This document shows positions 1-52,818 of a DNA stretch of 52,818 nt, piece after piece (within the stretch, counting starts at the first letter, position 1; every line of letters starts with the position of its first letter). The position numbers and the translations under genes were made by a program. This DNA comes from a virus. Taxonomy: Duplodnaviria > Caudoviricetes. The notes beneath the pieces are model-generated. The model was not told the origin of the DNA. It was given only the letters and a program-made list of their open reading frames with translations, and made no database searches. The stretch spans positions 1 to 52,818 of the IMG/VR virus record IMGVR_UViG_3300033153_006359, one strand, 5' to 3'.

Positions 1-2
1 TA

Positions 3-167
3 ATAATATTCTTATTCCTCTCCGGCTGCTCATGCCAGGATCACAGCAGGAACTTCATCATATATGATAGCGAGGTACTCATAGAAGACATGGAACTACT
101 ACTAGAGAAAGGTAATGAAGAGAGTACAGCTGATAATAAGGGAACACTAAAGGTGGTGCCATGGTAG
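3..167 (+). CDS. partial lipoprotein (3' end), possible outer-membrane spanin
   Basis: Own translation IIFLFLSGCSCQDHSRNF...KVVPW*; hydrophobic stretch plus LSGC lipobox; stop overlaps the next ATG. Confidence 0.5.
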   Translation: MIFLFLSGCSCQDHSRNFIIYDSEVLIEDMELLLEKGNEESTADNKGTLKVVPW

Positions 168-475
168 ACTGGAGTGGAGAAGAGAGGAGAGAGGGGGAGA
201 GGGAACCTAGGAATTGTGGGGATACCTGCGATGAACATGGTATCTTAGCTAATGATGTGAAGTGGATAAGGAATCTAATGGTAGGAGGCTTTACCTTAGT
301 CCTCTCAGCTGTAGTCTATTTTAACATAGCTCTTACTGAGGGTATCAAGGAGATACATGATGAGGTAGTAGCTACAAACTCAGCGTTCCTAAAGAAGAGT
401 ATGGAACACGATTTTGATGTAGCTTCTCTAGCGAATAAAGTAGGTGCTCTGGAGGCTGTTTGTTGTGATAGGTAA
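161..475 (+). CDS. single-TM membrane protein, holin/spanin-like
   Basis: One TM segment (LMVGGFTLVLSAVVYFNIAL); lies next to a lipoprotein gene at the end of the tail module. Confidence 0.45.
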   Translation: MVDWSGEERREGEREPRNCGDTCDEHGILANDVKWIRNLMVGGFTLVLSAVVYFNIALTEGIKEIHDEVVATNSAFLKKSMEHDFDVASLANKVGALEAVCCDR

Positions 476-824
476 GTATAATACTCTAGAGGTCTGTGTT
501 AAGGCTACGGATAAGGCAGGCCAGTGGATAGTGACAGAGGGTATACTCTACAGAGGGATACAGGTTCATGTGGGGCAACTCACTGATGGAGCTAGTATCC
601 CTCTCTTCCTCAGAGGGTTAATACCTAAGGGAGGGCCCTTGTTCTGTCCAGCTGTAATCCATGATACAGCCTACCGTAACGGTCTATTGACTAGAAAGCA
701 GTGTGATGGGCTCTTCCTAAGGGCGATGGAGGATAATCACGTTAATATAGTGAGAAGGAAGATAATATATAGAGCGGTAAGGATCTTCGGCTCCTCTGCT
801 TATAATAAAGAGGAAGACAGATGA
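465..824 (+). CDS. DUF1353-family phage protein
   Basis: TDGASIP...PAVIHDTAY...RKQCDGLFLRAM...IYRAVRIFG pattern; GTG start after GGAGG. Confidence 0.75.
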   Translation: MIGKYNTLEVCVKATDKAGQWIVTEGILYRGIQVHVGQLTDGASIPLFLRGLIPKGGPLFCPAVIHDTAYRNGLLTRKQCDGLFLRAMEDNHVNIVRRKIIYRAVRIFGSSAYNKEEDR

Positions 825-855
825 TATATAAGAAACTTGTAAGGGAGTACAGCTT

Positions 856-2046
856 ATGAACGTAGCACTCACAGTGCCTCCTGTAGCGGGAGCAGTTAAT
901 AATGGGGGGTCTGCTCCAGCAAATGATCCGACTCAACCTGTAGACCCTACAGCGGAGTTACAAGATAGAATAGGGTCCCTAGAGACACAGCTAGCGTACT
1001 CACAGAGTACTAGTCAAGCTAATACTGACGCTTGGAATACAGAGAGAGAGGGTATGCTCACTGATGCTGAGCAGGCTAAGATTACCTCAGAAGGTGCACT
1101 CTCCACATCTCAAGCAGAGACAGCTAGTGCACAAGCAGCTGCAGATGCAGCAGGCCTCTCCCTCGCTGAGTGGCAGGAACGTAACCTTGGTGTAGAGGGT
1201 AAGAGGACTACGTACGATGAGGCTGCTACTAAGGCTGGAGAGGCACAGGATGCCCCAGACTATGCAGGCGTAGATGTAAGTGGTGTAGATACACCAGAGT
1301 TCGATAGATACGATGAGAGTGGTCAGAGTAAGTATATAAGAGATAGTGAGACTGTCAGAGGACAGCTTACAAGCCTACTGGATACAGATAGTAAGTACCT
1401 TGAGCAAGCACGTATCAAGGCGAGAGAAGGGGCACAAGGTAGAGGCATGCTGAATACTAGCGTAGCAGCTGGTGCTGCTGAGCAAGCTGCTATACAAGAG
1501 GGCTTTAAGATTGCAAGCCAAGATGCTAAGGCCTATTCAGATAGTGGCTTGCTGACACAGCAGTCTGCTGATGAGGCAGCTAGTGATGTACACAAGACAG
1601 AGCTTAATAGTGCACTGACGATACAAGAGGCTGGTATAGCTCACCAGAATAAGCAGCTGGACAATGCCTTCCAGGTAGCTGTGAAGGGAATGGATACAGA
1701 GCAGCAAGTACTCTTCAGTGCAGTACAGGATCAGTACAATACTAATCAGGCACAGATTAAGGCTAAGATAGATAAGGACTTACTGACTATGGATCATGAT
1801 AGTAAGACTAAGTTAGCTGCACAGAGTTCCTTTAATACTATCCTTGTAAACGACAGTATGACATGGGAGAAGATGATGCTGGATGGAACTATACAGGAGC
1901 TGATGGCTACTAATCCGGCAGCAGTGAATGCACTATACGATAACCTGCACACGCAGACAGTCAACAAGCTGACCTTTACAGCTAACTCTCTGAATCTTAA
2001 TATGACTAACCAGATAGATGCGATAGCTCTAGGCTTCGGTATATAA
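856..2046 (+). CDS. putative virion protein, Ala/Gln-rich coiled coil
   Basis: 396-aa ORF with SD; helical composition; precedes ejection-protein cluster. Confidence 0.55.
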   Translation: MNVALTVPPVAGAVNNGGSAPANDPTQPVDPTAELQDRIGSLETQLAYSQSTSQANTDAWNTEREGMLTDAEQAKITSEGALSTSQAETASAQAAADAAGLSLAEWQERNLGVEGKRTTYDEAATKAGEAQDAPDYAGVDVSGVDTPEFDRYDESGQSKYIRDSETVRGQLTSLLDTDSKYLEQARIKAREGAQGRGMLNTSVAAGAAEQAAIQEGFKIASQDAKAYSDSGLLTQQSADEAASDVHKTELNSALTIQEAGIAHQNKQLDNAFQVAVKGMDTEQQVLFSAVQDQYNTNQAQIKAKIDKDLLTMDHDSKTKLAAQSSFNTILVNDSMTWEKMMLDGTIQELMATNPAAVNALYDNLHTQTVNKLTFTANSLNLNMTNQIDAIALGFGI

Positions 2047-2459
2047 TGAAGGAAGCTACTATACTAGATCTGGGTGAGATAGCAGATATTATGAGTGCGT
2101 ATGAGGGTAGAGATTGCTATGAGTACGTTGGTCATACTCTTAGGGAGCCTACCTTCCACTGGTTCTTCTCAGAGAGATTGAATAGTGCAGTGCTGTATGT
2201 ACCAGAGGATAATGATAGGTACCAGATACACATCTATGGTACTGGCACTGGATCCTCTCTAGCGAAGTTCTCCATTAAGACAGGAGCGTATATGCTAGAC
2301 TTAGGAGCACGTACACTAATCAACTGGGTACGAGAGGATCAGCTACAGTTACGCTTGTTCATGCGTATGATCAAGGCACATAGAGTAGCTAATGTAAATG
2401 GTGAGATACTATATGCTCACACACAAGACGATAGAGAAAGAATGATGGAGGTTATATAA
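2046..2459 (+). CDS. GNAT-fold-like protein (T7 gp13-like position)
   Basis: N-terminus KEATILDL resembles GNAT start; size and position before ejection proteins. Confidence 0.4.
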   Translation: MKEATILDLGEIADIMSAYEGRDCYEYVGHTLREPTFHWFFSERLNSAVLYVPEDNDRYQIHIYGTGTGSSLAKFSIKTGAYMLDLGARTLINWVREDQLQLRLFMRMIKAHRVANVNGEILYAHTQDDRERMMEVI

Positions 2460-3250
2460 TGGCAGTTGGAGCAGGGTTCGCATATGTAGGAGTAGCACTA
2501 GGTGCCTCAGGCACAGCAGCATACGTAGTAGGTGTAGCTGTAGTAGCTGCCGTAGGTGCTGTAGTAGGTGGCTTAATCTCTGCGGTCTCTGGAGGGGACA
2601 TCGGAGAGGGTATGCTTTACGGAGCTGTAGGTGCTGTAGCAGCAGTAGGAGTAGTTGGTGCCCTCGGTGGCTTCGGTTCAGCTACATACTCTACATCTGG
2701 TGTAGGGGTGACAGGTGAGGGAGTTACAGGTGTCTCAGGTGGCTGGGCAACAGGAGCAACTAGTGCTGGGGCTAAGGGGGTTACAGCAGACACATTAGGA
2801 TCCCTAGGAGTATCAACAGGATCTACATCAGGAGGTGCCGGAGGTTCCCTGATATCCGGAGGAGAGTCTTTAGGCACTCAACTAGTAGTTGGAGGTCTTA
2901 AGGGTGGCTTTGATTATGTACAGGCATCTGAGGCTGCTGATGAGGCTGCTGATGAGGCAGAGAAGAACAGAGCTGCAGCCGTAGTCAAGCAGGATAAAGA
3001 CTTAGCTAATCGTCTAGCCATAGCTCGTGCAGCCAAGGGGCCAGAGTTCTTCCTTAATGAGAAGACAGCTCTTAGGCAGACAGAGACAGATCAGAGGATT
3101 AAGGAGTATGATGCTAAGGTAGCTACTGATGTAGGTACAAGAGGAGAGCAAGTCTCTCAATTAGGAGAGGGAGTGCTACAGTTGAAGGGAGCTACAAGAT
3201 CTCAGAGTACAAGTGGTAGTGACCTTGGTGATGTAGAGAGGACTGTGTAA
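2459..3250 (+). CDS. internal virion/DNA ejection protein with Gly-rich hydrophobic N-terminus
   Basis: GxxxG-rich hydrophobic segments followed by a charged helix, typical of podovirus pilot proteins. Confidence 0.6.
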   Translation: MAVGAGFAYVGVALGASGTAAYVVGVAVVAAVGAVVGGLISAVSGGDIGEGMLYGAVGAVAAVGVVGALGGFGSATYSTSGVGVTGEGVTGVSGGWATGATSAGAKGVTADTLGSLGVSTGSTSGGAGGSLISGGESLGTQLVVGGLKGGFDYVQASEAADEAADEAEKNRAAAVVKQDKDLANRLAIARAAKGPEFFLNEKTALRQTETDQRIKEYDAKVATDVGTRGEQVSQLGEGVLQLKGATRSQSTSGSDLGDVERTV

Positions 3251-4332
3251 TGGCTACAGTAACCCCAGAGAGAGTAGCTACTGGTTCCGGTAGGACTGAT
3301 AGAGGCGGTAGAGATACGATAACTCAAGGTACATCCAGAGGAGACAGAGGTGGTGTACTTGGTGGAGATAAGAATACATCTACGAATTATAGGAAGGACT
3401 TAGGCTTCGTCACAGATGATCAGCAGTACGCAGGGATACTTAAGAGTAATGCAGAGTTCGATAGTGCTATCAGCTCTTCTCAAGGTACTGTAGATGCTGC
3501 TCAAGGTGAGTTAGATACTAAGAGGGATGAGGCTGTCTCTGCACTCGGTGGTGGTAACTCTATAGCAGCAACAGAGTTCAGAGACCTCTTTAAGAAGCCA
3601 GCAGGTTTAACATCCAGTATGACTTCGCTAGAGAGAATCGGTACTGATGTAGCTCAGTGGAATGAGAAGGTCTTTGGCGGAGGGGCCACCAGTGTGACCA
3701 CAGGAAGCACTGCACCTACAGCAGCGGATAACGCTATAGCAGCAGCTGATAAGGAGAGGGAGGCTAGGGCAGCAGCAGGTGGTAGTGTCTCTCTAACGGC
3801 TCCAGAGTACAATGCTATCAATGCATACAAGAGGGCAGCCCAGAACGTCATACCTGTCAACGTGTACTCAGGGGAGACTGGTGCACTAGAGACAACTATA
3901 AATATGAATAGAGAATTGCTGCATACTCTAGCAGTTAAGTCCTTCCATGGTATGGACAATACATTCCAAGGCTTCTATAAGGATAAGGATGGTAAGGTGA
4001 CTACAGATCCTCTTAAGGCTACTGGGTACCATATCTCCGGTCATATCCCTGAGGCTGGTATCAATATGAATAAGGAGCTGTACGAAGGACTGCAGTACGC
4101 TAATGATACATGGAGGCGTGGGTACCTTATTAAGGCACTAGAGAGTAGCACAGAGGCCTACAATACATCTGTGTCTTCTATAGAATCTGGATACGCTACA
4201 GAGATGGAAGGTATCAATGAGGCACAGGGTTTAATTACTGCAGCTACAGATGATAGACGAGCAGAGTTCGATCAATACAAGAGCAGACACCAGAGAAGAT
4301 TGCAAGGTCTCTCAAATCTGATGGGAGCATAA
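3250..4332 (+). CDS. putative internal virion protein
   Basis: 360-aa ORF, TAATG-coupled in the ejection cluster. Confidence 0.5.
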   Translation: MATVTPERVATGSGRTDRGGRDTITQGTSRGDRGGVLGGDKNTSTNYRKDLGFVTDDQQYAGILKSNAEFDSAISSSQGTVDAAQGELDTKRDEAVSALGGGNSIAATEFRDLFKKPAGLTSSMTSLERIGTDVAQWNEKVFGGGATSVTTGSTAPTAADNAIAAADKEREARAAAGGSVSLTAPEYNAINAYKRAAQNVIPVNVYSGETGALETTINMNRELLHTLAVKSFHGMDNTFQGFYKDKDGKVTTDPLKATGYHISGHIPEAGINMNKELYEGLQYANDTWRRGYLIKALESSTEAYNTSVSSIESGYATEMEGINEAQGLITAATDDRRAEFDQYKSRHQRRLQGLSNLMGA

Positions 4333-4333
4333 T

Positions 4334-5032
4334 ATGGAAGGGCAGCAAGTAGAAGCAGTGAAGACGATGAGAGGCGAGGAAGAGGTTAATAGACCACTAG
4401 AGGCGGAGCAGCCAGAGCTACCACCAGAGGTTAAGAAGGAAGCAGACCAGTATACCTCCATCCTATCTAAGCTGATGCATAGTAAGGATACGAAGGCTCA
4501 GATATACGAGATGCTCCAAGCTGGTGATCCTATGGAGACTATACCTCAGACAGCTAGTGCTATTAATATGCAAGGAGAGGCACTGTATAAGAGGAATAAT
4601 CCTAAGCTATCATTAGATGCCCTCTTCATTGGTGCACAGTTCCTCGTAATAGATCTAGTAGAGATTGGGAATACAGGTGGATTCTTCGAGGTTAATATGG
4701 AAGATGAGAAGGTAGCTGAGGTATTGCTGAAGAACACTATCCAGCCATATGTAGAGCAGGGACTGAAGGATGGTACTATAGATCCTATCGAGCTGCAGGA
4801 GAAGGTTGAGCCACTGATGAAGAACATAGGTGGTGCAGAGGATGTACGAAAGGAAGCTGAGGCTAATGGGATGCCTATGGAACCTGGAGTAGATGCTGCT
4901 ATGGAGGCGTACCGGAAGGAAGGTGTTATGCAGGAGAGAAGTAAGGTTGATAAGATGAAGCAGAGTGAGAGACAAGGACAAGTAGTTGAAGGTGCTAAGG
5001 AGAATGCTCAGGCACAGGGGGTACTACGATGA
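4334..5032 (+). CDS. hypothetical acidic protein of the virion module
   Basis: 232-aa ORF, GGGAG SD, coupled to neighbours. Confidence 0.55.
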   Translation: MEGQQVEAVKTMRGEEEVNRPLEAEQPELPPEVKKEADQYTSILSKLMHSKDTKAQIYEMLQAGDPMETIPQTASAINMQGEALYKRNNPKLSLDALFIGAQFLVIDLVEIGNTGGFFEVNMEDEKVAEVLLKNTIQPYVEQGLKDGTIDPIELQEKVEPLMKNIGGAEDVRKEAEANGMPMEPGVDAAMEAYRKEGVMQERSKVDKMKQSERQGQVVEGAKENAQAQGVLR

Positions 5033-6003
5033 GTGCATTAGGTGGAATCCTCTCGGTTATGTCGGGAGCAGGTACAGGGTATAATGAGGCCCTGCAGAGA
5101 CAATATGATCAACAGCAGAAGTCCCAGGAATCACAGCTACTCGCTGAGAGAGCGACAGCTATGGAAGAGCTACGTGCTAAGAACCAGATGGATAGGACTA
5201 AGTACACTACAGATGCTAGTGGAGTACAAAGGGAGTCTGATAGAATCTCTAGAGAAGGACAAGCTAAGCTGAATAGAGAGGCAACAGCCAGTAATATACA
5301 GACGAGAGCTGATGTTAACTTGCAAGCAGGTAAGGATCTCGAAGATTATAAGATGGAGAATATCCAAGAGTGGACTGTTAAGAAGGCTGATGCTAACTTT
5401 GAGGCTGCTGATAAGATGATCGAGAAGAACTTAGAAGCTAAGGGGCTAGAGAAAGGCACAGCAGAGTTCGAGCAGGCTAAGCAAGATATCTATAATAAGA
5501 ATAAGGAGTCCTTAACAGAGGAACAAAGAGCAGACTTAAAGATGAAAGCAGGTACACTAGCTCAAAAGTTTATTAAGGAGGATCCTGATTGGGTAGAGAA
5601 GAAGGCTAAGGAGTACGCCCGAAAGTACCCTGAGATATACGGGAAAGATGCTGTGCCTACAGAGGATCAAGTACTCGGGCACTTTGCTGATAGCATGATG
5701 CTTACTAAGGGTTTTGAGGTAGCTGGCTCAGGGCCTGTGAGACCAGCAGGACAGAGTGAGGTTGACGTAGCTATCAAGGCAGTTCAAGCTGGTGATGAGA
5801 AGGTGGCAGAGGAACAGTTAGCAACTCGTATTGGTGCTAAGAAAGCTAAAGAGGTCTTCGATCAAGCTAAGAGAACAGAGGCTGTATCAGGAGCTACCTT
5901 AACTAGAAGAGAGCTACCTATGACAGAACGTAAGAGTGGAAGTGGTACGCTTAGTACACCTGAGGAAGAGGCTGGTGTACTCCAGAAGTGGGAGGTACAA
6001 TAA
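5029..6003 (+). CDS. internal virion/DNA ejection protein
   Basis: MSALGGILSVMSGAGTGY start then long Q/E/K helical region. Confidence 0.6.
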   Translation: MSALGGILSVMSGAGTGYNEALQRQYDQQQKSQESQLLAERATAMEELRAKNQMDRTKYTTDASGVQRESDRISREGQAKLNREATASNIQTRADVNLQAGKDLEDYKMENIQEWTVKKADANFEAADKMIEKNLEAKGLEKGTAEFEQAKQDIYNKNKESLTEEQRADLKMKAGTLAQKFIKEDPDWVEKKAKEYARKYPEIYGKDAVPTEDQVLGHFADSMMLTKGFEVAGSGPVRPAGQSEVDVAIKAVQAGDEKVAEEQLATRIGAKKAKEVFDQAKRTEAVSGATLTRRELPMTERKSGSGTLSTPEEEAGVLQKWEVQ

Positions 6004-6004
6004 T

Positions 6005-9000
6005 ATGGCAGTAGATTACTATAGTTACTTAGATACAGGGGAGTCAGAGGTTGAGTCTTCTGACTCCCCTGATTACTTTGGATACCTTGATACAGAGAAG
6101 AAGGAAGAGGAAGCTGCTAAGGGTTTGAGTTGGACTGATGATAGTAGGGGCTTCTTCTCTGACTTCGCTAGTGAGGTATGGAGAAGTACTGGGAGTGCTC
6201 TCGAGAGTACAGGTAGAGGTATAGAGACTTTCTCTGGTGGAGAGTATGGAGAGGGCCTACGTAATGCTGGTGAGTGGATCCAAGGTACTGAGTATGCTAA
6301 GCAGGATTATGAGGAAGCTACAGGACAAGAGGGGGCTATTAAGACCTTCGCTAGAGATGTTGTAGGTACTATTACAGAGTCCTTCGTAGGCACTGGTACA
6401 GCAGCTGCTGTAGGTGGAGCTATCTCCGGAGGTAATCCCTTCGTAGCAGGTGCAGCAGGACTTGCTCAGTTAATCACACAGTTCGGTGGCGGTACTTACT
6501 CTGAGTTGATGGAGACTGGTGCAGCAGAGGGGCTCTCTGGTGAGCAGTTACATACATACGCTAAGAACGGAGCCCTCTGGGAAGTCATACCAGAGCTAGG
6601 TGATCAGATAGTCACAGTACTCTCAGCAGGTTTACTTGGCCCAGCGATGAAGGGTGGACGTAAGGCGTTACAAGCTGCTCTTAAGGCAGGCACCATCTCT
6701 GCTGATGATATAGTGAAGGGTATAGCTAAGGCAGAGGCTAAGGCTGGCTATAAGGCTGTAGCTGGTTCAGCTGTACTCGGTGGTACCACTGAGGTAATCA
6801 CATCTCTCGGTCAAGGGTACGAGAGGGAGAAGGTAGGTCTTGAGAAGCATGATGAGAACTATGCACGTACATGGTTACTCGGTGCTGTATCCTCTGGTGG
6901 GCCTGCTGTACTGGGTAGAGCTTATGTTAACAGTGAGAATAAGAAGAGAACTACGCAGGAGCTAAGAGTACTCAATAGTGATAATGCAGAAGTACGTACT
7001 ATAGCTGCTGAGAACATATACTCTAAGATAGAGTCTGTAGATAAGGAGTCTGCTGAGGACTTCCTCACAGTCGCTAAGGAGTCTATAGAGCAGGGTGTAC
7101 CTATTGATACCTCCGCTACATTTACAGCCCTCTACGAGGACGCTAGCACTGCACGATTGAATGCTGAGTGGACAGCTAGAGAGGAGGCTCAAGAGGTACG
7201 AGCTAATAAGCCAGAGGAGCTGCTAGACGATCGGAGTACTAATGAGGTACTGGAGAAAGAGATGGAACTCGCTAGCGAGGAGCAGATTAAGCAGGAGTCC
7301 CTCATCCTCTTTGATGAGTTGCAAGGTAAGAGAAGAGTACAGGAGAAGGAAGATAGCTTACGAGCGGAGCAGGCAAGAGGACAACTAGGTACAAAGTATG
7401 CTACCGTAGAACCTACAGCTAGAGATGATCAGGAAGCACTAACACGTACATACGATCCAGAAGTACCTGGAGAGGGGCCCACAGAGGCCCAGAGGATCAG
7501 CAGAGGACAAGCTGTACCCAGTGATATTAGCTCAGCAGTACCTTATGTACCTGCTGGTAGAACTAGACCCTTAGTACCTAAGGATGCTCATGAGAGAACT
7601 ATATCTTACTGGTCTCAGCCTAGAGAGACTAGAGAGATGCAAGCGGATGCACCAGAGGTGCCAGTGGAGAACTTCAGTGCTGCTATAGAGAGAGTAAGCC
7701 CTGTCCATAAGACTGCACTGATACAAGCCGCAGGTGAGATAGAGTCTAAGAAGGCTGAGTTAGAGCAAGCTACTACTATTGATGAGATAGATGAGAAGCA
7801 TAATGAGATAGATAAGCTTACGAAGAAAGTAGATAAGGTAGTACAGAAGGCTGTACCTGCAGAGGAGCTTGAGCAATTAGCTAAGGTAGCAGAGGAGCAG
7901 GAGGCTGTATCTTATACAGCTGCTGATGAGATAGATGTAGTTCCGGAGGAGATGGAAGAGGATACAAAGGTACTACCAGAGATCTATGAGAATGAGAAGG
8001 GAGAACAGGTAGAGACTCTTGAGAGTACAGAGATAGGCTCTATCGAGGTAGAGTATAATAAGGAGACAGGGAAGCAGAAGGGTAGCCGTTTCATAGTAAC
8101 TCTCAAGGAGACTGGAGAGGAGATAGTAGTGCGTGGTCGCTCTGCTGCTGATGAGATACTGAGGACTGGACAGAGACCAGAGGTAGTAAGGACTAAGGGT
8201 ACTAAGAAGGTATCTAAGGCTGATAGAGCTAAGTTAATCGGTAAGCTTACAGAGCTGGAGGAGAGTGTAGTAGATTATCTCTCTAGTGCCTTTAACCCTA
8301 AAGGAGATGTATATAAGTATATAGCTATAAAGAATCAAGTACTTCTTAATAGAGGTAAGAATGTTAATGTAAGTGATTATACTGATAAGTCTATAATTGC
8401 TGATGCTAAGCAGTTGAGTAGGAAGGTAGCTACATCACAGAGTGAGATGAAGGCTGCTAGTGAGGCAGGCTTCGGAGGCTCTGGTGCTCCGTTGTCCTCT
8501 CTAGAGAAGGAAGATGGGGCTCCAGTTGAGGATAGCTATATCTCAGATACCGAGTATGGTGCTCGTACAGATGAGGGTAAGGAGCAAGACCAAGGAGAGC
8601 TTACGGAGGAGCAGCAAGTACAAGAGGAAGGTGCAGTAACAGATACACAGGAACTTGCTACTACAGAGGAAGAGCAGGCTACAACTGAAGGTGCACCTAC
8701 TAGATCTACAGCTACAGTAGAGAAGGAACATACTCAGGAGAAGGGTAAGCGTAAGAGGTTCGTAAGCCCAGCGGGTGCTGACTACCATATCAGTGAGGGG
8801 CTTGATCAAGTCTACAGGATTGAGAGTGAGCTTACTGATAGTGGCAGGAAGTATAAGGGTAAGCCTATTATGGTAGCTAAGCAGGCTCTTAAGGATGCAG
8901 ATGGGAATACCGTAGGAACCTTTAATACTATTGAGGAAGCAGCAGGATCCATAGGTGCCAGTGTAGGTGAGAGGGATGTACAGGACTTCGATCTAGATCA

Positions 9001-12000
9001 GTCTATATCCCTAGAGGATGTACAGGCTCAGCTAGATGAGGAACTTGCTCAAGAGAGTCCACTTACGGAGAGAGGAGAGGAGCTTAAGCAGGTACAGAAT
9101 GCTTGGCAAGGTCTCCAGTTAATCATACGAGAAGGGACTACGCTAGAGAAGAAGCTTGCTAAGATGCTTAGGAGAGCCATAGCTCAAGAGAACTTAGTAG
9201 GTATACCCTTTGGTGAGAGCGATGGTACACAGGTTAGCAGATGGACTGGCTCAGAGGTTATATTAGGTCTAGGTACTCTTCGAGGAGAGAACTATGGCTC
9301 TGTACTGCATGAGATAGTACATAGTCTTACATCTAATAAGCTTAGAGAGAGTGCAGAGTTAGCTAGAGAGGTACAACAGTTAATGGAGGCTTCCCTAGAG
9401 AGTCTACCTCCAGCTGTACGTAATACTGTAGCTAGGATGCAGGAGCTACGTCAACAGTTCCCAGATAATACAGACTTCGCTAGGGCCATGAGAGGTCTTG
9501 GTGACGAGGTAGGTTCTGAGCACTTTGAGTTAGCTTACGGACATCTTAATGAGAGGGAGTTCCTTGCGAATACCTTTAATAAGGAGAGTATGCAAGCTCA
9601 TCTTAAGAGCGTGGAAGGTACTGGCTTCCTCAGGAACCTATATGATAGCTTTATAGATATGGTGAGGAACGCTCTAGGACTTGCACCAGACGCTGATACT
9701 CTGCTTAATGATGTACTGGCTAAGACACTGGATATAGCACGCCAGGAGACTAGCAGAGAGGACTTAGCTGTACAAGATGCTAAGGATAATATTAAGAATC
9801 TAGCTATAGAGAATGTAGAGACTGTCCAGATGAGTAAGGATAAGTTCCTCTCTCTTGCAACCTCTGGTCAGAAGAAGATAGATGAGATAAGAGAGGAAGG
9901 CTTTGTAGAGAGAGGTGATGGTTCTGAGTATATGGAAGGAGAGGAAGCATCCTTTATATACGATGAGGTTGAAGCTGAGAAGAGTCCTTACCCATACTTA
10001 GTGATAGATAAGAAAGGTAAGACAGTAGGGCATGAAGGGAGACATAGAGCTATCTTCGGGCCAGAGCAGATGGATGTAACCTTATTGTACAAGGGTGATA
10101 AGGTAGATGTAGAGAGTATTAAGCCACAGTTTGATGATCTTGATATAGATACCTCTGATCCAGTAAGTAGATCTGCAGTAGAGACAGCTACAGATATTAA
10201 AGATAGTATGATGGGTACCTTTAAGGATGTAGCTAAGAGGTATGTAACACCTATCAGTGATAGACTTAATCAGATAGCTCCTGATCTTAGCTTACGCTTA
10301 AGTAAGATGGACTCTACTGTAGCTCGTAGAGTAGCTAAGACATTCTATGATGCTAATGAGTTCGAGGATCAAGTTAAGGAGAAGTTCAGTACCTTAGAGT
10401 TCAAGCGATTCTCTTATCTCTTACAGAAGGCATCTCAGAATAGTATTAGACAGGCTAAGGATATGGCTAAGGCTGCTGGTGTAGATATGTCGGAGGTATG
10501 GGATAGCTTAGCAGTACTGAGGCAGGATATGTATGATGTAGAGTTACTCAGTGCTGATAAGATGGACAAGGAGTACTTCCCTAGACTCGTTAAGGATATA
10601 GAGGGATTACATGATTACTATGATAAGATAGGAGTACTGCCAGAGATTAAGAAGAAGCTACAAGAGAAGGGTATAGAGCCTACTGAGGAGAATATAGCTG
10701 CCATTATGTCAGATACTCTCGGCAAGGGAGGATATCCTGCACTGCTAGGTAAGCCCGGATCTTCTAAGGCTAGGAACATACGTAAGTTTGAGGAGGAGAT
10801 GTCTCAGTTCTACCACTCTCCCTTTGATGCATTACGAGCTAGTAGTGAGGATGCTATCAATGCTGTAGAACAACATAAGTTAGTAGGTAAGTCTCGTCGT
10901 CTCTCGCTAGAGAGTAAGATAGCTAGACTAGAGAAGAGTCTTGAGACTGAGAGTGATCCTAGGGAAGTACTAAGGATGAAGGAAGACCTTAAGGATCTGC
11001 ATGAGAAGCTGGTAGAACCAGAGGAGATCAGTAAGGCTGGTATAGGTAACTTCTTAAGAGAGAATGGGATCGTAGGGCCAGAGCAGAGAGAGGTAAGGGA
11101 TATGCTGTATGCTAGGTTCAATGAGAGAGGTATGTCAGAGAACATGAGGATGCTTAAGCATACTACCTTAGCTATGACTCTACTGAATCCCACTACTGCT
11201 ATTAAGCAGGTAGCTGATATAGGTATAGCTATCTCTGAGAGAGGGCTTAAGAATACACTAAGTGCACTGAAGGGTATCATGAGTAGAGATGATAGCTTCG
11301 ATCTGTATGAGATGGGTATCCAGCAGTACATCATGGAGCATGGAGAGAGACAGGATCGTACCTCTCAGCTACTCGATAGGGGCTTTAGTATCTCTGGGTT
11401 CAAGATGATGGATTCCTTTGGTAAGCAGATAAGTTATATGTCTAGTCTTAAGGAGATGCAAGGATTAAGTAGAGAAGAGTTCACTAAGAAGCATAAGGAT
11501 CTTAAGAGTATCAAGGATGTAGATGGACTGTATGATAAGTTGCAGAAGGGAGACCTTAGCGATACTGATGTACAGGACTTTATGACTTATAAGGTAGCTC
11601 AACTACAACCTCTCTTCCTCTCTCAGATGTCTGAGAAGATGCTTACTGCTGGTAATGCTAGAGTCTTTGGTATGCTCTTACAGTATGCACTGAGGAGATT
11701 AGGTATGATAAGTACACATATAGCAGAGCTTAAGAAGGAAGGTGGTGTAATGGCTACTGTACCTTATGTAGCTAAGTTGATAGTTGTACTGACAGCTGCG
11801 GAGTATAGTGCTGAGTGTATAGCTGGCATCATCTCTGGTAAGCCTTGTAAGGATATGATGGAACAACTAGAGAAGACTGCCTTCAACATGGTTCTCTTAG
11901 ATAGATTTACTATAGATAGTATGATTAAAGGTAATGTAGCTCAAGGTGCAATGTCCTTGTCTGGTGCCAGTGCTATCGAGTCTATGGATACAATCTTCAA

Positions 12001-12166
12001 GAGTGGCTTAACTCTCTTTGGTGATGATGACTTTGACTTTAAGATGATGAAGAATCTTCCGATGGGTAAGATACCTTACTTCTGGTTCACCGAAGAAGGT
12101 CAAGCTGAGAGGGAGAGGGCATGGGACAAGTCTGGTGAGTATAAGGGTATATTCTCTAGCGAATAA
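6005..12166 (+). CDS. large internal virion (ejection) polyvalent protein with HExxH metallopeptidase-like and ParB/Srx-like segments
   Basis: ATG 6005 after GGAGG; ~2053 aa; Gly/Ala hydrophobic N-region; VLHEIVH...NEREFLA; MSKDKFLSLA...GHEGRHRA. Confidence 0.75.
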   Translation: MAVDYYSYLDTGESEVESSDSPDYFGYLDTEKKEEEAAKGLSWTDDSRGFFSDFASEVWRSTGSALESTGRGIETFSGGEYGEGLRNAGEWIQGTEYAKQDYEEATGQEGAIKTFARDVVGTITESFVGTGTAAAVGGAISGGNPFVAGAAGLAQLITQFGGGTYSELMETGAAEGLSGEQLHTYAKNGALWEVIPELGDQIVTVLSAGLLGPAMKGGRKALQAALKAGTISADDIVKGIAKAEAKAGYKAVAGSAVLGGTTEVITSLGQGYEREKVGLEKHDENYARTWLLGAVSSGGPAVLGRAYVNSENKKRTTQELRVLNSDNAEVRTIAAENIYSKIESVDKESAEDFLTVAKESIEQGVPIDTSATFTALYEDASTARLNAEWTAREEAQEVRANKPEELLDDRSTNEVLEKEMELASEEQIKQESLILFDELQGKRRVQEKEDSLRAEQARGQLGTKYATVEPTARDDQEALTRTYDPEVPGEGPTEAQRISRGQAVPSDISSAVPYVPAGRTRPLVPKDAHERTISYWSQPRETREMQADAPEVPVENFSAAIERVSPVHKTALIQAAGEIESKKAELEQATTIDEIDEKHNEIDKLTKKVDKVVQKAVPAEELEQLAKVAEEQEAVSYTAADEIDVVPEEMEEDTKVLPEIYENEKGEQVETLESTEIGSIEVEYNKETGKQKGSRFIVTLKETGEEIVVRGRSAADEILRTGQRPEVVRTKGTKKVSKADRAKLIGKLTELEESVVDYLSSAFNPKGDVYKYIAIKNQVLLNRGKNVNVSDYTDKSIIADAKQLSRKVATSQSEMKAASEAGFGGSGAPLSSLEKEDGAPVEDSYISDTEYGARTDEGKEQDQGELTEEQQVQEEGAVTDTQELATTEEEQATTEGAPTRSTATVEKEHTQEKGKRKRFVSPAGADYHISEGLDQVYRIESELTDSGRKYKGKPIMVAKQALKDADGNTVGTFNTIEEAAGSIGASVGERDVQDFDLDQSISLEDVQAQLDEELAQESPLTERGEELKQVQNAWQGLQLIIREGTTLEKKLAKMLRRAIAQENLVGIPFGESDGTQVSRWTGSEVILGLGTLRGENYGSVLHEIVHSLTSNKLRESAELAREVQQLMEASLESLPPAVRNTVARMQELRQQFPDNTDFARAMRGLGDEVGSEHFELAYGHLNEREFLANTFNKESMQAHLKSVEGTGFLRNLYDSFIDMVRNALGLAPDADTLLNDVLAKTLDIARQETSREDLAVQDAKDNIKNLAIENVETVQMSKDKFLSLATSGQKKIDEIREEGFVERGDGSEYMEGEEASFIYDEVEAEKSPYPYLVIDKKGKTVGHEGRHRAIFGPEQMDVTLLYKGDKVDVESIKPQFDDLDIDTSDPVSRSAVETATDIKDSMMGTFKDVAKRYVTPISDRLNQIAPDLSLRLSKMDSTVARRVAKTFYDANEFEDQVKEKFSTLEFKRFSYLLQKASQNSIRQAKDMAKAAGVDMSEVWDSLAVLRQDMYDVELLSADKMDKEYFPRLVKDIEGLHDYYDKIGVLPEIKKKLQEKGIEPTEENIAAIMSDTLGKGGYPALLGKPGSSKARNIRKFEEEMSQFYHSPFDALRASSEDAINAVEQHKLVGKSRRLSLESKIARLEKSLETESDPREVLRMKEDLKDLHEKLVEPEEISKAGIGNFLRENGIVGPEQREVRDMLYARFNERGMSENMRMLKHTTLAMTLLNPTTAIKQVADIGIAISERGLKNTLSALKGIMSRDDSFDLYEMGIQQYIMEHGERQDRTSQLLDRGFSISGFKMMDSFGKQISYMSSLKEMQGLSREEFTKKHKDLKSIKDVDGLYDKLQKGDLSDTDVQDFMTYKVAQLQPLFLSQMSEKMLTAGNARVFGMLLQYALRRLGMISTHIAELKKEGGVMATVPYVAKLIVVLTAAEYSAECIAGIISGKPCKDMMEQLEKTAFNMVLLDRFTIDSMIKGNVAQGAMSLSGASAIESMDTIFKSGLTLFGDDDFDFKMMKNLPMGKIPYFWFTEEGQAERERAWDKSGEYKGIFSSE

Positions 12167-12179
12167 TAAGGAGTGCAGT

Positions 12180-12356
12180 ATGAATAAGATAATGTATTTT
12201 ATAGTAGAAGATAAGCTTAAGGAGTGGGGTATGGAATACTTGTGGTCAGTATGTGGGCAGGACTATCGTAACTTACTAGCTGAGTATGAGGAAGCTGGAG
12301 ACTTTACTAAGGAAGTAGCTGAGAGGATTAATACGGAGGTTAGTTTGTACTCATGA
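12180..12356 (+). CDS. hypothetical protein
   Basis: AAGGAG SD then ATG 12180; ATGA overlap with the next gene. Confidence 0.55.
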   Translation: MNKIMYFIVEDKLKEWGMEYLWSVCGQDYRNLLAEYEEAGDFTKEVAERINTEVSLYS

Positions 12357-12910
12357 GATTCAATGAAATAGTTAATACGGTGTATGATAGCTTAGAAGAG
12401 AGTGAAGGTAAGGAAGGGGATACTACTGGTGCTGCGGAGACTGGGAAGATAGGTGTAACTCAGATGGCTAGGGATGCAGTAGGGAATCCTAATATAGATG
12501 ATAGGGAGATAGCTAAGTTGTACCTAATCGATATAGGTGCTAAGCTACAGGGTCTGGAGGGTTATGCTGAGGCACCTGATGGTGTGCAGGTAGCCCTGCT
12601 TGATACTATGTATAATACTGGTGATCAGTTACTAGGTTGGAAGGGTATGGCGGAAGGTCTCAAGGGTGGTGACTATGAGAAGGCCATGAAGAACATACTG
12701 GATACTGCTCAGGTGGAGGGGAAGAGTATGAAGGGACTAGCTAAGAGAAGAGCTAAGGCTTATAATATAGCTTTCCCTTCTTCCATCAGCTCTGTACTAC
12801 AACAGCTAGATGGAACTATTAAATATAACAATAAGGCAGGAGATACTCTCTTTGAGTACAGAGTCCCACGCCATGAGAAGTCTGAGGCTGGAGTCATCAC
12901 CCTCAATTAA
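12353..12910 (+). CDS. lysozyme-like (GH24-like) peptidoglycan hydrolase
   Basis: ALLDTMYNTG...LKGGDYEKA...GLAKRRA resembles the phage lysozyme C-lobe; N-terminal ESEG. Confidence 0.6.
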   Translation: MRFNEIVNTVYDSLEESEGKEGDTTGAAETGKIGVTQMARDAVGNPNIDDREIAKLYLIDIGAKLQGLEGYAEAPDGVQVALLDTMYNTGDQLLGWKGMAEGLKGGDYEKAMKNILDTAQVEGKSMKGLAKRRAKAYNIAFPSSISSVLQQLDGTIKYNNKAGDTLFEYRVPRHEKSEAGVITLN

Positions 12911-12966
12911 TTCACACAGATCCATGGTAATCTTGAACTTTATTCACACTTAAGTTATAAAACTAC

Positions 12967-13013
12967 GGGCCATAAAGGATACTTTATTAACCTTTAAGTA
13001 TCCTTTATGGCCC
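12967..13013. terminator. perfect 18-bp inverted repeat between the convergent arms, probable bidirectional terminator
   Basis: GGGCCATAAAGGATACTT-11 nt-AAGTATCCTTTATGGCCC. Confidence 0.7.
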
Positions 13014-13023
13014 TAATGGTCAC

Positions 13024-13275
13024 TTATTTAACCATTACGATATCCTCATACTTCTCTCTAGAAGTATGTTTCATCTTAGTCTTCCACTTCCGGAAGGCCT
13101 TCTTAACCTTCTTTGATCCCTTCATCTTAAGCTTACTCTTACTGACGTAGGTACCATGCACTGGCTTCTTCCCATCCTTAGTCATTACACAAGAGATCCA
13201 CCTGACTGTACCTCTATATCTTATAGCTTCCTTCTCCATCCGAGAGAAGAACTGTCTATCCATGCAGTTCATCAC
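13024..13275 (-). CDS. small basic hypothetical protein
   Basis: Lys-rich ORF overlapping the upstream gene, SD GGAGG. Confidence 0.5.
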   Translation of the reverse strand: MMNCMDRQFFSRMEKEAIRYRGTVRWISCVMTKDGKKPVHGTYVSKSKLKMKGSKKVKKAFRKWKTKMKHTSREKYEDIVMVK

Positions 13276-13633
13276 CTACCTCCTCAGCCTCGTATAGAGA
13301 CACTTGTTTATCATATGATACTGGTACCATCAAAGGTGTACGAACGGGCTGTGAGCAGCCCCTGAGGTACTCTCCTGCTATCTCCTTAGTTATACTATCC
13401 TGAGCTACCTCTATGCTCTCAAGTATATCCTTAACACTCTGTACGCTACTGCTGTTATCCTTCACTAGGATCTCAAGCATCTTCTTACAAGCATCCTCAA
13501 GAGACTTGAAGAAGCCTACACTCTTATAATAGTTTTCACCCTTCATCTTACCCTTCTCCCTTACTCTCTTCTCAGTGATGCCCCAGTTGTATCTATCAAG
13601 GTTCTCTATTCTATACTTACCTATATTAATCAT
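13256..13633 (-). CDS. conserved phage protein (DUF5405-like)
   Basis: IGKYRI..D.YNW....K...KGK.KGE.Y...VGFF.SLE pattern; AAGGAG SD. Confidence 0.5.
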   Translation of the reverse strand: MINIGKYRIENLDRYNWGITEKRVREKGKMKGENYYKSVGFFKSLEDACKKMLEILVKDNSSSVQSVKDILESIEVAQDSITKEIAGEYLRGCSQPVRTPLMVPVSYDKQVSLYEAEEVGDELHG

Positions 13634-13642
13634 ACTCTCTCC

Positions 13643-13864
13643 TTAACTAGTTTGGTCATAGTCTACTCTTAGTCCTCTTATCTCTCTAGAGAAGTGCATG
13701 ATTATCTCCTCTAGCTCCTCATCCGTATAGCTATTAAGACTCCGCATGTTCCCTACGTAGAATTGGATAGATACCTTAGCTCTATCCAGCTTATCCATCG
13801 CCTTAATCTCTGGGTGTATCCAGTAAATCTCCATACTCTGATCCTCCGTATACACCTTCACCAT
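13643..13864 (-). CDS. hypothetical protein
   Basis: ORF in a tightly packed minus-strand cluster. Confidence 0.45.
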   Translation of the reverse strand: MVKVYTEDQSMEIYWIHPEIKAMDKLDRAKVSIQFYVGNMRSLNSYTDEELEEIIMHFSREIRGLRVDYDQTS

Positions 13865-14015
13865 ACTTATCTAGCTCAAACTGCTCTGTGATGTGCCACA
13901 TGCACCAATCACCATCCTCTCGTACTACTGGGAATGGTGGTGGCTTAGACCTACAGGTACTATCCTGCAGCTCGAATGCTAAGCAAGTCCTACATACTCT
14001 CTCTATCTTTACCAT
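13803..14015 (-). CDS. small Cys-rich protein
   Basis: CxxC...C...PP...WC pattern; GGAGG SD. Confidence 0.55.
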   Translation of the reverse strand: MVKIERVCRTCLAFELQDSTCRSKPPPFPVVREDGDWCMWHITEQFELDKYGEGVYGGSEYGDLLDTPRD

Positions 14016-14167
14016 GTTCCTATTGCCTCCGTCAGTCTCTCATCTTCTCCCATCACAACCTTCAGGGATTCTATAGCTAGTGTCAGTGCATCTACTAAGC
14101 TCTCGTGCCCTAGTACCTGTGCCTTATATCGAATACTCTCTAGCGAATACAGATCATCTTCATTCAT
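14009..14167 (-). CDS. hypothetical 52-aa protein (not in the ORF track)
   Basis: Own translation MNEDDLYSLESIRYKAQ...IGTW*; fills the gap with overlaps on both sides. Confidence 0.55.
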   Translation of the reverse strand: MNEDDLYSLESIRYKAQVLGHESLVDALTLAIESLKVVMGEDERLTEAIGTW

Positions 14168-14318
14168 CCTTCTTCTCCATCTTACAGTAAGGGCAGAGTA
14201 GCTGTATCACTACAGGTAAGCTCTCCCATGACATCTGAGATACTACAGGCATCCAGTACTTCCTGCAGTGTCTACAGTTAAACTGGATAGCCCTTAGCTT
14301 CTCCCTCCTCTTCCTCAT
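14160..14318 (-). CDS. 52-aa zinc-ribbon protein (not in the ORF track)
   Basis: Own translation MRKRREKLRAIQFNCRHC...LCPYCKMEKKDE*; two CxxC; ATGA coupling. Confidence 0.55.
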   Translation of the reverse strand: MRKRREKLRAIQFNCRHCRKYWMPVVSQMSWESLPVVIQLLCPYCKMEKKDE

Positions 14319-14476
14319 GGATGACCCCACGGCCTCATAGGTGGGTATGGTTGAGGCATATGATGCATAGGTTGATACACTGGCATAGCACCAAGTACTG
14401 CCCCTGTTATAAACATAGCATCTCTATGGTTACAGCTAGATAACGTAAGAAGCATCAGTATTACTAAGTACCTCAT
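14315..14476 (-). CDS. small lipoprotein
   Basis: MRYLVILMLLTLSSC signal plus lipobox; GGAGG SD; Pro-rich tail. Confidence 0.6.
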   Translation of the reverse strand: MRYLVILMLLTLSSCNHRDAMFITGAVLGAMPVYQPMHHMPQPYPPMRPWGHP

Positions 14477-14742
14477 ACATCCTCCCATGTTATAAACTCC
14501 TGCCTCTTCTCGATATGATCTAGTACCATAGAGACCCATTCTTCTCTAGAGAATAAATTCTCCATGATAGCTATCTCTATCGGTACCTCTCCTAGGAAGT
14601 ACCTAGCTCTGACGAAGGGGAAGATAGAGTCTTCCAGCTGTATCTTCTCTGCTCTATCTACCTTAAGCTTCTTCCCGTATACCTCTATCTGTGGAACCAT
14701 AGCTGCGTATGGTTCACCTATCGTTATCGTGTAACTCATCAC
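14473..14742 (-). CDS. hypothetical protein
   Basis: ATGA-coupled ORF. Confidence 0.55.
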   Translation of the reverse strand: MMSYTITIGEPYAAMVPQIEVYGKKLKVDRAEKIQLEDSIFPFVRARYFLGEVPIEIAIMENLFSREEWVSMVLDHIEKRQEFITWEDV

Positions 14743-14918
14743 TTCCCCCTAAGATCAAAAAGACCACTACCCATTATCAACTTACTATTGGGTGTAAGCT
14801 GTATAAGTTTGTACTGCTCCAGGGATACCTCGTCCTGAGAGATGAAGTACACCTTGTCATCGCATGCACCTGCCATCTGCTCTACCTCTGTATCCTTATC
14901 GAAGATTATTACTATCAT
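14739..14918 (-). CDS. hypothetical protein
   Basis: AGGAGG SD then ATG 14918. Confidence 0.5.
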   Translation of the reverse strand: MIVIIFDKDTEVEQMAGACDDKVYFISQDEVSLEQYKLIQLTPNSKLIMGSGLFDLRGK

Positions 14919-14931
14919 CTTATATCCTCCT

Positions 14932-16995
14932 TTAGCTACACTTTGACCACCCACAGTCCAAGCACTTATTGCAACCCTCTGTAAAGATAAGCTGTCCCTC
15001 TCCACACTCAGGACACTTAGTAGTATGACATGCACCACATAATTCTGCTGAGTACATCTTCAAGATTCGTGCTAGATGAGAGGGGACATCATTGATAACC
15101 ACTACACTCTTCTCAAGCTGCTTAATCACTTCCTCCAAGGGTACCCCATACCTGAGGGACAAGGAGAGTTGACGACACAGTGTATTCCAAGTATTATTCT
15201 GCTCATATGGAAACTTAGTAAACACTTCCATTGGCCTACTCTCTGTATCATACGCTATAATAATGTACACCTTCTCATCATCTACTCTGACGATGTATCT
15301 CTTAGCTGAGAGTGTATCTCCAAGGACTGCTTTGTTCGTAGTAGTCCTAGGAGCAACATCTGTATTGCTGTCATCGTTAGTAGATGTAGATAAGACACAA
15401 GCATCTCTGCTGCCTGAGCGGTAGACAGTGATTCCTTTGCACCCACTCTTGTATGCTCTCTCATATGCCTCTTTGATATCTTCTCTTGTACAATCCTCCG
15501 ACATATTAATAGTCTTAGATATACTACTATCTACTCCAGCGTTCTGTATAGCAGCCACCATGTCTATATGATCCTTCCAGTGAATCTCCTCTGCACTCTT
15601 GAATAGGTGAGGCCACTGTAGCAGTACACCCTCCTCACTAATACCTTCTTCCTTGGCTATCCTTTTAACAGGAGCTGCATACATAGTAAAGACTTGATCC
15701 ATATTCTTACGTGTATACTTAGGTGCGAAGTATGGCTCCACCCCAGACGCACAGTTGGCCAGTGTACTCAATGTGCCTGTAGGTGCCTGTGTAGTAATAT
15801 GTGCATTACGTCTCCTAGGTGCACCAACATAGTAGCCAGCATAGTAGCCCTCCTTATCTCCTAACTCTCTAGAGAATAGATCTGCTTCCTTAGTTATAAA
15901 CCTTTGTATCTCAGCTGCTAACTCACGAGCCTCCTCGCTATCATAAGCTATATTAAGATAGATAAAGACATCTGCTAATCCCATGAATCCAAGACCTATC
16001 TTACGAGTCAACTCCATAGCTACCTGGCACTCTGGTATGGGCATCACGCTCTTGTCTAAGATCCTATTGAGGAAGAGTACTGCTATCCTTGTAGTCTCCT
16101 TGAGTTTACTCCAATCAACTTGAGATGATAATTGACCTCCTTGTTCTGACATTTGATACTCTTTAACATGATTACTAAGATTGATACTGCCGAGAGTACA
16201 CGACTCGTAAGGGAGTAGAGGTTGCTCAGAACATGGATTTGTCGCATCCAACCTACCAAGCTCAGGTACCAAGTTCCCAGCCTCTATAGTATCCATGAAG
16301 AGGACTCCAGGCTCTGCTGACGACCACGCTCTCTGCACTAGCTCATCCCATAATGCCAAGTTATCGTAGTAGCTACAATCATCTCCTCCAGGTTCTTCTG
16401 AGTTCAATTGACCTGTAACGCACTCCATAAACTCATCTGTAATACCTACGCTAAGATTAAAGTTCTCTAGCGAACCCTCAGTATCCTTAGCAGCTATGAA
16501 CTTCCATACATCCGGATGCTCACAAGATAGGATACCCATGTTAGCACCACGTCTCCTCCCTCCCTGCTTAATTATGTCAGTAGATACATCTTGTACCTTC
16601 ATAAAGCTGAGAGGGCCAGAAGCGACCCCATCAGTACTGTTGACAACACTACCATTGTTTCTAATGGACGAGTAGTTGCATCCGACACCACCGCCAGACT
16701 TAGAAATAATAGCAGCGTCACTATAGAACTTATAGATTGACTCAATTGAATCCTCCACTGGCAGTACAAAGCATGCACTATGGCTATCAATAGCTGTACC
16801 TGCATTCATCAGAGCTGGGCTATTAGGTAAGAAGTCTAGGTCAAGCATAACCCTATACATTAGTACCCTCTCCTCTGTATCCTTAGCGAAGTGATTAGAC
16901 ACTCTATCAACCAAGTGCTCCCACTCACTCTCACCTTCTAAGAAGTACCGCTCTCGCAGTACTTTCATTGCTGTATCTGTTATCTTAGCACTCAT
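14932..16995 (-). CDS. nrdJ: class II (adenosylcobalamin-dependent) ribonucleotide reductase with C-terminal TSCPD-like and Zn-ribbon domains
   Basis: FLPNSPALMNAG, SACFV, KSGGGVG, QGGRRRGANM, TNPCSEQPL, APTGTLS, GCKGITVYRSGSR, CPEC...EGCNKCLDCGWSKC; no nrdB in the window. Confidence 0.92.
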   Translation of the reverse strand: MSAKITDTAMKVLRERYFLEGESEWEHLVDRVSNHFAKDTEERVLMYRVMLDLDFLPNSPALMNAGTAIDSHSACFVLPVEDSIESIYKFYSDAAIISKSGGGVGCNYSSIRNNGSVVNSTDGVASGPLSFMKVQDVSTDIIKQGGRRRGANMGILSCEHPDVWKFIAAKDTEGSLENFNLSVGITDEFMECVTGQLNSEEPGGDDCSYYDNLALWDELVQRAWSSAEPGVLFMDTIEAGNLVPELGRLDATNPCSEQPLLPYESCTLGSINLSNHVKEYQMSEQGGQLSSQVDWSKLKETTRIAVLFLNRILDKSVMPIPECQVAMELTRKIGLGFMGLADVFIYLNIAYDSEEARELAAEIQRFITKEADLFSRELGDKEGYYAGYYVGAPRRRNAHITTQAPTGTLSTLANCASGVEPYFAPKYTRKNMDQVFTMYAAPVKRIAKEEGISEEGVLLQWPHLFKSAEEIHWKDHIDMVAAIQNAGVDSSISKTINMSEDCTREDIKEAYERAYKSGCKGITVYRSGSRDACVLSTSTNDDSNTDVAPRTTTNKAVLGDTLSAKRYIVRVDDEKVYIIIAYDTESRPMEVFTKFPYEQNNTWNTLCRQLSLSLRYGVPLEEVIKQLEKSVVVINDVPSHLARILKMYSAELCGACHTTKCPECGEGQLIFTEGCNKCLDCGWSKCS

Positions 16996-17270
16996 AGGCA
17001 ACCTCCGCAACATCCATGTGGAACCTCATCATTAACCTCATCAAGTACTTCATCCTTTAAATCCTCAGGGAATCCCTGAGGCCACTCCTCAATACTCCAA
17101 AGCCCTTGCTCAATATAAGAGTCCTCATAGTTATTAGTGAATCCACAAGATCCACCAGAAGAAAGGCAGAACTTCGGGAAGACCCAACGTATGCCATCGA
17201 TTGTAATTATCAGCTCTCCGGAACACAAGTTAGGGTACGCACCATCATACTCTATCTTTATCTTACTCAA
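16992..17270 (-). CDS. conserved hypothetical protein
   Basis: 92-aa ORF ending GCCGGCL, coupled to nrdJ. Confidence 0.65.
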   Translation of the reverse strand: MSKIKIEYDGAYPNLCSGELIITIDGIRWVFPKFCLSSGGSCGFTNNYEDSYIEQGLWSIEEWPQGFPEDLKDEVLDEVNDEVPHGCCGGCL

Positions 17271-17485
17271 GACTTCACCTCTATAGGTATCCCATTGATC
17301 AGACCCTTCGGCCCCTCTGCAATACCAGCGATACTACAGAACTCTTTAGGTACAATACCTTCCTTCATTAGCTGAAAGTACTCTCCTCTATTCACCTGTA
17401 TACTAGTGATAGTTCTACTAGCTAGCTCAGCTCTCATACACTCATCAACTATCTCATCATAGATACTCTTGTATATAAACTTCAT
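17267..17485 (-). CDS. hypothetical protein
   Basis: ATGA-coupled ORF with SD. Confidence 0.55.
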   Translation of the reverse strand: MKFIYKSIYDEIVDECMRAELASRTITSIQVNRGEYFQLMKEGIVPKEFCSIAGIAEGPKGLINGIPIEVKS

Positions 17486-17652
17486 CGTAACTCCTCTATC
17501 AATTTCTTAACGTCTATCTCTATATTACTCCATAGACACCCAGGAGTGAAGATAGTTTCTAGCTTATCCCTTACATCATCAGTATACACGATATACCCAT
17601 CCTCCGCCTCTACAAGATTATTGAACTCATTCATCTCATACCTCTTAATCAT
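17482..17652 (-). CDS. hypothetical protein
   Basis: Small ORF filling the cluster. Confidence 0.5.
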   Translation of the reverse strand: MIKRYEMNEFNNLVEAEDGYIVYTDDVRDKLETIFTPGCLWSNIEIDVKKLIEELR

Positions 17653-17653
17653 C

Positions 17654-17848
17654 TTACCACACTCCAAGCCATAAGCCAACACCGTGAATCCATGCTACCG
17701 GAACAGCTATCGCACCAGCAATAAGGAACCCCCACTCTCCTGCTCTGAAGCAGTGGACTACATGAGTACCCCATGCTGCTAAGCTGGTTATGATAAATAA
17801 TACTAATGCTACAACTGCTACCGCAAATGACTTCTCATCGTTCTCCAT
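17654..17848 (-). CDS. small two-TM membrane protein
   Basis: Two hydrophobic segments; AGGAG SD, TAATG coupling. Confidence 0.6.
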   Translation of the reverse strand: MENDEKSFAVAVVALVLFIITSLAAWGTHVVHCFRAGEWGFLIAGAIAVPVAWIHGVGLWLGVW

Positions 17849-18537
17849 TACTTCTCCTGTAATAACCATGTATTAGATATAGCCTTGAAGCTATATGAAT
17901 CATCTCTAAGATCTCGTATAACAATACCTTCTCTAGCGAAGGGGCCAAGCATACTCTCTTCAGCCTCAGCCTCTTCAAGGTATCCCTCTGTATCCATACT
18001 CTTGATAGGCCCGATGTGTGGTACCATCTTATAACCTAGCTCATCGAAGAGTCTAAGCTTCTCTACCATGCACAGGTATCTCTGCTCATCTATATCGTAT
18101 GCATTGTAGAAATATGTATCTCTACCTACGAGCTTATATCCATTACCTTGGATACCTAAGCCAATGATCTCCCCTTGGATAGCTATACTTCTACCTTCCT
18201 TCTCACAGTATGAGCGTAAGCGAGACTCTGCTTGTAGCTGCCGAGCCATATCAGTCCAGTTGCTTGTACATCCCGTACTCTTATACCATATATTTCTACT
18301 ACAGATGCCGAAGAGTCCTCGCTTAAAGAGGCCTACCTTCTCATCACGCTTGTAGAATAAGGTAAGAGACTGACCATCAAGCTTCTCTGTATGGTACAAG
18401 CCACGTTCCTCTGTCTCCTTACGTACATCCTGTATATTCTGTACTCTCCTCTCGTCACTGTGAGGGATTGTTATAGTGCCCCGCTTATACGGTAAACCTA
18501 ATAGCTGCCTCACTTTACTTTGAATGTTTATCCACAT
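17848..18537 (-). CDS. RNA ligase (DRB0094/Rnl2-like), C-terminal catalytic part of a split gene
   Basis: IPHSDERRVQN, motif I TEKLDGQS, CSRN, IQGEIIG.GIQGN.Y, EGIV, SFKAISN; AAGGAGG 10 nt before ATG 18537. Confidence 0.85.
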   Translation of the reverse strand: MWINIQSKVRQLLGLPYKRGTITIPHSDERRVQNIQDVRKETEERGLYHTEKLDGQSLTLFYKRDEKVGLFKRGLFGICSRNIWYKSTGCTSNWTDMARQLQAESRLRSYCEKEGRSIAIQGEIIGLGIQGNGYKLVGRDTYFYNAYDIDEQRYLCMVEKLRLFDELGYKMVPHIGPIKSMDTEGYLEEAEAEESMLGPFAREGIVIRDLRDDSYSFKAISNTWLLQEK

Positions 18538-18982
18538 AGTCTGCTGCCCTCCTTAGTACACTTGAGTTATCTTTAAAATGGCCTAGTCCGACATTACAGA
18601 TGTCACATAAGAGTGACCTAACCTCCCCAGTTCTATGACAGTGATCTACATGGAGAATATTCTTCTTACCACTGTCAAGTGAGAGCCCGCATATATCACA
18701 GCAACCCCTCTGTACATCCATCATATCTCGTAAGTTTTGTTCAGTTAGACCATACATCTTCAACCGCTCCCTCACATACCTTCTATATCTGATAATATCC
18801 TTCCCTATCTTATCAGATCTAATTCTTCTCTTTTTAATTATAGCCTCGTTGTTAGCTTTATAGTATGCTGCCCCATTCTTTCTTCTACAAACCTTGCACC
18901 AAGAGTGCAGCCCTTTAATAGCTTTGACGTAAGGGAACTCACTTTCTTCTTTCAGTTCATTGCATGAACAACAAGTCTTCAT
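18515..18982 (-). CDS. Endonuclease VII-type HNH homing endonuclease inserted in the RNA ligase gene
   Basis: N-terminal CxxC..CxxC; QRGCCDIC...HVDHCHRTGEVRSLLCDICNVGLG. Confidence 0.88.
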   Translation of the reverse strand: MKTCCSCNELKEESEFPYVKAIKGLHSWCKVCRRKNGAAYYKANNEAIIKKRRIRSDKIGKDIIRYRRYVRERLKMYGLTEQNLRDMMDVQRGCCDICGLSLDSGKKNILHVDHCHRTGEVRSLLCDICNVGLGHFKDNSSVLRRAADYVDKHSK

Positions 18983-19476
18983 ACCCAGATCTCCCACTCA
19001 GGCCACCCACCATTCTTCCTAGGCCATAACACTTGATGTAGCTTACGAGTCAAGCTGAAGCGTAACATCCAAGCATGCTTAATCTTCTTCTTCTTATTCT
19101 TACCTCCGTACTTCTCTTGTAGCTCAGCTGGACTTAAGTACTTAGTTACTCCTAGCCACTTAGAGACATCCTCTCCTAAGTTTATCTTACGATCAGTATT
19201 AAGGATAGATAAGGGTAAGGCTAGGCCCTGAGCTAACTGCCCCATGAACCTAGCTGTCTTCACTCGGAACTTCCTAGGACGCATGAACTCTGACCAGTCC
19301 TTCTCAGGCAACACTGAGTCTATCTCGAAGAAGATGCATAGATCTCCCTGCTTAAACTCACCCTTCTTAACTACACATTGCCATCCATCTACTAGTGCTA
19401 GCTCTATCCTATCAGCCTTAGGTATAGGTAGTAGCTCCTTAATCTCTCGTACTGTAGCTAATTGTCTACTCATCAT
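18979..19476 (-). CDS. RNA ligase (DRB0094-like), N-terminal part of a split gene
   Basis: RQLATVREI..L.PIPKADRIELA.VDGWQCVVKKGEF..GD.CIFFEIDSVLP...RGQ-like GQLAQGL...LGVTKY. Confidence 0.85.
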   Translation of the reverse strand: MMSRQLATVREIKELLPIPKADRIELALVDGWQCVVKKGEFKQGDLCIFFEIDSVLPEKDWSEFMRPRKFRVKTARFMGQLAQGLALPLSILNTDRKINLGEDVSKWLGVTKYLSPAELQEKYGGKNKKKKIKHAWMLRFSLTRKLHQVLWPRKNGGWPEWEIWV

Positions 19477-19660
19477 CTCTCCCTATCTTCAACCCTCTAC
19501 GAAGAGCTACTCTCAGTAGAAAGTCTGGTGTCACTGTACGTCCCTTGATCTCACCCTGCAGATCCTCAATGATTGTAGAGATGCAGTGGCAGGTACCTCG
19601 TATCCCACCAACTGGCTCACGTACCTCGCATCCTATCTTCTTACATCCGTATTCTCTCAT
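19466..19660 (-). CDS. hypothetical protein
   Basis: Coupled small ORF. Confidence 0.45.
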   Translation of the reverse strand: MREYGCKKIGCEVREPVGGIRGTCHCISTIIEDLQGEIKGRTVTPDFLLRVALRRGLKIGRDDE

Positions 19661-19896
19661 ACCCTTGGTCTCCTTGGCATTGGTCGCCAGTGTGTTACAG
19701 CTGTAGTAGGGTAGGTATCTCTAGTTCCACATGAGGTTAGCTGTGCATAGAATTGTAGCTCACCACCCCACTCTGGATAACTCAGTAATGCAGGGATGAT
19801 CCTACCATCCTCCTCATATACTAAAACTAACCTGCCCTTCCTAGGCATCTTCTTATCTACGCTGACCCACTTACTCATACTCTTAACTTCCTCCAT
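19657..19896 (-). CDS. DUF551-like phage protein
   Basis: WVSVDKKMP...VLVY...VTHWRPMP signature. Confidence 0.75.
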   Translation of the reverse strand: MEEVKSMSKWVSVDKKMPRKGRLVLVYEEDGRIIPALLSYPEWGGELQFYAQLTSCGTRDTYPTTAVTHWRPMPRRPRV

Positions 19897-20087
19897 ATTG
19901 TTCTAGGTACATCCCTAAGGTACATGTAAGGTAGCCACTGTAGCATCAGATCATACCAACTAATCTTACTAAGAGGTATGACTCCACTCCAGTACTCTCT
20001 GTAGCAGCATATAGTATCTCCCTTGAGATACACTTCCTTACTTCTGCTCATACTTACCACATTCGCTAGAGAAGTCTGTGAATGCAA
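19875..20087 (-). CDS. hypothetical protein (start uncertain)
   Basis: ORF fills the gap in the cluster. Confidence 0.35.
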   Translation of the reverse strand: MHSQTSLANVVSMSRSKEVYLKGDTICCYREYWSGVIPLSKISWYDLMLQWLPYMYLRDVPRTIWRKLRV

Positions 20088-20316
20088 TAGGTAATCCTAC
20101 ATGCTCTGCATTCTTCTGATCTACCTCACCGAGCATCCGTGGACACCCCTCATTACTGCATGTATAGCTCTTACTACACCATCCTCTATCTTTATAACAT
20201 ATCATATCCTTATAACCTCCACAATAATTACAACCTATACTTGGTATTATTAACCCACCACATGGGCAACACCACATCATACGATAGTACCCCCTAGCAG
20301 ATAACTCTCTGTCCAA
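20038..20316 (-). CDS. Cys-rich hypothetical protein (start uncertain)
   Basis: MICYKDR.WC...C....C.R...FTDFSSEC pattern. Confidence 0.5.
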   Translation of the reverse strand: MDRELSARGYYRMMWCCPCGGLIIPSIGCNYCGGYKDMICYKDRGWCSKSYTCSNEGCPRMLGEVDQKNAEHVGLPIAFTDFSSECGKYEQK

Positions 20317-20501
20317 TGGTAGTACCTTAGCTTATCCTCTGCCATATCCTCGAACATCTCATCTGCCATCTGCTTCACAGTCACTTCCTTATCTAGTATA
20401 GAACTACGTACTGACCACTCTAGTACACCGAAGGGTGTAATCGTCAAGGTGTAGCCAGTGTGTCCTAAGTTACTAGCTAGCTCCCCATATCCCTCACTCA
20501 T
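20277..20501 (-). CDS. hypothetical protein
   Basis: Overlaps the dut stop codon. Confidence 0.45.
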   Translation of the reverse strand: MSEGYGELASNLGHTGYTLTITPFGVLEWSVRSSILDKEVTVKQMADEMFEDMAEDKLRYYHWTESYLLGGTIV

Positions 20502-20913
20502 CTGTACTACCGAAGCTGCCTGAGCCCCTATGCGTCTCCCCTAACCCACTCACAGTCTCTGTGGCGATAAGTTGAGGGTGTGAGATAGGTGTGATGAGGA
20601 GCTGGAAGTAGCGTACATCTTTCTCTAGCAGAGCTACTGAGTAGTGAGAGTAGTTCTTTACATTAGCCTTAATCTCCCCTCTGTAGTCCTCATCTATCAC
20701 ACCAGTGATTACCTCTACATTCAGCTTACTTGGTAGAGAGCTACGATGTGTCAAGATACCTACATGATTAGGTGGGATAGCTAAATGAATACCCGTTGGT
20801 ACTAACCTAGACTCATGGGGATTTAGAGTTATAGTCTTTGTACTCACCATATCATACCCAGCAGCTAGTGCTTGTCTCTCTAGTACACCACCATTCTTAT
20901 TATACACCTTCAT
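20494..20913 (-). CDS. dut: trimeric dUTPase
   Basis: AGYD, VPTG, RSSL, GVIDEDYRGEI, RGSGSFGST motifs. Confidence 0.93.
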   Translation of the reverse strand: MKVYNKNGGVLERQALAAGYDMVSTKTITLNPHESRLVPTGIHLAIPPNHVGILTHRSSLPSKLNVEVITGVIDEDYRGEIKANVKNYSHYSVALLEKDVRYFQLLITPISHPQLIATETVSGLGETHRGSGSFGSTDE

Positions 20914-21167
20914 ATCTTACCCTCCTTATGTCCACGCTTCTTCTCTCTAGTAAGCATCTTCTTCTCCTTCATCTTCTGCTCAGCTCTCCGTGCCTGTGAG
21001 ATAGCATTACCGAAGCTAGTTAGGACAATGCCCAACTCCTCTGGTGTAAGCATAAGCTCTACCTCATTGCTTATGTTAGCCAGTGTAAGTTGGGCATTCC
21101 CGAATGCATCAGTAGCTAATTCAAGACGACCGAAGGTGCTAGTCTTAAGCCGTACTACCTGATCCAT
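20910..21167 (-). CDS. hypothetical protein
   Basis: GGAGG SD, overlaps neighbours. Confidence 0.55.
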   Translation of the reverse strand: MDQVVRLKTSTFGRLELATDAFGNAQLTLANISNEVELMLTPEELGIVLTSFGNAISQARRAEQKMKEKKMLTREKKRGHKEGKI

Positions 21168-21387
21168 TATTCAACCTCCGTAAGTACCACTCAGACTTTC
21201 GTAAGTCCTTCGTCGTACTACCTTTAAAGGGAGCACGTAAGATATACTTAAGTACATTCCCTAGTGCATACATCTGTTGCTCACTAAGCTTACCATGATA
21301 GTTACCTAGTACATGCTCAATGACATCTATAGCTTCCATACCACCTACTATATCTTGGTAATGCTCAGGCTTATTAACATCATCCAT
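21145..21387 (-). CDS. DUF3310 / T7 gp1.7-like nucleotide kinase family protein
   Basis: DDVNKPEHY...EAIDVI...GNVLKYILRA..KG...DLRKSEWYL. Confidence 0.85.
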   Translation of the reverse strand: MDDVNKPEHYQDIVGGMEAIDVIEHVLGNYHGKLSEQQMYALGNVLKYILRAPFKGSTTKDLRKSEWYLRRLNNGSGSTA

Positions 21388-21880
21388 CTAATCTCTCCCA
21401 GTATCCACAAGACTTCAGCTCGTGGCACCCTTGTCTATACAGGCAATCCGGAACCATGAACTTCGCTAGAGAGGAGTCAACTCCAGAGATCTTTAGCTTA
21501 ATCTCATTCATAACTTGGAAGGTATCAGTAGATGCCTTGTAACATAGACGCTTCCTTGAGATATTGATAAGAGCCTCAGCATTCACAAGCATACTGTGCT
21601 TAACTAAGGAGTACCTTCCATCATCTAAGGAGCCTCCTCTATCCTCTCGTCTACTAGATACGAAGTGAGTTACCCCTATGTTATGCCTTACTAGATGAGT
21701 AGATACATAGCTATACACATCTGTAATCTCTATCCAAAATAGTTGGGTACGTATTGGCGAGTGCTGGCATTCATAGATCTTCTCAAGACTCATCTTAGAA
21801 TCTATCTCCTCTAGTACAGTAGCCTCAATGGCTCTGTGCATCAATGAGATATCCGTTAGCTTCTTCACCTTGACTCTCAT
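21380..21880 (-). CDS. thyX: ThyX/Thy1-like flavin-dependent thymidylate synthase (short phage form)
   Basis: HSPIR, VSTHLVRH......SSRR, LINISRKRLC..A...T, VPDCLY..GCHE. Confidence 0.7.
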   Translation of the reverse strand: MRVKVKKLTDISLMHRAIEATVLEEIDSKMSLEKIYECQHSPIRTQLFWIEITDVYSYVSTHLVRHNIGVTHFVSSRREDRGGSLDDGRYSLVKHSMLVNAEALINISRKRLCYKASTDTFQVMNEIKLKISGVDSSLAKFMVPDCLYRQGCHELKSCGYWERLDG

Positions 21881-22440
21881 GGCAACTCCCTCAGTACCTC
21901 TTGAAGAGTGTATGCAGTACCTCGACAGGCTTCCTTCAACCCTCTTACAAAGATCTTAGGAACCATACCATTCATACACATAGGCTTACCAGATGGGAGG
22001 GAGCGTAAGATCATAGCTCGAATCAACTCATGCTCCAGTACAGATGCCTGATCATTATCCTCTACGTTAGCAAGGATAGTATAGCGTAAGCTATGCCCCT
22101 CATCAAGCCTAGCTTGCACTACCTTAGAGCTACTAGTATAGAACTCCCAGTTGCTATCGATATCTCGTGCCTTAGTGAACTGATTGTAATACTTATAAGC
22201 CTTACGACCTATATAGATTTCTTCTGTATCTAGATCAACTACACTATAGATGAAACCATACTTACCCTCATCAACATCTCCGAGCCAGTGGTGCCCCCTC
22301 AGCTGATTATCTCTAGCGAAGACTGCCTCCTCCACAGTATCATATGTACCTACATACTCCAGGCTCTCGCCTTCCCATGTGTATGTCTTGTACTTCCCTG
22401 ACTTACGTTGGTACACCCCTTTAGGTAGCTCTCTAGCCAT
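21877..22440 (-). CDS. AP2-like domain + GIY-YIG endonuclease
   Basis: LPKGVYQRKSGKY...YVGTYDTVEEAVFARD (AP2-like); YGFIY...IYIGRK...SNWEFYTSSS (GIY-YIG). Confidence 0.7.
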   Translation of the reverse strand: MARELPKGVYQRKSGKYKTYTWEGESLEYVGTYDTVEEAVFARDNQLRGHHWLGDVDEGKYGFIYSVVDLDTEEIYIGRKAYKYYNQFTKARDIDSNWEFYTSSSKVVQARLDEGHSLRYTILANVEDNDQASVLEHELIRAMILRSLPSGKPMCMNGMVPKIFVRGLKEACRGTAYTLQEVLRELP

Positions 22441-22441
22441 C

Positions 22442-22831
22442 TTAATTCTCCTCTATAGATGCACCTAAGAGTGCACCGATGAGAGTATAGATCTTACCGG
22501 ACTTATCATTCTTCTTGATGAAGGGCTCGAACTCAGCAAGGGTAGCAAGTATAGCAAAGGCTCTCTTACCATCCTTCTTCTTATACTTAGTCCAGTCAAG
22601 CTGCTCAGAGATAGTGTCAACCATACCGCTGACCTCAGAGAGAATCTTACTGGCACTTACTGCTTCCTCTGAGAAACCTTCCTGCTCAGCAATGTACTCA
22701 AGGGAGACAGCTACCTTCTCTCGTCCGTACTTCTCGATCATAAGTAACATAGCTTCATCAGGCCCTATATTCATCTCATATGCTAACTTGAACTCTGCTG
22801 CCATCTGCTTAATCTCATCATTTACTTTCAT
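22442..22831 (-). CDS. hypothetical protein
   Basis: 129-aa ORF, AGGAG SD, ATGA-coupled. Confidence 0.6.
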   Translation of the reverse strand: MKVNDEIKQMAAEFKLAYEMNIGPDEAMLLMIEKYGREKVAVSLEYIAEQEGFSEEAVSASKILSEVSGMVDTISEQLDWTKYKKKDGKRAFAILATLAEFEPFIKKNDKSGKIYTLIGALLGASIEEN

Positions 22832-23259
22832 CGCTTATATCTCCTATCGATATTCTTTCTATATTTCTTTAGCTCTAAGTTCATATACTCAGAACCCTTA
22901 TTGACTAACCGCTTCTCTAGCAGTATCCTTACGAACTGTCTATCATCTACCTTGACACCTTGCTTATTCAACCACTCCATTACACAATCTTCAATGGCCT
23001 TAAGACAATTACTTAGATCGGATAAGGGAGATGATACACCTACCTTCATATACAGTTGCAGGTTCCCACATAAGGCTACTGATCTACCATCATATTCTCT
23101 AGAGAGGTAGCCTAGTACATCCTTCCGGAACCTCTTGTAGTATACACTACGATGCTTACGTCCTCCATAGATCTTGTTTGTACTCAGTGCCTTGTATGGT
23201 AGCTTCAATTGGATACCATGTCTTGCCCTCTTCTTCGGTGGGCTACCCTTACCCCTCAC
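22828..23259 (-). CDS. rusA: RusA-like Holliday junction resolvase
   Basis: LPY..LSTN..Y...SDLSNCLKAIED...DDRQ. Confidence 0.7.
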   Translation of the reverse strand: MRGKGSPPKKRARHGIQLKLPYKALSTNKIYGGRKHRSVYYKRFRKDVLGYLSREYDGRSVALCGNLQLYMKVGVSSPLSDLSNCLKAIEDCVMEWLNKQGVKVDDRQFVRILLEKRLVNKGSEYMNLELKKYRKNIDRRYKR

Positions 23260-24218
23260 CAGCGTATCCCCTTATCATCCTTGGGTAGTATCCACTTATC
23301 CTTATAGCTACGTACTAGGTATACGAGTCTAGCTGTCTGCTGTATCCATAAGAAGATACGCTTATGGTACTCAGCCTCCGTCTCTCCATCCCTCTGCTTC
23401 TCCTTAGTACAGTAGAGCTTGTGCATCATCTTGACGAGTGTGAAGTCATCAGTCTTAAGCCAATCTACGCTAGCGAAGGCCTTCTTAAAGCCTACCTTAC
23501 CTAACCCTCTTGGTGTCTTGATATTGTCCGTACTATCACCAGCAGCTATCTGCTCCCACAGATTATACCTCCCACCTATATCTGTAACTACCGTATGCTT
23601 ACCTGTATAATCGCTGAACTTCCCTCGGATCTGCTTAAGATCCTTATCTACTCCAACGATTACCCATGGCTCAGCAGCCTCCTCTAACTCCTTAGCTCGT
23701 ATGATAACCATGTCATCAGCCTCGTACCCTACTACTGTACGGGCACCTACGTTCTCCTCAAGCCATACCTTACATGCAGTGAGGTGCTCAGGTCTCCGCT
23801 TACCCTTACGATTAGCCTTGTATGTACTCAGTACATCATCTCTGAAGTTCCCCTTAGGTGTCAGGTAGTACTCACATTTGTTCTTACTGAAGATAACTAA
23901 CTTACTCTTCAGTATCTTGATAGCATTCTCCACTGGCTCAGGCTCCCATCGCTGCTCATACCTAAGCCCTGTGCTACTGAAGCTCTTCTCAGCTAGCACT
24001 GCATCCTTCTTATACTTGTATGGCCCAATCTCCTTAGTGCCCTCCACGAGCCACCACTGTGACCCATCGGTCACAGCAGCAGCAGTGTACGCTAATGTGT
24101 CGGCGTCCAAAAGTAGTATATCCTTAGGGTTAAAGGGTGTCGGCTTAAGTGCTTTGTGTATCTCTGTGATTGCCTCTGTAGTAGAAGGGTCACTCATCTT
24201 TGTTAAGTCATCAAACAC
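23256..24218 (-). CDS. 5'-3' exonuclease (T7 gp6-like)
   Basis: LLDAD.LAY, NFR....YKANR....P, EADD, DKDLKQI.G, GDSTDNI...GLGK. Confidence 0.9.
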   Translation of the reverse strand: MFDDLTKMSDPSTTEAITEIHKALKPTPFNPKDILLLDADTLAYTAAAVTDGSQWWLVEGTKEIGPYKYKKDAVLAEKSFSSTGLRYEQRWEPEPVENAIKILKSKLVIFSKNKCEYYLTPKGNFRDDVLSTYKANRKGKRRPEHLTACKVWLEENVGARTVVGYEADDMVIIRAKELEEAAEPWVIVGVDKDLKQIRGKFSDYTGKHTVVTDIGGRYNLWEQIAAGDSTDNIKTPRGLGKVGFKKAFASVDWLKTDDFTLVKMMHKLYCTKEKQRDGETEAEYHKRIFLWIQQTARLVYLVRSYKDKWILPKDDKGIRW

Positions 24219-24759
24219 ATCTTCTCCTTATATATGATAAGACACCCTCAGCTTTATATACTTCCTCCTGAAGGTGTCCAACTGCCTTATTACAATCACC
24301 GCAAAGTAATGCCCTAACCTCACCGGAGCTGTGATCGTGATCAACTACTGGTTCCTCTAGCCAATCTCCACAACTATCACAACGCCCTCCCTGACTCTCC
24401 ATCATCTCCCTGTACTTCTCTTCAGAGAGTTTATATGTAGTCATCAGGTTCCATATCTTAGTCTGATACTTACCCTTATCTGTCTTAGCGTGTGCCTTCT
24501 TCTTAGCTATGACATCTGGCTTCTGACTGTAGAGCTTCTTAGTTGCGGCCCTACCTGCCTTCACATCATCAGGCACCGAGTGGTAAGCTTTCTTCCTCCT
24601 CTCAGAAAGCTTACCTTGATCTAGGTCATCCCTATATTTCTTAGCTCTAAGATTATAGCATACCTTACAAAGAGTATTATGTCTTCCACCTTTGTTAGGT
24701 TTAATCTTAGGGAACTCTTCTAACTCCTTCATCTCTCCGCATGTCTTACATAACCGCAT
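24211..24759 (-). CDS. Endonuclease VII-type HNH homing endonuclease
   Basis: CKTC...CKVC; QGGRCDSC...VDHDHSSGEVRALLCGDCNKAVG. Confidence 0.88.
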   Translation of the reverse strand: MRLCKTCGEMKELEEFPKIKPNKGGRHNTLCKVCYNLRAKKYRDDLDQGKLSERRKKAYHSVPDDVKAGRAATKKLYSQKPDVIAKKKAHAKTDKGKYQTKIWNLMTTYKLSEEKYREMMESQGGRCDSCGDWLEEPVVDHDHSSGEVRALLCGDCNKAVGHLQEEVYKAEGVLSYIRRRCV

Positions 24760-24766
24760 CTTAATC

Positions 24767-24804
24767 TCCTCTTGTTTAAGTTATACTTCCTGGCTACAAG
24801 AGGA
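24767..24804 (-). promoter_or_regulatory. hairpin sequestering the Shine-Dalgarno of the endonuclease
   Basis: mRNA UCCUCUUGU-20 nt-ACAAGAGGA(G) directly before AUG 24759. Confidence 0.55.
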
Positions 24805-24854
24805 TACTATCACAACTATGCAGATACTGTTTGCTTCGATGTGTGTCTGCATCC

Positions 24855-25328
24855 TTATGCGAAGCTCCCTTCCTCATCTACATCAGTGAAGCCACCAGCC
24901 CCCTTATACTCAACGAGATCAAGGACTTGGATACCCTTGATGTATGTAGAGATGAAGCCTGTATCCCAGTTCTTAGCAGAGATATTGATATTACATACGG
25001 AGCCATTACCGATCTCATCAGTAATCAAGGTACGTCCATCACGACCAACGATAAAGATAGGAGCCTTCAAGGTAGTACCATCCTTCTCGAACTTAGCTCG
25101 CTTAGGGTTGACGAAGAATCCATCATCGTCCTCCTTGATAAGGAAGCCAGCCTTCTTCATCTCAGCTGCCAGCTTCTTTGGAAGGTATACACAGATGCCG
25201 AACTTCTCAGGTGCTCCCTTATACGAATCTCCTTGATGGGGCTGAACCTTAGCCCACTTAACTGGTGCATTCATGAGTGGGAAGTCTACGTAGTCATCAT
25301 ACTTCTTATCGATTGTAACTTTAGCCAT
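24855..25328 (-). CDS. single-stranded DNA-binding protein (T7 gp2.5-like)
   Basis: WAKV..P, IGNGS.C.I, GIQVLDLVEY, acidic tail ending near Phe. Confidence 0.8.
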   Translation of the reverse strand: MAKVTIDKKYDDYVDFPLMNAPVKWAKVQPHQGDSYKGAPEKFGICVYLPKKLAAEMKKAGFLIKEDDDGFFVNPKRAKFEKDGTTLKAPIFIVGRDGRTLITDEIGNGSVCNINISAKNWDTGFISTYIKGIQVLDLVEYKGAGGFTDVDEEGSFA

Positions 25329-25393
25329 GCTCTATTCCTCCTAAGGAATTTAATTAGCGGATAGTATATAAGTACCGAAGTGGAACTTATAGT

Positions 25394-25924
25394 TTACTTA
25401 TACTCTTTACTCTCTTGTTCTACTAGTGCTGCTCTAATCTGCTTAACTCTCTTAGTGATCATAGATTTATGTACACCCATCATCACCGCTATGTCCTGCT
25501 TATCTATACCCTCCCCTAACTTATCAAGTACGATCTGGTTCTTCTTATTCAATGTTCCTCTCAACTTCGCTAGAGAGGAACGAGCCTCTGTCTGCTTAGT
25601 TGTATCCTCCGTGTAGTGTTGTAGATCAAAGGACATATTACTTATACAAGTAGGTATCCTCTTGAATGTATCTGTACCATGTCTATGTGGCAGATGCTTA
25701 CGGTTAACATAGTTCCGTAGATGATTATGTAGATACCACTTGATGAAGGAGTATACAGAGACACCCCTACTCTCATCAAAGTCGTATATCTTAACCATTG
25801 TGTACTCCTCAGCTATACTCCTTAACTCATTAGGTTCTAGCCCTTGCCCTGCATACATCTTAAGTATCTTCCTTACTGCATTGTGCTGTATAGCTCCTAG
25901 TATCTTTGGATTCAGTGTCTCCAT
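25394..25924 (-). CDS. phage sigma-70-like transcription factor
   Basis: Region-2-like YDFDESRGVSVYSFIKWYLHNHLRNY and region-4 HTH KQDIAVMMGVHKSMITKRVKQIR. Confidence 0.75.
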   Translation of the reverse strand: METLNPKILGAIQHNAVRKILKMYAGQGLEPNELRSIAEEYTMVKIYDFDESRGVSVYSFIKWYLHNHLRNYVNRKHLPHRHGTDTFKRIPTCISNMSFDLQHYTEDTTKQTEARSSLAKLRGTLNKKNQIVLDKLGEGIDKQDIAVMMGVHKSMITKRVKQIRAALVEQESKEYK

Positions 25925-27837
25925 TAGTGTGTCTCCTTCCAGTTATACCCTATCTTAGCCTCGGCTGTGACAGGTACCTTGATGCCTAACTCCTCTCCTG
26001 TATACTCAGCTAGGGCACTGAACTTACTACCTAACATCTCAGCACCAGACAGAGTACCGGAGTACTCTACCTGTATCTCATCGTGCATGCTGATGATCTG
26101 GTATGCTCTCTCAGGCATAGCCTCATCCATCTTAAGCATCCATATCTTAAAGATGACAGCTGCTGTAGTCTGGATCAAACAGTTAAGTAGCTTATGCTTA
26201 CTCCTTACATAGATCCTAGATCCATCAAGAGGATTACGTATGAACTTACTACTATTACTCTTGTAACCCAGCTCAAGATCCTTCAGCAGTTCCTTAACAG
26301 CTGGGTACTTCTTATAGAAGGCAGTCTTAATCTTCTTACCCTCTGACTCTGAGCACCCCTTGATAGCAGCTAGCTTAGCAGGGCCAGCACCATACATAGA
26401 TGCATACAAGATACTCTTTGCTGTATCCCTATCGACACCCCACAGTACAGCGTTAGCATCATGGAAGTCACCAGTCATGATGGACTTCGCTAGAGAATCT
26501 CCTTCCGTATACTTATGACAGAAGTGAGCCAGTACTACAGCCTCGATACCAGAGAGATCTATACCAAGCATCCTCTTACCCTTGCCTGCTGTGAAGAGCT
26601 CCCTTATCTCCTTACCATACGGAGTCTTAGGTCTAGGTATATTCACTACACCGTAGTGTCTGTACCTTCTCGTTGGTGTACCGCATGTCATACCATCAGC
26701 ACTGATCCGCTTATCCTTACGATGCCATACCTCTCCAAGGATACCACAGATACGACCATCCTTCTTCCGTACATTCAGAAGCATACTCCTTCGATGCTTC
26801 GTAATATTATACTGAGCTATCAGCTTACCCACTCCATCGGGCAGTGAGTGGTAGCTATCCTCCGTAAGCTTCGGGCCTGTCTTCCGGAACTCACCAGTAA
26901 TCTTATCCTTCACCACGTTCCACTCAGTGGGTACCCAGCCTAAGCTAAGTAAGTACTTAGTTACTTCTTGGTGGCTATTGAGATTGAACTTATGTATATC
27001 AACCTTATTGTAAGGGCCTTGAGCTGGTTGTTCTCCCTCGAAGTACTTAAGGTTATTAACTGTATAGTGACCATCCTTCTTCACTGCCTTCTGACCTAGT
27101 AGTAATAAGTGCGTATCATCTAAGCCTACATCTACCTTACTCTCAATCTCTGCCCTCAACAACCCTGCTTTAATTAAGGATAGAGAAGGTATCCTAATCT
27201 CCGGAGGAATCTCCCTCGTTATCTCCTCCCCTAATTCCTTACACTTCTTATCAAGGACATGATACAGCTTGACACCCTTATCGATATCAATGCGTACCCC
27301 TCTCACTGCTTGGTGAGCATGTATCCACAGCACCTCTTGCTCTAGTTCGAGGGCCTTAAGCTCCTCACTGTATCCATCCTGTGCTATGAGTCTCTTGTAT
27401 ATCTCTACGTTTATAATGACATCGGACTCGCACCGCCATCCCATCTCAGCAGTGTATGTACTCCAGTCCTCATGCTCTACCTTCTGTTGCTCTAAGCTGT
27501 ACCTCTTAGCTAAGTTCGCTAGAGAGTGGGAAGGTGCTTCTGGATTCAAGAGGCAATCAAGTACCAGCGTATCTGTTATCTGTACACCATCTCCAACCTT
27601 CCACTTGTAATGCTTAAGGAACATAGGTAGATCATAGCCTACTATGTTATGCCCTACTAGGTGAGTAGCTGTAGCTAGATAAGCAAGGCCTGCCTCTAAC
27701 TCACTCGGCCCCCATAGACATGCCTTGCCATCCTCCATGCAGTACGTAGATATACAGTGTATCTTCGTACTCTCCCTTAATAAATTATCGCTCTCCATAT
27801 CGAAGATGATAGTCTTCTCCTTACTCTTACTCATCAT
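25924..27837 (-). CDS. polA: family A DNA polymerase (T7 gp5-like) with 3'-5' exonuclease
   Basis: FDMES, VGHNIVGYD, FNLNS...GWVPT, GIDLSGIE, RDTAKSILYASMYGAG, MHDE. Confidence 0.95.
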   Translation of the reverse strand: MMSKSKEKTIIFDMESDNLLRESTKIHCISTYCMEDGKACLWGPSELEAGLAYLATATHLVGHNIVGYDLPMFLKHYKWKVGDGVQITDTLVLDCLLNPEAPSHSLANLAKRYSLEQQKVEHEDWSTYTAEMGWRCESDVIINVEIYKRLIAQDGYSEELKALELEQEVLWIHAHQAVRGVRIDIDKGVKLYHVLDKKCKELGEEITREIPPEIRIPSLSLIKAGLLRAEIESKVDVGLDDTHLLLLGQKAVKKDGHYTVNNLKYFEGEQPAQGPYNKVDIHKFNLNSHQEVTKYLLSLGWVPTEWNVVKDKITGEFRKTGPKLTEDSYHSLPDGVGKLIAQYNITKHRRSMLLNVRKKDGRICGILGEVWHRKDKRISADGMTCGTPTRRYRHYGVVNIPRPKTPYGKEIRELFTAGKGKRMLGIDLSGIEAVVLAHFCHKYTEGDSLAKSIMTGDFHDANAVLWGVDRDTAKSILYASMYGAGPAKLAAIKGCSESEGKKIKTAFYKKYPAVKELLKDLELGYKSNSSKFIRNPLDGSRIYVRSKHKLLNCLIQTTAAVIFKIWMLKMDEAMPERAYQIISMHDEIQVEYSGTLSGAEMLGSKFSALAEYTGEELGIKVPVTAEAKIGYNWKETH

Positions 27838-27986
27838 ACCTCCTCTGTATCTCTATCACCTATCTCCTTTACAATCTCCTTCAACTGCATACGTAACTCT
27901 ATAACCTCTGATTCTAATGCGTCCATCTGTGAGCATACATCCTCAGCCTCTGAGTGTAGCTCCTCTGTACTTAGTGTATCAAACAT
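27834..27986 (-). CDS. 50-aa acidic coiled-coil protein (not in the ORF track)
   Basis: Own translation MFDTLSTEELHSEAED...DTEEV*; AGGAGG SD; ATGA overlap with polA. Confidence 0.6.
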   Translation of the reverse strand: MFDTLSTEELHSEAEDVCSQMDALESEVIELRMQLKEIVKEIGDRDTEEV

Positions 27987-27994
27987 AATACCTC

Positions 27995-29650
27995 CTATGA
28001 GAACCCATACTTAATCTCCTCTAGCTTCTTCGTCATTTGATTATACTTAAGAGAGCACACTCGACCACTCTTACTACCATCAAGCCTGCTCTTCAGCACC
28101 CTTACCTTCAATGTATCCCTAATCTCCTCATCCTCATTCAGTAGATCCCTTTCTAATCCTAGGATTAAGCTAGAGTATCTGTACTGGCTACGACTACCTG
28201 TCATTTCCGATGCAAGTACTCGTCCTCCCTCCTCATGTGGCTTACCCTTAGCATTGTTAAGGTGATTCACAAGTATAACACATAGCCCTGTCTCTTGCGT
28301 TATCTTTATCATGTCACCCATGATGGTACCGAGTAACTCATTACCCTCACTCGCAGACTTACCTACTACAAGGGAGGATACAGGATCTACGATAGCTACC
28401 TGCATACCTAAGCTACAGTACATACGCATCGAGGTAGCCATAGCTGTCCAGTTACCGTTGTAGTGGCTACTATCGTATATCATACAGCTCTTCTCTAGCG
28501 AAGAAGCTACCTTCTCAGCCTCCACTGCATCATACACAGTTCCAGGTACACCGATAGGTACACCCATCTCATACGCTACAAGATTTCTAAGCACTGTCTC
28601 CGGACTCTCCTCTAGAGAATAGATACCCACCTTGATACCATGTGTATCCATCAGGTGCTTATGTATAGCTCGTACAAAGATAGTCTTACCTGCTGAGGGT
28701 GCAGCTGCTACGGATATGATAGCTCCCTTCGAGATACCATACGTAAGCTCATCAAGTGAGGCCCACGGTGTACTGTAACCCATAGGTATAGGCTCAGCTA
28801 AACTCATCTTTAGCTTAGAGATATCAACGAGAGAGTCTGGCCTGTACATCTCAGCACGATAGTATGCATCAATCAGTACCTCTGGATGTCCATCCATCAG
28901 CACCTCATTAGCATCCTTATACTCACCAAGATCCATGAATAATGCTAAGGGATACAGCGATGCCATCTCCTTCTTCCATGCTATACCTGCATCATCATTG
29001 TCTCCGCATACTACTAACTCCTTATAGGAACTGATGAACTTATCTTGCTCACCTATCACCTTCATGTTAGCACCGAGAGGGAGAGATGTAATCGTGGGGA
29101 CTGCATAGGAGACAGTAGTGAATGCCTCGGCTATACTTAAAGCATCTATCTCACCCTCTGTAATGATAAGCCTCTTACTCTTCTTCGCTAGAGACTGTCC
29201 GAATAACTCAACCTTGTGCCCCTTAGTCTTCCCTGATATCCAGAAGTCCTTCGGTAGAGTCCGTACCTTATCAGCGATAGTCTTACCCTTCACTGTGAGA
29301 GGGGAACGTAGACCTACCAGTGCTCCTCCATCGTACGTTCCTGTAACATTGAACTCAGCATACACCTCTGGTGATATCGACCTGTAAGGCTCCGTAAGAG
29401 GAGTGTGTACGAAGACAGTCTCTCGCTCCTCTACCACCTCTGACTCACCCATCTCTTCTATCAATTCTGCAAAGCTCTTCACTCTATCCTCACCCTCCTC
29501 TATACTTCCATCGGCCCTTACATACAGCCTAGGGTGGTAAGGTTTATCACAGCACCACGTTACACCATCTTGCATTAACCATAGATGGTCTCCAGTTTTA
29601 TCATGACCTAGTGAACGGCATTTCTCACAAGGCTTATTTCTATCTCCCAT
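27995..29650 (-). CDS. primase-helicase (T7 gp4-like)
   Basis: Zn-finger CEKC; TOPRIM ITEGEIDALS, DND.AG, KDANE; helicase AAPSAGKT, SLEE, IVDP, VNHL, GS...LGLERD, RVLKSR. Confidence 0.93.
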   Translation of the reverse strand: MGDRNKPCEKCRSLGHDKTGDHLWLMQDGVTWCCDKPYHPRLYVRADGSIEEGEDRVKSFAELIEEMGESEVVEERETVFVHTPLTEPYRSISPEVYAEFNVTGTYDGGALVGLRSPLTVKGKTIADKVRTLPKDFWISGKTKGHKVELFGQSLAKKSKRLIITEGEIDALSIAEAFTTVSYAVPTITSLPLGANMKVIGEQDKFISSYKELVVCGDNDDAGIAWKKEMASLYPLALFMDLGEYKDANEVLMDGHPEVLIDAYYRAEMYRPDSLVDISKLKMSLAEPIPMGYSTPWASLDELTYGISKGAIISVAAAPSAGKTIFVRAIHKHLMDTHGIKVGIYSLEESPETVLRNLVAYEMGVPIGVPGTVYDAVEAEKVASSLEKSCMIYDSSHYNGNWTAMATSMRMYCSLGMQVAIVDPVSSLVVGKSASEGNELLGTIMGDMIKITQETGLCVILVNHLNNAKGKPHEEGGRVLASEMTGSRSQYRYSSLILGLERDLLNEDEEIRDTLKVRVLKSRLDGSKSGRVCSLKYNQMTKKLEEIKYGFS

Positions 29651-30194
29651 GTTTCATCAAGTAGGTTGCTGCTCTCATACTCACCTCCGAACTATCCTTT
29701 AGTAACCCTATACCTGTGTTACAATTAGGGCACAGTAAACCCCTCACCTCACCTGTCTCGTGATCATGATCTATGTGAGGTACCTTTAGAGAGTCTTTGC
29801 AGATTGCACAGCAACCACGTTGTTGAGTTTGAAGTTCAATGTAATCATCTACAGTAATACCATAAGATCTTATGGTAGATACTCTACTAGTGAGAGTTGC
29901 TAATCCGTTCTCCCTCCTTTGTAATCTATAAGCTGAAAGATGTATACCTTTGCACTTCTCCGAACATAACTTAGTGATAGGTGCACCTAATTGCGGGACA
30001 TCCACACCACAAACTAGACATTTTACTATACTAAAATCCTTACCCGTTCTCCTCTTTTTCAAATACTTTTGCATTAAGGTACACTGCTTACATGCTGGTC
30101 TGTATTTATGTACCTCTGACTTGTGATTCTTAAAGAAATGATCTACGTCAGCAGGTAGCACATCCTTACACTTACTACACTTCTTAGTCTCCAT
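29640..30194 (-). CDS. Endonuclease VII-type HNH homing endonuclease
   Basis: QRGCCAIC...HIDHDHETGEVRGLLCPNCNTGIG; N-terminal Cys clusters. Confidence 0.88.
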   Translation of the reverse strand: METKKCSKCKDVLPADVDHFFKNHKSEVHKYRPACKQCTLMQKYLKKRRTGKDFSIVKCLVCGVDVPQLGAPITKLCSEKCKGIHLSAYRLQRRENGLATLTSRVSTIRSYGITVDDYIELQTQQRGCCAICKDSLKVPHIDHDHETGEVRGLLCPNCNTGIGLLKDSSEVSMRAATYLMKHGR

Positions 30195-30224
30195 GTTATC
30201 TCCATGTTAATTAATCTTAAGTAT

Positions 30225-30252
30225 ACTATAAGCACTAAGATTAATATGTCAA
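30225..30252 (-). promoter_or_regulatory. sigma70-type promoter for the replication genes
   Basis: TTGACA-N16-TATAGT in an AT-rich intergenic gap; overlapped by ATTAATCTTA/TAAGATTAAT inverted repeat. Confidence 0.6.
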
Positions 30253-30271
30253 GTCCTCATCACCTACTATC

Positions 30272-30457
30272 TTACTCATATGTATCCGACTCCCTTAGCT
30301 TATCAACGACTTGCTTAGCTACCTCCTCCCAATCCAGACACTTACCTGTATCATCAGTTAGATCAGATTCAGCACCATCGAAGGAGCAGATATAAAGACC
30401 TGCCCACTCTCCACCACTACAGTACTTACAATTACTACAGCTATCCTTCATCCTCAT
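30272..30457 (-). CDS. small Cys-rich protein
   Basis: CSNCKYC...C...C.DWE; GGAGG SD. Confidence 0.6.
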   Translation of the reverse strand: MRMKDSCSNCKYCSGGEWAGLYICSFDGAESDLTDDTGKCLDWEEVAKQVVDKLRESDTYE

Positions 30458-30933
30458 CCTCCGTACAGTGTAACAGTGATCTCTGCTTCCTTCAACTCAC
30501 CCCAAGGTGCGATACGAATCTTCTCTAGCGAATCAATCATACCCTGTAAGTCCTCGGCCTGTACCTCATAGAACAAGTTACCATTAGGATAGTTATCTGC
30601 CCCATCAGGGAAGTGTAGGGAGAGTGACATAGCCTTACGCCACAGTGTAGGGTGGACTATAATGCACATGATATTGAGGCCACGTTGGTGCAGTACTGCG
30701 TATGGTTGCTTACTACTTACAGGAATTTCAGTAACATCAAGTTGGCTATTATGTCTCAGCTTAATTGTGTACTGGTCTCGTCCTACCTTACCTCTATACA
30801 TAAGTGCGTACCCCTCTGATTTATAGACCCCAAACATACTTGTGAAGCGTAAGTTACCCCCGCTTGTTACGAGTGAAACGACTAGTATATCCTTTGTATC
30901 CTTACATACCACCCTATCTCCTGCTTTAAACAT
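30454..30933 (-). CDS. hypothetical protein (MFKAGDRV KOW-like start)
   Basis: ATG 30933 after GGAGG. Confidence 0.6.
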   Translation of the reverse strand: MFKAGDRVVCKDTKDILVVSLVTSGGNLRFTSMFGVYKSEGYALMYRGKVGRDQYTIKLRHNSQLDVTEIPVSSKQPYAVLHQRGLNIMCIIVHPTLWRKAMSLSLHFPDGADNYPNGNLFYEVQAEDLQGMIDSLEKIRIAPWGELKEAEITVTLYGG

Positions 30934-31045
30934 CCTTAGCCTCCAGCATACGGCATCTTGCACATACATGCTTGCCATTATCTACAGTTGAGTAGAATGT
31001 AGCTATCATATAGCACCCACACACCTCACACTCTACATCATACAC
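30926..31045 (-). CDS. 39-aa zinc-finger mini-protein (not in the ORF track)
   Basis: Own translation (M)YDVECEVCGCYM...HVCARCRMLEAKDV*; two CxxC; overlaps both neighbours. Confidence 0.45.
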   Translation of the reverse strand: MYDVECEVCGCYMIATFYSTVDNGKHVCARCRMLEAKDV

Positions 31046-31256
31046 CACTTTCTTCCGGAGAAATCCCTTTAATATATTCTTTATCCTCTGCAATAGCATT
31101 GCATCCTCCTAAGCATACCATCGTACTCTGCAGAACCTCGCTAGAGAGTACCATCTTATTGTACTGGCTGTATCTACCAACATTTATACTTCTCTTGATT
31201 AAGTGTAAGTTCTTTGTGGCCCCACAATCATAACACTTCTGTGTATATTCTCTCAT
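31038..31256 (-). CDS. small Cys-containing protein
   Basis: CYDCG...CLGGC; ATGA-coupled. Confidence 0.5.
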   Translation of the reverse strand: MREYTQKCYDCGATKNLHLIKRSINVGRYSQYNKMVLSSEVLQSTMVCLGGCNAIAEDKEYIKGISPEESGV

Positions 31257-31345
31257 TCCTCATTATCTCCATTGCTACCAAAGAGGTAGCTTAAGTACCA
31301 TGCTATAGCTATAGCTAAGGTACACTCCAGTAATGTAGCTATCAT
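31253..31345 (-). CDS. 30-aa membrane peptide (not in the ORF track)
   Basis: Own translation MIATLLECTLAIAIAWYLSYLFGSNGDNEE*; ATGA overlaps at both ends. Confidence 0.4.
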   Translation of the reverse strand: MIATLLECTLAIAIAWYLSYLFGSNGDNEE

Positions 31346-32364
31346 AAGATGACTCTACCATCCTCCTTAGTCTCCCGTGTAACCTTACCTACTGCGAACT
31401 TAGGTACCAGCTTAGCTGTCCTACCTTGGTACTGCACTGTTAGGTACCTGTTTAAGTAGTCCACTTGTATCAGTCTCAACTCATCGGGCCACTCAGGTAC
31501 AACCTTGAAGTATAACTTGAACTCTTCATCATATACCTCGAAGTATACGAGGTTATCCTTATCATGTAGTACCTCTGTAATCTGGAACTCATCCTCACTT
31601 AATGGCTTCCTCTTTATAACACCTCGGCTCCTCTTACACTCATACATACCCTTCGGATCTCTGTATACTGTACCCTCGAAGTCATTTGCTATGTGTTCTC
31701 TGTATATCTTATCAGCATCAGCCTGATTGTAGCACACTGTATATGGTACAGGTATGACCTTGCCAGTCACATTGAGGATCTCCCTATGTACCTTACGAAT
31801 CCTTTCAGCGAATGGTACCTCTCTCTCACATACATCGAAGACAAAGTACTTCAGCATGCTCTTGTCTCTGTTACCCATCACAAGAGATTGAATCTTCTCT
31901 AGCGAAAATCCTGGGACATACAACTCACCATCCCAGTCACTAGCTAGGTGTATGTGATCGAGTCCTGTGATCTTCTTACCCCCTCTTGTAAGAGGTACGT
32001 GAGCCTGATACCTACACCTGATACCATCTATCTTAGGCATAGCTATACAAGGGAAGCTAAGGCATCCATCTGTGTACTTGTGCAGTAGCATGCAGCTATC
32101 AATCTGTTCCATTGCATCTACTGCTTCCTCTCTTGTACGATAGTACCCCTTCTTCGTAAGGTATGTATTCACTGCTGTCAGTAGAGCTGTCTCTGTTCTC
32201 TCTTCAGCAGAGAAGCGAGAGTTACCCTTATATACCTTATTATACTCTTGCACCTTACCATTATCTGTCCTTCTCTTCTCTAAGCCCCATGAATCTAACT
32301 CGTGATCGTAGGATGTAGATAACCTAAGTTCTACATGCTCTCCCTTATACAGTTGTACTTGCAT
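31342..32364 (-). CDS. lig: ATP-dependent DNA ligase
   Basis: PKIDGIRC, DGELY, YFVFD, FEG...R..Y...RS...K.K, LTVQYQG.T...VPKF. Confidence 0.9.
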   Translation of the reverse strand: MQVQLYKGEHVELRLSTSYDHELDSWGLEKRRTDNGKVQEYNKVYKGNSRFSAEERTETALLTAVNTYLTKKGYYRTREEAVDAMEQIDSCMLLHKYTDGCLSFPCIAMPKIDGIRCRYQAHVPLTRGGKKITGLDHIHLASDWDGELYVPGFSLEKIQSLVMGNRDKSMLKYFVFDVCEREVPFAERIRKVHREILNVTGKVIPVPYTVCYNQADADKIYREHIANDFEGTVYRDPKGMYECKRSRGVIKRKPLSEDEFQITEVLHDKDNLVYFEVYDEEFKLYFKVVPEWPDELRLIQVDYLNRYLTVQYQGRTAKLVPKFAVGKVTRETKEDGRVIL

Positions 32365-33455
32365 CAGACACTCCTCAGAAAATTGATAGCTGCTCCTCTC
32401 TCTGCATCGTCTGCCAGCTTATTAATGTATGCTAACTCAACAGCCTTCTCCACCTTAAGCCCCCTCTCCATGAGGCCAAGGATACTTGTAAGTCCTCGAA
32501 CACTCAATGTCAAGGCGATCTCTTCCTTAGAGTACGCCTTCCGGATTAGATTCGCTAGAGAGACAAGCTGTTTGATACTTGAGCCACCCTCTGGGAATCT
32601 CTTCGTAAGCATCTTGACCTCCTGAGTAGGGCTTAGGTACTCTACGTTCTTAGTGAGACCGATACGATCAAGGAAGCTTGTATCTTGCAGCTGAGTAGAG
32701 GAGAACTGTCCAATGTTATCACCGACACCAGCTGTATTATCACTGCAACATATGAAGCAGTCTTCGCTAGAGAAAGTCTTCTCCGCTGGTGTTCCAGGCA
32801 TATCATCAATCACTAAGCTACCATTCTTCTCGAAGAGAGACTGTAAGGTCATCATAATCCCAGGAGGTATCTTAAAGATCTCATCCACACAGAGGACATA
32901 CTTACCGAGCAGTGCTCGTGGTACAAGGCCCAGCTCGAAGCCCATCTCACCATCAGTCACCCAAGGTGTACCCCAGAAGGATGAAGGTTCGATACCATCC
33001 TTACCATTGATACGGATGAAGGGCTTCTTAATGTGTGCTGAGAACTGTTGGATAGCTGTAGTCTTACCTGTTCCTGGCATACCCTTCAGCAGTATCCGTT
33101 CCTCTCCTTGGTATGCAAGTACGAGAGCTTCCAGTACCTCTACATCCCAGTAGTACTCATCGTCTACCTTAGGTACATTAAAGAGATCTTCGCTAGCGAA
33201 TGTCTCCGGTACACATACATCGATTACGTAATCAGTACCAGACTCCGGCAGTCGTCCATCTGTGATAGAGCTGAGGAGTATCTGGTTCTCCTCAAGTACG
33301 ATAGGTTCCTTCACTACCTCTGGTTCCGCTGGCTCAGCAGGTACCCCACTACTTACTGCCTCGAATGAGGATGATACACTATTTATCAGTGCATCTAGGT
33401 TGTCCTGCTCGCTATCGTCTTGACTCATTAACTCTCTAAATGATGTTGGGGCCAT
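32364..33455 (-). CDS. CobS/MoxR-like AAA+ ATPase
   Basis: GMPGTGKTT, RING, LCVDE, NT.G.GD..G.F..T..QD..FLDR, SVR. Confidence 0.88.
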   Translation of the reverse strand: MAPTSFRELMSQDDSEQDNLDALINSVSSSFEAVSSGVPAEPAEPEVVKEPIVLEENQILLSSITDGRLPESGTDYVIDVCVPETFASEDLFNVPKVDDEYYWDVEVLEALVLAYQGEERILLKGMPGTGKTTAIQQFSAHIKKPFIRINGKDGIEPSSFWGTPWVTDGEMGFELGLVPRALLGKYVLCVDEIFKIPPGIMMTLQSLFEKNGSLVIDDMPGTPAEKTFSSEDCFICCSDNTAGVGDNIGQFSSTQLQDTSFLDRIGLTKNVEYLSPTQEVKMLTKRFPEGGSSIKQLVSLANLIRKAYSKEEIALTLSVRGLTSILGLMERGLKVEKAVELAYINKLADDAERGAAINFLRSV

Positions 33456-33466
33456 GTTGGTACTCC

Positions 33467-35302
33467 TTATCGTATAATTTGTTGTCTAATTACTTTCAGC
33501 AAGGCCTCTTCTAAGTCTTCAACCCCCTTCAGTACATAATTATTTGTATAGTACTCCTCTACTGCATCAGTCTGGATACCTATTCCACACAGGTTGACTA
33601 AGCCCTTATCCTCTATATCCTTAGTGATATCCTTCAGGAACTGCGAGGTATACCCTATACCAGTACCTGTTGGCTCTCCATCAGAGAGGACTATCAGACT
33701 CTTACTCCTCTCCTTCCTCTTCAGTAACCTCTCCATTGCAAAGAGTACAGCTGTACCATCCTCATTACCTCGTAAGTCTACGAGTCTGTGGGAGAATCTC
33801 CGGTACATCTCATCTCTACCTACTGTGATATCAGAGAAGTGCTTGAATATGAAGTACTCATTCCTATCACTGAAGTTATCTGTGAATCCGAGGATCTCAA
33901 CAGGTATCTGTATACTCGTTAGCACCTCACTGATAGCTATGCAGGAAGCTACAGCTACGTCGAACATATACCCCATCATACTTCCGGAACAATCAAGGAG
34001 CAATGTGATAGCTGTATCCTGCTCGATACGGGAGCTATCTCTCTTCTTAAAGATCTTTGGGTGCTTCTGAGTATATATTTTAGTAATACTCTTGGCATGT
34101 AACTTACCCTTACTATGTCCATAGGAGAATCCTGTCTGAGATAGAGTCATAAGATACTTCTTAATCTTCTTACTTAGGTTCATACTCTCAAGGTACCTAC
34201 GACTACTTCTTTGATTAAGATCGCCTCCACTTCTGTATGTTCGTGCCTCTATCCTCATATCGTAGACCTTAGCTGCTCTCGTAGAGGGTATGTAAGGTGT
34301 GTTGTCCTGCTCTCCTAATCTTGCGAATGCATCCCGTACCTTACGACCACCTCCACTATCCTTCGGAGACATGAGGCCATTCTTCTCTAGCGAGTCCTTA
34401 ATCTCATCGTAGTCTACATCAGGCTCCTGACTTTCTCCTGAATCATCTGCTTTATCTTCGCCTGAGTTGTCAGCGTCATCCCTTTCTTGCTCAGTATCCG
34501 GAGGCATTTGATCTCTGTCCTCACCCTCTCCCTCCTCTCCCTCTTCGTCCTCTCCAGAAGATCCTTCCATCTCTTCGCCATCTACATTATCTCCTTGATC
34601 AGATTGCGAACCATCATCCTTGTCTGGAGCATTTCTATCGTCATCTCCGTCTTCCTTATCTCCTGAAGATCCATCATCCTCTTGAGTCTCCTCAGAGTTC
34701 TCTTGTTCGCCTCCCTCTCCATCTCCTTCTCCCTCTCCATCTTGTTCCTCCTGTATCATCTTAAGTAGCTCTTGGACATCCTTATCATCCTTAGCTATAT
34801 TCAGCTTATCGATGAAGCCCTTCCGTACTAATTCGCTAGAGAGGATGCTTCCCTCTCGATGATTGTACTCTGACCACTCATTCCTCCCCTCATTCAGTGT
34901 CGTAATAAGACCATCAATCGTATCATCACCAGTCAGACCTAAGGAGGATAGGGCTTCCTCATACCCATTAGCAAGTATCTTATCTCTACCTAAGAGGCGA
35001 CCTCTACGAGTATATGCACCTCTGTAATCTTGCATTAGGCCCAGCAGAATCTCCTCTTGACCTTCCTTACCTTCGCTAGAGAAGATTTGATTCTCCTCAT
35101 AAGCAGTCCCGATCAACTTATGTACATCCTGCTCAGCAGAGGCGAGACCATGAGGTGTGGGCATAGGTATCGTCAGCACCCTACCATTCTTATAGGGCTT
35201 ACTGCACTTCTGGTCTACCTTCAGAGTCAGCCCCTCATCTTCCGCAAGTGTCCGGATAAGCTTCGTACTACCCTCTAGATTATATTGTAAGTGCCCCTTC
35301 AT
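33467..35302 (-). CDS. CobT-like VWA-domain protein with a long acidic linker
   Basis: D/E/G-rich linker; GKL; LLLDCSGSM (MIDAS), EILGF, VLSDGEP, GIGI. Confidence 0.85.
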   Translation of the reverse strand: MKGHLQYNLEGSTKLIRTLAEDEGLTLKVDQKCSKPYKNGRVLTIPMPTPHGLASAEQDVHKLIGTAYEENQIFSSEGKEGQEEILLGLMQDYRGAYTRRGRLLGRDKILANGYEEALSSLGLTGDDTIDGLITTLNEGRNEWSEYNHREGSILSSELVRKGFIDKLNIAKDDKDVQELLKMIQEEQDGEGEGDGEGGEQENSEETQEDDGSSGDKEDGDDDRNAPDKDDGSQSDQGDNVDGEEMEGSSGEDEEGEEGEGEDRDQMPPDTEQERDDADNSGEDKADDSGESQEPDVDYDEIKDSLEKNGLMSPKDSGGGRKVRDAFARLGEQDNTPYIPSTRAAKVYDMRIEARTYRSGGDLNQRSSRRYLESMNLSKKIKKYLMTLSQTGFSYGHSKGKLHAKSITKIYTQKHPKIFKKRDSSRIEQDTAITLLLDCSGSMMGYMFDVAVASCIAISEVLTSIQIPVEILGFTDNFSDRNEYFIFKHFSDITVGRDEMYRRFSHRLVDLRGNEDGTAVLFAMERLLKRKERSKSLIVLSDGEPTGTGIGYTSQFLKDITKDIEDKGLVNLCGIGIQTDAVEEYYTNNYVLKGVEDLEEALLKVIRQQIIR

Positions 35303-35558
35303 CTATAATGCCCTCCTTAAGCCGTCTAATCCTTCGCTCACGAGCCGGTAATCCTCTCTTGATACCAGTAGCTATCTTCTCCATATGGAGACGTACAGGA
35401 GCTCCTAAGGGCTTTAAGGCATAAGAGCGTCTCAGTCCCTTAAGGGAGAGCTCTGCTGAGTACTGTGCATGCACCTCATTCTTCAGCTTAGCTTCTATCA
35501 ATACTACATCGGACTGCTTCTGGAATGGTGCAAGTGATTTGTGTGTTCTACTGTTCAT
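35280..35558 (-). CDS. small basic early protein
   Basis: AGGAG SD; overlaps neighbours. Confidence 0.55.
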   Translation of the reverse strand: MNSRTHKSLAPFQKQSDVVLIEAKLKNEVHAQYSAELSLKGLRRSYALKPLGAPVRLHMEKIATGIKRGLPARERRIRRLKEGIIDEGALTI

Positions 35559-35718
35559 TGTGCTCTCCTAAGTACTGTTCTTGTAAGCTATCTACCTCAT
35601 TCGACTCACATTGGAGTAAGTTCGCTAGCGAAGTTTCGTAGGCTATCTTCTGTAAGTCCTTCAGTGTCATATGGTCTACCATAGATTCTGCTACTCTCTC
35701 TAGCTCCTCTCTACTCAT
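35548..35718 (-). CDS. 56-aa acidic early protein (not in the ORF track)
   Basis: Own translation MSREELERVAESMVDHMTLKDLQ...GEHNEQ*; GAGGT SD, ATGA coupling. Confidence 0.6.
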   Translation of the reverse strand: MSREELERVAESMVDHMTLKDLQKIAYETSLANLLQCESNEVDSLQEQYLGEHNEQ

Positions 35719-35882
35719 AGCTGTACACCTCTATTCTTATGTGGATGGAAGTACTTCCGGACGCCCTCATCCCTCTCTAGCGAGGAAGAGTAGCCGAATG
35801 CTGCTATACTACGTGCATCTCTTCTTTCCTTAGCTTCCTTCCGCTTATCCTTAGTGATTCGTAGTATACTGGTTGTCCTCAT
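35715..35882 (-). CDS. 55-aa basic early protein (not in the ORF track)
   Basis: Own translation MRTTSILRITKDKRKE...GVQL*; GGAGG SD. Confidence 0.55.
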   Translation of the reverse strand: MRTTSILRITKDKRKEAKERRDARSIAAFGYSSSLERDEGVRKYFHPHKNRGVQL

Positions 35883-35883
35883 A

Positions 35884-36027
35884 TCATCCTCCGCTGAAGT
35901 ATTCTGTATAGAACCATGCAGTAGTGCCGAGAGCTATAAGAAACTCCGCAGGTATGTCATCTAATCCTACCTTGCTAGCACCAGAGAAAGCCCCAAGAAA
36001 TACCAATAATAGTACCATGTACATCAT
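35884..36027 (-). CDS. 47-aa membrane peptide (not in the ORF track)
   Basis: Own translation MMYMVLLLVFLGAFSG...FLIALGTTAWFYTEYFSGG*; GGAGGT SD. Confidence 0.55.
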   Translation of the reverse strand: MMYMVLLLVFLGAFSGASKVGLDDIPAEFLIALGTTAWFYTEYFSGG

Positions 36028-36173
36028 TCCGCAATACCTCCATCCTTAGTGTAGTATGTATCTATATTATCTCCGAAAGTCTCGCTAGCGAAGCGAGGGG
36101 AGTCTGCGAATGGTACTTCGAGGTAATCCTCTTCCATCCACTGCAAGCTACCATTATCATCCTCATATACCAT
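36024..36173 (-). CDS. 49-aa highly acidic early protein (not in the ORF track)
   Basis: Own translation MVYEDDNGSLQWMEEDYLEVPFADSPRFASETFGDNIDTYYTKDGGIAE*; AAGGAG SD. Confidence 0.55.
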   Translation of the reverse strand: MVYEDDNGSLQWMEEDYLEVPFADSPRFASETFGDNIDTYYTKDGGIAE

Positions 36174-36468
36174 TTGTAATCTCCTTTATATCTATCCTAT
36201 TTAGTACAGCTGTATCCCCGAAGTGGATGCATACTTCGATCAGTTCTTCCATAGTAACGTGTCCAAAGACACGAGTCATACTGTAGTTATCTGTAGGATC
36301 ACAATCCGCTTTCCTCTCTAGCGAAGAGATCTCAGTACACTCTGCAAACCACTCACCATCCTTGAAGATAGCAAGCTCTACAGTCTCACCTTGTGTGCAG
36401 TAGTTATACTTACCATTCTGAATGGACAACTCGTACCCATTCCCGATATCTATTCTATCTCTTGCCAT
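36163..36468 (-). CDS. conserved early phage protein
   Basis: NGYELSIQ.G..NYC....VELAI...VFGHVT.EE pattern; TAAGGAGGT SD. Confidence 0.7.
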   Translation of the reverse strand: MARDRIDIGNGYELSIQNGKYNYCTQGETVELAIFKDGEWFAECTEISSLERKADCDPTDNYSMTRVFGHVTMEELIEVCIHFGDTAVLNRIDIKEITNGI

Positions 36469-36483
36469 GATACCTCCTTATGT

Positions 36484-36537
36484 ATTATTAGTAAGCACTA
36501 GAGTACCCTTGCGGATACTCTAAGACATATTAATAAT
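36484..36537 (-). promoter_or_regulatory. intergenic hairpin with GCAA tetraloop, RNase III-site-like
   Basis: UAGAGUAUCC-GCAA-GGGUACUCUA plus outer AUUAUUA/UAAUAAU stem. Confidence 0.5.
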
Positions 36538-36539
36538 GA

Positions 36540-37127
36540 CTACTTGCCAAGAGAGCTAAAGATACCTCGAACTGTATCCTGCTGAGTAGCATCCAGCATA
36601 ACTGTCAAGTTCGTAGCAAGGTCGTACATAGCTGAGATAGCATCCATTGCATCCTTTCCTTCGACTCCTGCTTGCTCTGCATTAGCTATAGCTATCTTGA
36701 ACTTCTCTAGCGAACTTTTCTCTCCCTTACACTCTGCGAGGATAGCATTACGAGGTGCACAGGTATCATCTCCGGGGAGCCATGCTTCCACTTGTCCAGC
36801 AAGTACTATCTTAGCTACATCTCCAAAGTACTTACATATAGCTTGTGTACGATCATCAGAGCTCCATGTGACCTTTGTCTCTCCAAGGGACTCAAGGAGG
36901 GCCGGATGCATCTTATCCTTTATTGCTTTCATAACTTCTTTCTTAGTCTCCATTCCAGAGAGCTGAGAGAAGTCTATATTATCTTCCATGTATCCGGACA
37001 TATTACTCCAGAGCGATCCCTCATGCTTATTAGTAGCTCTCTGGCTCCGACTTGTCTTACCTGCTTGTACTGTCATATCGGCTATACTTCTACTTGTAAT
37101 CTTCTCGTATTTAATTGTATCACTCAT
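36540..37127 (-). CDS. first early gene, hypothetical protein
   Basis: 195-aa ORF, AGGAGG SD, first ORF of the minus arm. Confidence 0.75.
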   Translation of the reverse strand: MSDTIKYEKITSRSIADMTVQAGKTSRSQRATNKHEGSLWSNMSGYMEDNIDFSQLSGMETKKEVMKAIKDKMHPALLESLGETKVTWSSDDRTQAICKYFGDVAKIVLAGQVEAWLPGDDTCAPRNAILAECKGEKSSLEKFKIAIANAEQAGVEGKDAMDAISAMYDLATNLTVMLDATQQDTVRGIFSSLGK

Positions 37128-37732
37128 AGTATCCTCCTAGGATATTGTAGTTAGACTTCTCATCTTGTAGTACTCCAGAGAGTCCTCCAGTATCTATTGA
37201 AGGACTCTAGCAATCTTACAAGGTACTAGCATACATCTTCCTCTTTGGTACACCTTACACATATTTCGTAGGGTTAAGCGTTTCCGTATAGCTCTTCACT
37301 ATCCATCGGCTCCCTGTGCAGTGTACTCGGTCTCTGGAGTTACAATCTTCTCTAGAGAGTAAATTAGGGTTAATAAGTGGAGCCTTCTACCTCCCTCTAT
37401 CTTTCTTTATCGTCGTTGGTGTCCCTACGACTCAGCTATAATCTGCTACCTAAAGCTAGCCTGTTCTGCATCTTGTCCGAGTAAGTTTGTTAAGCTTACC
37501 GATGGGACTCAGCTGGAAGGTTTCTACCCTCCCTCTTCAGTGTGTCTGTTCACTGCTATGCTTAAGTAACTCCTCATTACTGAGTAGGTGGCTAGTTGCT
37601 CCAGCTATCTGAGAGAGTTACCGCAGGCCTCCTGTGGGAGTTACCGTTGGGTTAAGTGCTAGGTTCGTAGTATTCAGTGATCTTGTCTCTGGTCTCCTTT
37701 ATCAGTAGTTAACCACCGGATTCTCCCGGCTT

Positions 37733-37760
37733 ACTATATTACCGGTGGAATAACAGTCTA
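37733..37760 (-). promoter_or_regulatory. candidate early sigma70-type promoter
   Basis: TAGACT-N16-TATAGT, same spacing and -10 as the 30225-30252 promoter. Confidence 0.35.
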
Positions 37761-37972
37761 AGTGTACAGAATCACTATACTCTCTAGCGAAGGGTGGCTT
37801 ACTTTATGGAGGGGGTGGGGGCCTTTGGGGTTTCGTATGTAGGCCCGTCAGATGTGGAGGGTACCCACACTCTCCACAAGGATATATTCAGGAACTTACA
37901 TAGAACCCTAAGCTATAGTCAACAGATCTACAGGATACAGTGATAACTCGTGAGTGTACCCCCTCAAGGAAC

Positions 37973-38100
37973 CTTAAGGACTCCTTAAGAACTACTCCTT
38001 AAGACTTCCTTAAGCTATTCTTACCAACTACTACTATAGACTACTCTTAAGGATATACTTAAGCCCTCCTTAAGTATAGAGATACAGCTGCCTGCTTAAG
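37973..38100. repeat. cluster of 8 CTTAAG short repeats upstream of the terminase genes
   Basis: CTTAAG at 37973, 37984, 37998, 38009, 38046, 38058, 38069, 38095. Confidence 0.8.
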
Positions 38101-38158
38101 TATATACTAGATTGTAGCTAAGTGATAGCTTCCTAACCAAACTCAAGAGGAGCAAGGA

Positions 38159-38959
38159 ATGACAGCTAAGGTTATAGTACGTAAGAAGAAAGGTAGAGGT
38201 ACCGGAAGGACAGTAAAGGCTACAGAAGAGTCCCTAGGGCCTAACTTTGTAGAGCTAAGTGATAAAGATAAGTACAAAGTTATACAGCTATACGCAGAAG
38301 GGAAGACTTATGCAGAGATAGGCTCTATCGTACACCTCTCTAACTCTACTATTAAGAATGCACTATCAATCCTTATCAAGGAACTGACACTAGTACAGGA
38401 GACAAGAAAGTTAGAGGGCATCACTGTAACTCTACCTACACATATCCGGAATAGTAAGGCCTTAACAGAGGACTTCTTAGAGTTAGCTAAGGATAATGCT
38501 ATGATCTATGCTTACTACTACGGACTTACCCTAGATAGTAAGTACGCACTCTCTGCAGCCGAGCTAGATACAGTTCCTAAGAACATATCCTCTGCTACTA
38601 AGCTGGCTACATACCGTATGAGAGGTCAGTACCTGCAGAGCATACCAGAGGTGCAAGAAGAGATAAGGGTAGTACGTACTCAGCAGCTCTCTGAGAATGA
38701 GATAGATAGGCCTTACGTCATACAAGAGATAACATCTATGCTAGAGGAGGAGAAGCTGAGGAGTACTAGCGAACCCTCTGCTAGAAAGAATAGGATGGCT
38801 CTTATAAAGATGCTAGGAGAGTCCATATCCCTCTTCAGCCAGCGTATAGAAGTAGAGCAAGTATCCGGTAAGGATAACTTACAACTACTGATAGATCTAG
38901 CTGAGCAGGATATCATACAAGAAGGTAGCTATACTATAGAGGATACTAAGAATGACTAA
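38159..38959 (+). CDS. putative terminase small subunit (HTH protein)
   Basis: HTH VIQLYAEGKTYAEIGSIVHLSNSTIK; RMALIKMLGE...F..RIE C-terminus; overlaps terL. Confidence 0.6.
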   Translation: MTAKVIVRKKKGRGTGRTVKATEESLGPNFVELSDKDKYKVIQLYAEGKTYAEIGSIVHLSNSTIKNALSILIKELTLVQETRKLEGITVTLPTHIRNSKALTEDFLELAKDNAMIYAYYYGLTLDSKYALSAAELDTVPKNISSATKLATYRMRGQYLQSIPEVQEEIRVVRTQQLSENEIDRPYVIQEITSMLEEEKLRSTSEPSARKNRMALIKMLGESISLFSQRIEVEQVSGKDNLQLLIDLAEQDIIQEGSYTIEDTKND

Positions 38960-40346
38960 AGAAGAGTCCTTATTGATAGCTAAGCTACGGCACCTATACC
39001 GCAAGAACCCCCTAGCCTTCTGTAGAGATATGCTGGGAGTCACCCTCTCACCTCAACAGGCACCCCTCTTCCTCTCTATGATTCAGAATGAGGCCCGTGT
39101 TATAGTTAAGTCAGCAACAGGGACTGGGAAGACCTTCCTGCTTGCCTGCGTAATCCTTCATCAGCTACTTACAGAGCGAGAGATTAATATTATGGCTACC
39201 TCTCCATCCTCTGGACAGCTACAACGAGGTCTACGTAAGGAGCTGGGTAAGGTACATGGTATGCTTAAGGATGATAGGATAGCAAACTTGTTCGAGTTAC
39301 AGAGAGATGCTATCTTTCTCGTAGATACCAAGGAGACACATATATGCTACCTAGTCACTGGCTCAGCTGAGAATGAGGAGAATCTTGCTGGCCTACATGC
39401 AGACAAGGTTATTATAGCTATAGACGAGGCCTCTGGTATATCTGCTAAGGTTATGGGGATTCTGAAGGGTAATCTAACTACAGCAGGTAGCTCTATGATA
39501 CAAACCTCGAATCCACAGAGACCCTCTGGCCCCTACTATGATCTCTTCCAGAACCCTCCTACTGGATATGAGATGGTTACTCTAGATGCCTATGGCTCCA
39601 CTATGATCTCGAAGAAGTGGATAGCTGAGATGATAGAGACTTATGGGGAGGACAGTGACTTCGTAAGAGTAAGGATAAAGGGAGAGTTCCCTCGCTCCTC
39701 CGACTCCCTCTTTATACCCTCTCACCTTATAGAGAACGCTGTAGAGAGGAGAATGGATCCTCTAGAGTACAGAGGTAAGCCTCTAATCATGGGTGTAGAT
39801 GTAGCTCGCTTCGGATCTGATAAGTCCGTCATCGTACTACGACAGGGAGATAAGCTAGTAGATATCCAGCTATTCTCTGGCTTAGATACTATGGAGATGT
39901 CAGCACAAGTTATAGAATACTACAATAGGAATAGAGGTATCTCCTCAATCATCGTAGACGAAGTAGGTGTAGGAGCTGGTGTAGTAGATAGGCTTAAGCA
40001 GTTACGGCTACCTGTAGTAGGTATCAATGTAGGTTCTCGTTCCTCTAATAGTAAGACATACTTCAACCTACGTGCAGAGGTGTACGAGGAGATGAAGGAG
40101 TGGTTACGTACTGCAGATGTACCAGAGCATAAGGAGTTTATAGATGAGCTGAGGAGCATACAGTATGGATTCAATAATAGATCTCAGCTACAGATGATGA
40201 CTAAGGCCGATATGAAGAAGCAGGGCTTTAGCTCTCCTGATATAGTTGATGCATTAACCTTTACATTCTTCATCTATACCAGTGGCTCTATGCTTCTCCG
40301 TAAGAAGCCTAGGGGTATTAAACGAGTCAACTCGTGGATAGCCTAA
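38952..40346 (+). CDS. terL: terminase large subunit
   Basis: KSATGTGKT, LAGLHA..IAIDEASG, SNP.R.SG, RVR.KGEFP, GVDVARFGSDKS, SPD.VDAL. Confidence 0.95.
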   Translation: MTKEESLLIAKLRHLYRKNPLAFCRDMLGVTLSPQQAPLFLSMIQNEARVIVKSATGTGKTFLLACVILHQLLTEREINIMATSPSSGQLQRGLRKELGKVHGMLKDDRIANLFELQRDAIFLVDTKETHICYLVTGSAENEENLAGLHADKVIIAIDEASGISAKVMGILKGNLTTAGSSMIQTSNPQRPSGPYYDLFQNPPTGYEMVTLDAYGSTMISKKWIAEMIETYGEDSDFVRVRIKGEFPRSSDSLFIPSHLIENAVERRMDPLEYRGKPLIMGVDVARFGSDKSVIVLRQGDKLVDIQLFSGLDTMEMSAQVIEYYNRNRGISSIIVDEVGVGAGVVDRLKQLRLPVVGINVGSRSSNSKTYFNLRAEVYEEMKEWLRTADVPEHKEFIDELRSIQYGFNNRSQLQMMTKADMKKQGFSSPDIVDALTFTFFIYTSGSMLLRKKPRGIKRVNSWIA

Positions 40347-40400
40347 GTGATTATCTCATCCTCAAAGGGGAAATCCATCCTCAGCATACAGGAGCTATAA

Positions 40401-42707
40401 GTGGAAGGTATTGAAATCAAAGGTATTGAACAGCTAGTTAAGGACAAGTTAGCAGGAGCTAACGAACTCTTAGCTACCAAGAAGGAGGATACCTTAGACT
40501 CCCTCCACTCGCATATCATAGGATCCTTCCAGAAGGCTAAGGATGCTAGAGAGACCAGTGGCGTTAATCAGATTATGCTTGATGGCTTACGTGCTTACAA
40601 TGGTACGTACAGCTCCTCTGAGCTAGAGAGTATAGGCTCTGGCTCTTCTATATGGATGAACCTTACATCGAACCTGTGTCGTGTGGCCTCATCTTGGATC
40701 CAGGATATCCTCGTAGGTACTAAGAGCTACTCTATTAAACCTACACCAATCCCAGAGCTACCTGAGGAAGAAGCTAATATTATAGCTTCCCTTGTAGAGG
40801 AGCAGTTCCAGAAGGCTAAGGAAGAAGAGGCAGAGGCTAAGGCAGCAGCTGAGCAGGCACAAGCAGAGCAGGGACAAGAGCAGGGACAAGAGGCACCACC
40901 CCCAGCCCCAAAAGAGAAGGTAGAGACACTTAAGGAAGTCAATGAGTACAAGCGAGATCTGCAGGAAGCTATCCTTGATGCACTCAATACAGAGTCGAAC
41001 GAAGCCTTTGAGCCTATCGCACGACAGGTAGCGGATAACCTCGTAGAGGGTGAATGGGACAAAGCAATGCTTGAGTTCCTTGATGACTTCCCTATCTTCC
41101 CCACAGCTATTATGAAGGGCCCTGTAATTACTAAGGAGCCTAAGCTTAAGTGGGAGAACGGAGAGGCTGTCACTACAGAAGAATATAAGTTTAAGAATAA
41201 GAGGCTTAATCCTCTGGATATCTATCCAGCCCCAGAAGCAAGTACTCCAAATGAGGGAGACTTTATAGAACACTTACGGCTGGATAGGACAGAGCTTTAT
41301 TCTCTAGCGAAGATTGGTGAGGAGGGTGGCTACCACTCAAAGAATATTAAGAAGGTTCTCGCAGGAGAGGAGGCCTTGCTGGATGTAGATGATTACATCG
41401 AGTCGGAACTTGCTGAGGAAGAATTGAAGGGAGATAGAGAGAAGAAGAATAATAATACCTTTCATGGTCTTCACTTCTTCGGAGCAGTACCAGTAAAGGT
41501 ACTTAAGGAGTGGGGCTTCAAGACAGAGAAGAAGGATGATGAGGATACTATCGAAGTAGAGGCTATCCTCGTAGGCTCAGAGGTAATCAAATGTATCCTT
41601 AATGATGATCCGCTGGGACGTAGACCTTATTTTATAGCTAGCTTTCAGAATAGACCTGGAGCCTTCTGGGGCTCCTCTCTAGCATACCTTCTCCGAGATG
41701 TACAGAAGATGTGTAATGGAGCCTGCCGTGCATTAGCTGATAACATGGCCTTATCCTCTGGCCCACAAGCAGAAGTTAATACAAACTTACTAGCTAATGA
41801 GGGCCCGATAGAAGAGATATATCCTAGGAAGATCTGGGAGGTAGTATCGGATCCTATGGGTGGTGGAGGAAGAGCTATCAACTTCTTCACTGTACCATCA
41901 AATGCGAAGGAGCTGCTAAGCATCTATGACCGCTTCGAGGCTATGGGTAACGATATCTCTATGATACCTAGGCATGCTTATACGAATGAAGCTACTCAAG
42001 GTGCACATCAAACCTTCAATGGTTTAGCTATGCTTCTTGAGGGAGCGAGTAAGGGTATCAAAGGGACTATACGAAGAATTGATTATGGAGTCATCATCCC
42101 ACGAGTACAGTATGAGTTCTACCATATCATGCTTAAGGGAGAGATAGACTACACAGGAGATATAGAAGTACATGCATTAGGCTCAGGTGCTCTTACTATG
42201 AGAGCTAGTGAGGAGCTAAAGAGACAAGAGTTCTTACGCATCATCACTCAGCCTGCAGTAATGGCAGCTATCGGGGAAGAGGGCATTATCTCACTGGTTA
42301 AGGAGATTGCAGAGGGTTTAGGACTTAATGAGAGTATCGTACCTACCCGCTTCGAGTTAAAGCAGAGAGATAAGAAGAAGGCAGAGAATGCTCAAGCAGC
42401 TCAGAAGGCAGAGCTGGACAAGGCTCTCGCACCTACGAATGCACAGGTACAAGGCCAGATGAAGATGCATGAGGGTACTCAGCAGACAGCACAGATGCAG
42501 ATCCAACAGTCAGGTGAGATAGAGATGGCTAAGCTGCAACTTAAGCAGCAGGCAGAGGATCTCCGGACTCAATCTAATATCGAGAGAGATAAGGTAAGCC
42601 TACGTAAGACTGAGATGCAAGAGGCTAATAAAGCTGATATGAAGTCGAAGGAGATTGCATTAAGCCTACAAGGTGCAGGCACAGGCGATAGAGATAAAGC
42701 AAATTAA
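40401..42707 (+). CDS. portal protein
   Basis: 768 aa after terL; KGPV, PLDIYP.P, P.GRRPY...PGAFWG, DNMALSSGPQ; Gln-rich barrel-like C-terminus. Confidence 0.88.
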   Translation: MEGIEIKGIEQLVKDKLAGANELLATKKEDTLDSLHSHIIGSFQKAKDARETSGVNQIMLDGLRAYNGTYSSSELESIGSGSSIWMNLTSNLCRVASSWIQDILVGTKSYSIKPTPIPELPEEEANIIASLVEEQFQKAKEEEAEAKAAAEQAQAEQGQEQGQEAPPPAPKEKVETLKEVNEYKRDLQEAILDALNTESNEAFEPIARQVADNLVEGEWDKAMLEFLDDFPIFPTAIMKGPVITKEPKLKWENGEAVTTEEYKFKNKRLNPLDIYPAPEASTPNEGDFIEHLRLDRTELYSLAKIGEEGGYHSKNIKKVLAGEEALLDVDDYIESELAEEELKGDREKKNNNTFHGLHFFGAVPVKVLKEWGFKTEKKDDEDTIEVEAILVGSEVIKCILNDDPLGRRPYFIASFQNRPGAFWGSSLAYLLRDVQKMCNGACRALADNMALSSGPQAEVNTNLLANEGPIEEIYPRKIWEVVSDPMGGGGRAINFFTVPSNAKELLSIYDRFEAMGNDISMIPRHAYTNEATQGAHQTFNGLAMLLEGASKGIKGTIRRIDYGVIIPRVQYEFYHIMLKGEIDYTGDIEVHALGSGALTMRASEELKRQEFLRIITQPAVMAAIGEEGIISLVKEIAEGLGLNESIVPTRFELKQRDKKKAENAQAAQKAELDKALAPTNAQVQGQMKMHEGTQQTAQMQIQQSGEIEMAKLQLKQQAEDLRTQSNIERDKVSLRKTEMQEANKADMKSKEIALSLQGAGTGDRDKAN

Positions 42708-42791
42708 GAGATAGTTGAGGATAGGCTACATGAGCCGAACGGATGTCAACCTAATGTCCTTCCTCAATTTGTTATTTTAGGTGGAGGAAGT

Positions 42792-42974
42792 ATGCTAAAG
42801 GTAAGTAGTACAGATAAAGATAAGATAAAGCATGGTGATACACATTTACTAACTGAGGTAGTTAGTAAGGAGTTGGAGGCAGCTCAGTTAATATTGAATG
42901 TAATCAGGGAAGACCAGAGATATCATCAAGGTATCCTTAAGTCTCTCTCTGATATATTAAATATTCTGAAGTAG
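42792..42974 (+). CDS. small protein between portal and scaffold
   Basis: GGAGG SD; RYHQG..K.L..IL pattern common at this position. Confidence 0.6.
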   Translation: MLKVSSTDKDKIKHGDTHLLTEVVSKELEAAQLILNVIREDQRYHQGILKSLSDILNILK

Positions 42975-43021
42975 ACTCTCGCAGGCAATTAAGCCGACAG
43001 ACGCACACAGAGGAAGGTAGT

Positions 43022-43981
43022 ATGAACGAAAGGGAACGTAGTTTAGAGAAAGAGATTAGAGAGATTGAGAAGGTTGCTTTTGGTACGGAAGATACAGAGA
43101 AGGACGATGGGGCTGCCGAGGCTCAGGACTCTAAGGCTGTAGATGAAACTACTCAGAAGACCGAAGAAGCGAGTGAGGCCTCGGAACCTCATGTACCTGA
43201 TGCGGAACCTAAGAAGGAAGTAGAGGAACGAGATTGGTCATTTGATTATAAGAAGCTTCGTGCTAATAGTGATCAGTATAAGCACCAGACTCGACAGGAG
43301 ATAGCTGCACTAAAGAAGGAAGTAGCTACTCTTCGTCAACTTGTAGCAGAGAACCAGCCAGAGAAGGATACATTCAAAGGTACCTTCACGAAGGAAGAAG
43401 AAGACCTTCTAGGTACTAAGGCACTCGAAGCTATTAAGAAGGCCTCTAAGACTGCCAGCGATGAGACACGTAAGGACTTGCAAGTACAACTAGACCACGA
43501 GCGTAAGCTCCGTCTAGATGCAGAAGCTAAGTCGCAAGCGTCCCTCAAAGCGGATAAGGGCACGACATTCCTAAGCAAGCTCAAAGGTCAAGTACCTGAC
43601 TATGAGGCGATTAATCTGGATCCTTCTTTCGAGAAGTTCATCTATGATGATGACCCAATTAACGGAGGACAACGCCTCAAGTACTTTCGTAATGCAGAAG
43701 ACAGGGGTGATGTAGCTACAGTTGCTAAGTATATGCTTGAGTTTCGAGCTAGTTCCGCTAAGCCGGATCTATTGGCTAAGAAGGTTGCACCCACTGGACA
43801 GTCTGTATCTAATGTGGATACAGCTGAAGAAAATAAAGAACTCTTACCAGTATCTGAGATGGATAAGTTCTATGATGATGTAGGTAAGGGTAAATATAAA
43901 GGTAAGGCTAGTCTTCAAAAGAAACACCAAGAGAAATGGGATAGTGCTTTTGAGGAGGGCCGTATCGATTTTAGGAGATAA
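43022..43981 (+). CDS. capsid scaffolding protein
   Basis: Acidic N-terminus, coiled coil, VPDYEAINLDP.F, C-terminal A..EGRI; precedes the capsid gene. Confidence 0.8.
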   Translation: MNERERSLEKEIREIEKVAFGTEDTEKDDGAAEAQDSKAVDETTQKTEEASEASEPHVPDAEPKKEVEERDWSFDYKKLRANSDQYKHQTRQEIAALKKEVATLRQLVAENQPEKDTFKGTFTKEEEDLLGTKALEAIKKASKTASDETRKDLQVQLDHERKLRLDAEAKSQASLKADKGTTFLSKLKGQVPDYEAINLDPSFEKFIYDDDPINGGQRLKYFRNAEDRGDVATVAKYMLEFRASSAKPDLLAKKVAPTGQSVSNVDTAEENKELLPVSEMDKFYDDVGKGKYKGKASLQKKHQEKWDSAFEEGRIDFRR

Positions 43982-43986
43982 ATAAG

Positions 43987-45006
43987 ATGGCTATTCGTGG
44001 CGGCGGAAGTGATTCCGCATATGATTCAGGTAATGCAACTGGGTATATCCCAGAATTATTCTCAAAGAAGATGCTTGTTAACTTCTTCGAGGTAACTTTA
44101 TTTAAGCAGATTGCTAACACCGATTACCAGGGTGAGATTACTGGTATGGGCGATAAAGTAAATATCGCTACAACCCCAGCTATCGCTATCACTGACTATG
44201 TCATTGGTACTGATATGAATACTGAGGTGCCTACCTCGAATTCTCTGCCTCTGGCGATTGATCAAGGTAAGTACTGGAACTATAAGATTGATGATATTGA
44301 TCTTGTACAGACCCACTTGAACCTGCTTAATGCCTTCGCTAGCGAAGCTGGTGAGCAGATGGCACAGACCATCGATACTGATATTCTGCACTATATCACT
44401 CTTAAAGGTTATGCTACTGCCGTACTTGCTGTTGCCGGTACTGGTGTAGCTGCTGATAGTGATAACTGGGGTGCAGCTGCTGGTGCTGTCTCTGGTGATA
44501 TCGATCTTGGTGCTGAGTATACTACTGCATCTGGTGATAATGCTCTTGCTCCATCTGTAGATACAGCTGGTACTACGATGCATGATTACATCATTGATGC
44601 TAATCTGGTACTCGATGAGCAGAATGTAACTAAGAGTAACCGCTGGATCGTACTCCCTGCATGGGCATGTGCAATGCTTAAGCGTGGTGACCTGAAGCGA
44701 GCTGATGTAACTGGCGATTCTACTGGTGTCATCCGTAATGGTCTCATTGGTGAGATCGATGGGATGCAGGTATACAAGAGTAATAACGTCTTCAACGCTA
44801 CCGAGGATGGTGGTACTGGTGATGATGTAGAGCTCTTCTACTGCCCCTTCGGTACAAAAGAAGGCTTGACCTTCGCCTCTCAGCTCGTTAAGTCTGAGAG
44901 TATCCGTATGGAGAAGCAGTTCGGTGATATCTTCCGTGGACTCAATGTCTTTGGTAGAGCTGTAGTTCAGCCTACCTCCATCGGAATGATGATTCTTAAG
45001 AAGTAG
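43987..45006 (+). CDS. major capsid protein (P22/T7-like HK97 fold)
   Basis: IPELFS, NTDYQGEI...GDKV.I, LAIDQ.KY.N..IDDID, LDEQNV...RW, G.IGEIDG..VY.SN, FGD..RGL.VFG. Confidence 0.92.
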   Translation: MAIRGGGSDSAYDSGNATGYIPELFSKKMLVNFFEVTLFKQIANTDYQGEITGMGDKVNIATTPAIAITDYVIGTDMNTEVPTSNSLPLAIDQGKYWNYKIDDIDLVQTHLNLLNAFASEAGEQMAQTIDTDILHYITLKGYATAVLAVAGTGVAADSDNWGAAAGAVSGDIDLGAEYTTASGDNALAPSVDTAGTTMHDYIIDANLVLDEQNVTKSNRWIVLPAWACAMLKRGDLKRADVTGDSTGVIRNGLIGEIDGMQVYKSNNVFNATEDGGTGDDVELFYCPFGTKEGLTFASQLVKSESIRMEKQFGDIFRGLNVFGRAVVQPTSIGMMILKK

Positions 45007-45018
45007 AGTAGGGAAACT

Positions 45019-45060
45019 GAGGTAGCCTAATGAAGATAGCATTAGGCTACCTCTTCTTAT
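45019..45060 (+). terminator. intrinsic terminator after the capsid gene
   Basis: GAGGTAGCCTAATG-7 nt-CATTAGGCTACCTC followed by TTCTTAT. Confidence 0.75.
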
Positions 45061-45071
45061 ATGGAGACGAT

Positions 45072-45248
45072 ATGTTAAGAGTAGTAGAGAAGAAGACGGG
45101 GAAGGTTATCCGGATCTCTTATAAAGAGTACTATGCTAATGAAGCGAAGTATTCTAGAGATCTGAAATGGAAGAAACCAGTGCCGAAGAAAGTAATTAAG
45201 AAGAAAGTAATTAAGAAGAAAGTAACTACAGAGACTAAGGGAGACTAA
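45072..45248 (+). CDS. small Lys-rich protein
   Basis: GGAG SD, ATG 45072, KKVIK repeats, TAATG coupling. Confidence 0.55.
   Translation: MLRVVEKKTGKVIRISYKEYYANEAKYSRDLKWKKPVPKKVIKKKVIKKKVTTETKGD
45186..45226 (+). repeat. 15-bp tandem repeat (about 2.7 copies)
   Basis: AAGAAAGTAATTAAG twice plus AAGAAAGTAAC. Confidence 0.7.
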
Positions 45249-45922
45249 TGAACTTTCTACAGCTCGCACAAAAGACACGAGCCTTATCTGGCACACAAGG
45301 TACAGGCCCAGTCTCTGTAGTAAGTGCAGATGGCTATGAAGCAGCCCTTGTATCCTTTGTAGCTGATGCGTGGATAGATATACAGAACCATAAGGAAGAC
45401 TGGGACTTTATGCATGGCCGAGTTACCTTTGATACGGTAGCCAGCCAAGCAGAGTATACTATAGCTGAGATATTCCTAGCTGACCCAACTCTGCATAAGA
45501 GGTGGTGTAAGCAGGCAGCTACTATAGAGGATGGTACTAAGGAGATACTGAGTTATAGGGATCCAGAGTATATCTTCTACACATACCTCAATGATACAAG
45601 TGCAGGGAAGCCTACAGAGTACACCTTTAAACGAGAAGATAATAGCATCATACTCAGAGTTATACCAGATGATGCATATAATATAGATCTACACTACTAT
45701 CGCTCACCTCAGATCCTCACGCTTAATACAGATATACCTATACTCAATGCAAGCTACCATAATCTGATTGTATACAAAGCCCTTATTAAGATGGCAGTAT
45801 TCATTGCAAGTCCAGAGCTGTACCAACACTATACAATTGAAGCGGATAAGATGATGGGGCAACTGATGCGTTCAGAGGTTCCAGCGAAGATGATGAAGAG
45901 ACCAGTGAGATTCGCAATATGA
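45248..45922 (+). CDS. head-tail adaptor (tail tubular protein A-like)
   Basis: MNFLQLAQ, W.DIQ...W.FM, G.P..Y, PD.AY.I...YYR.PQ.L....DIP...YH..IVY.AL. Confidence 0.8.
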   Translation: MNFLQLAQKTRALSGTQGTGPVSVVSADGYEAALVSFVADAWIDIQNHKEDWDFMHGRVTFDTVASQAEYTIAEIFLADPTLHKRWCKQAATIEDGTKEILSYRDPEYIFYTYLNDTSAGKPTEYTFKREDNSIILRVIPDDAYNIDLHYYRSPQILTLNTDIPILNASYHNLIVYKALIKMAVFIASPELYQHYTIEADKMMGQLMRSEVPAKMMKRPVRFAI

Positions 45923-48426
45923 GTAGAAGAATTAGCTACGCACCGCAGAATAGTAAGGTCATCGAGATGAGGGGGGGTGTGGATGAGAATCTGCAGTCCC
46001 TTCAGCAGTCTCCTGGCACCCTCTTCGAGTGTGAGAACTATATGATAGCTGAGGGTGAGACAGGTGGCTACCGAGTCGTAGATGGTTATGATAGGTACGA
46101 TGGTACAGTTATACCCTCTGAGGTGATGACGTATGTGCTGAAGCTTAAAGGTACAGTTGAAGAGATTAGCAGTGGTGCTAATATTACAGGTGCTGTTGGT
46201 GATGTAGATTCAATAGCAGATTGCGTACTCTTTAGGGCCTTTACTGTAGAGTCTCAGGTTAATACATATCTCTTAGGAGAGGAAGTAAGCTTCGGAGGTA
46301 CAACCGTAGGTACTATTACTGCAATAGATAGTGATGCTATAACTGTACTTATAACCCTAGGCTATACATCACCTACTACTACATTGACTGGTGTATCCTC
46401 TGCAGCTACTAGTACTGTTACAGGCGTAGATGATGCTAGGAGCAGCTGCTCAGTAGAAGTTACAGTGGATGATGATGCCTTTGTAGGTGGAGAGGTACTT
46501 AGTGTATCTGGATCACCTGTAGGTACATACGCTGGATTAGCATACCAACTGCCTAGTACGTATCATCATCAAGCTTACTTAACTGCAAGGTTAGCAGTAG
46601 ATCCTGTTGGCACACCTGATTGTGAGGGTAATGTCTTAGGTATCTGTGTCTTTGAGGAAGAGCTATATGCATTCCGGAAGAAGAATGCACCTACTGATGA
46701 GATAGGTATGTACAAAGCTACAGGATCTAGCTGGGTAGAAGTAGATACCAGTGATGATCCTATATTGTATGGAGCCGGAGATGATGACCATGACTTTAAA
46801 TTTACTGTATATAACTTCTATGCTACAACAGATAGCAAGTCAGTGTACTGGACAGATACTTATAATCGTGCTAGGTCTTATGATGGGACTGTAGTTACTA
46901 CTCTGTACAACTGTGGTATGAGTAAGTTAGCTAATCCGAAGACAGATAGCCTTGAGGATATGGATGCATGCCTACAACTCAGCAAGAGGAAGTATGGTTA
47001 TGCCAACTTAGTAGAGGTACCACTAGATGTAGTGGCTGCTAATGATGCTGGAGATTGGTTAACTATAACCTTCGATCATGCAGATCTCTATGACTTCGTA
47101 GATGTAGAAGGGAACAAGACACTGCTAAGAGTCAATGGTGCAGACTATGAGGTAGGTCAAGTTACCCTAAGTGGATCTGAGACTATCACTATGGTCTTTC
47201 AATTAGAGGCCTCTGTAGCTGTTGATGATGTACTTTATGTATACTATGATGCTACGCAGGAAGTCAATACAGTTACTACTACATCTGCTACTGTAACTAT
47301 AGAAGGTACAGCATTCACTAGAGATCTTACACTGGATCCAAGTGATACAGATAAGCCCATTAATGTAATCGCTAGAGAGAATAGATTATTCTTAGCTTAC
47401 AAGTATGGCTCTCTCCAGTACTCAGCATTAGGAGAGCCAGGGGACTGGTATGGAGTCAATGGAGCTGGTGAGATAGGTTGTGGTAATGAGATTACAAACT
47501 TAGTGCTAGGTACAGGAGGCTCTTTAGTAATCCTTCAAACAGAGGGTATCCTTGCATTAACTGGTAGGACTCCTCTAGAGTGGCAGATAGAAACCTTTAG
47601 TCCAGTCTCCGGTGCCTTCGAGGGTACAGCTAAGAGACTGCTAGGTACTATCTTCTTCCTTGATGATAGGGGGTTAACTACACTGGAAGCTACAGATACC
47701 TTTGGTGACTTCGCAGCTAATAGTATTAGTGAGAAGTTTAAGAAGACCCTCTTTGAGAATAAGGATAATATAAGCTCTGTAGTGGTCAGTAGAGATCTCA
47801 ATCAGTACCGTATCTACTTTGATAATGGCTATGGTATCTACGTATCCTTTAAGGCTAAGGAGCTGCAGGGAGCTACCTTTATCAAGTTCCCTATCGCAGT
47901 TACTAAGACAGCAGAGGGTGAGGTCTCAGGTTCTCAAACTCTATACTTCGCTAGCGAAGATGTAGCTAATGGCTTAGGAGAGGATATAGAAGGCTACGTA
48001 TTCAAGATGGACTCTGGGCCTAATTTTGACTATGAAGAAGTCTACAGTAAGCTAGGTACTACGTACTATCACTATGGTTCCCCTAGGAACTGGAAGAGAT
48101 TTATCAGCGCTATGCTAGAAGGTCATCTAGCTTACAATCAAGAGTATAGTGTGAAGGTGGACTTCGATTATAATAGTAGTGCTCTACCGACTACACAGTG
48201 GCAGACAGGTACAGATGATGAGGGCATGCAAGGTGGTATATATGGCGATGGTACCTATGGAGAGGCTATCTATGGTGCCGGAGCTGTACTAACTCGTGCA
48301 CCTGTGTACTTGACAGGTTACGGGACTAACGCAAGCTTTAAGATTTATATGATGAGTACCTTTAGTACACCCGCTATACTCCAGAACATACTTGTCGACT
48401 ATTTATCCTACTCACGACGAATTTAA
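45919..48426 (+). CDS. tail nozzle / stabilisation protein (tubular B or P22 gp10-like)
   Basis: GGYR.VDGYDRYDG, NRLFLA...SLQYS..GEP..W....GAGEI, TFGDF...SIS, GSPR.WKRF; beta-rich. Confidence 0.8.
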   Translation: MSRRISYAPQNSKVIEMRGGVDENLQSLQQSPGTLFECENYMIAEGETGGYRVVDGYDRYDGTVIPSEVMTYVLKLKGTVEEISSGANITGAVGDVDSIADCVLFRAFTVESQVNTYLLGEEVSFGGTTVGTITAIDSDAITVLITLGYTSPTTTLTGVSSAATSTVTGVDDARSSCSVEVTVDDDAFVGGEVLSVSGSPVGTYAGLAYQLPSTYHHQAYLTARLAVDPVGTPDCEGNVLGICVFEEELYAFRKKNAPTDEIGMYKATGSSWVEVDTSDDPILYGAGDDDHDFKFTVYNFYATTDSKSVYWTDTYNRARSYDGTVVTTLYNCGMSKLANPKTDSLEDMDACLQLSKRKYGYANLVEVPLDVVAANDAGDWLTITFDHADLYDFVDVEGNKTLLRVNGADYEVGQVTLSGSETITMVFQLEASVAVDDVLYVYYDATQEVNTVTTTSATVTIEGTAFTRDLTLDPSDTDKPINVIARENRLFLAYKYGSLQYSALGEPGDWYGVNGAGEIGCGNEITNLVLGTGGSLVILQTEGILALTGRTPLEWQIETFSPVSGAFEGTAKRLLGTIFFLDDRGLTTLEATDTFGDFAANSISEKFKKTLFENKDNISSVVVSRDLNQYRIYFDNGYGIYVSFKAKELQGATFIKFPIAVTKTAEGEVSGSQTLYFASEDVANGLGEDIEGYVFKMDSGPNFDYEEVYSKLGTTYYHYGSPRNWKRFISAMLEGHLAYNQEYSVKVDFDYNSSALPTTQWQTGTDDEGMQGGIYGDGTYGEAIYGAGAVLTRAPVYLTGYGTNASFKIYMMSTFSTPAILQNILVDYLSYSRRI

Positions 48427-48437
48427 CTTAAGGACTT

Positions 48438-49922
48438 ATGATGGCATACTATACACAACCAGCACAGAAGCAGGATGGGGAGACTATCTTTGCTGCTGAC
48501 GTTAATGATCTTGGTGATGCAGCTGCAAACGCATTCGCTCAAGTAGATACAGATATGCAGGGTCAGCAAACTCTTGTAGAGAGTTATGCGGCTGCAGCAA
48601 GTGATTCAGCAGATGCTGCTGGTGACTCTGCATCAGCAGCCAGCGGCTCTGCAGTAGATGCCAGTGACTTCACAGATAAGGCTCAAGAGTGGGCAGAGAA
48701 TGCTGAGGATGTAGAAGTAGAGACTGGAGAGTACTCAGCACTACATCACAGTGCTAAGGCAGCACTTGCACAGGCCTCCGCTGAGAATAGTGCTAGCTTT
48801 GAAGGAGATTGGAGTGCAGGGACGTATACTCAACCAGCTTCCGTCTACCACTCAGACCACTTCTGGAATCTCTTAGTCGCTAGTACGACTGAGGAGCCTA
48901 GTGATGTAGCTACTGATTGGGTACGTACGGATACTGGATATACAGAGGCAGAAGCTGATGCTATTACAGACGCTATAGCTGCTGATGTGGCCCTTTGCTA
49001 CACTAAGACAGAAGCTGATGCAATCACAGACCCTATAGCTGCTGATGTAGCTCTATGTTATACTAAGACAGAAGCTGATGCAATCACCGATACTAAGGCT
49101 GAGGTGATATCTCAAGTCTACATTTATCTTGCAACCACAGGAGATGATGTCACTGGAGATGGTACTGTAGGCTCACCTTGGTATTCTCTAGAGAAGGCTA
49201 TAGATTACCTCGATGATAAGTTCATAGAATACTGTATCATCAGTATTGCTGCTGGAACTTATACAGGGCTGGGACGAGTTCTAATAAAGACACCGCATGC
49301 TAATAGGCTCACTATAGTCGGTGATGATAAAGCTACAACTATCTTGACTTTCACTACAGATGGGATAGATGTTCAAGGGGTTGCTCTCAATTATATATCT
49401 GCACTAACTTTAAAAGGGGTTGATGCAACAAGCAGATCAGGTATATCTGTTAGCGTAGGAGGCTCCATTAGCTCTGTCTCTAATGTAAAGGTTGATACTT
49501 TTGGTACGGGTATAGATGCGAGCGGAGGGAGTGTAGTAGATCTATATTCTGTGGATATATACAACTGCAAGACCGCCATCTACTTAACAGGTAACAGCTA
49601 TCTAGTGAGTAGCTCCACAAGTACTATAGATTGTAACTCATTAGCAAGCTCAATAGGTATAAGAGCCTATGAGGATTGCACAGTCCGGTTTGATAGCTGC
49701 GATATATCAAACGCAGTAGACGCAATAAAGGCAGAGAGGAGTAGTAAGGTGTACGCTGAGTATGTGACTTTCTCAGGGATCACCGGCTATGATGGATGGG
49801 CCCATTCTAATAGTTTTATAAGCGTTAATGGATCAACAGGCGGTACATCCTTCAACCCCGCAGTAACTACTGGTAATGTACCTACATTCTCTAATGCAGG
49901 CTCTTGGATCTATAAACCTTAA
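48438..49922 (+). CDS. tail fibre/spike with beta-helix-like C-terminus
   Basis: Ala/Ser coiled region, YSALH, YTKTE repeats, IYLATTGDD.TGDG...PW...KA, pectate-lyase-like strands. Confidence 0.8.
   Translation: MMAYYTQPAQKQDGETIFAADVNDLGDAAANAFAQVDTDMQGQQTLVESYAAAASDSADAAGDSASAASGSAVDASDFTDKAQEWAENAEDVEVETGEYSALHHSAKAALAQASAENSASFEGDWSAGTYTQPASVYHSDHFWNLLVASTTEEPSDVATDWVRTDTGYTEAEADAITDAIAADVALCYTKTEADAITDPIAADVALCYTKTEADAITDTKAEVISQVYIYLATTGDDVTGDGTVGSPWYSLEKAIDYLDDKFIEYCIISIAAGTYTGLGRVLIKTPHANRLTIVGDDKATTILTFTTDGIDVQGVALNYISALTLKGVDATSRSGISVSVGGSISSVSNVKVDTFGTGIDASGGSVVDLYSVDIYNCKTAIYLTGNSYLVSSSTSTIDCNSLASSIGIRAYEDCTVRFDSCDISNAVDAIKAERSSKVYAEYVTFSGITGYDGWAHSNSFISVNGSTGGTSFNPAVTTGNVPTFSNAGSWIYKP
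48940..49095 (+). repeat. 60-bp (20-aa) tandem repeat, about 2.5 copies
   Basis: EADAITD(A/P)IAADVALCYTKT repeated with synonymous differences. Confidence 0.85.
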
Positions 49923-49923
49923 T

Positions 49924-50733
49924 ATGTCTAATAAATACTACACAGCACCGGAAGCTCAATATGATGATCACCTTATCAATATTGAGGTACCACAGGATCC
50001 AGTAGAGGAGGCCTTCGAGTTAGTTGAGGAGGACATAAGCGACCACTTAGCAGACGTAAGTAACCCTCATGGGGTGCCTGTAGAAGATACGCTAATAAAC
50101 CCAAGATTAACTATCAACCAACGGGGCTTTAGTGGCACTTGGTCTTCTATCTCTGATGGTGTATATGGATGGGATAGGTGGAGGAAGGACGGGACGGATA
50201 TGGTACAACCTGTCCGTGAGCAGAACTATGAGTCAGATGCCACGTACTACTTATACGGCACTGGAGTTACTGATACAGAGCTAACTGCTCCATCTAGTGG
50301 AGCATGGGAGATCTCAGTACCTCAGACTGCTACAGAGGTGCATCTAGTACTTGGAGATAAGGAAGTACCAGTTAGGCGTAGATTGTATGAGGAAGAGCTA
50401 GACCTATGCATGGCATACTACAGAGTATTCTCTGGGACAGATATGTGGGCTATGAATGGGACAGCCTCAGTAGGGGATGTGGTATGCATAGTCCTGCCAA
50501 TATCTCCTAAGATGATACAGAACCCATCATCTGTTATTGTGACCAGCTCTTACTCCGTCACTGGTAAGATTACAGAGAGGTTATCTACTGGCGGGACTAA
50601 CCCAGCGTATGATGTGACACCCTCAGCTTTCGTAGTAAAATCGGATATAGCTGTATTAAGGCATGCAACTATAAACGCTGGAACTGTTGGATTTACATTT
50701 GCAACACTTAAGATAGATTCAGAGATATACTAA
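49924..50733 (+). CDS. tail fibre-associated protein
   Basis: HL.D.SNPHGV, LIN....INQRG...YGWDRW, EEL.LC..YY tail-fibre motifs. Confidence 0.7.
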   Translation: MSNKYYTAPEAQYDDHLINIEVPQDPVEEAFELVEEDISDHLADVSNPHGVPVEDTLINPRLTINQRGFSGTWSSISDGVYGWDRWRKDGTDMVQPVREQNYESDATYYLYGTGVTDTELTAPSSGAWEISVPQTATEVHLVLGDKEVPVRRRLYEEELDLCMAYYRVFSGTDMWAMNGTASVGDVVCIVLPISPKMIQNPSSVIVTSSYSVTGKITERLSTGGTNPAYDVTPSAFVVKSDIAVLRHATINAGTVGFTFATLKIDSEIY

Positions 50734-50762
50734 GATAAACGATAGACTACAGGAGAGACACA

Positions 50763-51284
50763 ATGGCTATCAATGAGAAGGTTTGCTCTAAGTGTGGAGC
50801 AGTTAAACCTCTCGGGCATTTCAATAAAGACTCTTCAAAGCCCTCTGGATACTACTCCAGTTGCAGAAGTTGTAATAAAGCTAGAGCTGTAGAATACTCT
50901 TCTCTAAATAGTGCTAAGATTGCCCAACGTGGTATGGATCACTATCTCGCTAATAAGGAGGAGATAAATAAGGCACGTAAAGAGGAGTATAAAGTTCCTA
51001 TTAATTTGTTCAAAAGGTACCAAAGCAGAGTAAAGCATCTCTACGGTATTAGTGCGAACGGTGTGATGGAGTTGATGAATAAGCAAAGAGGTTGTTGTGG
51101 TGTATGTGGTGAATCCTTAGTCTACCCTGATTCAGCTAGGAGCTATTGCATTGACCACGATCATAGTAGTATGTTAGTACGTGGATTACTTTGTCCACTA
51201 TGTAACACAGGCATAGGAGCACTTGGAGATAATCTTAGCTCCTTACAGAAAGCAGTAGAATATTTAAAGAGGACAGAATTATGA
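50763..51284 (+). CDS. Endonuclease VII-type HNH homing endonuclease
   Basis: CSKC...CRSC; QRGCCGVC...IDHDHSS..VRGLLCPLCNTGIG.LGD. Confidence 0.88.
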   Translation: MAINEKVCSKCGAVKPLGHFNKDSSKPSGYYSSCRSCNKARAVEYSSLNSAKIAQRGMDHYLANKEEINKARKEEYKVPINLFKRYQSRVKHLYGISANGVMELMNKQRGCCGVCGESLVYPDSARSYCIDHDHSSMLVRGLLCPLCNTGIGALGDNLSSLQKAVEYLKRTEL

Positions 51285-51526
51285 TTAACGAGACATTAAC
51301 AGGCAGTGACACAAGTGCTACTACGGTACCTACAGAGTCCGTAAGTGAGTTCAGTATAGTAGGGACAGGCAGAGTCATCTTAGAGATGCTCCCACCCTCT
51401 GGGAGTACATGGATCACCTTAAGCAATAGTATGCGTAAGGGATCTCTTAGTACTCCGGATCCAGCTGTAACATACAGGTTCCGCTCAGTGAATGCTACTA
51501 GCGTTACTTGCGTCTTTGGCCCATAA
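51281..51526 (+). CDS. small beta-rich virion-associated protein
   Basis: ATGA-coupled; V.LE......TW...YRF pattern. Confidence 0.55.
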   Translation: MINETLTGSDTSATTVPTESVSEFSIVGTGRVILEMLPPSGSTWITLSNSMRKGSLSTPDPAVTYRFRSVNATSVTCVFGP

Positions 51527-51572
51527 ATGAGACCCTATAAAACTTCTCTAGAGAATATTATAGGAGGACTCT

Positions 51573-52178
51573 ATGAAGATACAAAGTAGTAAGATAGAGC
51601 CGAAGATAGCAGGTAAGGTCTTCGGGAAGATACTAAGTGATAAGGTCTCACCGTGGCTCTACAGCTCCGCTGGGCTTCCACCAGTAGCTGATAAGTTGAT
51701 AGCATGGCTCAAGGGGCCTAATACTAGTACGGTGCTAAAGAAGGAGTACGTGAGTAAGTACGACTTCACTATCCAGAACTGTACACCAGATTACTTCCTC
51801 GATGGTAACAATGAACAGATACTAGATGGAGTAGGTGATCCTTTATGGGCAGAGCTACTATACACTGGGTGGGATTGCGAGTACTTAGCTCCTGCTAGTG
51901 GTAGTGCCGGGTACACAGAATTATTAGCTATCGACGATGGTACGCTGTATACCACTGGGACACCTGATGTACTTAGTAGGGCTGTACTAGAAGCTATCTC
52001 GAATGATCAGATGTTCTTCTGTAAGAATCCTGGGAAGGGTTTCGCTATATACTCAGAGGTACTTACAAGTACAGAACTATCATCCGTAGAGTCTTACTTC
52101 AGCTGCTATGAGAATACTATAGATAGCACAGATATGACTATGGATACTATAACACTTACAATGGATAACGAGGCATAA
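51573..52178 (+). CDS. hypothetical tail-associated protein
   Basis: AGGAGG SD; IYSEVLTSTEL..VESY; TIDST..T.D tail. Confidence 0.6.
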   Translation: MKIQSSKIEPKIAGKVFGKILSDKVSPWLYSSAGLPPVADKLIAWLKGPNTSTVLKKEYVSKYDFTIQNCTPDYFLDGNNEQILDGVGDPLWAELLYTGWDCEYLAPASGSAGYTELLAIDDGTLYTTGTPDVLSRAVLEAISNDQMFFCKNPGKGFAIYSEVLTSTELSSVESYFSCYENTIDSTDMTMDTITLTMDNEA

Positions 52179-52179
52179 C

Positions 52180-52818
52180 ATGGCACTAGAGACTATAGAT
52201 GTAGGTAGTGCTGCTAATGATGGTACAGGTGATACCATCAGAGCAGCAGGAACTAAGATAAATAATAATACGGCGTACCTTCAAGCATTCTTCGCTGCAA
52301 CTAAGAACCCTATGGGCTTTGATAGAGAGGGTGCGATTACCTCGCTGAGCACAGGAATCCTCCAGTACTGCCATAGTGCATCCAGTGGAATAGTCTATCA
52401 GGTAGGCAGCGATAAGGATGGAACCTTCAGTGAGTTAACTAGCCAGACTACATTCGCTGATGGGAGTACTGCATTAGCTGATAGAACTGTAGCTCTCTAC
52501 CATGACCCAGCGAAGGCTAACTTTAGCTACTGGTTCGAGGGAGAGCTCATTGAGGTTACAGGCATCAAGACTTATCAGGTACCAGTGAGTGGGGCTAATT
52601 ACTTATGTTTCAATAGCTCTGGTAATCTTGAGATAGAGAATGATGCTAGGACTGTAATTATGCATAAGGCTCTTGTAGCTCTTGTGTATAACAATGAGAC
52701 AGATAATATCTTCTTCGCTGATGAGAGACATGGCCTCGTGATGGATGGACATACGCACCTTAACTTACACCAGACCAGAGGCTTTAAGTGGGCCAAGGCT
52801 GGTGGTGGTTGCGAGGTA
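52180..52818 (+). CDS. partial tail fibre/baseplate-like protein, runs off the window (not in the ORF track)
   Basis: Own translation, open for 213 codons: MALETIDVGSAANDGTGDTIRAAGTKINNN...DERHGLVMDGHTHLNLHQTRG. Confidence 0.8.
   Translation, partial: MALETIDVGSAANDGTGDTIRAAGTKINNNTAYLQAFFAATKNPMGFDREGAITSLSTGILQYCHSASSGIVYQVGSDKDGTFSELTSQTTFADGSTALADRTVALYHDPAKANFSYWFEGELIEVTGIKTYQVPVSGANYLCFNSSGNLEIENDARTVIMHKALVALVYNNETDNIFFADERHGLVMDGHTHLNLHQTRGFKWAKAGGGCEV

Follow-up and report, generated by a model that had tools for sequence, protein, structure and literature searches.

A dispersed palindromic word in a family of uncultured phages as a candidate recognition site for a dimeric phage protein

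The closest precedents for a dyad word dispersed through a phage genome are the repeats of Cluster O mycobacteriophages, whose function the published account gives as unknown (PMC4351075), and the stoperators, described as many dispersed sites at which phage repressors are able to stop elongation (PMC9283540). Other reports describe nick motifs conserved across 61 phages (PMC11780129) and phages enriched in binding sites of the host regulator CtrA (PMC9437464). The word analyzed here was called undescribed in the initial annotation of the sequence, and literature searches found neither this word nor its phage family described; the novelty does not extend to the type of element, since the Cluster O report presents similar dispersed dyad repeats.

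The window, i.e., the whole stretch of DNA that was analyzed, is a phage record of 52,818 nucleotides (IMGVR_UViG_3300033153_006359:1-52818). Its dinucleotide biases are extreme (AG/CT 1.53, AA/TT 0.66, CG 0.42, TA 1.25), and it avoids GCGC (1 copy) and CGCG (0 copies). The word TCKCTAGMGA occurs 46 times, against 0.97 copies expected and at most 3 found in dinucleotide shuffles, and read backwards as a control it occurs 0 times. Shuffling synonymous codons within genes yields a mean of 6.2 copies (largest 12 in 500 shuffles), permuting codons 3.4 (largest 7), an order-3 Markov model 0.6 and an order-5 Markov model 7.4 (largest 17 in 200 runs). The excess is thus real and confirmed against every null model used, including the codon-shuffled and order-5 Markov nulls that the initial annotation had proposed as a check. 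That annotation had been built on the 11-mer TTCGCTAGAGA, whose 26 copies (12 on the plus and 14 on the minus strand; 100 dinucleotide shuffles give an expectation of 0.05 and never more than 1) and their coordinates all hold on recount, and the four copies of TTCGCTAGCGAA, the three of TTCTCTAGAGAA and the 13 "variants" it listed separately are all included in the 46.

The word had been described as a quasi-palindrome, and its width needs correction. Specifically, base counts over 92 half-sites reveal a word 14 bp wide with dyad symmetry, in which the base preceding TC is T in 61 and C in 26 half-sites and the next base outward is C in 50 and A in 28. It is also sharp: only 10 one-mismatch variants accompany the 46 exact copies, and 43 of 48 TCG-CTAG half-sites fall within full sites. 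Inspection of the surroundings bears out the earlier statement that the flanks are unrelated, and the orientation is balanced as claimed, both for the 11-mer (12 vs 14) and for the asymmetric form relative to the coding strand (15:15). Judged from sequence, the dyad symmetry, the sharpness and the lineage-specific drift described below are consistent with a dimeric reader. At phase-0 sites, the asymmetric form is favored (21 of 24, Fisher P 6e-4), which runs against a simple homodimer model, as this would favor the symmetric optimum.

Inside ORFs lie 43 of the 46 sites (given here without strand), 24 in phase 0, read as S-L-A/E, and 19 in phase 1, read as x-A/S-R/S-E/D; none of the 43 uses the phase giving an in-frame TAG. 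On the left, plus-strand ORFs carry sites at 425..434 (TCTCTAGCGA, phase 0; ORF 161-475), 2256..2265 (TCTCTAGCGA, phase 0; ORF 2046-2459), 3625..3634 (TCGCTAGAGA, phase 0; ORF 3250-4332) and 5246..5255 (TCTCTAGAGA, phase 1; ORF 5029-6003). The 2076-aa ORF 5936-12166 (+) holds five, at 6348..6357 (TCGCTAGAGA, phase 1), 7269..7278 (TCGCTAGCGA, phase 1), 8498..8507 (TCTCTAGAGA, phase 0), 10904..10913 (TCGCTAGAGA, phase 0, aligned with a site of relative B) and, in its final codons, 12153..12162 (TCTCTAGCGA, phase 1). Minus-strand ORFs follow, with sites at 13683..13692 (TCTCTAGAGA, phase 1; ORF 13643-13864), 14137..14146 (TCTCTAGCGA, phase 0; ORF 14009-14167) and 14543..14552 (TCTCTAGAGA, phase 1; ORF 14473-14742). 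The ribonucleotide reductase gene (14932-17013, -) contains 15866..15875 (TCTCTAGAGA, phase 1) and 16464..16473 (TCTCTAGCGA, phase 0), the latter encoding S-L-E where relative B has V-L-S within a conserved block. Further sites in minus-strand genes are 17930..17939 (TCTCTAGCGA, phase 1; RNA ligase part 17848-18537), 20063..20072 (TCGCTAGAGA, phase 0; ORF 19875-20087), 21463..21472 (TCGCTAGAGA, phase 0; ORF 21380-21880), 22310..22319 (TCTCTAGCGA, phase 1; GIY-YIG gene 21877-22440), 23096..23105 (TCTCTAGAGA, phase 1; ORF 22828-23259) and 25567..25576 (TCGCTAGAGA, phase 0; sigma-like gene 25394-25924). The DNA polymerase gene (25924-27837, -) carries TCGCTAGAGA in phase 0 at 26487..26496 and 27516..27525, and the primase-helicase gene (27995-29650, -) has two phase-0 sites, 28492..28501 (TCTCTAGCGA, aligned with a site of relative B) and 29185..29194 (TCGCTAGAGA).

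Still on the minus strand, 30522..30531 (TCTCTAGCGA, phase 0; ORF 30454-30978) and 31138..31147 (TCGCTAGAGA, phase 1; ORF 31038-31256) precede 31896..31905 in the DNA ligase gene 31342-32364 (TCTCTAGCGA, phase 0, aligned with a site of relative B). The MoxR-type AAA gene (32364-33455, -) contains 32552..32561 (TCGCTAGAGA, phase 0, again aligned with a site of relative B), 32764..32773 (TCGCTAGAGA, phase 1) and 33190..33199 (TCGCTAGCGA, phase 1), and the vWA (CobT-like) gene (33467-35302, -) contains 34384..34393 (TCTCTAGCGA, phase 0), 34833..34842 and 35073..35082 (both TCGCTAGAGA, phase 1). Small early ORFs of the same strand carry 35622..35631 (TCGCTAGCGA, phase 0; ORF 35548-35718), 35774..35783 (TCTCTAGCGA, phase 0; ORF 35715-35882) and 36082..36091 (TCGCTAGCGA, phase 1; ORF 36024-36173), and TCTCTAGCGA lies in phase 0 both in the early ORF 36163-36468 (36315..36324, -) and within the candidate reader gene (36704..36713). 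Plus-strand sites resume in the portal gene 40401-42707 (41301..41310, TCTCTAGCGA, phase 0), the capsid gene 43987-45006 (44336..44345, TCGCTAGCGA, phase 1), ORF 45919-48426 (47369..47378, TCGCTAGAGA, and 47948..47957, TCGCTAGCGA, both phase 1) and ORF 48438-49922 (49185..49194, TCTCTAGAGA, phase 0). A non-coding site, 51545..51554 (TCTCTAGAGA), lies 19 bases upstream of ORF 51573-52178.

At S-L-E sites, the synonymous serine codon is the rare TCG in 11 of 13 cases (P 3e-8), against genome-wide counts of 319 TCT and 53 TCG. Because the word is read in two codon phases and draws on a rare codon at a synonymous position, selection acts on the DNA and not on the peptide, as the initial annotation had argued. 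Its further claim that the word is not a mobile repeat is likewise borne out: peptides encoded by the sites are matched by ordinary residues in orthologues, so the word is not a mobile insert, and the orthologue alignments contain no indels at the sites. Conservation of site codons is not significantly lower than that of other codons (42.3% vs 47.2% identity, P 0.2), and a protein cost of writing the sites is therefore not demonstrated overall.

The core TCTC-YR-GAGA recurs at 1 per 1-3 kb in at least nine related uncultured phages that are syntenic with the present genome and whose TerL is 33-63% identical; the family looks virulent. G001 has 26 copies of the word, the complete genome G011 (57.6 kb) 30, G008 20, G010 10, G009 6 and G012 3, with 0 copies of the backward-read control in each, and G002, G003, L282, L284, L285 and L286 are further word-bearing relatives. 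The core is constant as the lineages vary in the flank base (Y in A and B, G in G011 and C, C in L286) and in the center, from CTAG through CCAG/CTGG to CCGG. Two more distant relatives, L288 and L289, have other dyad words, and three related phages, L176-L178 (TerL 55-57% identical), have no such word, so the site system is dispensable. By these comparisons, the palindromic word is a family trait of this phage group.

Orthologue alignments, another check proposed at the outset, reveal both conservation and turnover. In genome pairs of 84% nucleotide identity, 9 of 13 (P 0.01) and 9 of 10 (P 4e-4) sites are kept, compared with 34% of control windows, and the same positions are kept in records that come independently from different samples. 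At 50-60% protein identity, 4 of 32 sites of the present phage are shared with relative B. Read from the alignments, short-range retention is purifying selection, and individual sites turn over at greater distance. Comparison with random placements in seven phages reveals unusually even spacing in three. Evenness is significant in G001 (CV 0.52, P 2e-4), G002 (CV 0.45, P 6e-4) and G008 (CV 0.52, P 0.001) and not in G003, G011, G009 and G010. In the present phage, the CV is 0.71 (P 0.01) overall and 0.44 over 1-31.5 kb, where 0 of 5000 random placements were equally even. The early arm at 31.5-38.2 kb has the highest density in the genome (14 sites, mean gap 453 bp), a pattern compatible with regulation and with a coat alike.

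The candidate reader is the product (195 aa) of the first gene of the leftward early arm (36540..37127, -), a role suggested by its co-occurrence with the word, the position of its gene and a homodimer prediction. An HMM of this early protein matches all word-bearing genomes whose record includes the early region and 0 of the other loci searched, and its family has 95 representatives among 1.84 billion proteins searched. This co-occurrence may simply mark one clade, and the MoxR/vWA and replication genes are as universal in word-bearing genomes as the early gene. The protein is acidic (pI 5.3; family median 5.5) and has no Pfam or PHROG match and no sequence relative among solved structures. 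Its AlphaFold2 model is all-alpha (pLDDT 90.7), with 0 fold matches in the two libraries searched, PDB and BFVD. The homodimer prediction scores 0.80, against 0.00 for the best of three controls; this mark was attained by 20 of the 30 proteins whose solved form is a pair and by 1 of the 23 whose solved form is a single chain. Three runs have at least 96% of contacts in common, with partner pLDDT of at least 89.

The available data are compatible with a model, to which we assign a probability of about 0.5, in which the word is recognized by a two-fold symmetric, sequence-specific, probably phage-encoded protein that acts as a self-mark or coat of the genome, with the early gene as its candidate source. 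We infer that some protein binds the word, which protein this is and what its binding effects; the reader is most likely encoded by the phage and co-evolves with the site. Through the recoding of genes, selection would maintain numerous exact copies at a density of about one per 1-2 kb, such that single sites are replaced over time and overall number and spread are maintained. The early protein would be produced first, bind operator-like single and paired sites flanking its own gene and also occupy gene-internal sites chromosome-wide, placing a bound dimer on every 1-2 kb of phage DNA. An operator-like layout is seen in the complete genome G011, in which 8 of 30 sites lie outside called ORFs, six of these in DNA flanking the early gene, and two pairs are spaced at 24 bp, one adjoining that gene. 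These dimers would shield or organize the phage genome rather than exert classical promoter control. If so, the virus marks its own chromosome through dozens of copies of a word written into its genes.

A possible but doubtful alternative gives the same reader a different purpose, transcription control, with operators and stoperator-like roadblocks inside genes through which an early or middle protein shuts off early genes and damps transcription genome-wide. Elongation stops at dispersed sites have a precedent in the published stoperators (PMC9283540), and site density peaks in the early arm and the inter-arm non-coding DNA. The 24-bp pairs of G011, one of them beside the early gene, also suit this reading; the dyad words of L288 and L289 are mostly found just upstream of early-region gene starts. 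However, the sites have no orientation bias relative to transcription (15:15), they occur in late structural genes, for which high expression is required, and they follow distance rather than gene or operon, with five in one 6.2-kb gene and none in about 44 of 79 ORFs. Neither an integrase nor any other sign of lysogeny was detected, and a sigma-70 consensus scan returned fewer promoter-like sites than in shuffles. Replication signals, i.e., places at which the T7-type primase-helicase would preferentially prime or load, with a palindrome working on both strands, are quite improbable. The primase-helicase is present in all word-bearing genomes with the replication region in the record, mean spacing is 1.1-2.2 kb with low variance, which is the size of Okazaki fragments, and the G011-type word often begins with GTGTC, a preferred T7 primase site. 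Yet the words of the present phage and relative B contain no GTC, known primases require only 3-5 bases, and non-coding clusters, 24-bp pairs and the 150-450 bp spacing of the early arm do not suit priming.

It is unlikely that the word is the target of a DNA-acting enzyme of phage or host, be it nicking (compare T5, tf and Rembedalsseter), modification or a restriction-like nuclease. A sharp exact word resembles enzyme specificity, restriction-type recognition typically has K/M and Y/R degeneracy, a chemical step on one strand could explain the preference for a single CG-bearing half, and the phage has ligase, RNA ligase, a conserved GIY-YIG nuclease, HNH genes, dUTPase and a nucleotide kinase. 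The published nick motifs are asymmetric and confined to a single strand (PMC11780129), in contrast to the present word, a dyad oriented 12:14. Searches of 4-5 records per family found no C5, N6/N4 or D12 methylase, no ParB_N domain and no tyrosine integrase (G011 was included for N6/N4, D12 and integrase), and no nuclease is common to all word-bearing genomes, GIY-YIG and HNH genes being undetected in genome C. Restriction targets are normally avoided, as GCGC and CGCG are here, rather than enriched, and a target alone leaves selection for many evenly spaced copies unexplained. Equally unlikely is a word of the host, either a regulator or nucleoid-protein site that is exploited or titrated, or a copied genome word of the HIP1, uptake-sequence or Chi type. 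Domain searches did not reveal any convincing DNA-binding domain encoded by the phage, differences in host could underlie the lineage-specific variants, and enrichment of phages in host CtrA sites is published (PMC9437464). Against this, the host-genome search suggested at the outset found none rich in the word: the 16-mer form has 29 copies, never two per genome, in 185,579 prokaryote species (one genome each; the host may be absent), and the one MAG that includes a related terminase contig shows no enrichment (70/61 vs control 70-odd). Chi and uptake sequences are moreover asymmetric and oriented, and related phages of similar composition lack the word, making a host-genome source unlikely on these sequence comparisons. 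Close to refuted is a word without function, a by-product of codon or peptide usage, of mutation or repair bias, or of assembly or library construction. The dinucleotide biases of the genome and the outer part of the G011-type word, which resembles the terminus of the Tn5 mosaic end used in library preparation, speak for it. Codon-preserving, codon-permuting and order-5 Markov nulls giving 3-7 copies vs 46, two codon phases, positions kept between independent records, absence of indels, even spacing and few one-mismatch neighbors (10) speak against it.

Next to the candidate reader gene, the divergent early and late arms are separated by a non-coding interval of about 1 kb (37128..38158, no strand). 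It contains two sites, 37349..37358 (TCTCTAGAGA) and 37781..37790 (TCTCTAGCGA), as well as eight copies of CTTAAG clustered at 37973-38100.

The window carries 46 copies of the word TCKCTAGMGA where strict null models place 3.4 to 7.4, so that the genome-wide excess claimed in the initial annotation holds. Specifically, permutation of codons yields 3.4 copies, synonymous-codon shuffling within genes a mean of 6.2 and at most 12, and an order-5 Markov chain, which already includes the hexamers of the word itself, 7.4 and at most 17; dinucleotide shuffles give 0.97. The 11-mer TTCGCTAGAGA alone occurs 26 times against an expectation of 0.05, and the control pattern, which is the word read backwards, does not occur. 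The balanced orientation described at the outset is likewise confirmed, with 12 copies of the 11-mer on the plus strand and 14 on the minus strand, and the mixed form of the site, which combines a half with CG (TCG) and a half without it (TCT), is oriented without regard to the coding strand (15:15) or to its place in the genome. Nearly all sites lie inside ORFs (43/46), where 24 are read as S-L-A/E and 19 as x-A/S-R/S-E/D, and none in the phase that would give a TAG stop.

The word is sharply delimited. One-mismatch variants number only 10 in the window, and 43 of its 48 TCG-CTAG half-sites belong to full sites. Since the half-site extends two bases further, as M-Y-T-C-K-C-T, the full word is a 14-bp dyad. 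Its halves are paired as TCG/TCT in 31 cases, TCT/TCT in nine and TCG/TCG in six, an excess of mixed pairs over independent choice of halves (P 0.012). This preference is clearest in synonymous codon choice: sites read as S-L-E use the serine codon TCG 11 times and TCT twice, compared with 319 TCT and 53 TCG genome-wide (P 3e-8), and sites read as S-L-A, in which the other half already bears the CG, use TCT ten times and TCG once (Fisher P 6e-4). Phase-1 sites, with nine mixed and ten symmetric copies, have no such preference. Outside the word, TCTAGA (11 copies) and GCTAGC (12 copies) are not avoided, and escape from six-base restriction sites is therefore insufficient to account for the preference for a single CG half.

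Relatives of the window were gathered through searches with the polymerase, terminase alignments, the 14-mer form of the word and a MoxR alignment. Phage B, represented by G001 and G002, records that overlap with 99.6% identity, is 61% identical to the window in terminase and 51% in polymerase; G001 holds 26 copies of TCKCTAGMGA, 22 of them as TCTCTAGAGA, and no backward control. Phage C (G003/G004), with a terminase 44% identical to that of the window, carries 21 copies of GTCTC-YR-GAGAC, whose centres are the asymmetric CCAG/CTGG in 12 cases, CTAG in eight and CCGG in one. The scan with the 14-mer led to G011 (record 3300013099_000003), whose genome is complete at 57,585 bp, ends in direct repeats of 123 bp, has 30 sites and would be suitable as a reference for the family, and to four further records, G008 (20 sites in 32.5 kb), G010 (10), G009 (6) and G012 (3); backward controls were zero in all five. 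Through MoxR, four more loci were found: L282 (9-10 sites) and L284 (same record as L253), both of the CCAG type, L285 with five copies of GTCTCCGGAGAC against 0.01 expected, and L286 with 17 copies of TCTCTAGAGA, mostly in the form TCTCTCTAGAGAGA.

All word-bearing relatives are syntenic with the window, with terminases 33-63% and portals 41-54% identical, and the 10-bp core TCTC-YR-GAGA is thus kept across strongly diverged proteins. The base outside this core is Y, G or C depending on the lineage, and the centre goes from CTAG to CCAG/CTGG to CCGG. Two more distant phages with the MoxR/vWA gene pair bear words of their own, namely nine copies of CTTCTSAGAAG in L288 (3300037424_001012) and eight of GTAACA-N0-1-TGTTAC in L289 (3300033148_001052), each against 0.02 expected and mostly located 15-45 bases 5' of start codons in the early region. 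Each L288 site pairs one CG-bearing half with a different half. The other relatives, of which 11-20 kb each was covered and which include L176-L178 (terminase 55-57%), have no dispersed word; apparent other words in L017, L176, L177 and L178 are local tandem repeats. L178 belongs to a relative of 75 kb. Such repeats dominate the word counts at L177 4230-4299 (10-base unit), L178 1-190 (38-base unit, at the record end) and L017 13385-13500. Additionally, in the word-less L177 (7896-10247) and L178 (3550-5901) the match to the terminase large subunit is interrupted by about 870 bases, possibly owing to an intron, an intein or a gene insertion.

Alignment of orthologues indicates that sites are held over short distances and relocated over long ones. 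Between phage C and L282, which are 84% identical in DNA over 18 kb, 9/13 sites of the former are still sites in the latter and 9/10 in the opposite direction, compared with 34% of control windows in which no change affects the same ten positions (P 0.01 and 4e-4); at the kept sites the centre toggles among CTAG, CCAG and CTGG, including one flip from CTGG to CCAG. Between the window and B, only 4 of the 32 window sites in shared genes occupy the same aligned position. The site peptides align with ordinary residues of the B orthologues, as in ribonucleotide reductase, where S-L-E of the window stands at the position of V-L-S in B within a conserved block, and the three or four of the 32 sites that face alignment gaps are all in poorly aligned stretches. 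With unrelated flanks and no insertion relative to orthologues, the earlier statement that the word is not a mobile repeat is borne out, and an in-frame mini-repeat of the MITE or RPE type is rejected. Amino-acid identity is 42.3% at site codons and 47.2% elsewhere, a cost that is not significant (P 0.2).

The copies are also more evenly spaced than random placement predicts, with a coefficient of variation (CV) of 0.71 in the window (P 0.01) and 0.44 over its first 31.5 kb (positions 1-31.5 kb), an evenness reached by none of 5000 placements. The same holds for G001 (CV 0.52, P 2e-4), G002 (0.45, P 6e-4) and G008 (0.52, P 0.001), and the test was not significant in G003, G011, G010 and G009. 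Sites are densest in the early arm and the non-coding centre, with a mean gap of 453 bp at 31.5-38.2 kb, and sparsest in the late arm, where the mean gap is about 2 kb. In G011, 8 of the 30 sites lie outside called ORFs, six of which flank the first early gene on both sides, and two pairs of sites are 24 bp apart. G011 has its terminal repeats in the late arm, so that the region of dense sites is not a chromosome end.

The genome in which the word is embedded is that of a phage with a T7-type replication set. The record is linear, with an estimated completeness of 89%, and encodes a family A DNA polymerase, a primase-helicase, a Gp2.5-like single-strand binding protein, a 5'-3' exonuclease and a DNA ligase, together with ribonucleotide reductase, dUTPase and a nucleotide kinase, a GIY-YIG gene, and a late module of terminase, portal, P22-type capsid protein and tail genes. 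A MoxR-type AAA gene (AAA_5 and CbbQ_C) lies beside a CobT-like vWA gene (32364-35302), and a sigma-like protein of 176 residues (25394-25924; phrog_1740, E 6e-9), encoded between the single-strand binding protein and polymerase genes, has a counterpart in B with 26% identity. The genes form two arms, one leftward (about 13-37 kb) and one rightward, which diverge from roughly 1 kb of non-coding DNA at 37.1-38.2 kb; in G011, about 2.2 kb of mostly non-coding DNA separates the arms, and the early arm contains a radical-SAM gene. Searches of the window found no tRNA and no Rfam family, megablast with 20 kb of it matched no cultured phage, and the nearest cultured phages by capsid and primase-helicase protein are at most 37% identical.

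All word-bearing genomes have in common the replication core, the MoxR/vWA pair and the product of the first leftward early gene, which in the window is a protein of 195 residues (36540-37127, minus strand) and the candidate reader of the word. An HMM of this early protein matches every genome with TCTC-YR-GAGA whose early region is present in the record (the window, B, C, G011, G008, L253/L284, L282, L285 and L286), and it matches none of 172 terminase-related loci, neither L288 nor L289, and not the word-less L177 and L178, of which 7 kb upstream of the terminase genes was covered. The family is small: a search of 1.84 billion proteins yielded 95 representatives with E no higher than 0.001, and in the Atlas it falls into unnamed viral clusters only. 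Its members share the conserved stretch K-x-G-x-x-K-W-S-S-W...T-x-R. AlphaFold2 gives a confident all-alpha model (pLDDT 90.7, pTM 0.69) for which a fold search returned nothing below E 0.1 in BFVD (best E 0.17) and a best E of 3.5 in the PDB; by sequence there was no relative among solved structures, the HMM giving helical-bundle noise only. As a homodimer, the protein is predicted to form an intertwined symmetric pair with a score of 0.80, compared with 0.00 for the best of three controls, a level that 20 of 30 proteins with paired solved structures attain and 1 of 23 with single-chain structures; the three runs agree in at least 96% of contacts, with partner pLDDT of at least 89, and this modelling supports pairing of the early protein. 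Just upstream of the early gene, G011 has a conserved 50-residue ORF (40218-40370) that is also present in G008, L285 and L286.

Counting against a role as reader, the early protein is acidic (pI 5.3; family median 5.5), and its co-occurrence with the word may only mark a clade. As a first early, acidic protein it could equally be an anti-defence factor, which is why it is named here as a candidate reader only. The MoxR/vWA pair is another candidate. Each phage found to bear a dispersed dyad word has it, L288 and L289 included, and the 7 kb that precede the terminase gene in the word-less L177 showed no copy of it. MoxR also served to find some of the word-bearing phages, which biases this association, and neither protein has a family match in its N-terminal part (120-280 and about 400 residues). 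Several further proteins were considered and set aside. The TerS-like helix-turn-helix protein (38159-38959) was rejected as the favoured reader: it also occurs in D, a word-less lineage, and has no called ORF in G011. For the small basic protein of the early region (35715-35882) and similar proteins of B and C, a ribbon-helix-helix identity received no Pfam support even at E up to 10. The three HNH genes of the Endonuclease VII type (18515-18997, 24211-24759 and 29640-30194) were rejected as partners of the word, since neither B nor C has an orthologue of them; the GIY-YIG gene, for its part, went undetected in C.

Taken together, the reading that fits best is that the word is recognised by a symmetric DNA-binding factor peculiar to these phages, given the sharp 14-bp dyad that purifying selection keeps exact, the specificity that drifts by lineage, the operator-like pairs next to the conserved early gene and the fairly regular intragenic copies. 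For the function of such a factor we favour a marking, coating or organising role over promoter control, because the sites are spread over the whole genome by distance in a phage without signs of lysogeny. One specific and tentative form of this, with a probability of about 0.3, is that these uncultured virulent phages possess a two-part self-marking system. Its first part would be the early-made homodimer, whose fold has no solved relative, and its second the co-evolving 10-14 bp dyad word, which selection would have written into the genes of the phage itself, spaced roughly like Okazaki fragments. When occupied, the array would act as an identity tag that tells phage DNA from host or rival DNA, or as a coat that shields it against processive host enzymes—a protein-based counterpart of Chi or of base hypermodification. 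The sister lineages with CTTCTSAGAAG or GTAACA-N0-1-TGTTAC might follow the same idea with swapped specificity.

A roadblock role like that of stoperators comes as a close second. Stoperators are sites of 13-14 bp, mostly intergenic, that are read by the monomeric immunity repressor of a temperate phage. In Cluster A mycobacteriophages of the L5 type, they are described as asymmetric and oriented with transcription (PMC9283540). Like stoperators, the word provides tens of exact sites across a whole genome (46 over 52.8 kb), and a specificity that evolves together with the reader would be a further shared feature. Unlike them, it is dyad-symmetric, unoriented (15:15) and located inside genes, and the family yielded neither a repressor-type domain in the ORFs scanned nor a tyrosine integrase in five records including the complete G011.

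An enzyme target, a host factor, a priming signal and neutral bias are less well supported. As a restriction-modification target the word is not supported: C5, N6/N4 and D12 methylases were not found in four or five records per family (N6/N4 and D12 searches including the complete G011), and the word is enriched rather than avoided. A word of the host itself has a precedent in HIP1 of cyanobacteria, a host-chromosome word linked to a methyltransferase that is intragenic in several frames and maintained at the DNA level. It is also palindromic and hugely over-represented (PMC6604393). The word of the window resembles HIP1 in being palindromic, over-represented, intragenic in more than one frame and maintained at the DNA level, but no prokaryotic genome rich in it was found and no methylase was found in the phages. 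The search of candidate hosts proposed in the initial annotation was run on one genome each of 185,579 prokaryote species and on one metagenome-assembled genome (MAG), and it produced no word-rich genome: the 16-mer GTGTCTCTAGAGACAC occurs 29 times among the species genomes, never twice in one, and the true host may lie outside this set. The MAG, from Zixibacteria, contains a related 2.1-kb terminase contig and was rejected as host, its word counts of 70/61 comparing with 74/68 for controls.

Among known systems, dimeric readers that organise, silence or position DNA are exemplified by KorB-OB of IncP plasmids, Noc-NBS, SlmA-SBS, MatP-matS and ParB-parS, with folds of the ParB, TetR and RHH types and dispersed, partly intragenic palindromes of 12-16 bp. 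A replicon of 60 kb to 4 Mb has some 10-70 of them, without an even distribution through its genes. The word shares with them the palindromic site dispersed on a replicon and differs in a far higher density; ParB_N (PF02195) had no match in four records, with a control search matching 11 of 14 genomes. Chi and uptake sequences are asymmetric words with strand or orientation bias, unlike the dyad of the window, which has no polarity along the genome. A nick-associated 9-mer of the Pseudomonas phages tf and Rembedalsseter and of T5 is asymmetric, present in about 9-13 copies on one strand only and concentrated at one side of the genome (PMC11780129). Both words are enriched and conserved across a phage group despite low nucleotide similarity, are mostly intragenic and lack a known function; the word of the window differs in being a dyad with 46 copies in both orientations (12 and 14 for the 11-mer).

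The nearest published description appears to be that of Cluster O mycobacteriophages. Genome-wide, Corndog and its relatives carry more than 30 copies of 17-bp dyad-symmetric repeats of unknown function, which become denser towards one region and are for the most part independent of promoters, about one third of them being coding; these phages have no obvious temperate character, and a dimeric protein is predicted by the authors to bind the repeats (PMC4351075). The window is similar in having more than 30 copies of a short dyad word genome-wide, mostly unlinked to promoters. It differs in word, host group and phage type, Cluster O phages being siphoviruses of Mycobacterium, and in the location of sites, 43/46 in ORFs against about one third coding in Cluster O, for which no even spacing, lineage drift or candidate reader is described. 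No Cluster O phage is among the matches listed for the capsid and primase relatives (at most 37% identity). The initial description of the word as undescribed hence stands for the sequence itself and not for the type of element, since dispersed dyad repeats of Cluster O are already in print. No report of TCKCTAGMGA or of the phage family was found in the literature searched, whose coverage was incomplete, and a literal text search for the word gave only cloning primers among the matches listed.

To our knowledge, dispersed exact words are rare in phage genomes and have a known function for stoperators only. The present case is unusually clean, with a 10-14 bp dyad that is almost wholly intragenic and kept although the proteins have diverged to 30-60% identity. 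Its short-term conservation, long-term relocation and more-than-chance even spacing in several genomes argue for a strong, genome-wide function at the DNA level in a lytic-type phage, invisible to current annotation. Experimental work could start from a defined word, its natural variants (centres CTAG, CCAG and CCGG; flanking T or G), the complete genome with terminal repeats as reference, and a candidate reader for which no fold match was found. Finding the reader and its role could reveal a new viral way to label, protect or organise DNA and might provide orthogonal site-protein pairs as tools.

Apart from the word, the window has a peculiar short-word composition. Base composition predicts about 128 copies each of GCGC and CGCG per strand, where the former occurs once and the latter not at all; AATT stands at 0.22 times expectation, AGCT at 2.6 times and GTAC at 2.2 times. 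Among dinucleotides, AA/TT (0.66) and CG (0.42) are short and AG/CT (1.53) and TA (1.25) in excess, and glutamate is encoded by 1116 GAG and 320 GAA codons. Most of these biases are common to B and C, where further palindromes are absent (ATCGAT and CTGCAG in B, CAGCTG in C). The near-absence of GCGC and CGCG and the scarcity of AATT suggest that the host exerts restriction pressure, and the biases of the three phages as a whole look like restriction avoidance combined with an unusual mutational or codon regime.

The hexamer CTTAAG forms a cluster of eight copies in 130 bp (37973-38100) just upstream of the first rightward gene (38159). It numbers 60 in the whole window against 37.5 in synonymous shuffles and 83 against 33.5 in G001, often as CTTAAGTA, and with ten copies it is not in excess in C. 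Possible readings are an additional, weaker word and an element of late promoters; a scan of 35000-38400 for sigma-70 promoters and terminators gave fewer sites than shuffled sequence. In the late arm, the ORF at 5936-12166 encodes 2076 residues, has five sites and no PHROG match, and its product matches B with 61% identity across 682 residues and G011, G010 and G009 with 24-32%. Finally, the RNA ligase gene of the window (17848-19476) is split into a ligase domain (17848-18537) and an OB-fold part (18979-19476), parted by the HNH gene at 18515-18997, and is a single ORF in C and G008.

Follow-up and report, generated by a model that had tools for sequence, protein, structure and literature searches.

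The window, by which we mean the whole 52,818-nt stretch of DNA from an uncultured phage analysed here, carries on its minus strand a predicted Rnl5/DRB0094-type RNA ligase gene that is interrupted by a 525-nt insert separating the ...WPEW codons from those of (F/I)P(K/H)(T/S)DE. All of the elements (a ligase N-half, an endonuclease and a ligase C-half) lie on this strand at the coordinates of the first description, and the earlier note, which had read the locus as a ligase gene split in two by an Endo VII-type ORF, was correct to the base. The features are as follows, with the basis of each in parentheses.

18979..19476, minus strand: ligase N-half, OB domain plus phage-clade linker, 165 aa (ORF, PF21189, phrog_968)
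18994..18996, minus strand: last ligase codon ahead of the break, Trp161 of WPEW (residue 159 of the intact homologue L002 ends at 18994)
18469..18993, minus strand: insert, with no counterpart in intact homologues (gap between two L002 ligase matches)
18991..18994, minus strand: GGAG, 8 nt ahead of the endonuclease ATG, in the last ligase codons (read from the sequence)
18515..18982, minus strand: free-standing Endonuclease VII-type (beta-beta-alpha-Me/HNH-like) ORF, 155 aa (PF02945, phrog_2633)
18548..18554, minus strand: AAGGAGG Shine-Dalgarno of the C-half, 10 nt before ATG 18537 (within the endonuclease ORF)
17848..18537, minus strand: C-half ORF, 229 aa (PF09414, phrog_968)
18469..18537, minus strand: new 23-aa N-terminal extension of the C-half (ORF and junction sequence)
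17848..18468, minus strand: nucleotidyltransferase (NTase) part of the C-half, I24 to stop, motifs I to V (PF09414, TIGR02306, NgrRnl)
18382..18384, minus strand: motif I lysine K52 (EKLDG), predicted AMP-accepting nucleophile (aligned to NgrRnl Lys170)

Judged by its sequence, the interrupted gene is a DRB0094/Rnl5-family (DraRnl/NgrRnl, TIGR02306) RNA ligase, an assignment made in the earlier note that PF21189, PF09414, TIGR02306 and NgrRnl alignments support. The family-specific N-terminal OB-like module is present in the N-half, which matches the OB domain PF21189 (E 7.5e-30), aligns with NgrRnl chain residues 4-127 (E 2e-23) and covers positions 6-152 of the 398 in the phrog_968 'RNA ligase' profile; a ~30-aa insertion (HAWMLRF...RKLHQ...) between the OB and NTase domains is common to its closest phage relatives and absent from NgrRnl. 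The C-half matches PF09414 RNA_ligase (E 2.2e-17), covers phrog_968 positions 161-393, aligns with NgrRnl chain 143-336 (its I24 being equivalent to NgrRnl Ile142) and ends in the family tail ...SFKAISN..LL with no additional C-terminal domain. On TIGR02306, whose curated equivalog cut-off of 151.15 bits applies to a whole protein, the N-half scores 90 bits (profile 1-126) and the C-half 56.9 bits (profile 138-340); even summed as if one polypeptide (146.9 bits) they do not reach the cut-off, a shortfall that we attribute to the split and not to motif divergence. The intact homologue L002 scores 164.3 bits.

According to the structural account in PMC7261155, the ATP site of NgrRnl is lined by residues from both domains: Arg4, Asp53 and Lys121 from the OB domain, and Arg149, Lys170, Asp172, Glu227, Glu312 and Lys326 from the NTase domain. 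Every NgrRnl ATP- and metal-contact residue is kept at our locus, divided between the two chains: R4, D53 and K112 of the N-half correspond to Arg4, Asp53 and Lys121, and S27, R31, K52, D54, E123, Y144, E203 and K218 of the C-half to T145, R149, K170, D172, E227, F248, E312 and K326. The only active-site exchanges (T145 to S, F248 to Y) are like-for-like, and the motif I lysine is invariant in 72 sequences.

The break was located by alignment with L002 (371 aa), of which residues 1-159 match 18994-19473 and residues 160-369 match 17854-18468; the gap that these matches flank defines the insert as 18469-18993, and zero ligase residues are lost or duplicated relative to L002. This check, run against an intact homologue, returned the same WPEW/IPHSDE position that had been proposed before. 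The last ligase residue, Trp161, is equivalent to Phe141 of NgrRnl by numbering (alignment together with the residue numbers given in PMC7261155), and the N-half ends ...NGGWPEWEIWV, so that WPEW is followed by a 4-aa tail, EIWV, and then TGA. Almost the whole insert is endonuclease ORF, with 11 nt 5′ of its ATG and 46 nt 3′ of its TAA (57 non-ORF bases), in agreement with the previous estimate of ~520 bp, ~11 nt and ~46 nt. The N-half and C-half share a reading frame, the insert length being a multiple of three, and 11 in-frame stops between them leave no read-through; the endonuclease frame differs from that of the ligase halves. Recent foreign origin of the insert was rejected as a conclusion from composition, since the GC gap between insert (0.40-0.42) and flanks (0.43-0.46) is too small, and the phage collection gave no match to near-identical DNA. 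On the minus strand within 17943-19476, neither a sigma-70-like promoter nor a terminator was found, and all three ORFs are probably carried on one mRNA. One weak terminator-like site (17942-17927) lies in the 3′ end of the C-half; the whole 2.6-kb scan gave 3 such sites against 0.8 expected.

The ORF within the insert is predicted, from domain and residue matches, to be a free-standing Endo VII-type homing endonuclease, with homing itself a prediction. It matches PF02945 Endonuclease_7 over positions 4-81 of 82 (E 4.7e-22) and phrog_2633 (E 2e-34), and its N-terminus bears a CxxC...CxxC finger. Four endonuclease paralogues lie within the window, and across them D113, H114, H116, N130 and eight Cys are invariant. 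The nuclease domain is complete, with putative catalytic and zinc-binding residues, and these residues and the Cys pairs may be counterparts of the catalytic residues of T4 endonuclease VII. The closest relative (P0122, 60% identity) likewise begins MK.C, in keeping with a start at the ATG at 18982 (stop 18515-18517), and an upstream GTG is preceded one codon earlier by a stop. The endonuclease is encoded by an independent ORF in a different frame, preceded by a GGAG and starting at an ATG of its own, and stands outside any intron or intein. Its start overlaps the N-half stop as ATGA, an arrangement by which endonuclease synthesis would probably be coupled to, and limited by, translation of the N-half. 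A regulatory hairpin at this start, as in other free-standing endonucleases, was considered and rejected (fold z = -0.47, like shuffles).

Translation of the C-half is predicted to restart at a strong and unstructured site. As the earlier note had described exactly, an AAGGAGG stands 10 nt before ATG 18537, inside the 3′ end of the endonuclease, and gives the C-half a new 23-aa N-terminus. The first 7 codons of this extension overlap the endonuclease in another frame, and the remainder is the 46-nt spacer. The motif occurs 16 times on both strands of the window (8.8 expected), from which the chance of finding one 5-12 nt before a given ATG is roughly 1e-3 (16 copies per 105.6 kb, both strands). 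Within the endonuclease it encodes Arg-Arg, where P0122, P0123, P0125, P0127 and three paralogues have other residues, and the 91 nt around it fold more weakly than 198 of 200 shuffles. We also considered whether the 23-aa extension arose by duplication of the 16-18 residues just ahead of the break and then decayed, an idea prompted by a BLASTP alignment of the C-half with P0007 running into the extension. It was rejected because the similarity to 14 close homologues is not significant: 459 of 5000 shuffles score as high, as do 142 of 1902 natural 16-mers taken from the window.

Restoration of a single covalent product, by an unrecognised ribozyme, excision sealed by the ligase, trans-splicing or a hop between ATC codons, is in our estimation extremely unlikely. 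It would be compatible with the shared frame of the halves and the insert length divisible by three, for which a one-in-three chance suffices, and with split inteins a few codons away in related ligases. Against it, an Rfam E-value scan of 17000-20500 returned no intron family even at E<=10, and the 57 nt outside the ORF leave too little room for a group I/II core, as was argued previously. The only matches in the same scan were to an sR3 snoRNA (21 bits, where the gathering score is 41) and to a TYMV pseudoknot (E 8.7), both dismissed as sub-threshold and unrelated. Folds around the junctions are no more stable than shuffles (z -0.47, +1.92, +0.17), which, together with the lack of an intron model, speaks against the RNA-level excision that the earlier note had listed as an alternative. 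Its exclusion of an in-frame intein is borne out by the 11 in-frame stops and by a Pfam search in which none of the three products shows an intein domain at E<=0.1 and which, as a positive control, finds PF14890 in the pieces of the ligase locus L105; a Cys/Ser/Thr-type +1 context with a preceding HN is likewise absent from the 4-aa and 23-aa tails. In the bypass of T4 gene 60, take-off and landing codons match, the stop directly follows the take-off codon and the gap is ~50 nt. Here the ATC codon lies two sense codons before the TGA, not adjacent to it, and the gap would be 525 nt, ten times that of gene 60, and bypassing between the ATC codons, also raised before, is unsupported.

Comparison with relatives indicates that the ligase is ordinarily one gene. 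Both domains lie in one protein in 114 of the 119 other C-half relatives among the matches listed, and 24 of 26 IMG/VR loci carry one uninterrupted ligase ORF (the remaining two being cut by a contig end and truncated, respectively), contrary to the possibility raised earlier that homologues lacking the endonuclease are also two genes. The break site itself is uninterrupted in L002, L003, L004 and P0133, and the single-ORF relatives L002 and L004 are 53-56% identical to the N-half. The other five C-half relatives among the matches listed are short and have no OB domain; three (P0003, P0048, P0114) are on ~1-kb contigs and start 8-14 residues before the junction, and two (P0041, P0050) begin inside the OB domain. 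The same split was found in no other genome of the protein collection, which includes metagenome contig sources: at 90% clustering the N-half, the endonuclease and the C-half each stand alone, with nearest relatives 60%, 60% and 51% identical, respectively, and no ligase lies within ~3 kb of related endonucleases at any of 70 IMG/VR loci. Purifying selection after the insertion would be measurable only with another genome carrying the split, and the intact ORFs prove little if the insertion is recent. Other breaks do occur in the family: the ligase at L105 is in four pieces, split inteins interrupt related Rnl5 ligases (L105, P0140-type) 7 and ~30 codons downstream of this break, and, among 83 short N-half-like proteins, 12 stop at a common break near it that has no intein. 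At L011, a truncated ligase gene persists in a phage contig.

Neither stops nor frameshifts occur in the 394 codons of the two halves and the catalytic residues are kept, which bears on the pseudogene decay in either half that the earlier note had named as a refutation. Among columns at least 90% conserved, 4 of 39 in the C-half deviate from the consensus (K26H, T27S, V78I, S194E), two of them right at the junction, and 3 of 27 in the N-half; none of 71 intact homologues reaches four such departures for the C-half and 8 of 71 reach three for the N-half, these homologue counts being biased low because the consensus was built from the same 71 sequences. At an 80% conservation threshold, the departures of both halves fall within the homologue range. 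A complex model docks the N-half with the C-half at a score of 0.69 (best of 3 controls, 0.00), a mark that 58 of 80 solved complexes attain, as do 2 of 110 mismatched pairs, a calibration that is rough given that our analysis used its own alignments. The docking runs share at least 29% of contacts, with partner pLDDT of at least 81, and the modelled interface includes residues 4, 51-52 and 115-122 on the side of the N-half and residues 28 and 31-36 on that of the C-half, the confidently placed part leaving out the new tails and N-half residues 123-165. The model may simply have reproduced the known structure of single-chain NgrRnl; its pass speaks for likeness, not binding.

Taken together, these observations lead us to favour, with moderate confidence, a two-chain ligase encoded by a gene in pieces, as known from Aeh1 nrdA/mobE, whose two halves probably still work together as a ligase. 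An Endo VII-type homing endonuclease gene would have inserted, without intron or intein, exactly between the WPEW and (F/I)P codons; from a common transcript, the N-half (OB plus linker) would terminate at the TGA overlapping the endonuclease ATG, and the NTase C-half would restart at ATG 18537 behind AAGGAGG, gaining 23 N-terminal residues. We infer that the two chains would then assemble non-covalently through the normal OB/NTase interface into an active enzyme whose catalytic centre is composite: the N chain would give the contacts with the gamma-phosphate of ATP and with the second metal (R4, D53, K112), and from the C chain would come the lysine nucleophile together with the other contacts. 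Of the two-subunit ligase proposed in the earlier note, the structural reading stands; its proposed function would be consistent with the kept residues, the C-half start and the docking model. The fragmentation tolerated elsewhere in the family (L105 and the 12 of 83 proteins at a shared break) also speaks for the two-chain ligase. NgrRnl without residues 1-126 is described as retaining 4% of nick sealing (PMC4408790) and as defective in self-adenylylation (PMC4408790, PMC7261155), which, with the N-half ORF still intact here, points to the importance of the N module.

These same data bear on the chance that one half, most readily the C-half, acts alone, for example in sealing pre-adenylylated nicks, the OB fragment being a leftover or having another role. 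All NTase motifs are present in the C-half, and N-domain-less NgrRnl is reported in PMC4408790 to seal a pre-adenylylated nick 5- to 10-fold better than the full-length enzyme. Against such a solitary role stand the severe defects just cited, the retention of 24 of 27 conserved columns in the N-half and the model that docks the two chains. We also know of no source of pre-adenylylated nicks, and on balance a single acting half appears very unlikely. We take more seriously, as possible if doubtful, a recently inactivated gene, in which the insertion would have killed an accessory ligase, leaving inactive halves whose ORFs are open for lack of time. Because no relative shares the split, this reading keeps some weight; it is further favoured by the 0 of 70 endonuclease loci with a nearby ligase, by the slight excess of conserved-column departures in the C-half (two at the junction) and by the persistence of truncated ligase genes in phage contigs, as at L011. 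Deinococcus is described as able to grow without Rnl5 (PMC5397189), and a phage could likewise tolerate losing the gene. What weighs against inactivation is the run of 394 codons without stop or frameshift, the retention of all catalytic residues with conservative substitutions, the docking model that passes its controls (with the same reservation about the solved NgrRnl structure), and the C-half start: an in-frame ATG lies 10 nt behind a perfect AAGGAGG, a motif with a rough chance of about 1e-3 of falling 5-12 nt before a given ATG, and one made here by unusual Arg-Arg codons in an open region.

A more speculative joint reading, which we think unlikely, holds that the break is exploited and not merely tolerated, with a cassette-supplied start and a landing zone at motif I. 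The N domain of NgrRnl and DraRnl impedes the final sealing step. Under the joint reading, the OB chain would be a separate, dissociable adenylylation subunit, from which the AMP-charged NTase chain could act free; the endonuclease cassette would have brought its own Shine-Dalgarno and ATG, making the insertion neutral from the start; and the split inteins and second, intein-less break in related phages would make the ~60 codons around motif I a convergent landing zone. If true, the locus would encode an Rnl5 ligase that is two-component by nature and differs in its kinetics or regulation, and multi-chain ligases would be a recurrent, functional state in phage Rnl5 genes.

To our knowledge, endonuclease gene splits without intron or intein are limited to a handful of studied cases (Aeh1 nrdA, T4 39/60, phage 25 gene 43). 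The kind of event is thus already known, and what is new is an RNA-repair ligase as the split enzyme; a literature search at title and abstract level found no Rnl5 ligase split by an endonuclease. The split ligase has a solved close structural homologue with mapped domain roles, and so lets one ask, in a natural case, whether two chains can make up a composite active site in a ligase and what role element-derived tails play. Automated annotation will label this locus as two 'partial' ligases.

The Aeh1 nrdA/mobE locus was reportedly treated as genes in pieces by Friedrich in 2007 (cited in PMC2988022). In Aeromonas phage Aeh1 (nrdA-a / mobE / nrdA-b), the split ribonucleotide reductase is described as active, with a composite active site (Crona 2011, PMC3045599; PMC2988022). 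As in Aeh1, a conserved enzyme gene that is single in relatives here hosts, without intron or intein, a free-standing endonuclease gene of the HNH superfamily. Two cistrons with translation signals and short unique tails at the break flank the endonuclease, which overlaps the downstream half, and the active-site residues are spread over two polypeptides. Unlike Aeh1, the host gene is an RNA ligase, the endonuclease is not mobE but carries an Endonuclease_7 domain, and the break lies near a domain boundary and not within a barrel. Enzyme activity and what the tails do were both demonstrated for Aeh1; for our locus an active enzyme would be a prediction. In the accounts given by PMC2988022, subunits also reassemble in T4 topoisomerase (39 / mobA / 60) and Aeromonas phage 25 (43A / seg / 43B), which involve other enzymes and endonuclease families, and T4 gene 60 depends in addition on ribosomes bypassing 50 nt, to which nothing in this ligase is comparable. 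'Fractured genes', in which a split intein occurs together with a free-standing endonuclease (Dassa et al. 2009, PMC2677866), share the in-place break of a conserved nucleic-acid enzyme whose parts are separated by an endonuclease gene; unlike them, our locus has no intein halves and hence no trans-splicing to rejoin the chains, their endonucleases are GIY-YIG or Vsr-like, and RNA ligase is not among the eight host enzyme types named in that account. With Deinococcus DraRnl (DRB0094) and Naegleria NgrRnl (PDB 5COT), the ligase shares the Rnl5 plan of an OB module and NTase motifs I-V with no C-terminal appendage, but, unlike in these enzymes, that plan is here carried by two polypeptides.

The anatomy of the split locus is essentially certain. 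Between 17848 and 19476 on the minus strand, three ORFs stand head to tail:

18979-19476, minus strand, N-half of the ligase, 165 aa; PF21189 OB domain, E 7.5e-30
ATG 18982 to stop 18515-18517, minus strand, endonuclease ORF, 155 aa; PF02945 Endonuclease_7, E 4.7e-22
17848-18537, minus strand, C-half of the ligase, 229 aa; PF09414 RNA_ligase, E 2.2e-17

The N-half and C-half cover positions 6-152 and 161-393 of phrog_968 (“RNA ligase”, 398 positions) and positions 1-126 and 138-340 of NCBIfam TIGR02306 (RNA_lig_DRB0094, 341 positions), so that the Pfam, phrog_968 and TIGR02306 matches agree with the earlier note, which described an RNA ligase gene of the DRB0094 family in two parts with an Endo VII-type ORF between them. 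The complete IMG/VR virus record (52,818 bp; estimated completeness 89%) has no near-identical DNA in the GenBank phage collection, and its DNA polymerase reaches at most 30.5% identity to any phage there.

The closest DNA-level relatives of the N-half are three IMG/VR contigs, L002, L003 and L004 (53–56% identity). A single ligase ORF (371 aa in L002, 373 aa in L004) reads ...SGSWPEWFPKTDEERVQN... across the break point, and in L003 the gene is likewise unbroken there, up to the contig end. Searched against the window record, the L002 protein gave two separate matches (residues 1-159 at 18994-19473 and residues 160-369 at 17854-18468); this leaves 525 nt of additional DNA at 18469-18993, with zero ligase residues lost or duplicated. 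This alignment with intact homologues fixes the insertion point exactly, and the insert is nearly all endonuclease ORF, with the previously noted 11 nt before its ATG and 46 nt after its TAA. Both domains lie in one protein of ~320-395 aa in 114 of the 119 other C-half relatives among the matches listed, the site is uninterrupted in P0133, which at 60% identity comes closest to the N-half among the collected proteins, and a single ORF (taken stop to stop) runs through to the C-terminal ...FKAISN..LL family motif in 24/26 IMG/VR loci, the exceptions being L003, cut by its contig end, and L011, apparently truncated after motif III. L011 (3992-5615), probably a truncated ligase gene, carries a 302-aa ligase ORF whose homology is lost after motif III (...IQGNPENIRGQ), followed by unrelated ORFs, one of them HTH/XRE-like by eye. 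Three C-half-like proteins on ~1 kb contigs (P0003, P0048, P0114) start 8-14 residues before the junction, two with Met, and may represent proteins cut off by the contig edge or further split forms.

Restoration of a single chain was considered at the levels of RNA, protein and translation. An Rfam scan (E<=10) over 17000-20500 returned only two sub-threshold, unrelated matches and no intron family, bearing out the claim that the split holds no intron core. Similarly, at E<=0.1 the three products matched no Pfam intein family, in a library that does detect PF14890 in the split-intein ligase pieces of another IMG/VR locus, L105; the halves share one frame with 11 stops between them, and the insert is thus, as proposed, not an in-frame intein. 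The endonuclease frame differs from that of the halves and is closed one codon before an upstream GTG. At neither junction does the RNA fold more stably than shuffled sequence, which together with the Rfam result argues against RNA-level excision, one of two less likely alternatives in the earlier note. The other, ribosome bypassing between matched ATC codons, is unsupported, as the ribosome would have to cross 525 nt and two sense codons separate the first ATC from the stop.

To place the break structurally, we used NgrRnl, the solved single-chain Rnl5 homologue from Naegleria gruberi (PDB 5COT and mutants), which is matched by an intact relative at E 2e-41 and by the N-half and C-half at E 2e-23 and E 3e-22. 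With the numbering register set by the published Thr145 and Arg149 (the PDB chain has one extra leading residue), the break falls between Phe141 and Ile142, ~15 residues past the N-domain deletion boundary (residue 127), with the motif I lysine following 28 residues after the break. In the account of NgrRnl drawn on from PMC7261155, Arg4, Lys121 and Asp53 of the OB domain hold the ATP gamma-phosphate and second metal, and the NTase domain supplies Arg149, Lys170, Asp172, Glu227, Glu312 and Lys326, with Thr145 touching the ribose. All of these ATP/metal-site residues are retained in the alignment:

NgrRnl residues and their counterparts in the window
N-half: Arg4 = R4; Asp53 = D53; Lys121 = K112
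C-half: Thr145 = S27; Arg149 = R31; Lys170 = K52; Asp172 = D54; Glu227 = E123; Phe248 = Y144; Glu312 = E203; Lys326 = K218

Since the contact residues are spread over both halves, the active site is divided between two polypeptides, as in the reductase of Aeromonas phage Aeh1. By analogy, the C-half would be expected to ligate poorly without its partner: according to PMC4408790, NgrRnl without residues 1-126 keeps 4% of nick sealing and is defective in self-adenylylation, while sealing a pre-adenylylated nick better than the intact enzyme.

Between the three ORFs, the coding strand showed no sigma-70-like promoter and no terminator-like site. The N-half stop (TGA) and the endonuclease start codon share the sequence ATGA, preceded at 8 nt by GGAG, an arrangement resembling the overlapping stop/start of T4 nrdA/mobE, which PMC2988022 reads as translational coupling that limits endonuclease synthesis. 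The AAGGAGG reported 10 nt before the C-half ATG (18537), inside the 3' end of the endonuclease ORF, was located at 18548-18554; this heptamer occurs 16 times on both strands of the window (8.8 expected). It encodes Arg-Arg near the endonuclease C-terminus, where the closest relatives and three paralogues have other residues, and the surrounding 91 nt fold more weakly than 198/200 shuffles. These start signals are modest evidence that selection favours C-half translation, or that the cassette came with it built in.

We consider it reasonably probable that the split ligase functions as two chains. In favour of the proposed two-subunit enzyme are the open ligase ORFs, the intact catalytic residues, the start signals and a predicted complex of the halves that passes its controls, and each of these also counts against a recently dead gene, which we regard as possible but rather unlikely. 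The modelled complex scored 0.69 (best of three controls, 0.00), passing a mark reached by 58/80 solved complexes and 2/110 mismatched pairs, a rough calibration with alignments made in this analysis; at least 29% of contacts are shared between runs, and partner pLDDT is at least 81. Confident predicted contacts (N-half 4, 30-32, 51-52, 73-76, 81, 83 and 115-122; C-half 28, 31-36, 55-57, 80-83, 222 and 225-229) form, in the model, the expected OB/NTase face around the ATP site, and the new tails and N-half residues 123-165 are without confident placement. Because a single-chain homologue structure is solved, the pass may be the model's memory, and such modelling shows likeness rather than binding.

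The case for a dead gene draws on isolation and divergence, which count against the two-subunit proposal or are neutral to it. Each of the three products is the sole member of its own 90% cluster, and among 5.8 billion proteins there was no relative closer than 60% (N-half, endonuclease) or 51% (C-half), and no second genome carrying the split was found. Furthermore, the C-half departs at 4/39 columns that are >=90% conserved among 71 intact homologues (K26H, T27S, V78I, S194E), a count reached by 0/71 homologues, whose own counts are biased low by a consensus built from them; the N-half departs at 3/27 (Y49F, S82A, T105S), a count that 8/71 homologues reach. At an 80% threshold both halves are within range (window counts reached by 11/71 and 9/71), the departing substitutions are conservative, and P0015, P0029 and P0155, which are intact, likewise have His in place of K26. 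Covalent repair or solo function takes the small share of probability left by these two readings.

Two of the C-half's conserved-column departures sit directly after the junction. The first 27 bases downstream of the insertion (18442-18468) differ from L004 at 13/27, encoding F->I, K->H, T->S and E->R relative to the L002-L004 junctions; on the N side 7/27 differ and the last 12 bases are identical. This divergence, an anecdote from three closely related comparators, could be relaxed constraint or a target-site change protecting the endonuclease-bearing genome. The closest phage relatives (e.g. P0007, P0010) strongly conserve a ~30-aa segment between the OB and NTase domains (HAWMLRFSLTRKLHQVLWPRK...; 18994-19125, N-half residues ~118-161) that NgrRnl lacks; the endonuclease is located at the segment's C-terminal edge.

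Short N-half-like proteins in the collection (P0135-P0164 and P0140-P0208) suggest that phage Rnl5 genes have repeatedly been broken close to the window's site. In 10/83, KTDE(P)R is followed directly by an intein N-fragment, 7 codons downstream of where the gene is broken in the window, and the protein ends ~95 residues into the intein; 12/83 stop ~20 residues past motif I with a shared tail, ...PRFNN(W)(F)G(I)(K/R).FN.... These breaks appear recurrent and lineage-wide, with genomic context from L105 alone, whose ligase (3920-7289) is in four pieces:

Piece 1: OB + IntN
Piece 2: IntC + 23 extein residues + IntN
Piece 3: IntC + short extein ending in the PRFNN tail
Piece 4: remaining NTase, after 480 nt

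Its split inteins (PF14890 N and C parts) follow KTDEPR and EKID, and the third, intein-less break follows ...TFTGKLVPRFNN...; the 480 nt after it hold no ORF >=50 aa and no Rfam match, and the small ORFs separating the pieces showed no endonuclease domain. Among 14 loci compared in the L105 clade, nine ligases are full-length and uninterrupted (L106-L112, L114, L117), and that of L113 is uninterrupted as far as its contig end. The family thus shows tolerance of fragmentation, including one intein-less break recurring in many distinct sequences, which by analogy raises the plausibility of a functional two-chain enzyme in the window.

The Pfam match of the endonuclease covers 4-81 of 82 positions, and the window's four paralogues all share D113, H114, H116, N130 and the cysteine pairs, including the N-terminal CxxC...CxxC. 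The other three are Endonuclease_7-type ORFs with a CxxC...CxxC finger and 32-36% identity to the ligase-splitting copy:

24211-24759, minus strand, paralogue
29640-30194, minus strand, paralogue
50763-51284, plus strand, paralogue

All three stand between ORFs, not within a recognisable gene. Each minus-strand copy overlaps the beginning of the ORF that follows it downstream (23256-24218 by 8 nt; 27995-29650 by 11 nt), and by eye these ORFs resemble a 5'-3' exonuclease and a primase-helicase. IMG/VR is rich in related endonucleases (70 loci, best-segment identities mostly 29%-50%), and 0/70 have an Rnl5 ligase within about 3 kb. The insertion has the look of a single relocation to a new site, “transposition-like” in the sense that PMC2988022 uses for mobE in Aeh1.

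A search of literature titles and abstracts found no report of an Rnl5 ligase split by an endonuclease, and RNA ligase is absent from the host enzymes in the part of PMC2677866 that lists them for “fractured genes”. Those genes, as described there, differ from the window in having split inteins added. The arrangement is instead a new example of the “genes-in-pieces” class made by free-standing endonucleases, alongside Aeh1 nrdA/mobE, T4 39/mobA/60 and phage 25 gene 43. New in this case are the host enzyme, an Rnl5 RNA ligase whose bipartite ATP site is well mapped, and an element of Endonuclease_7 type.
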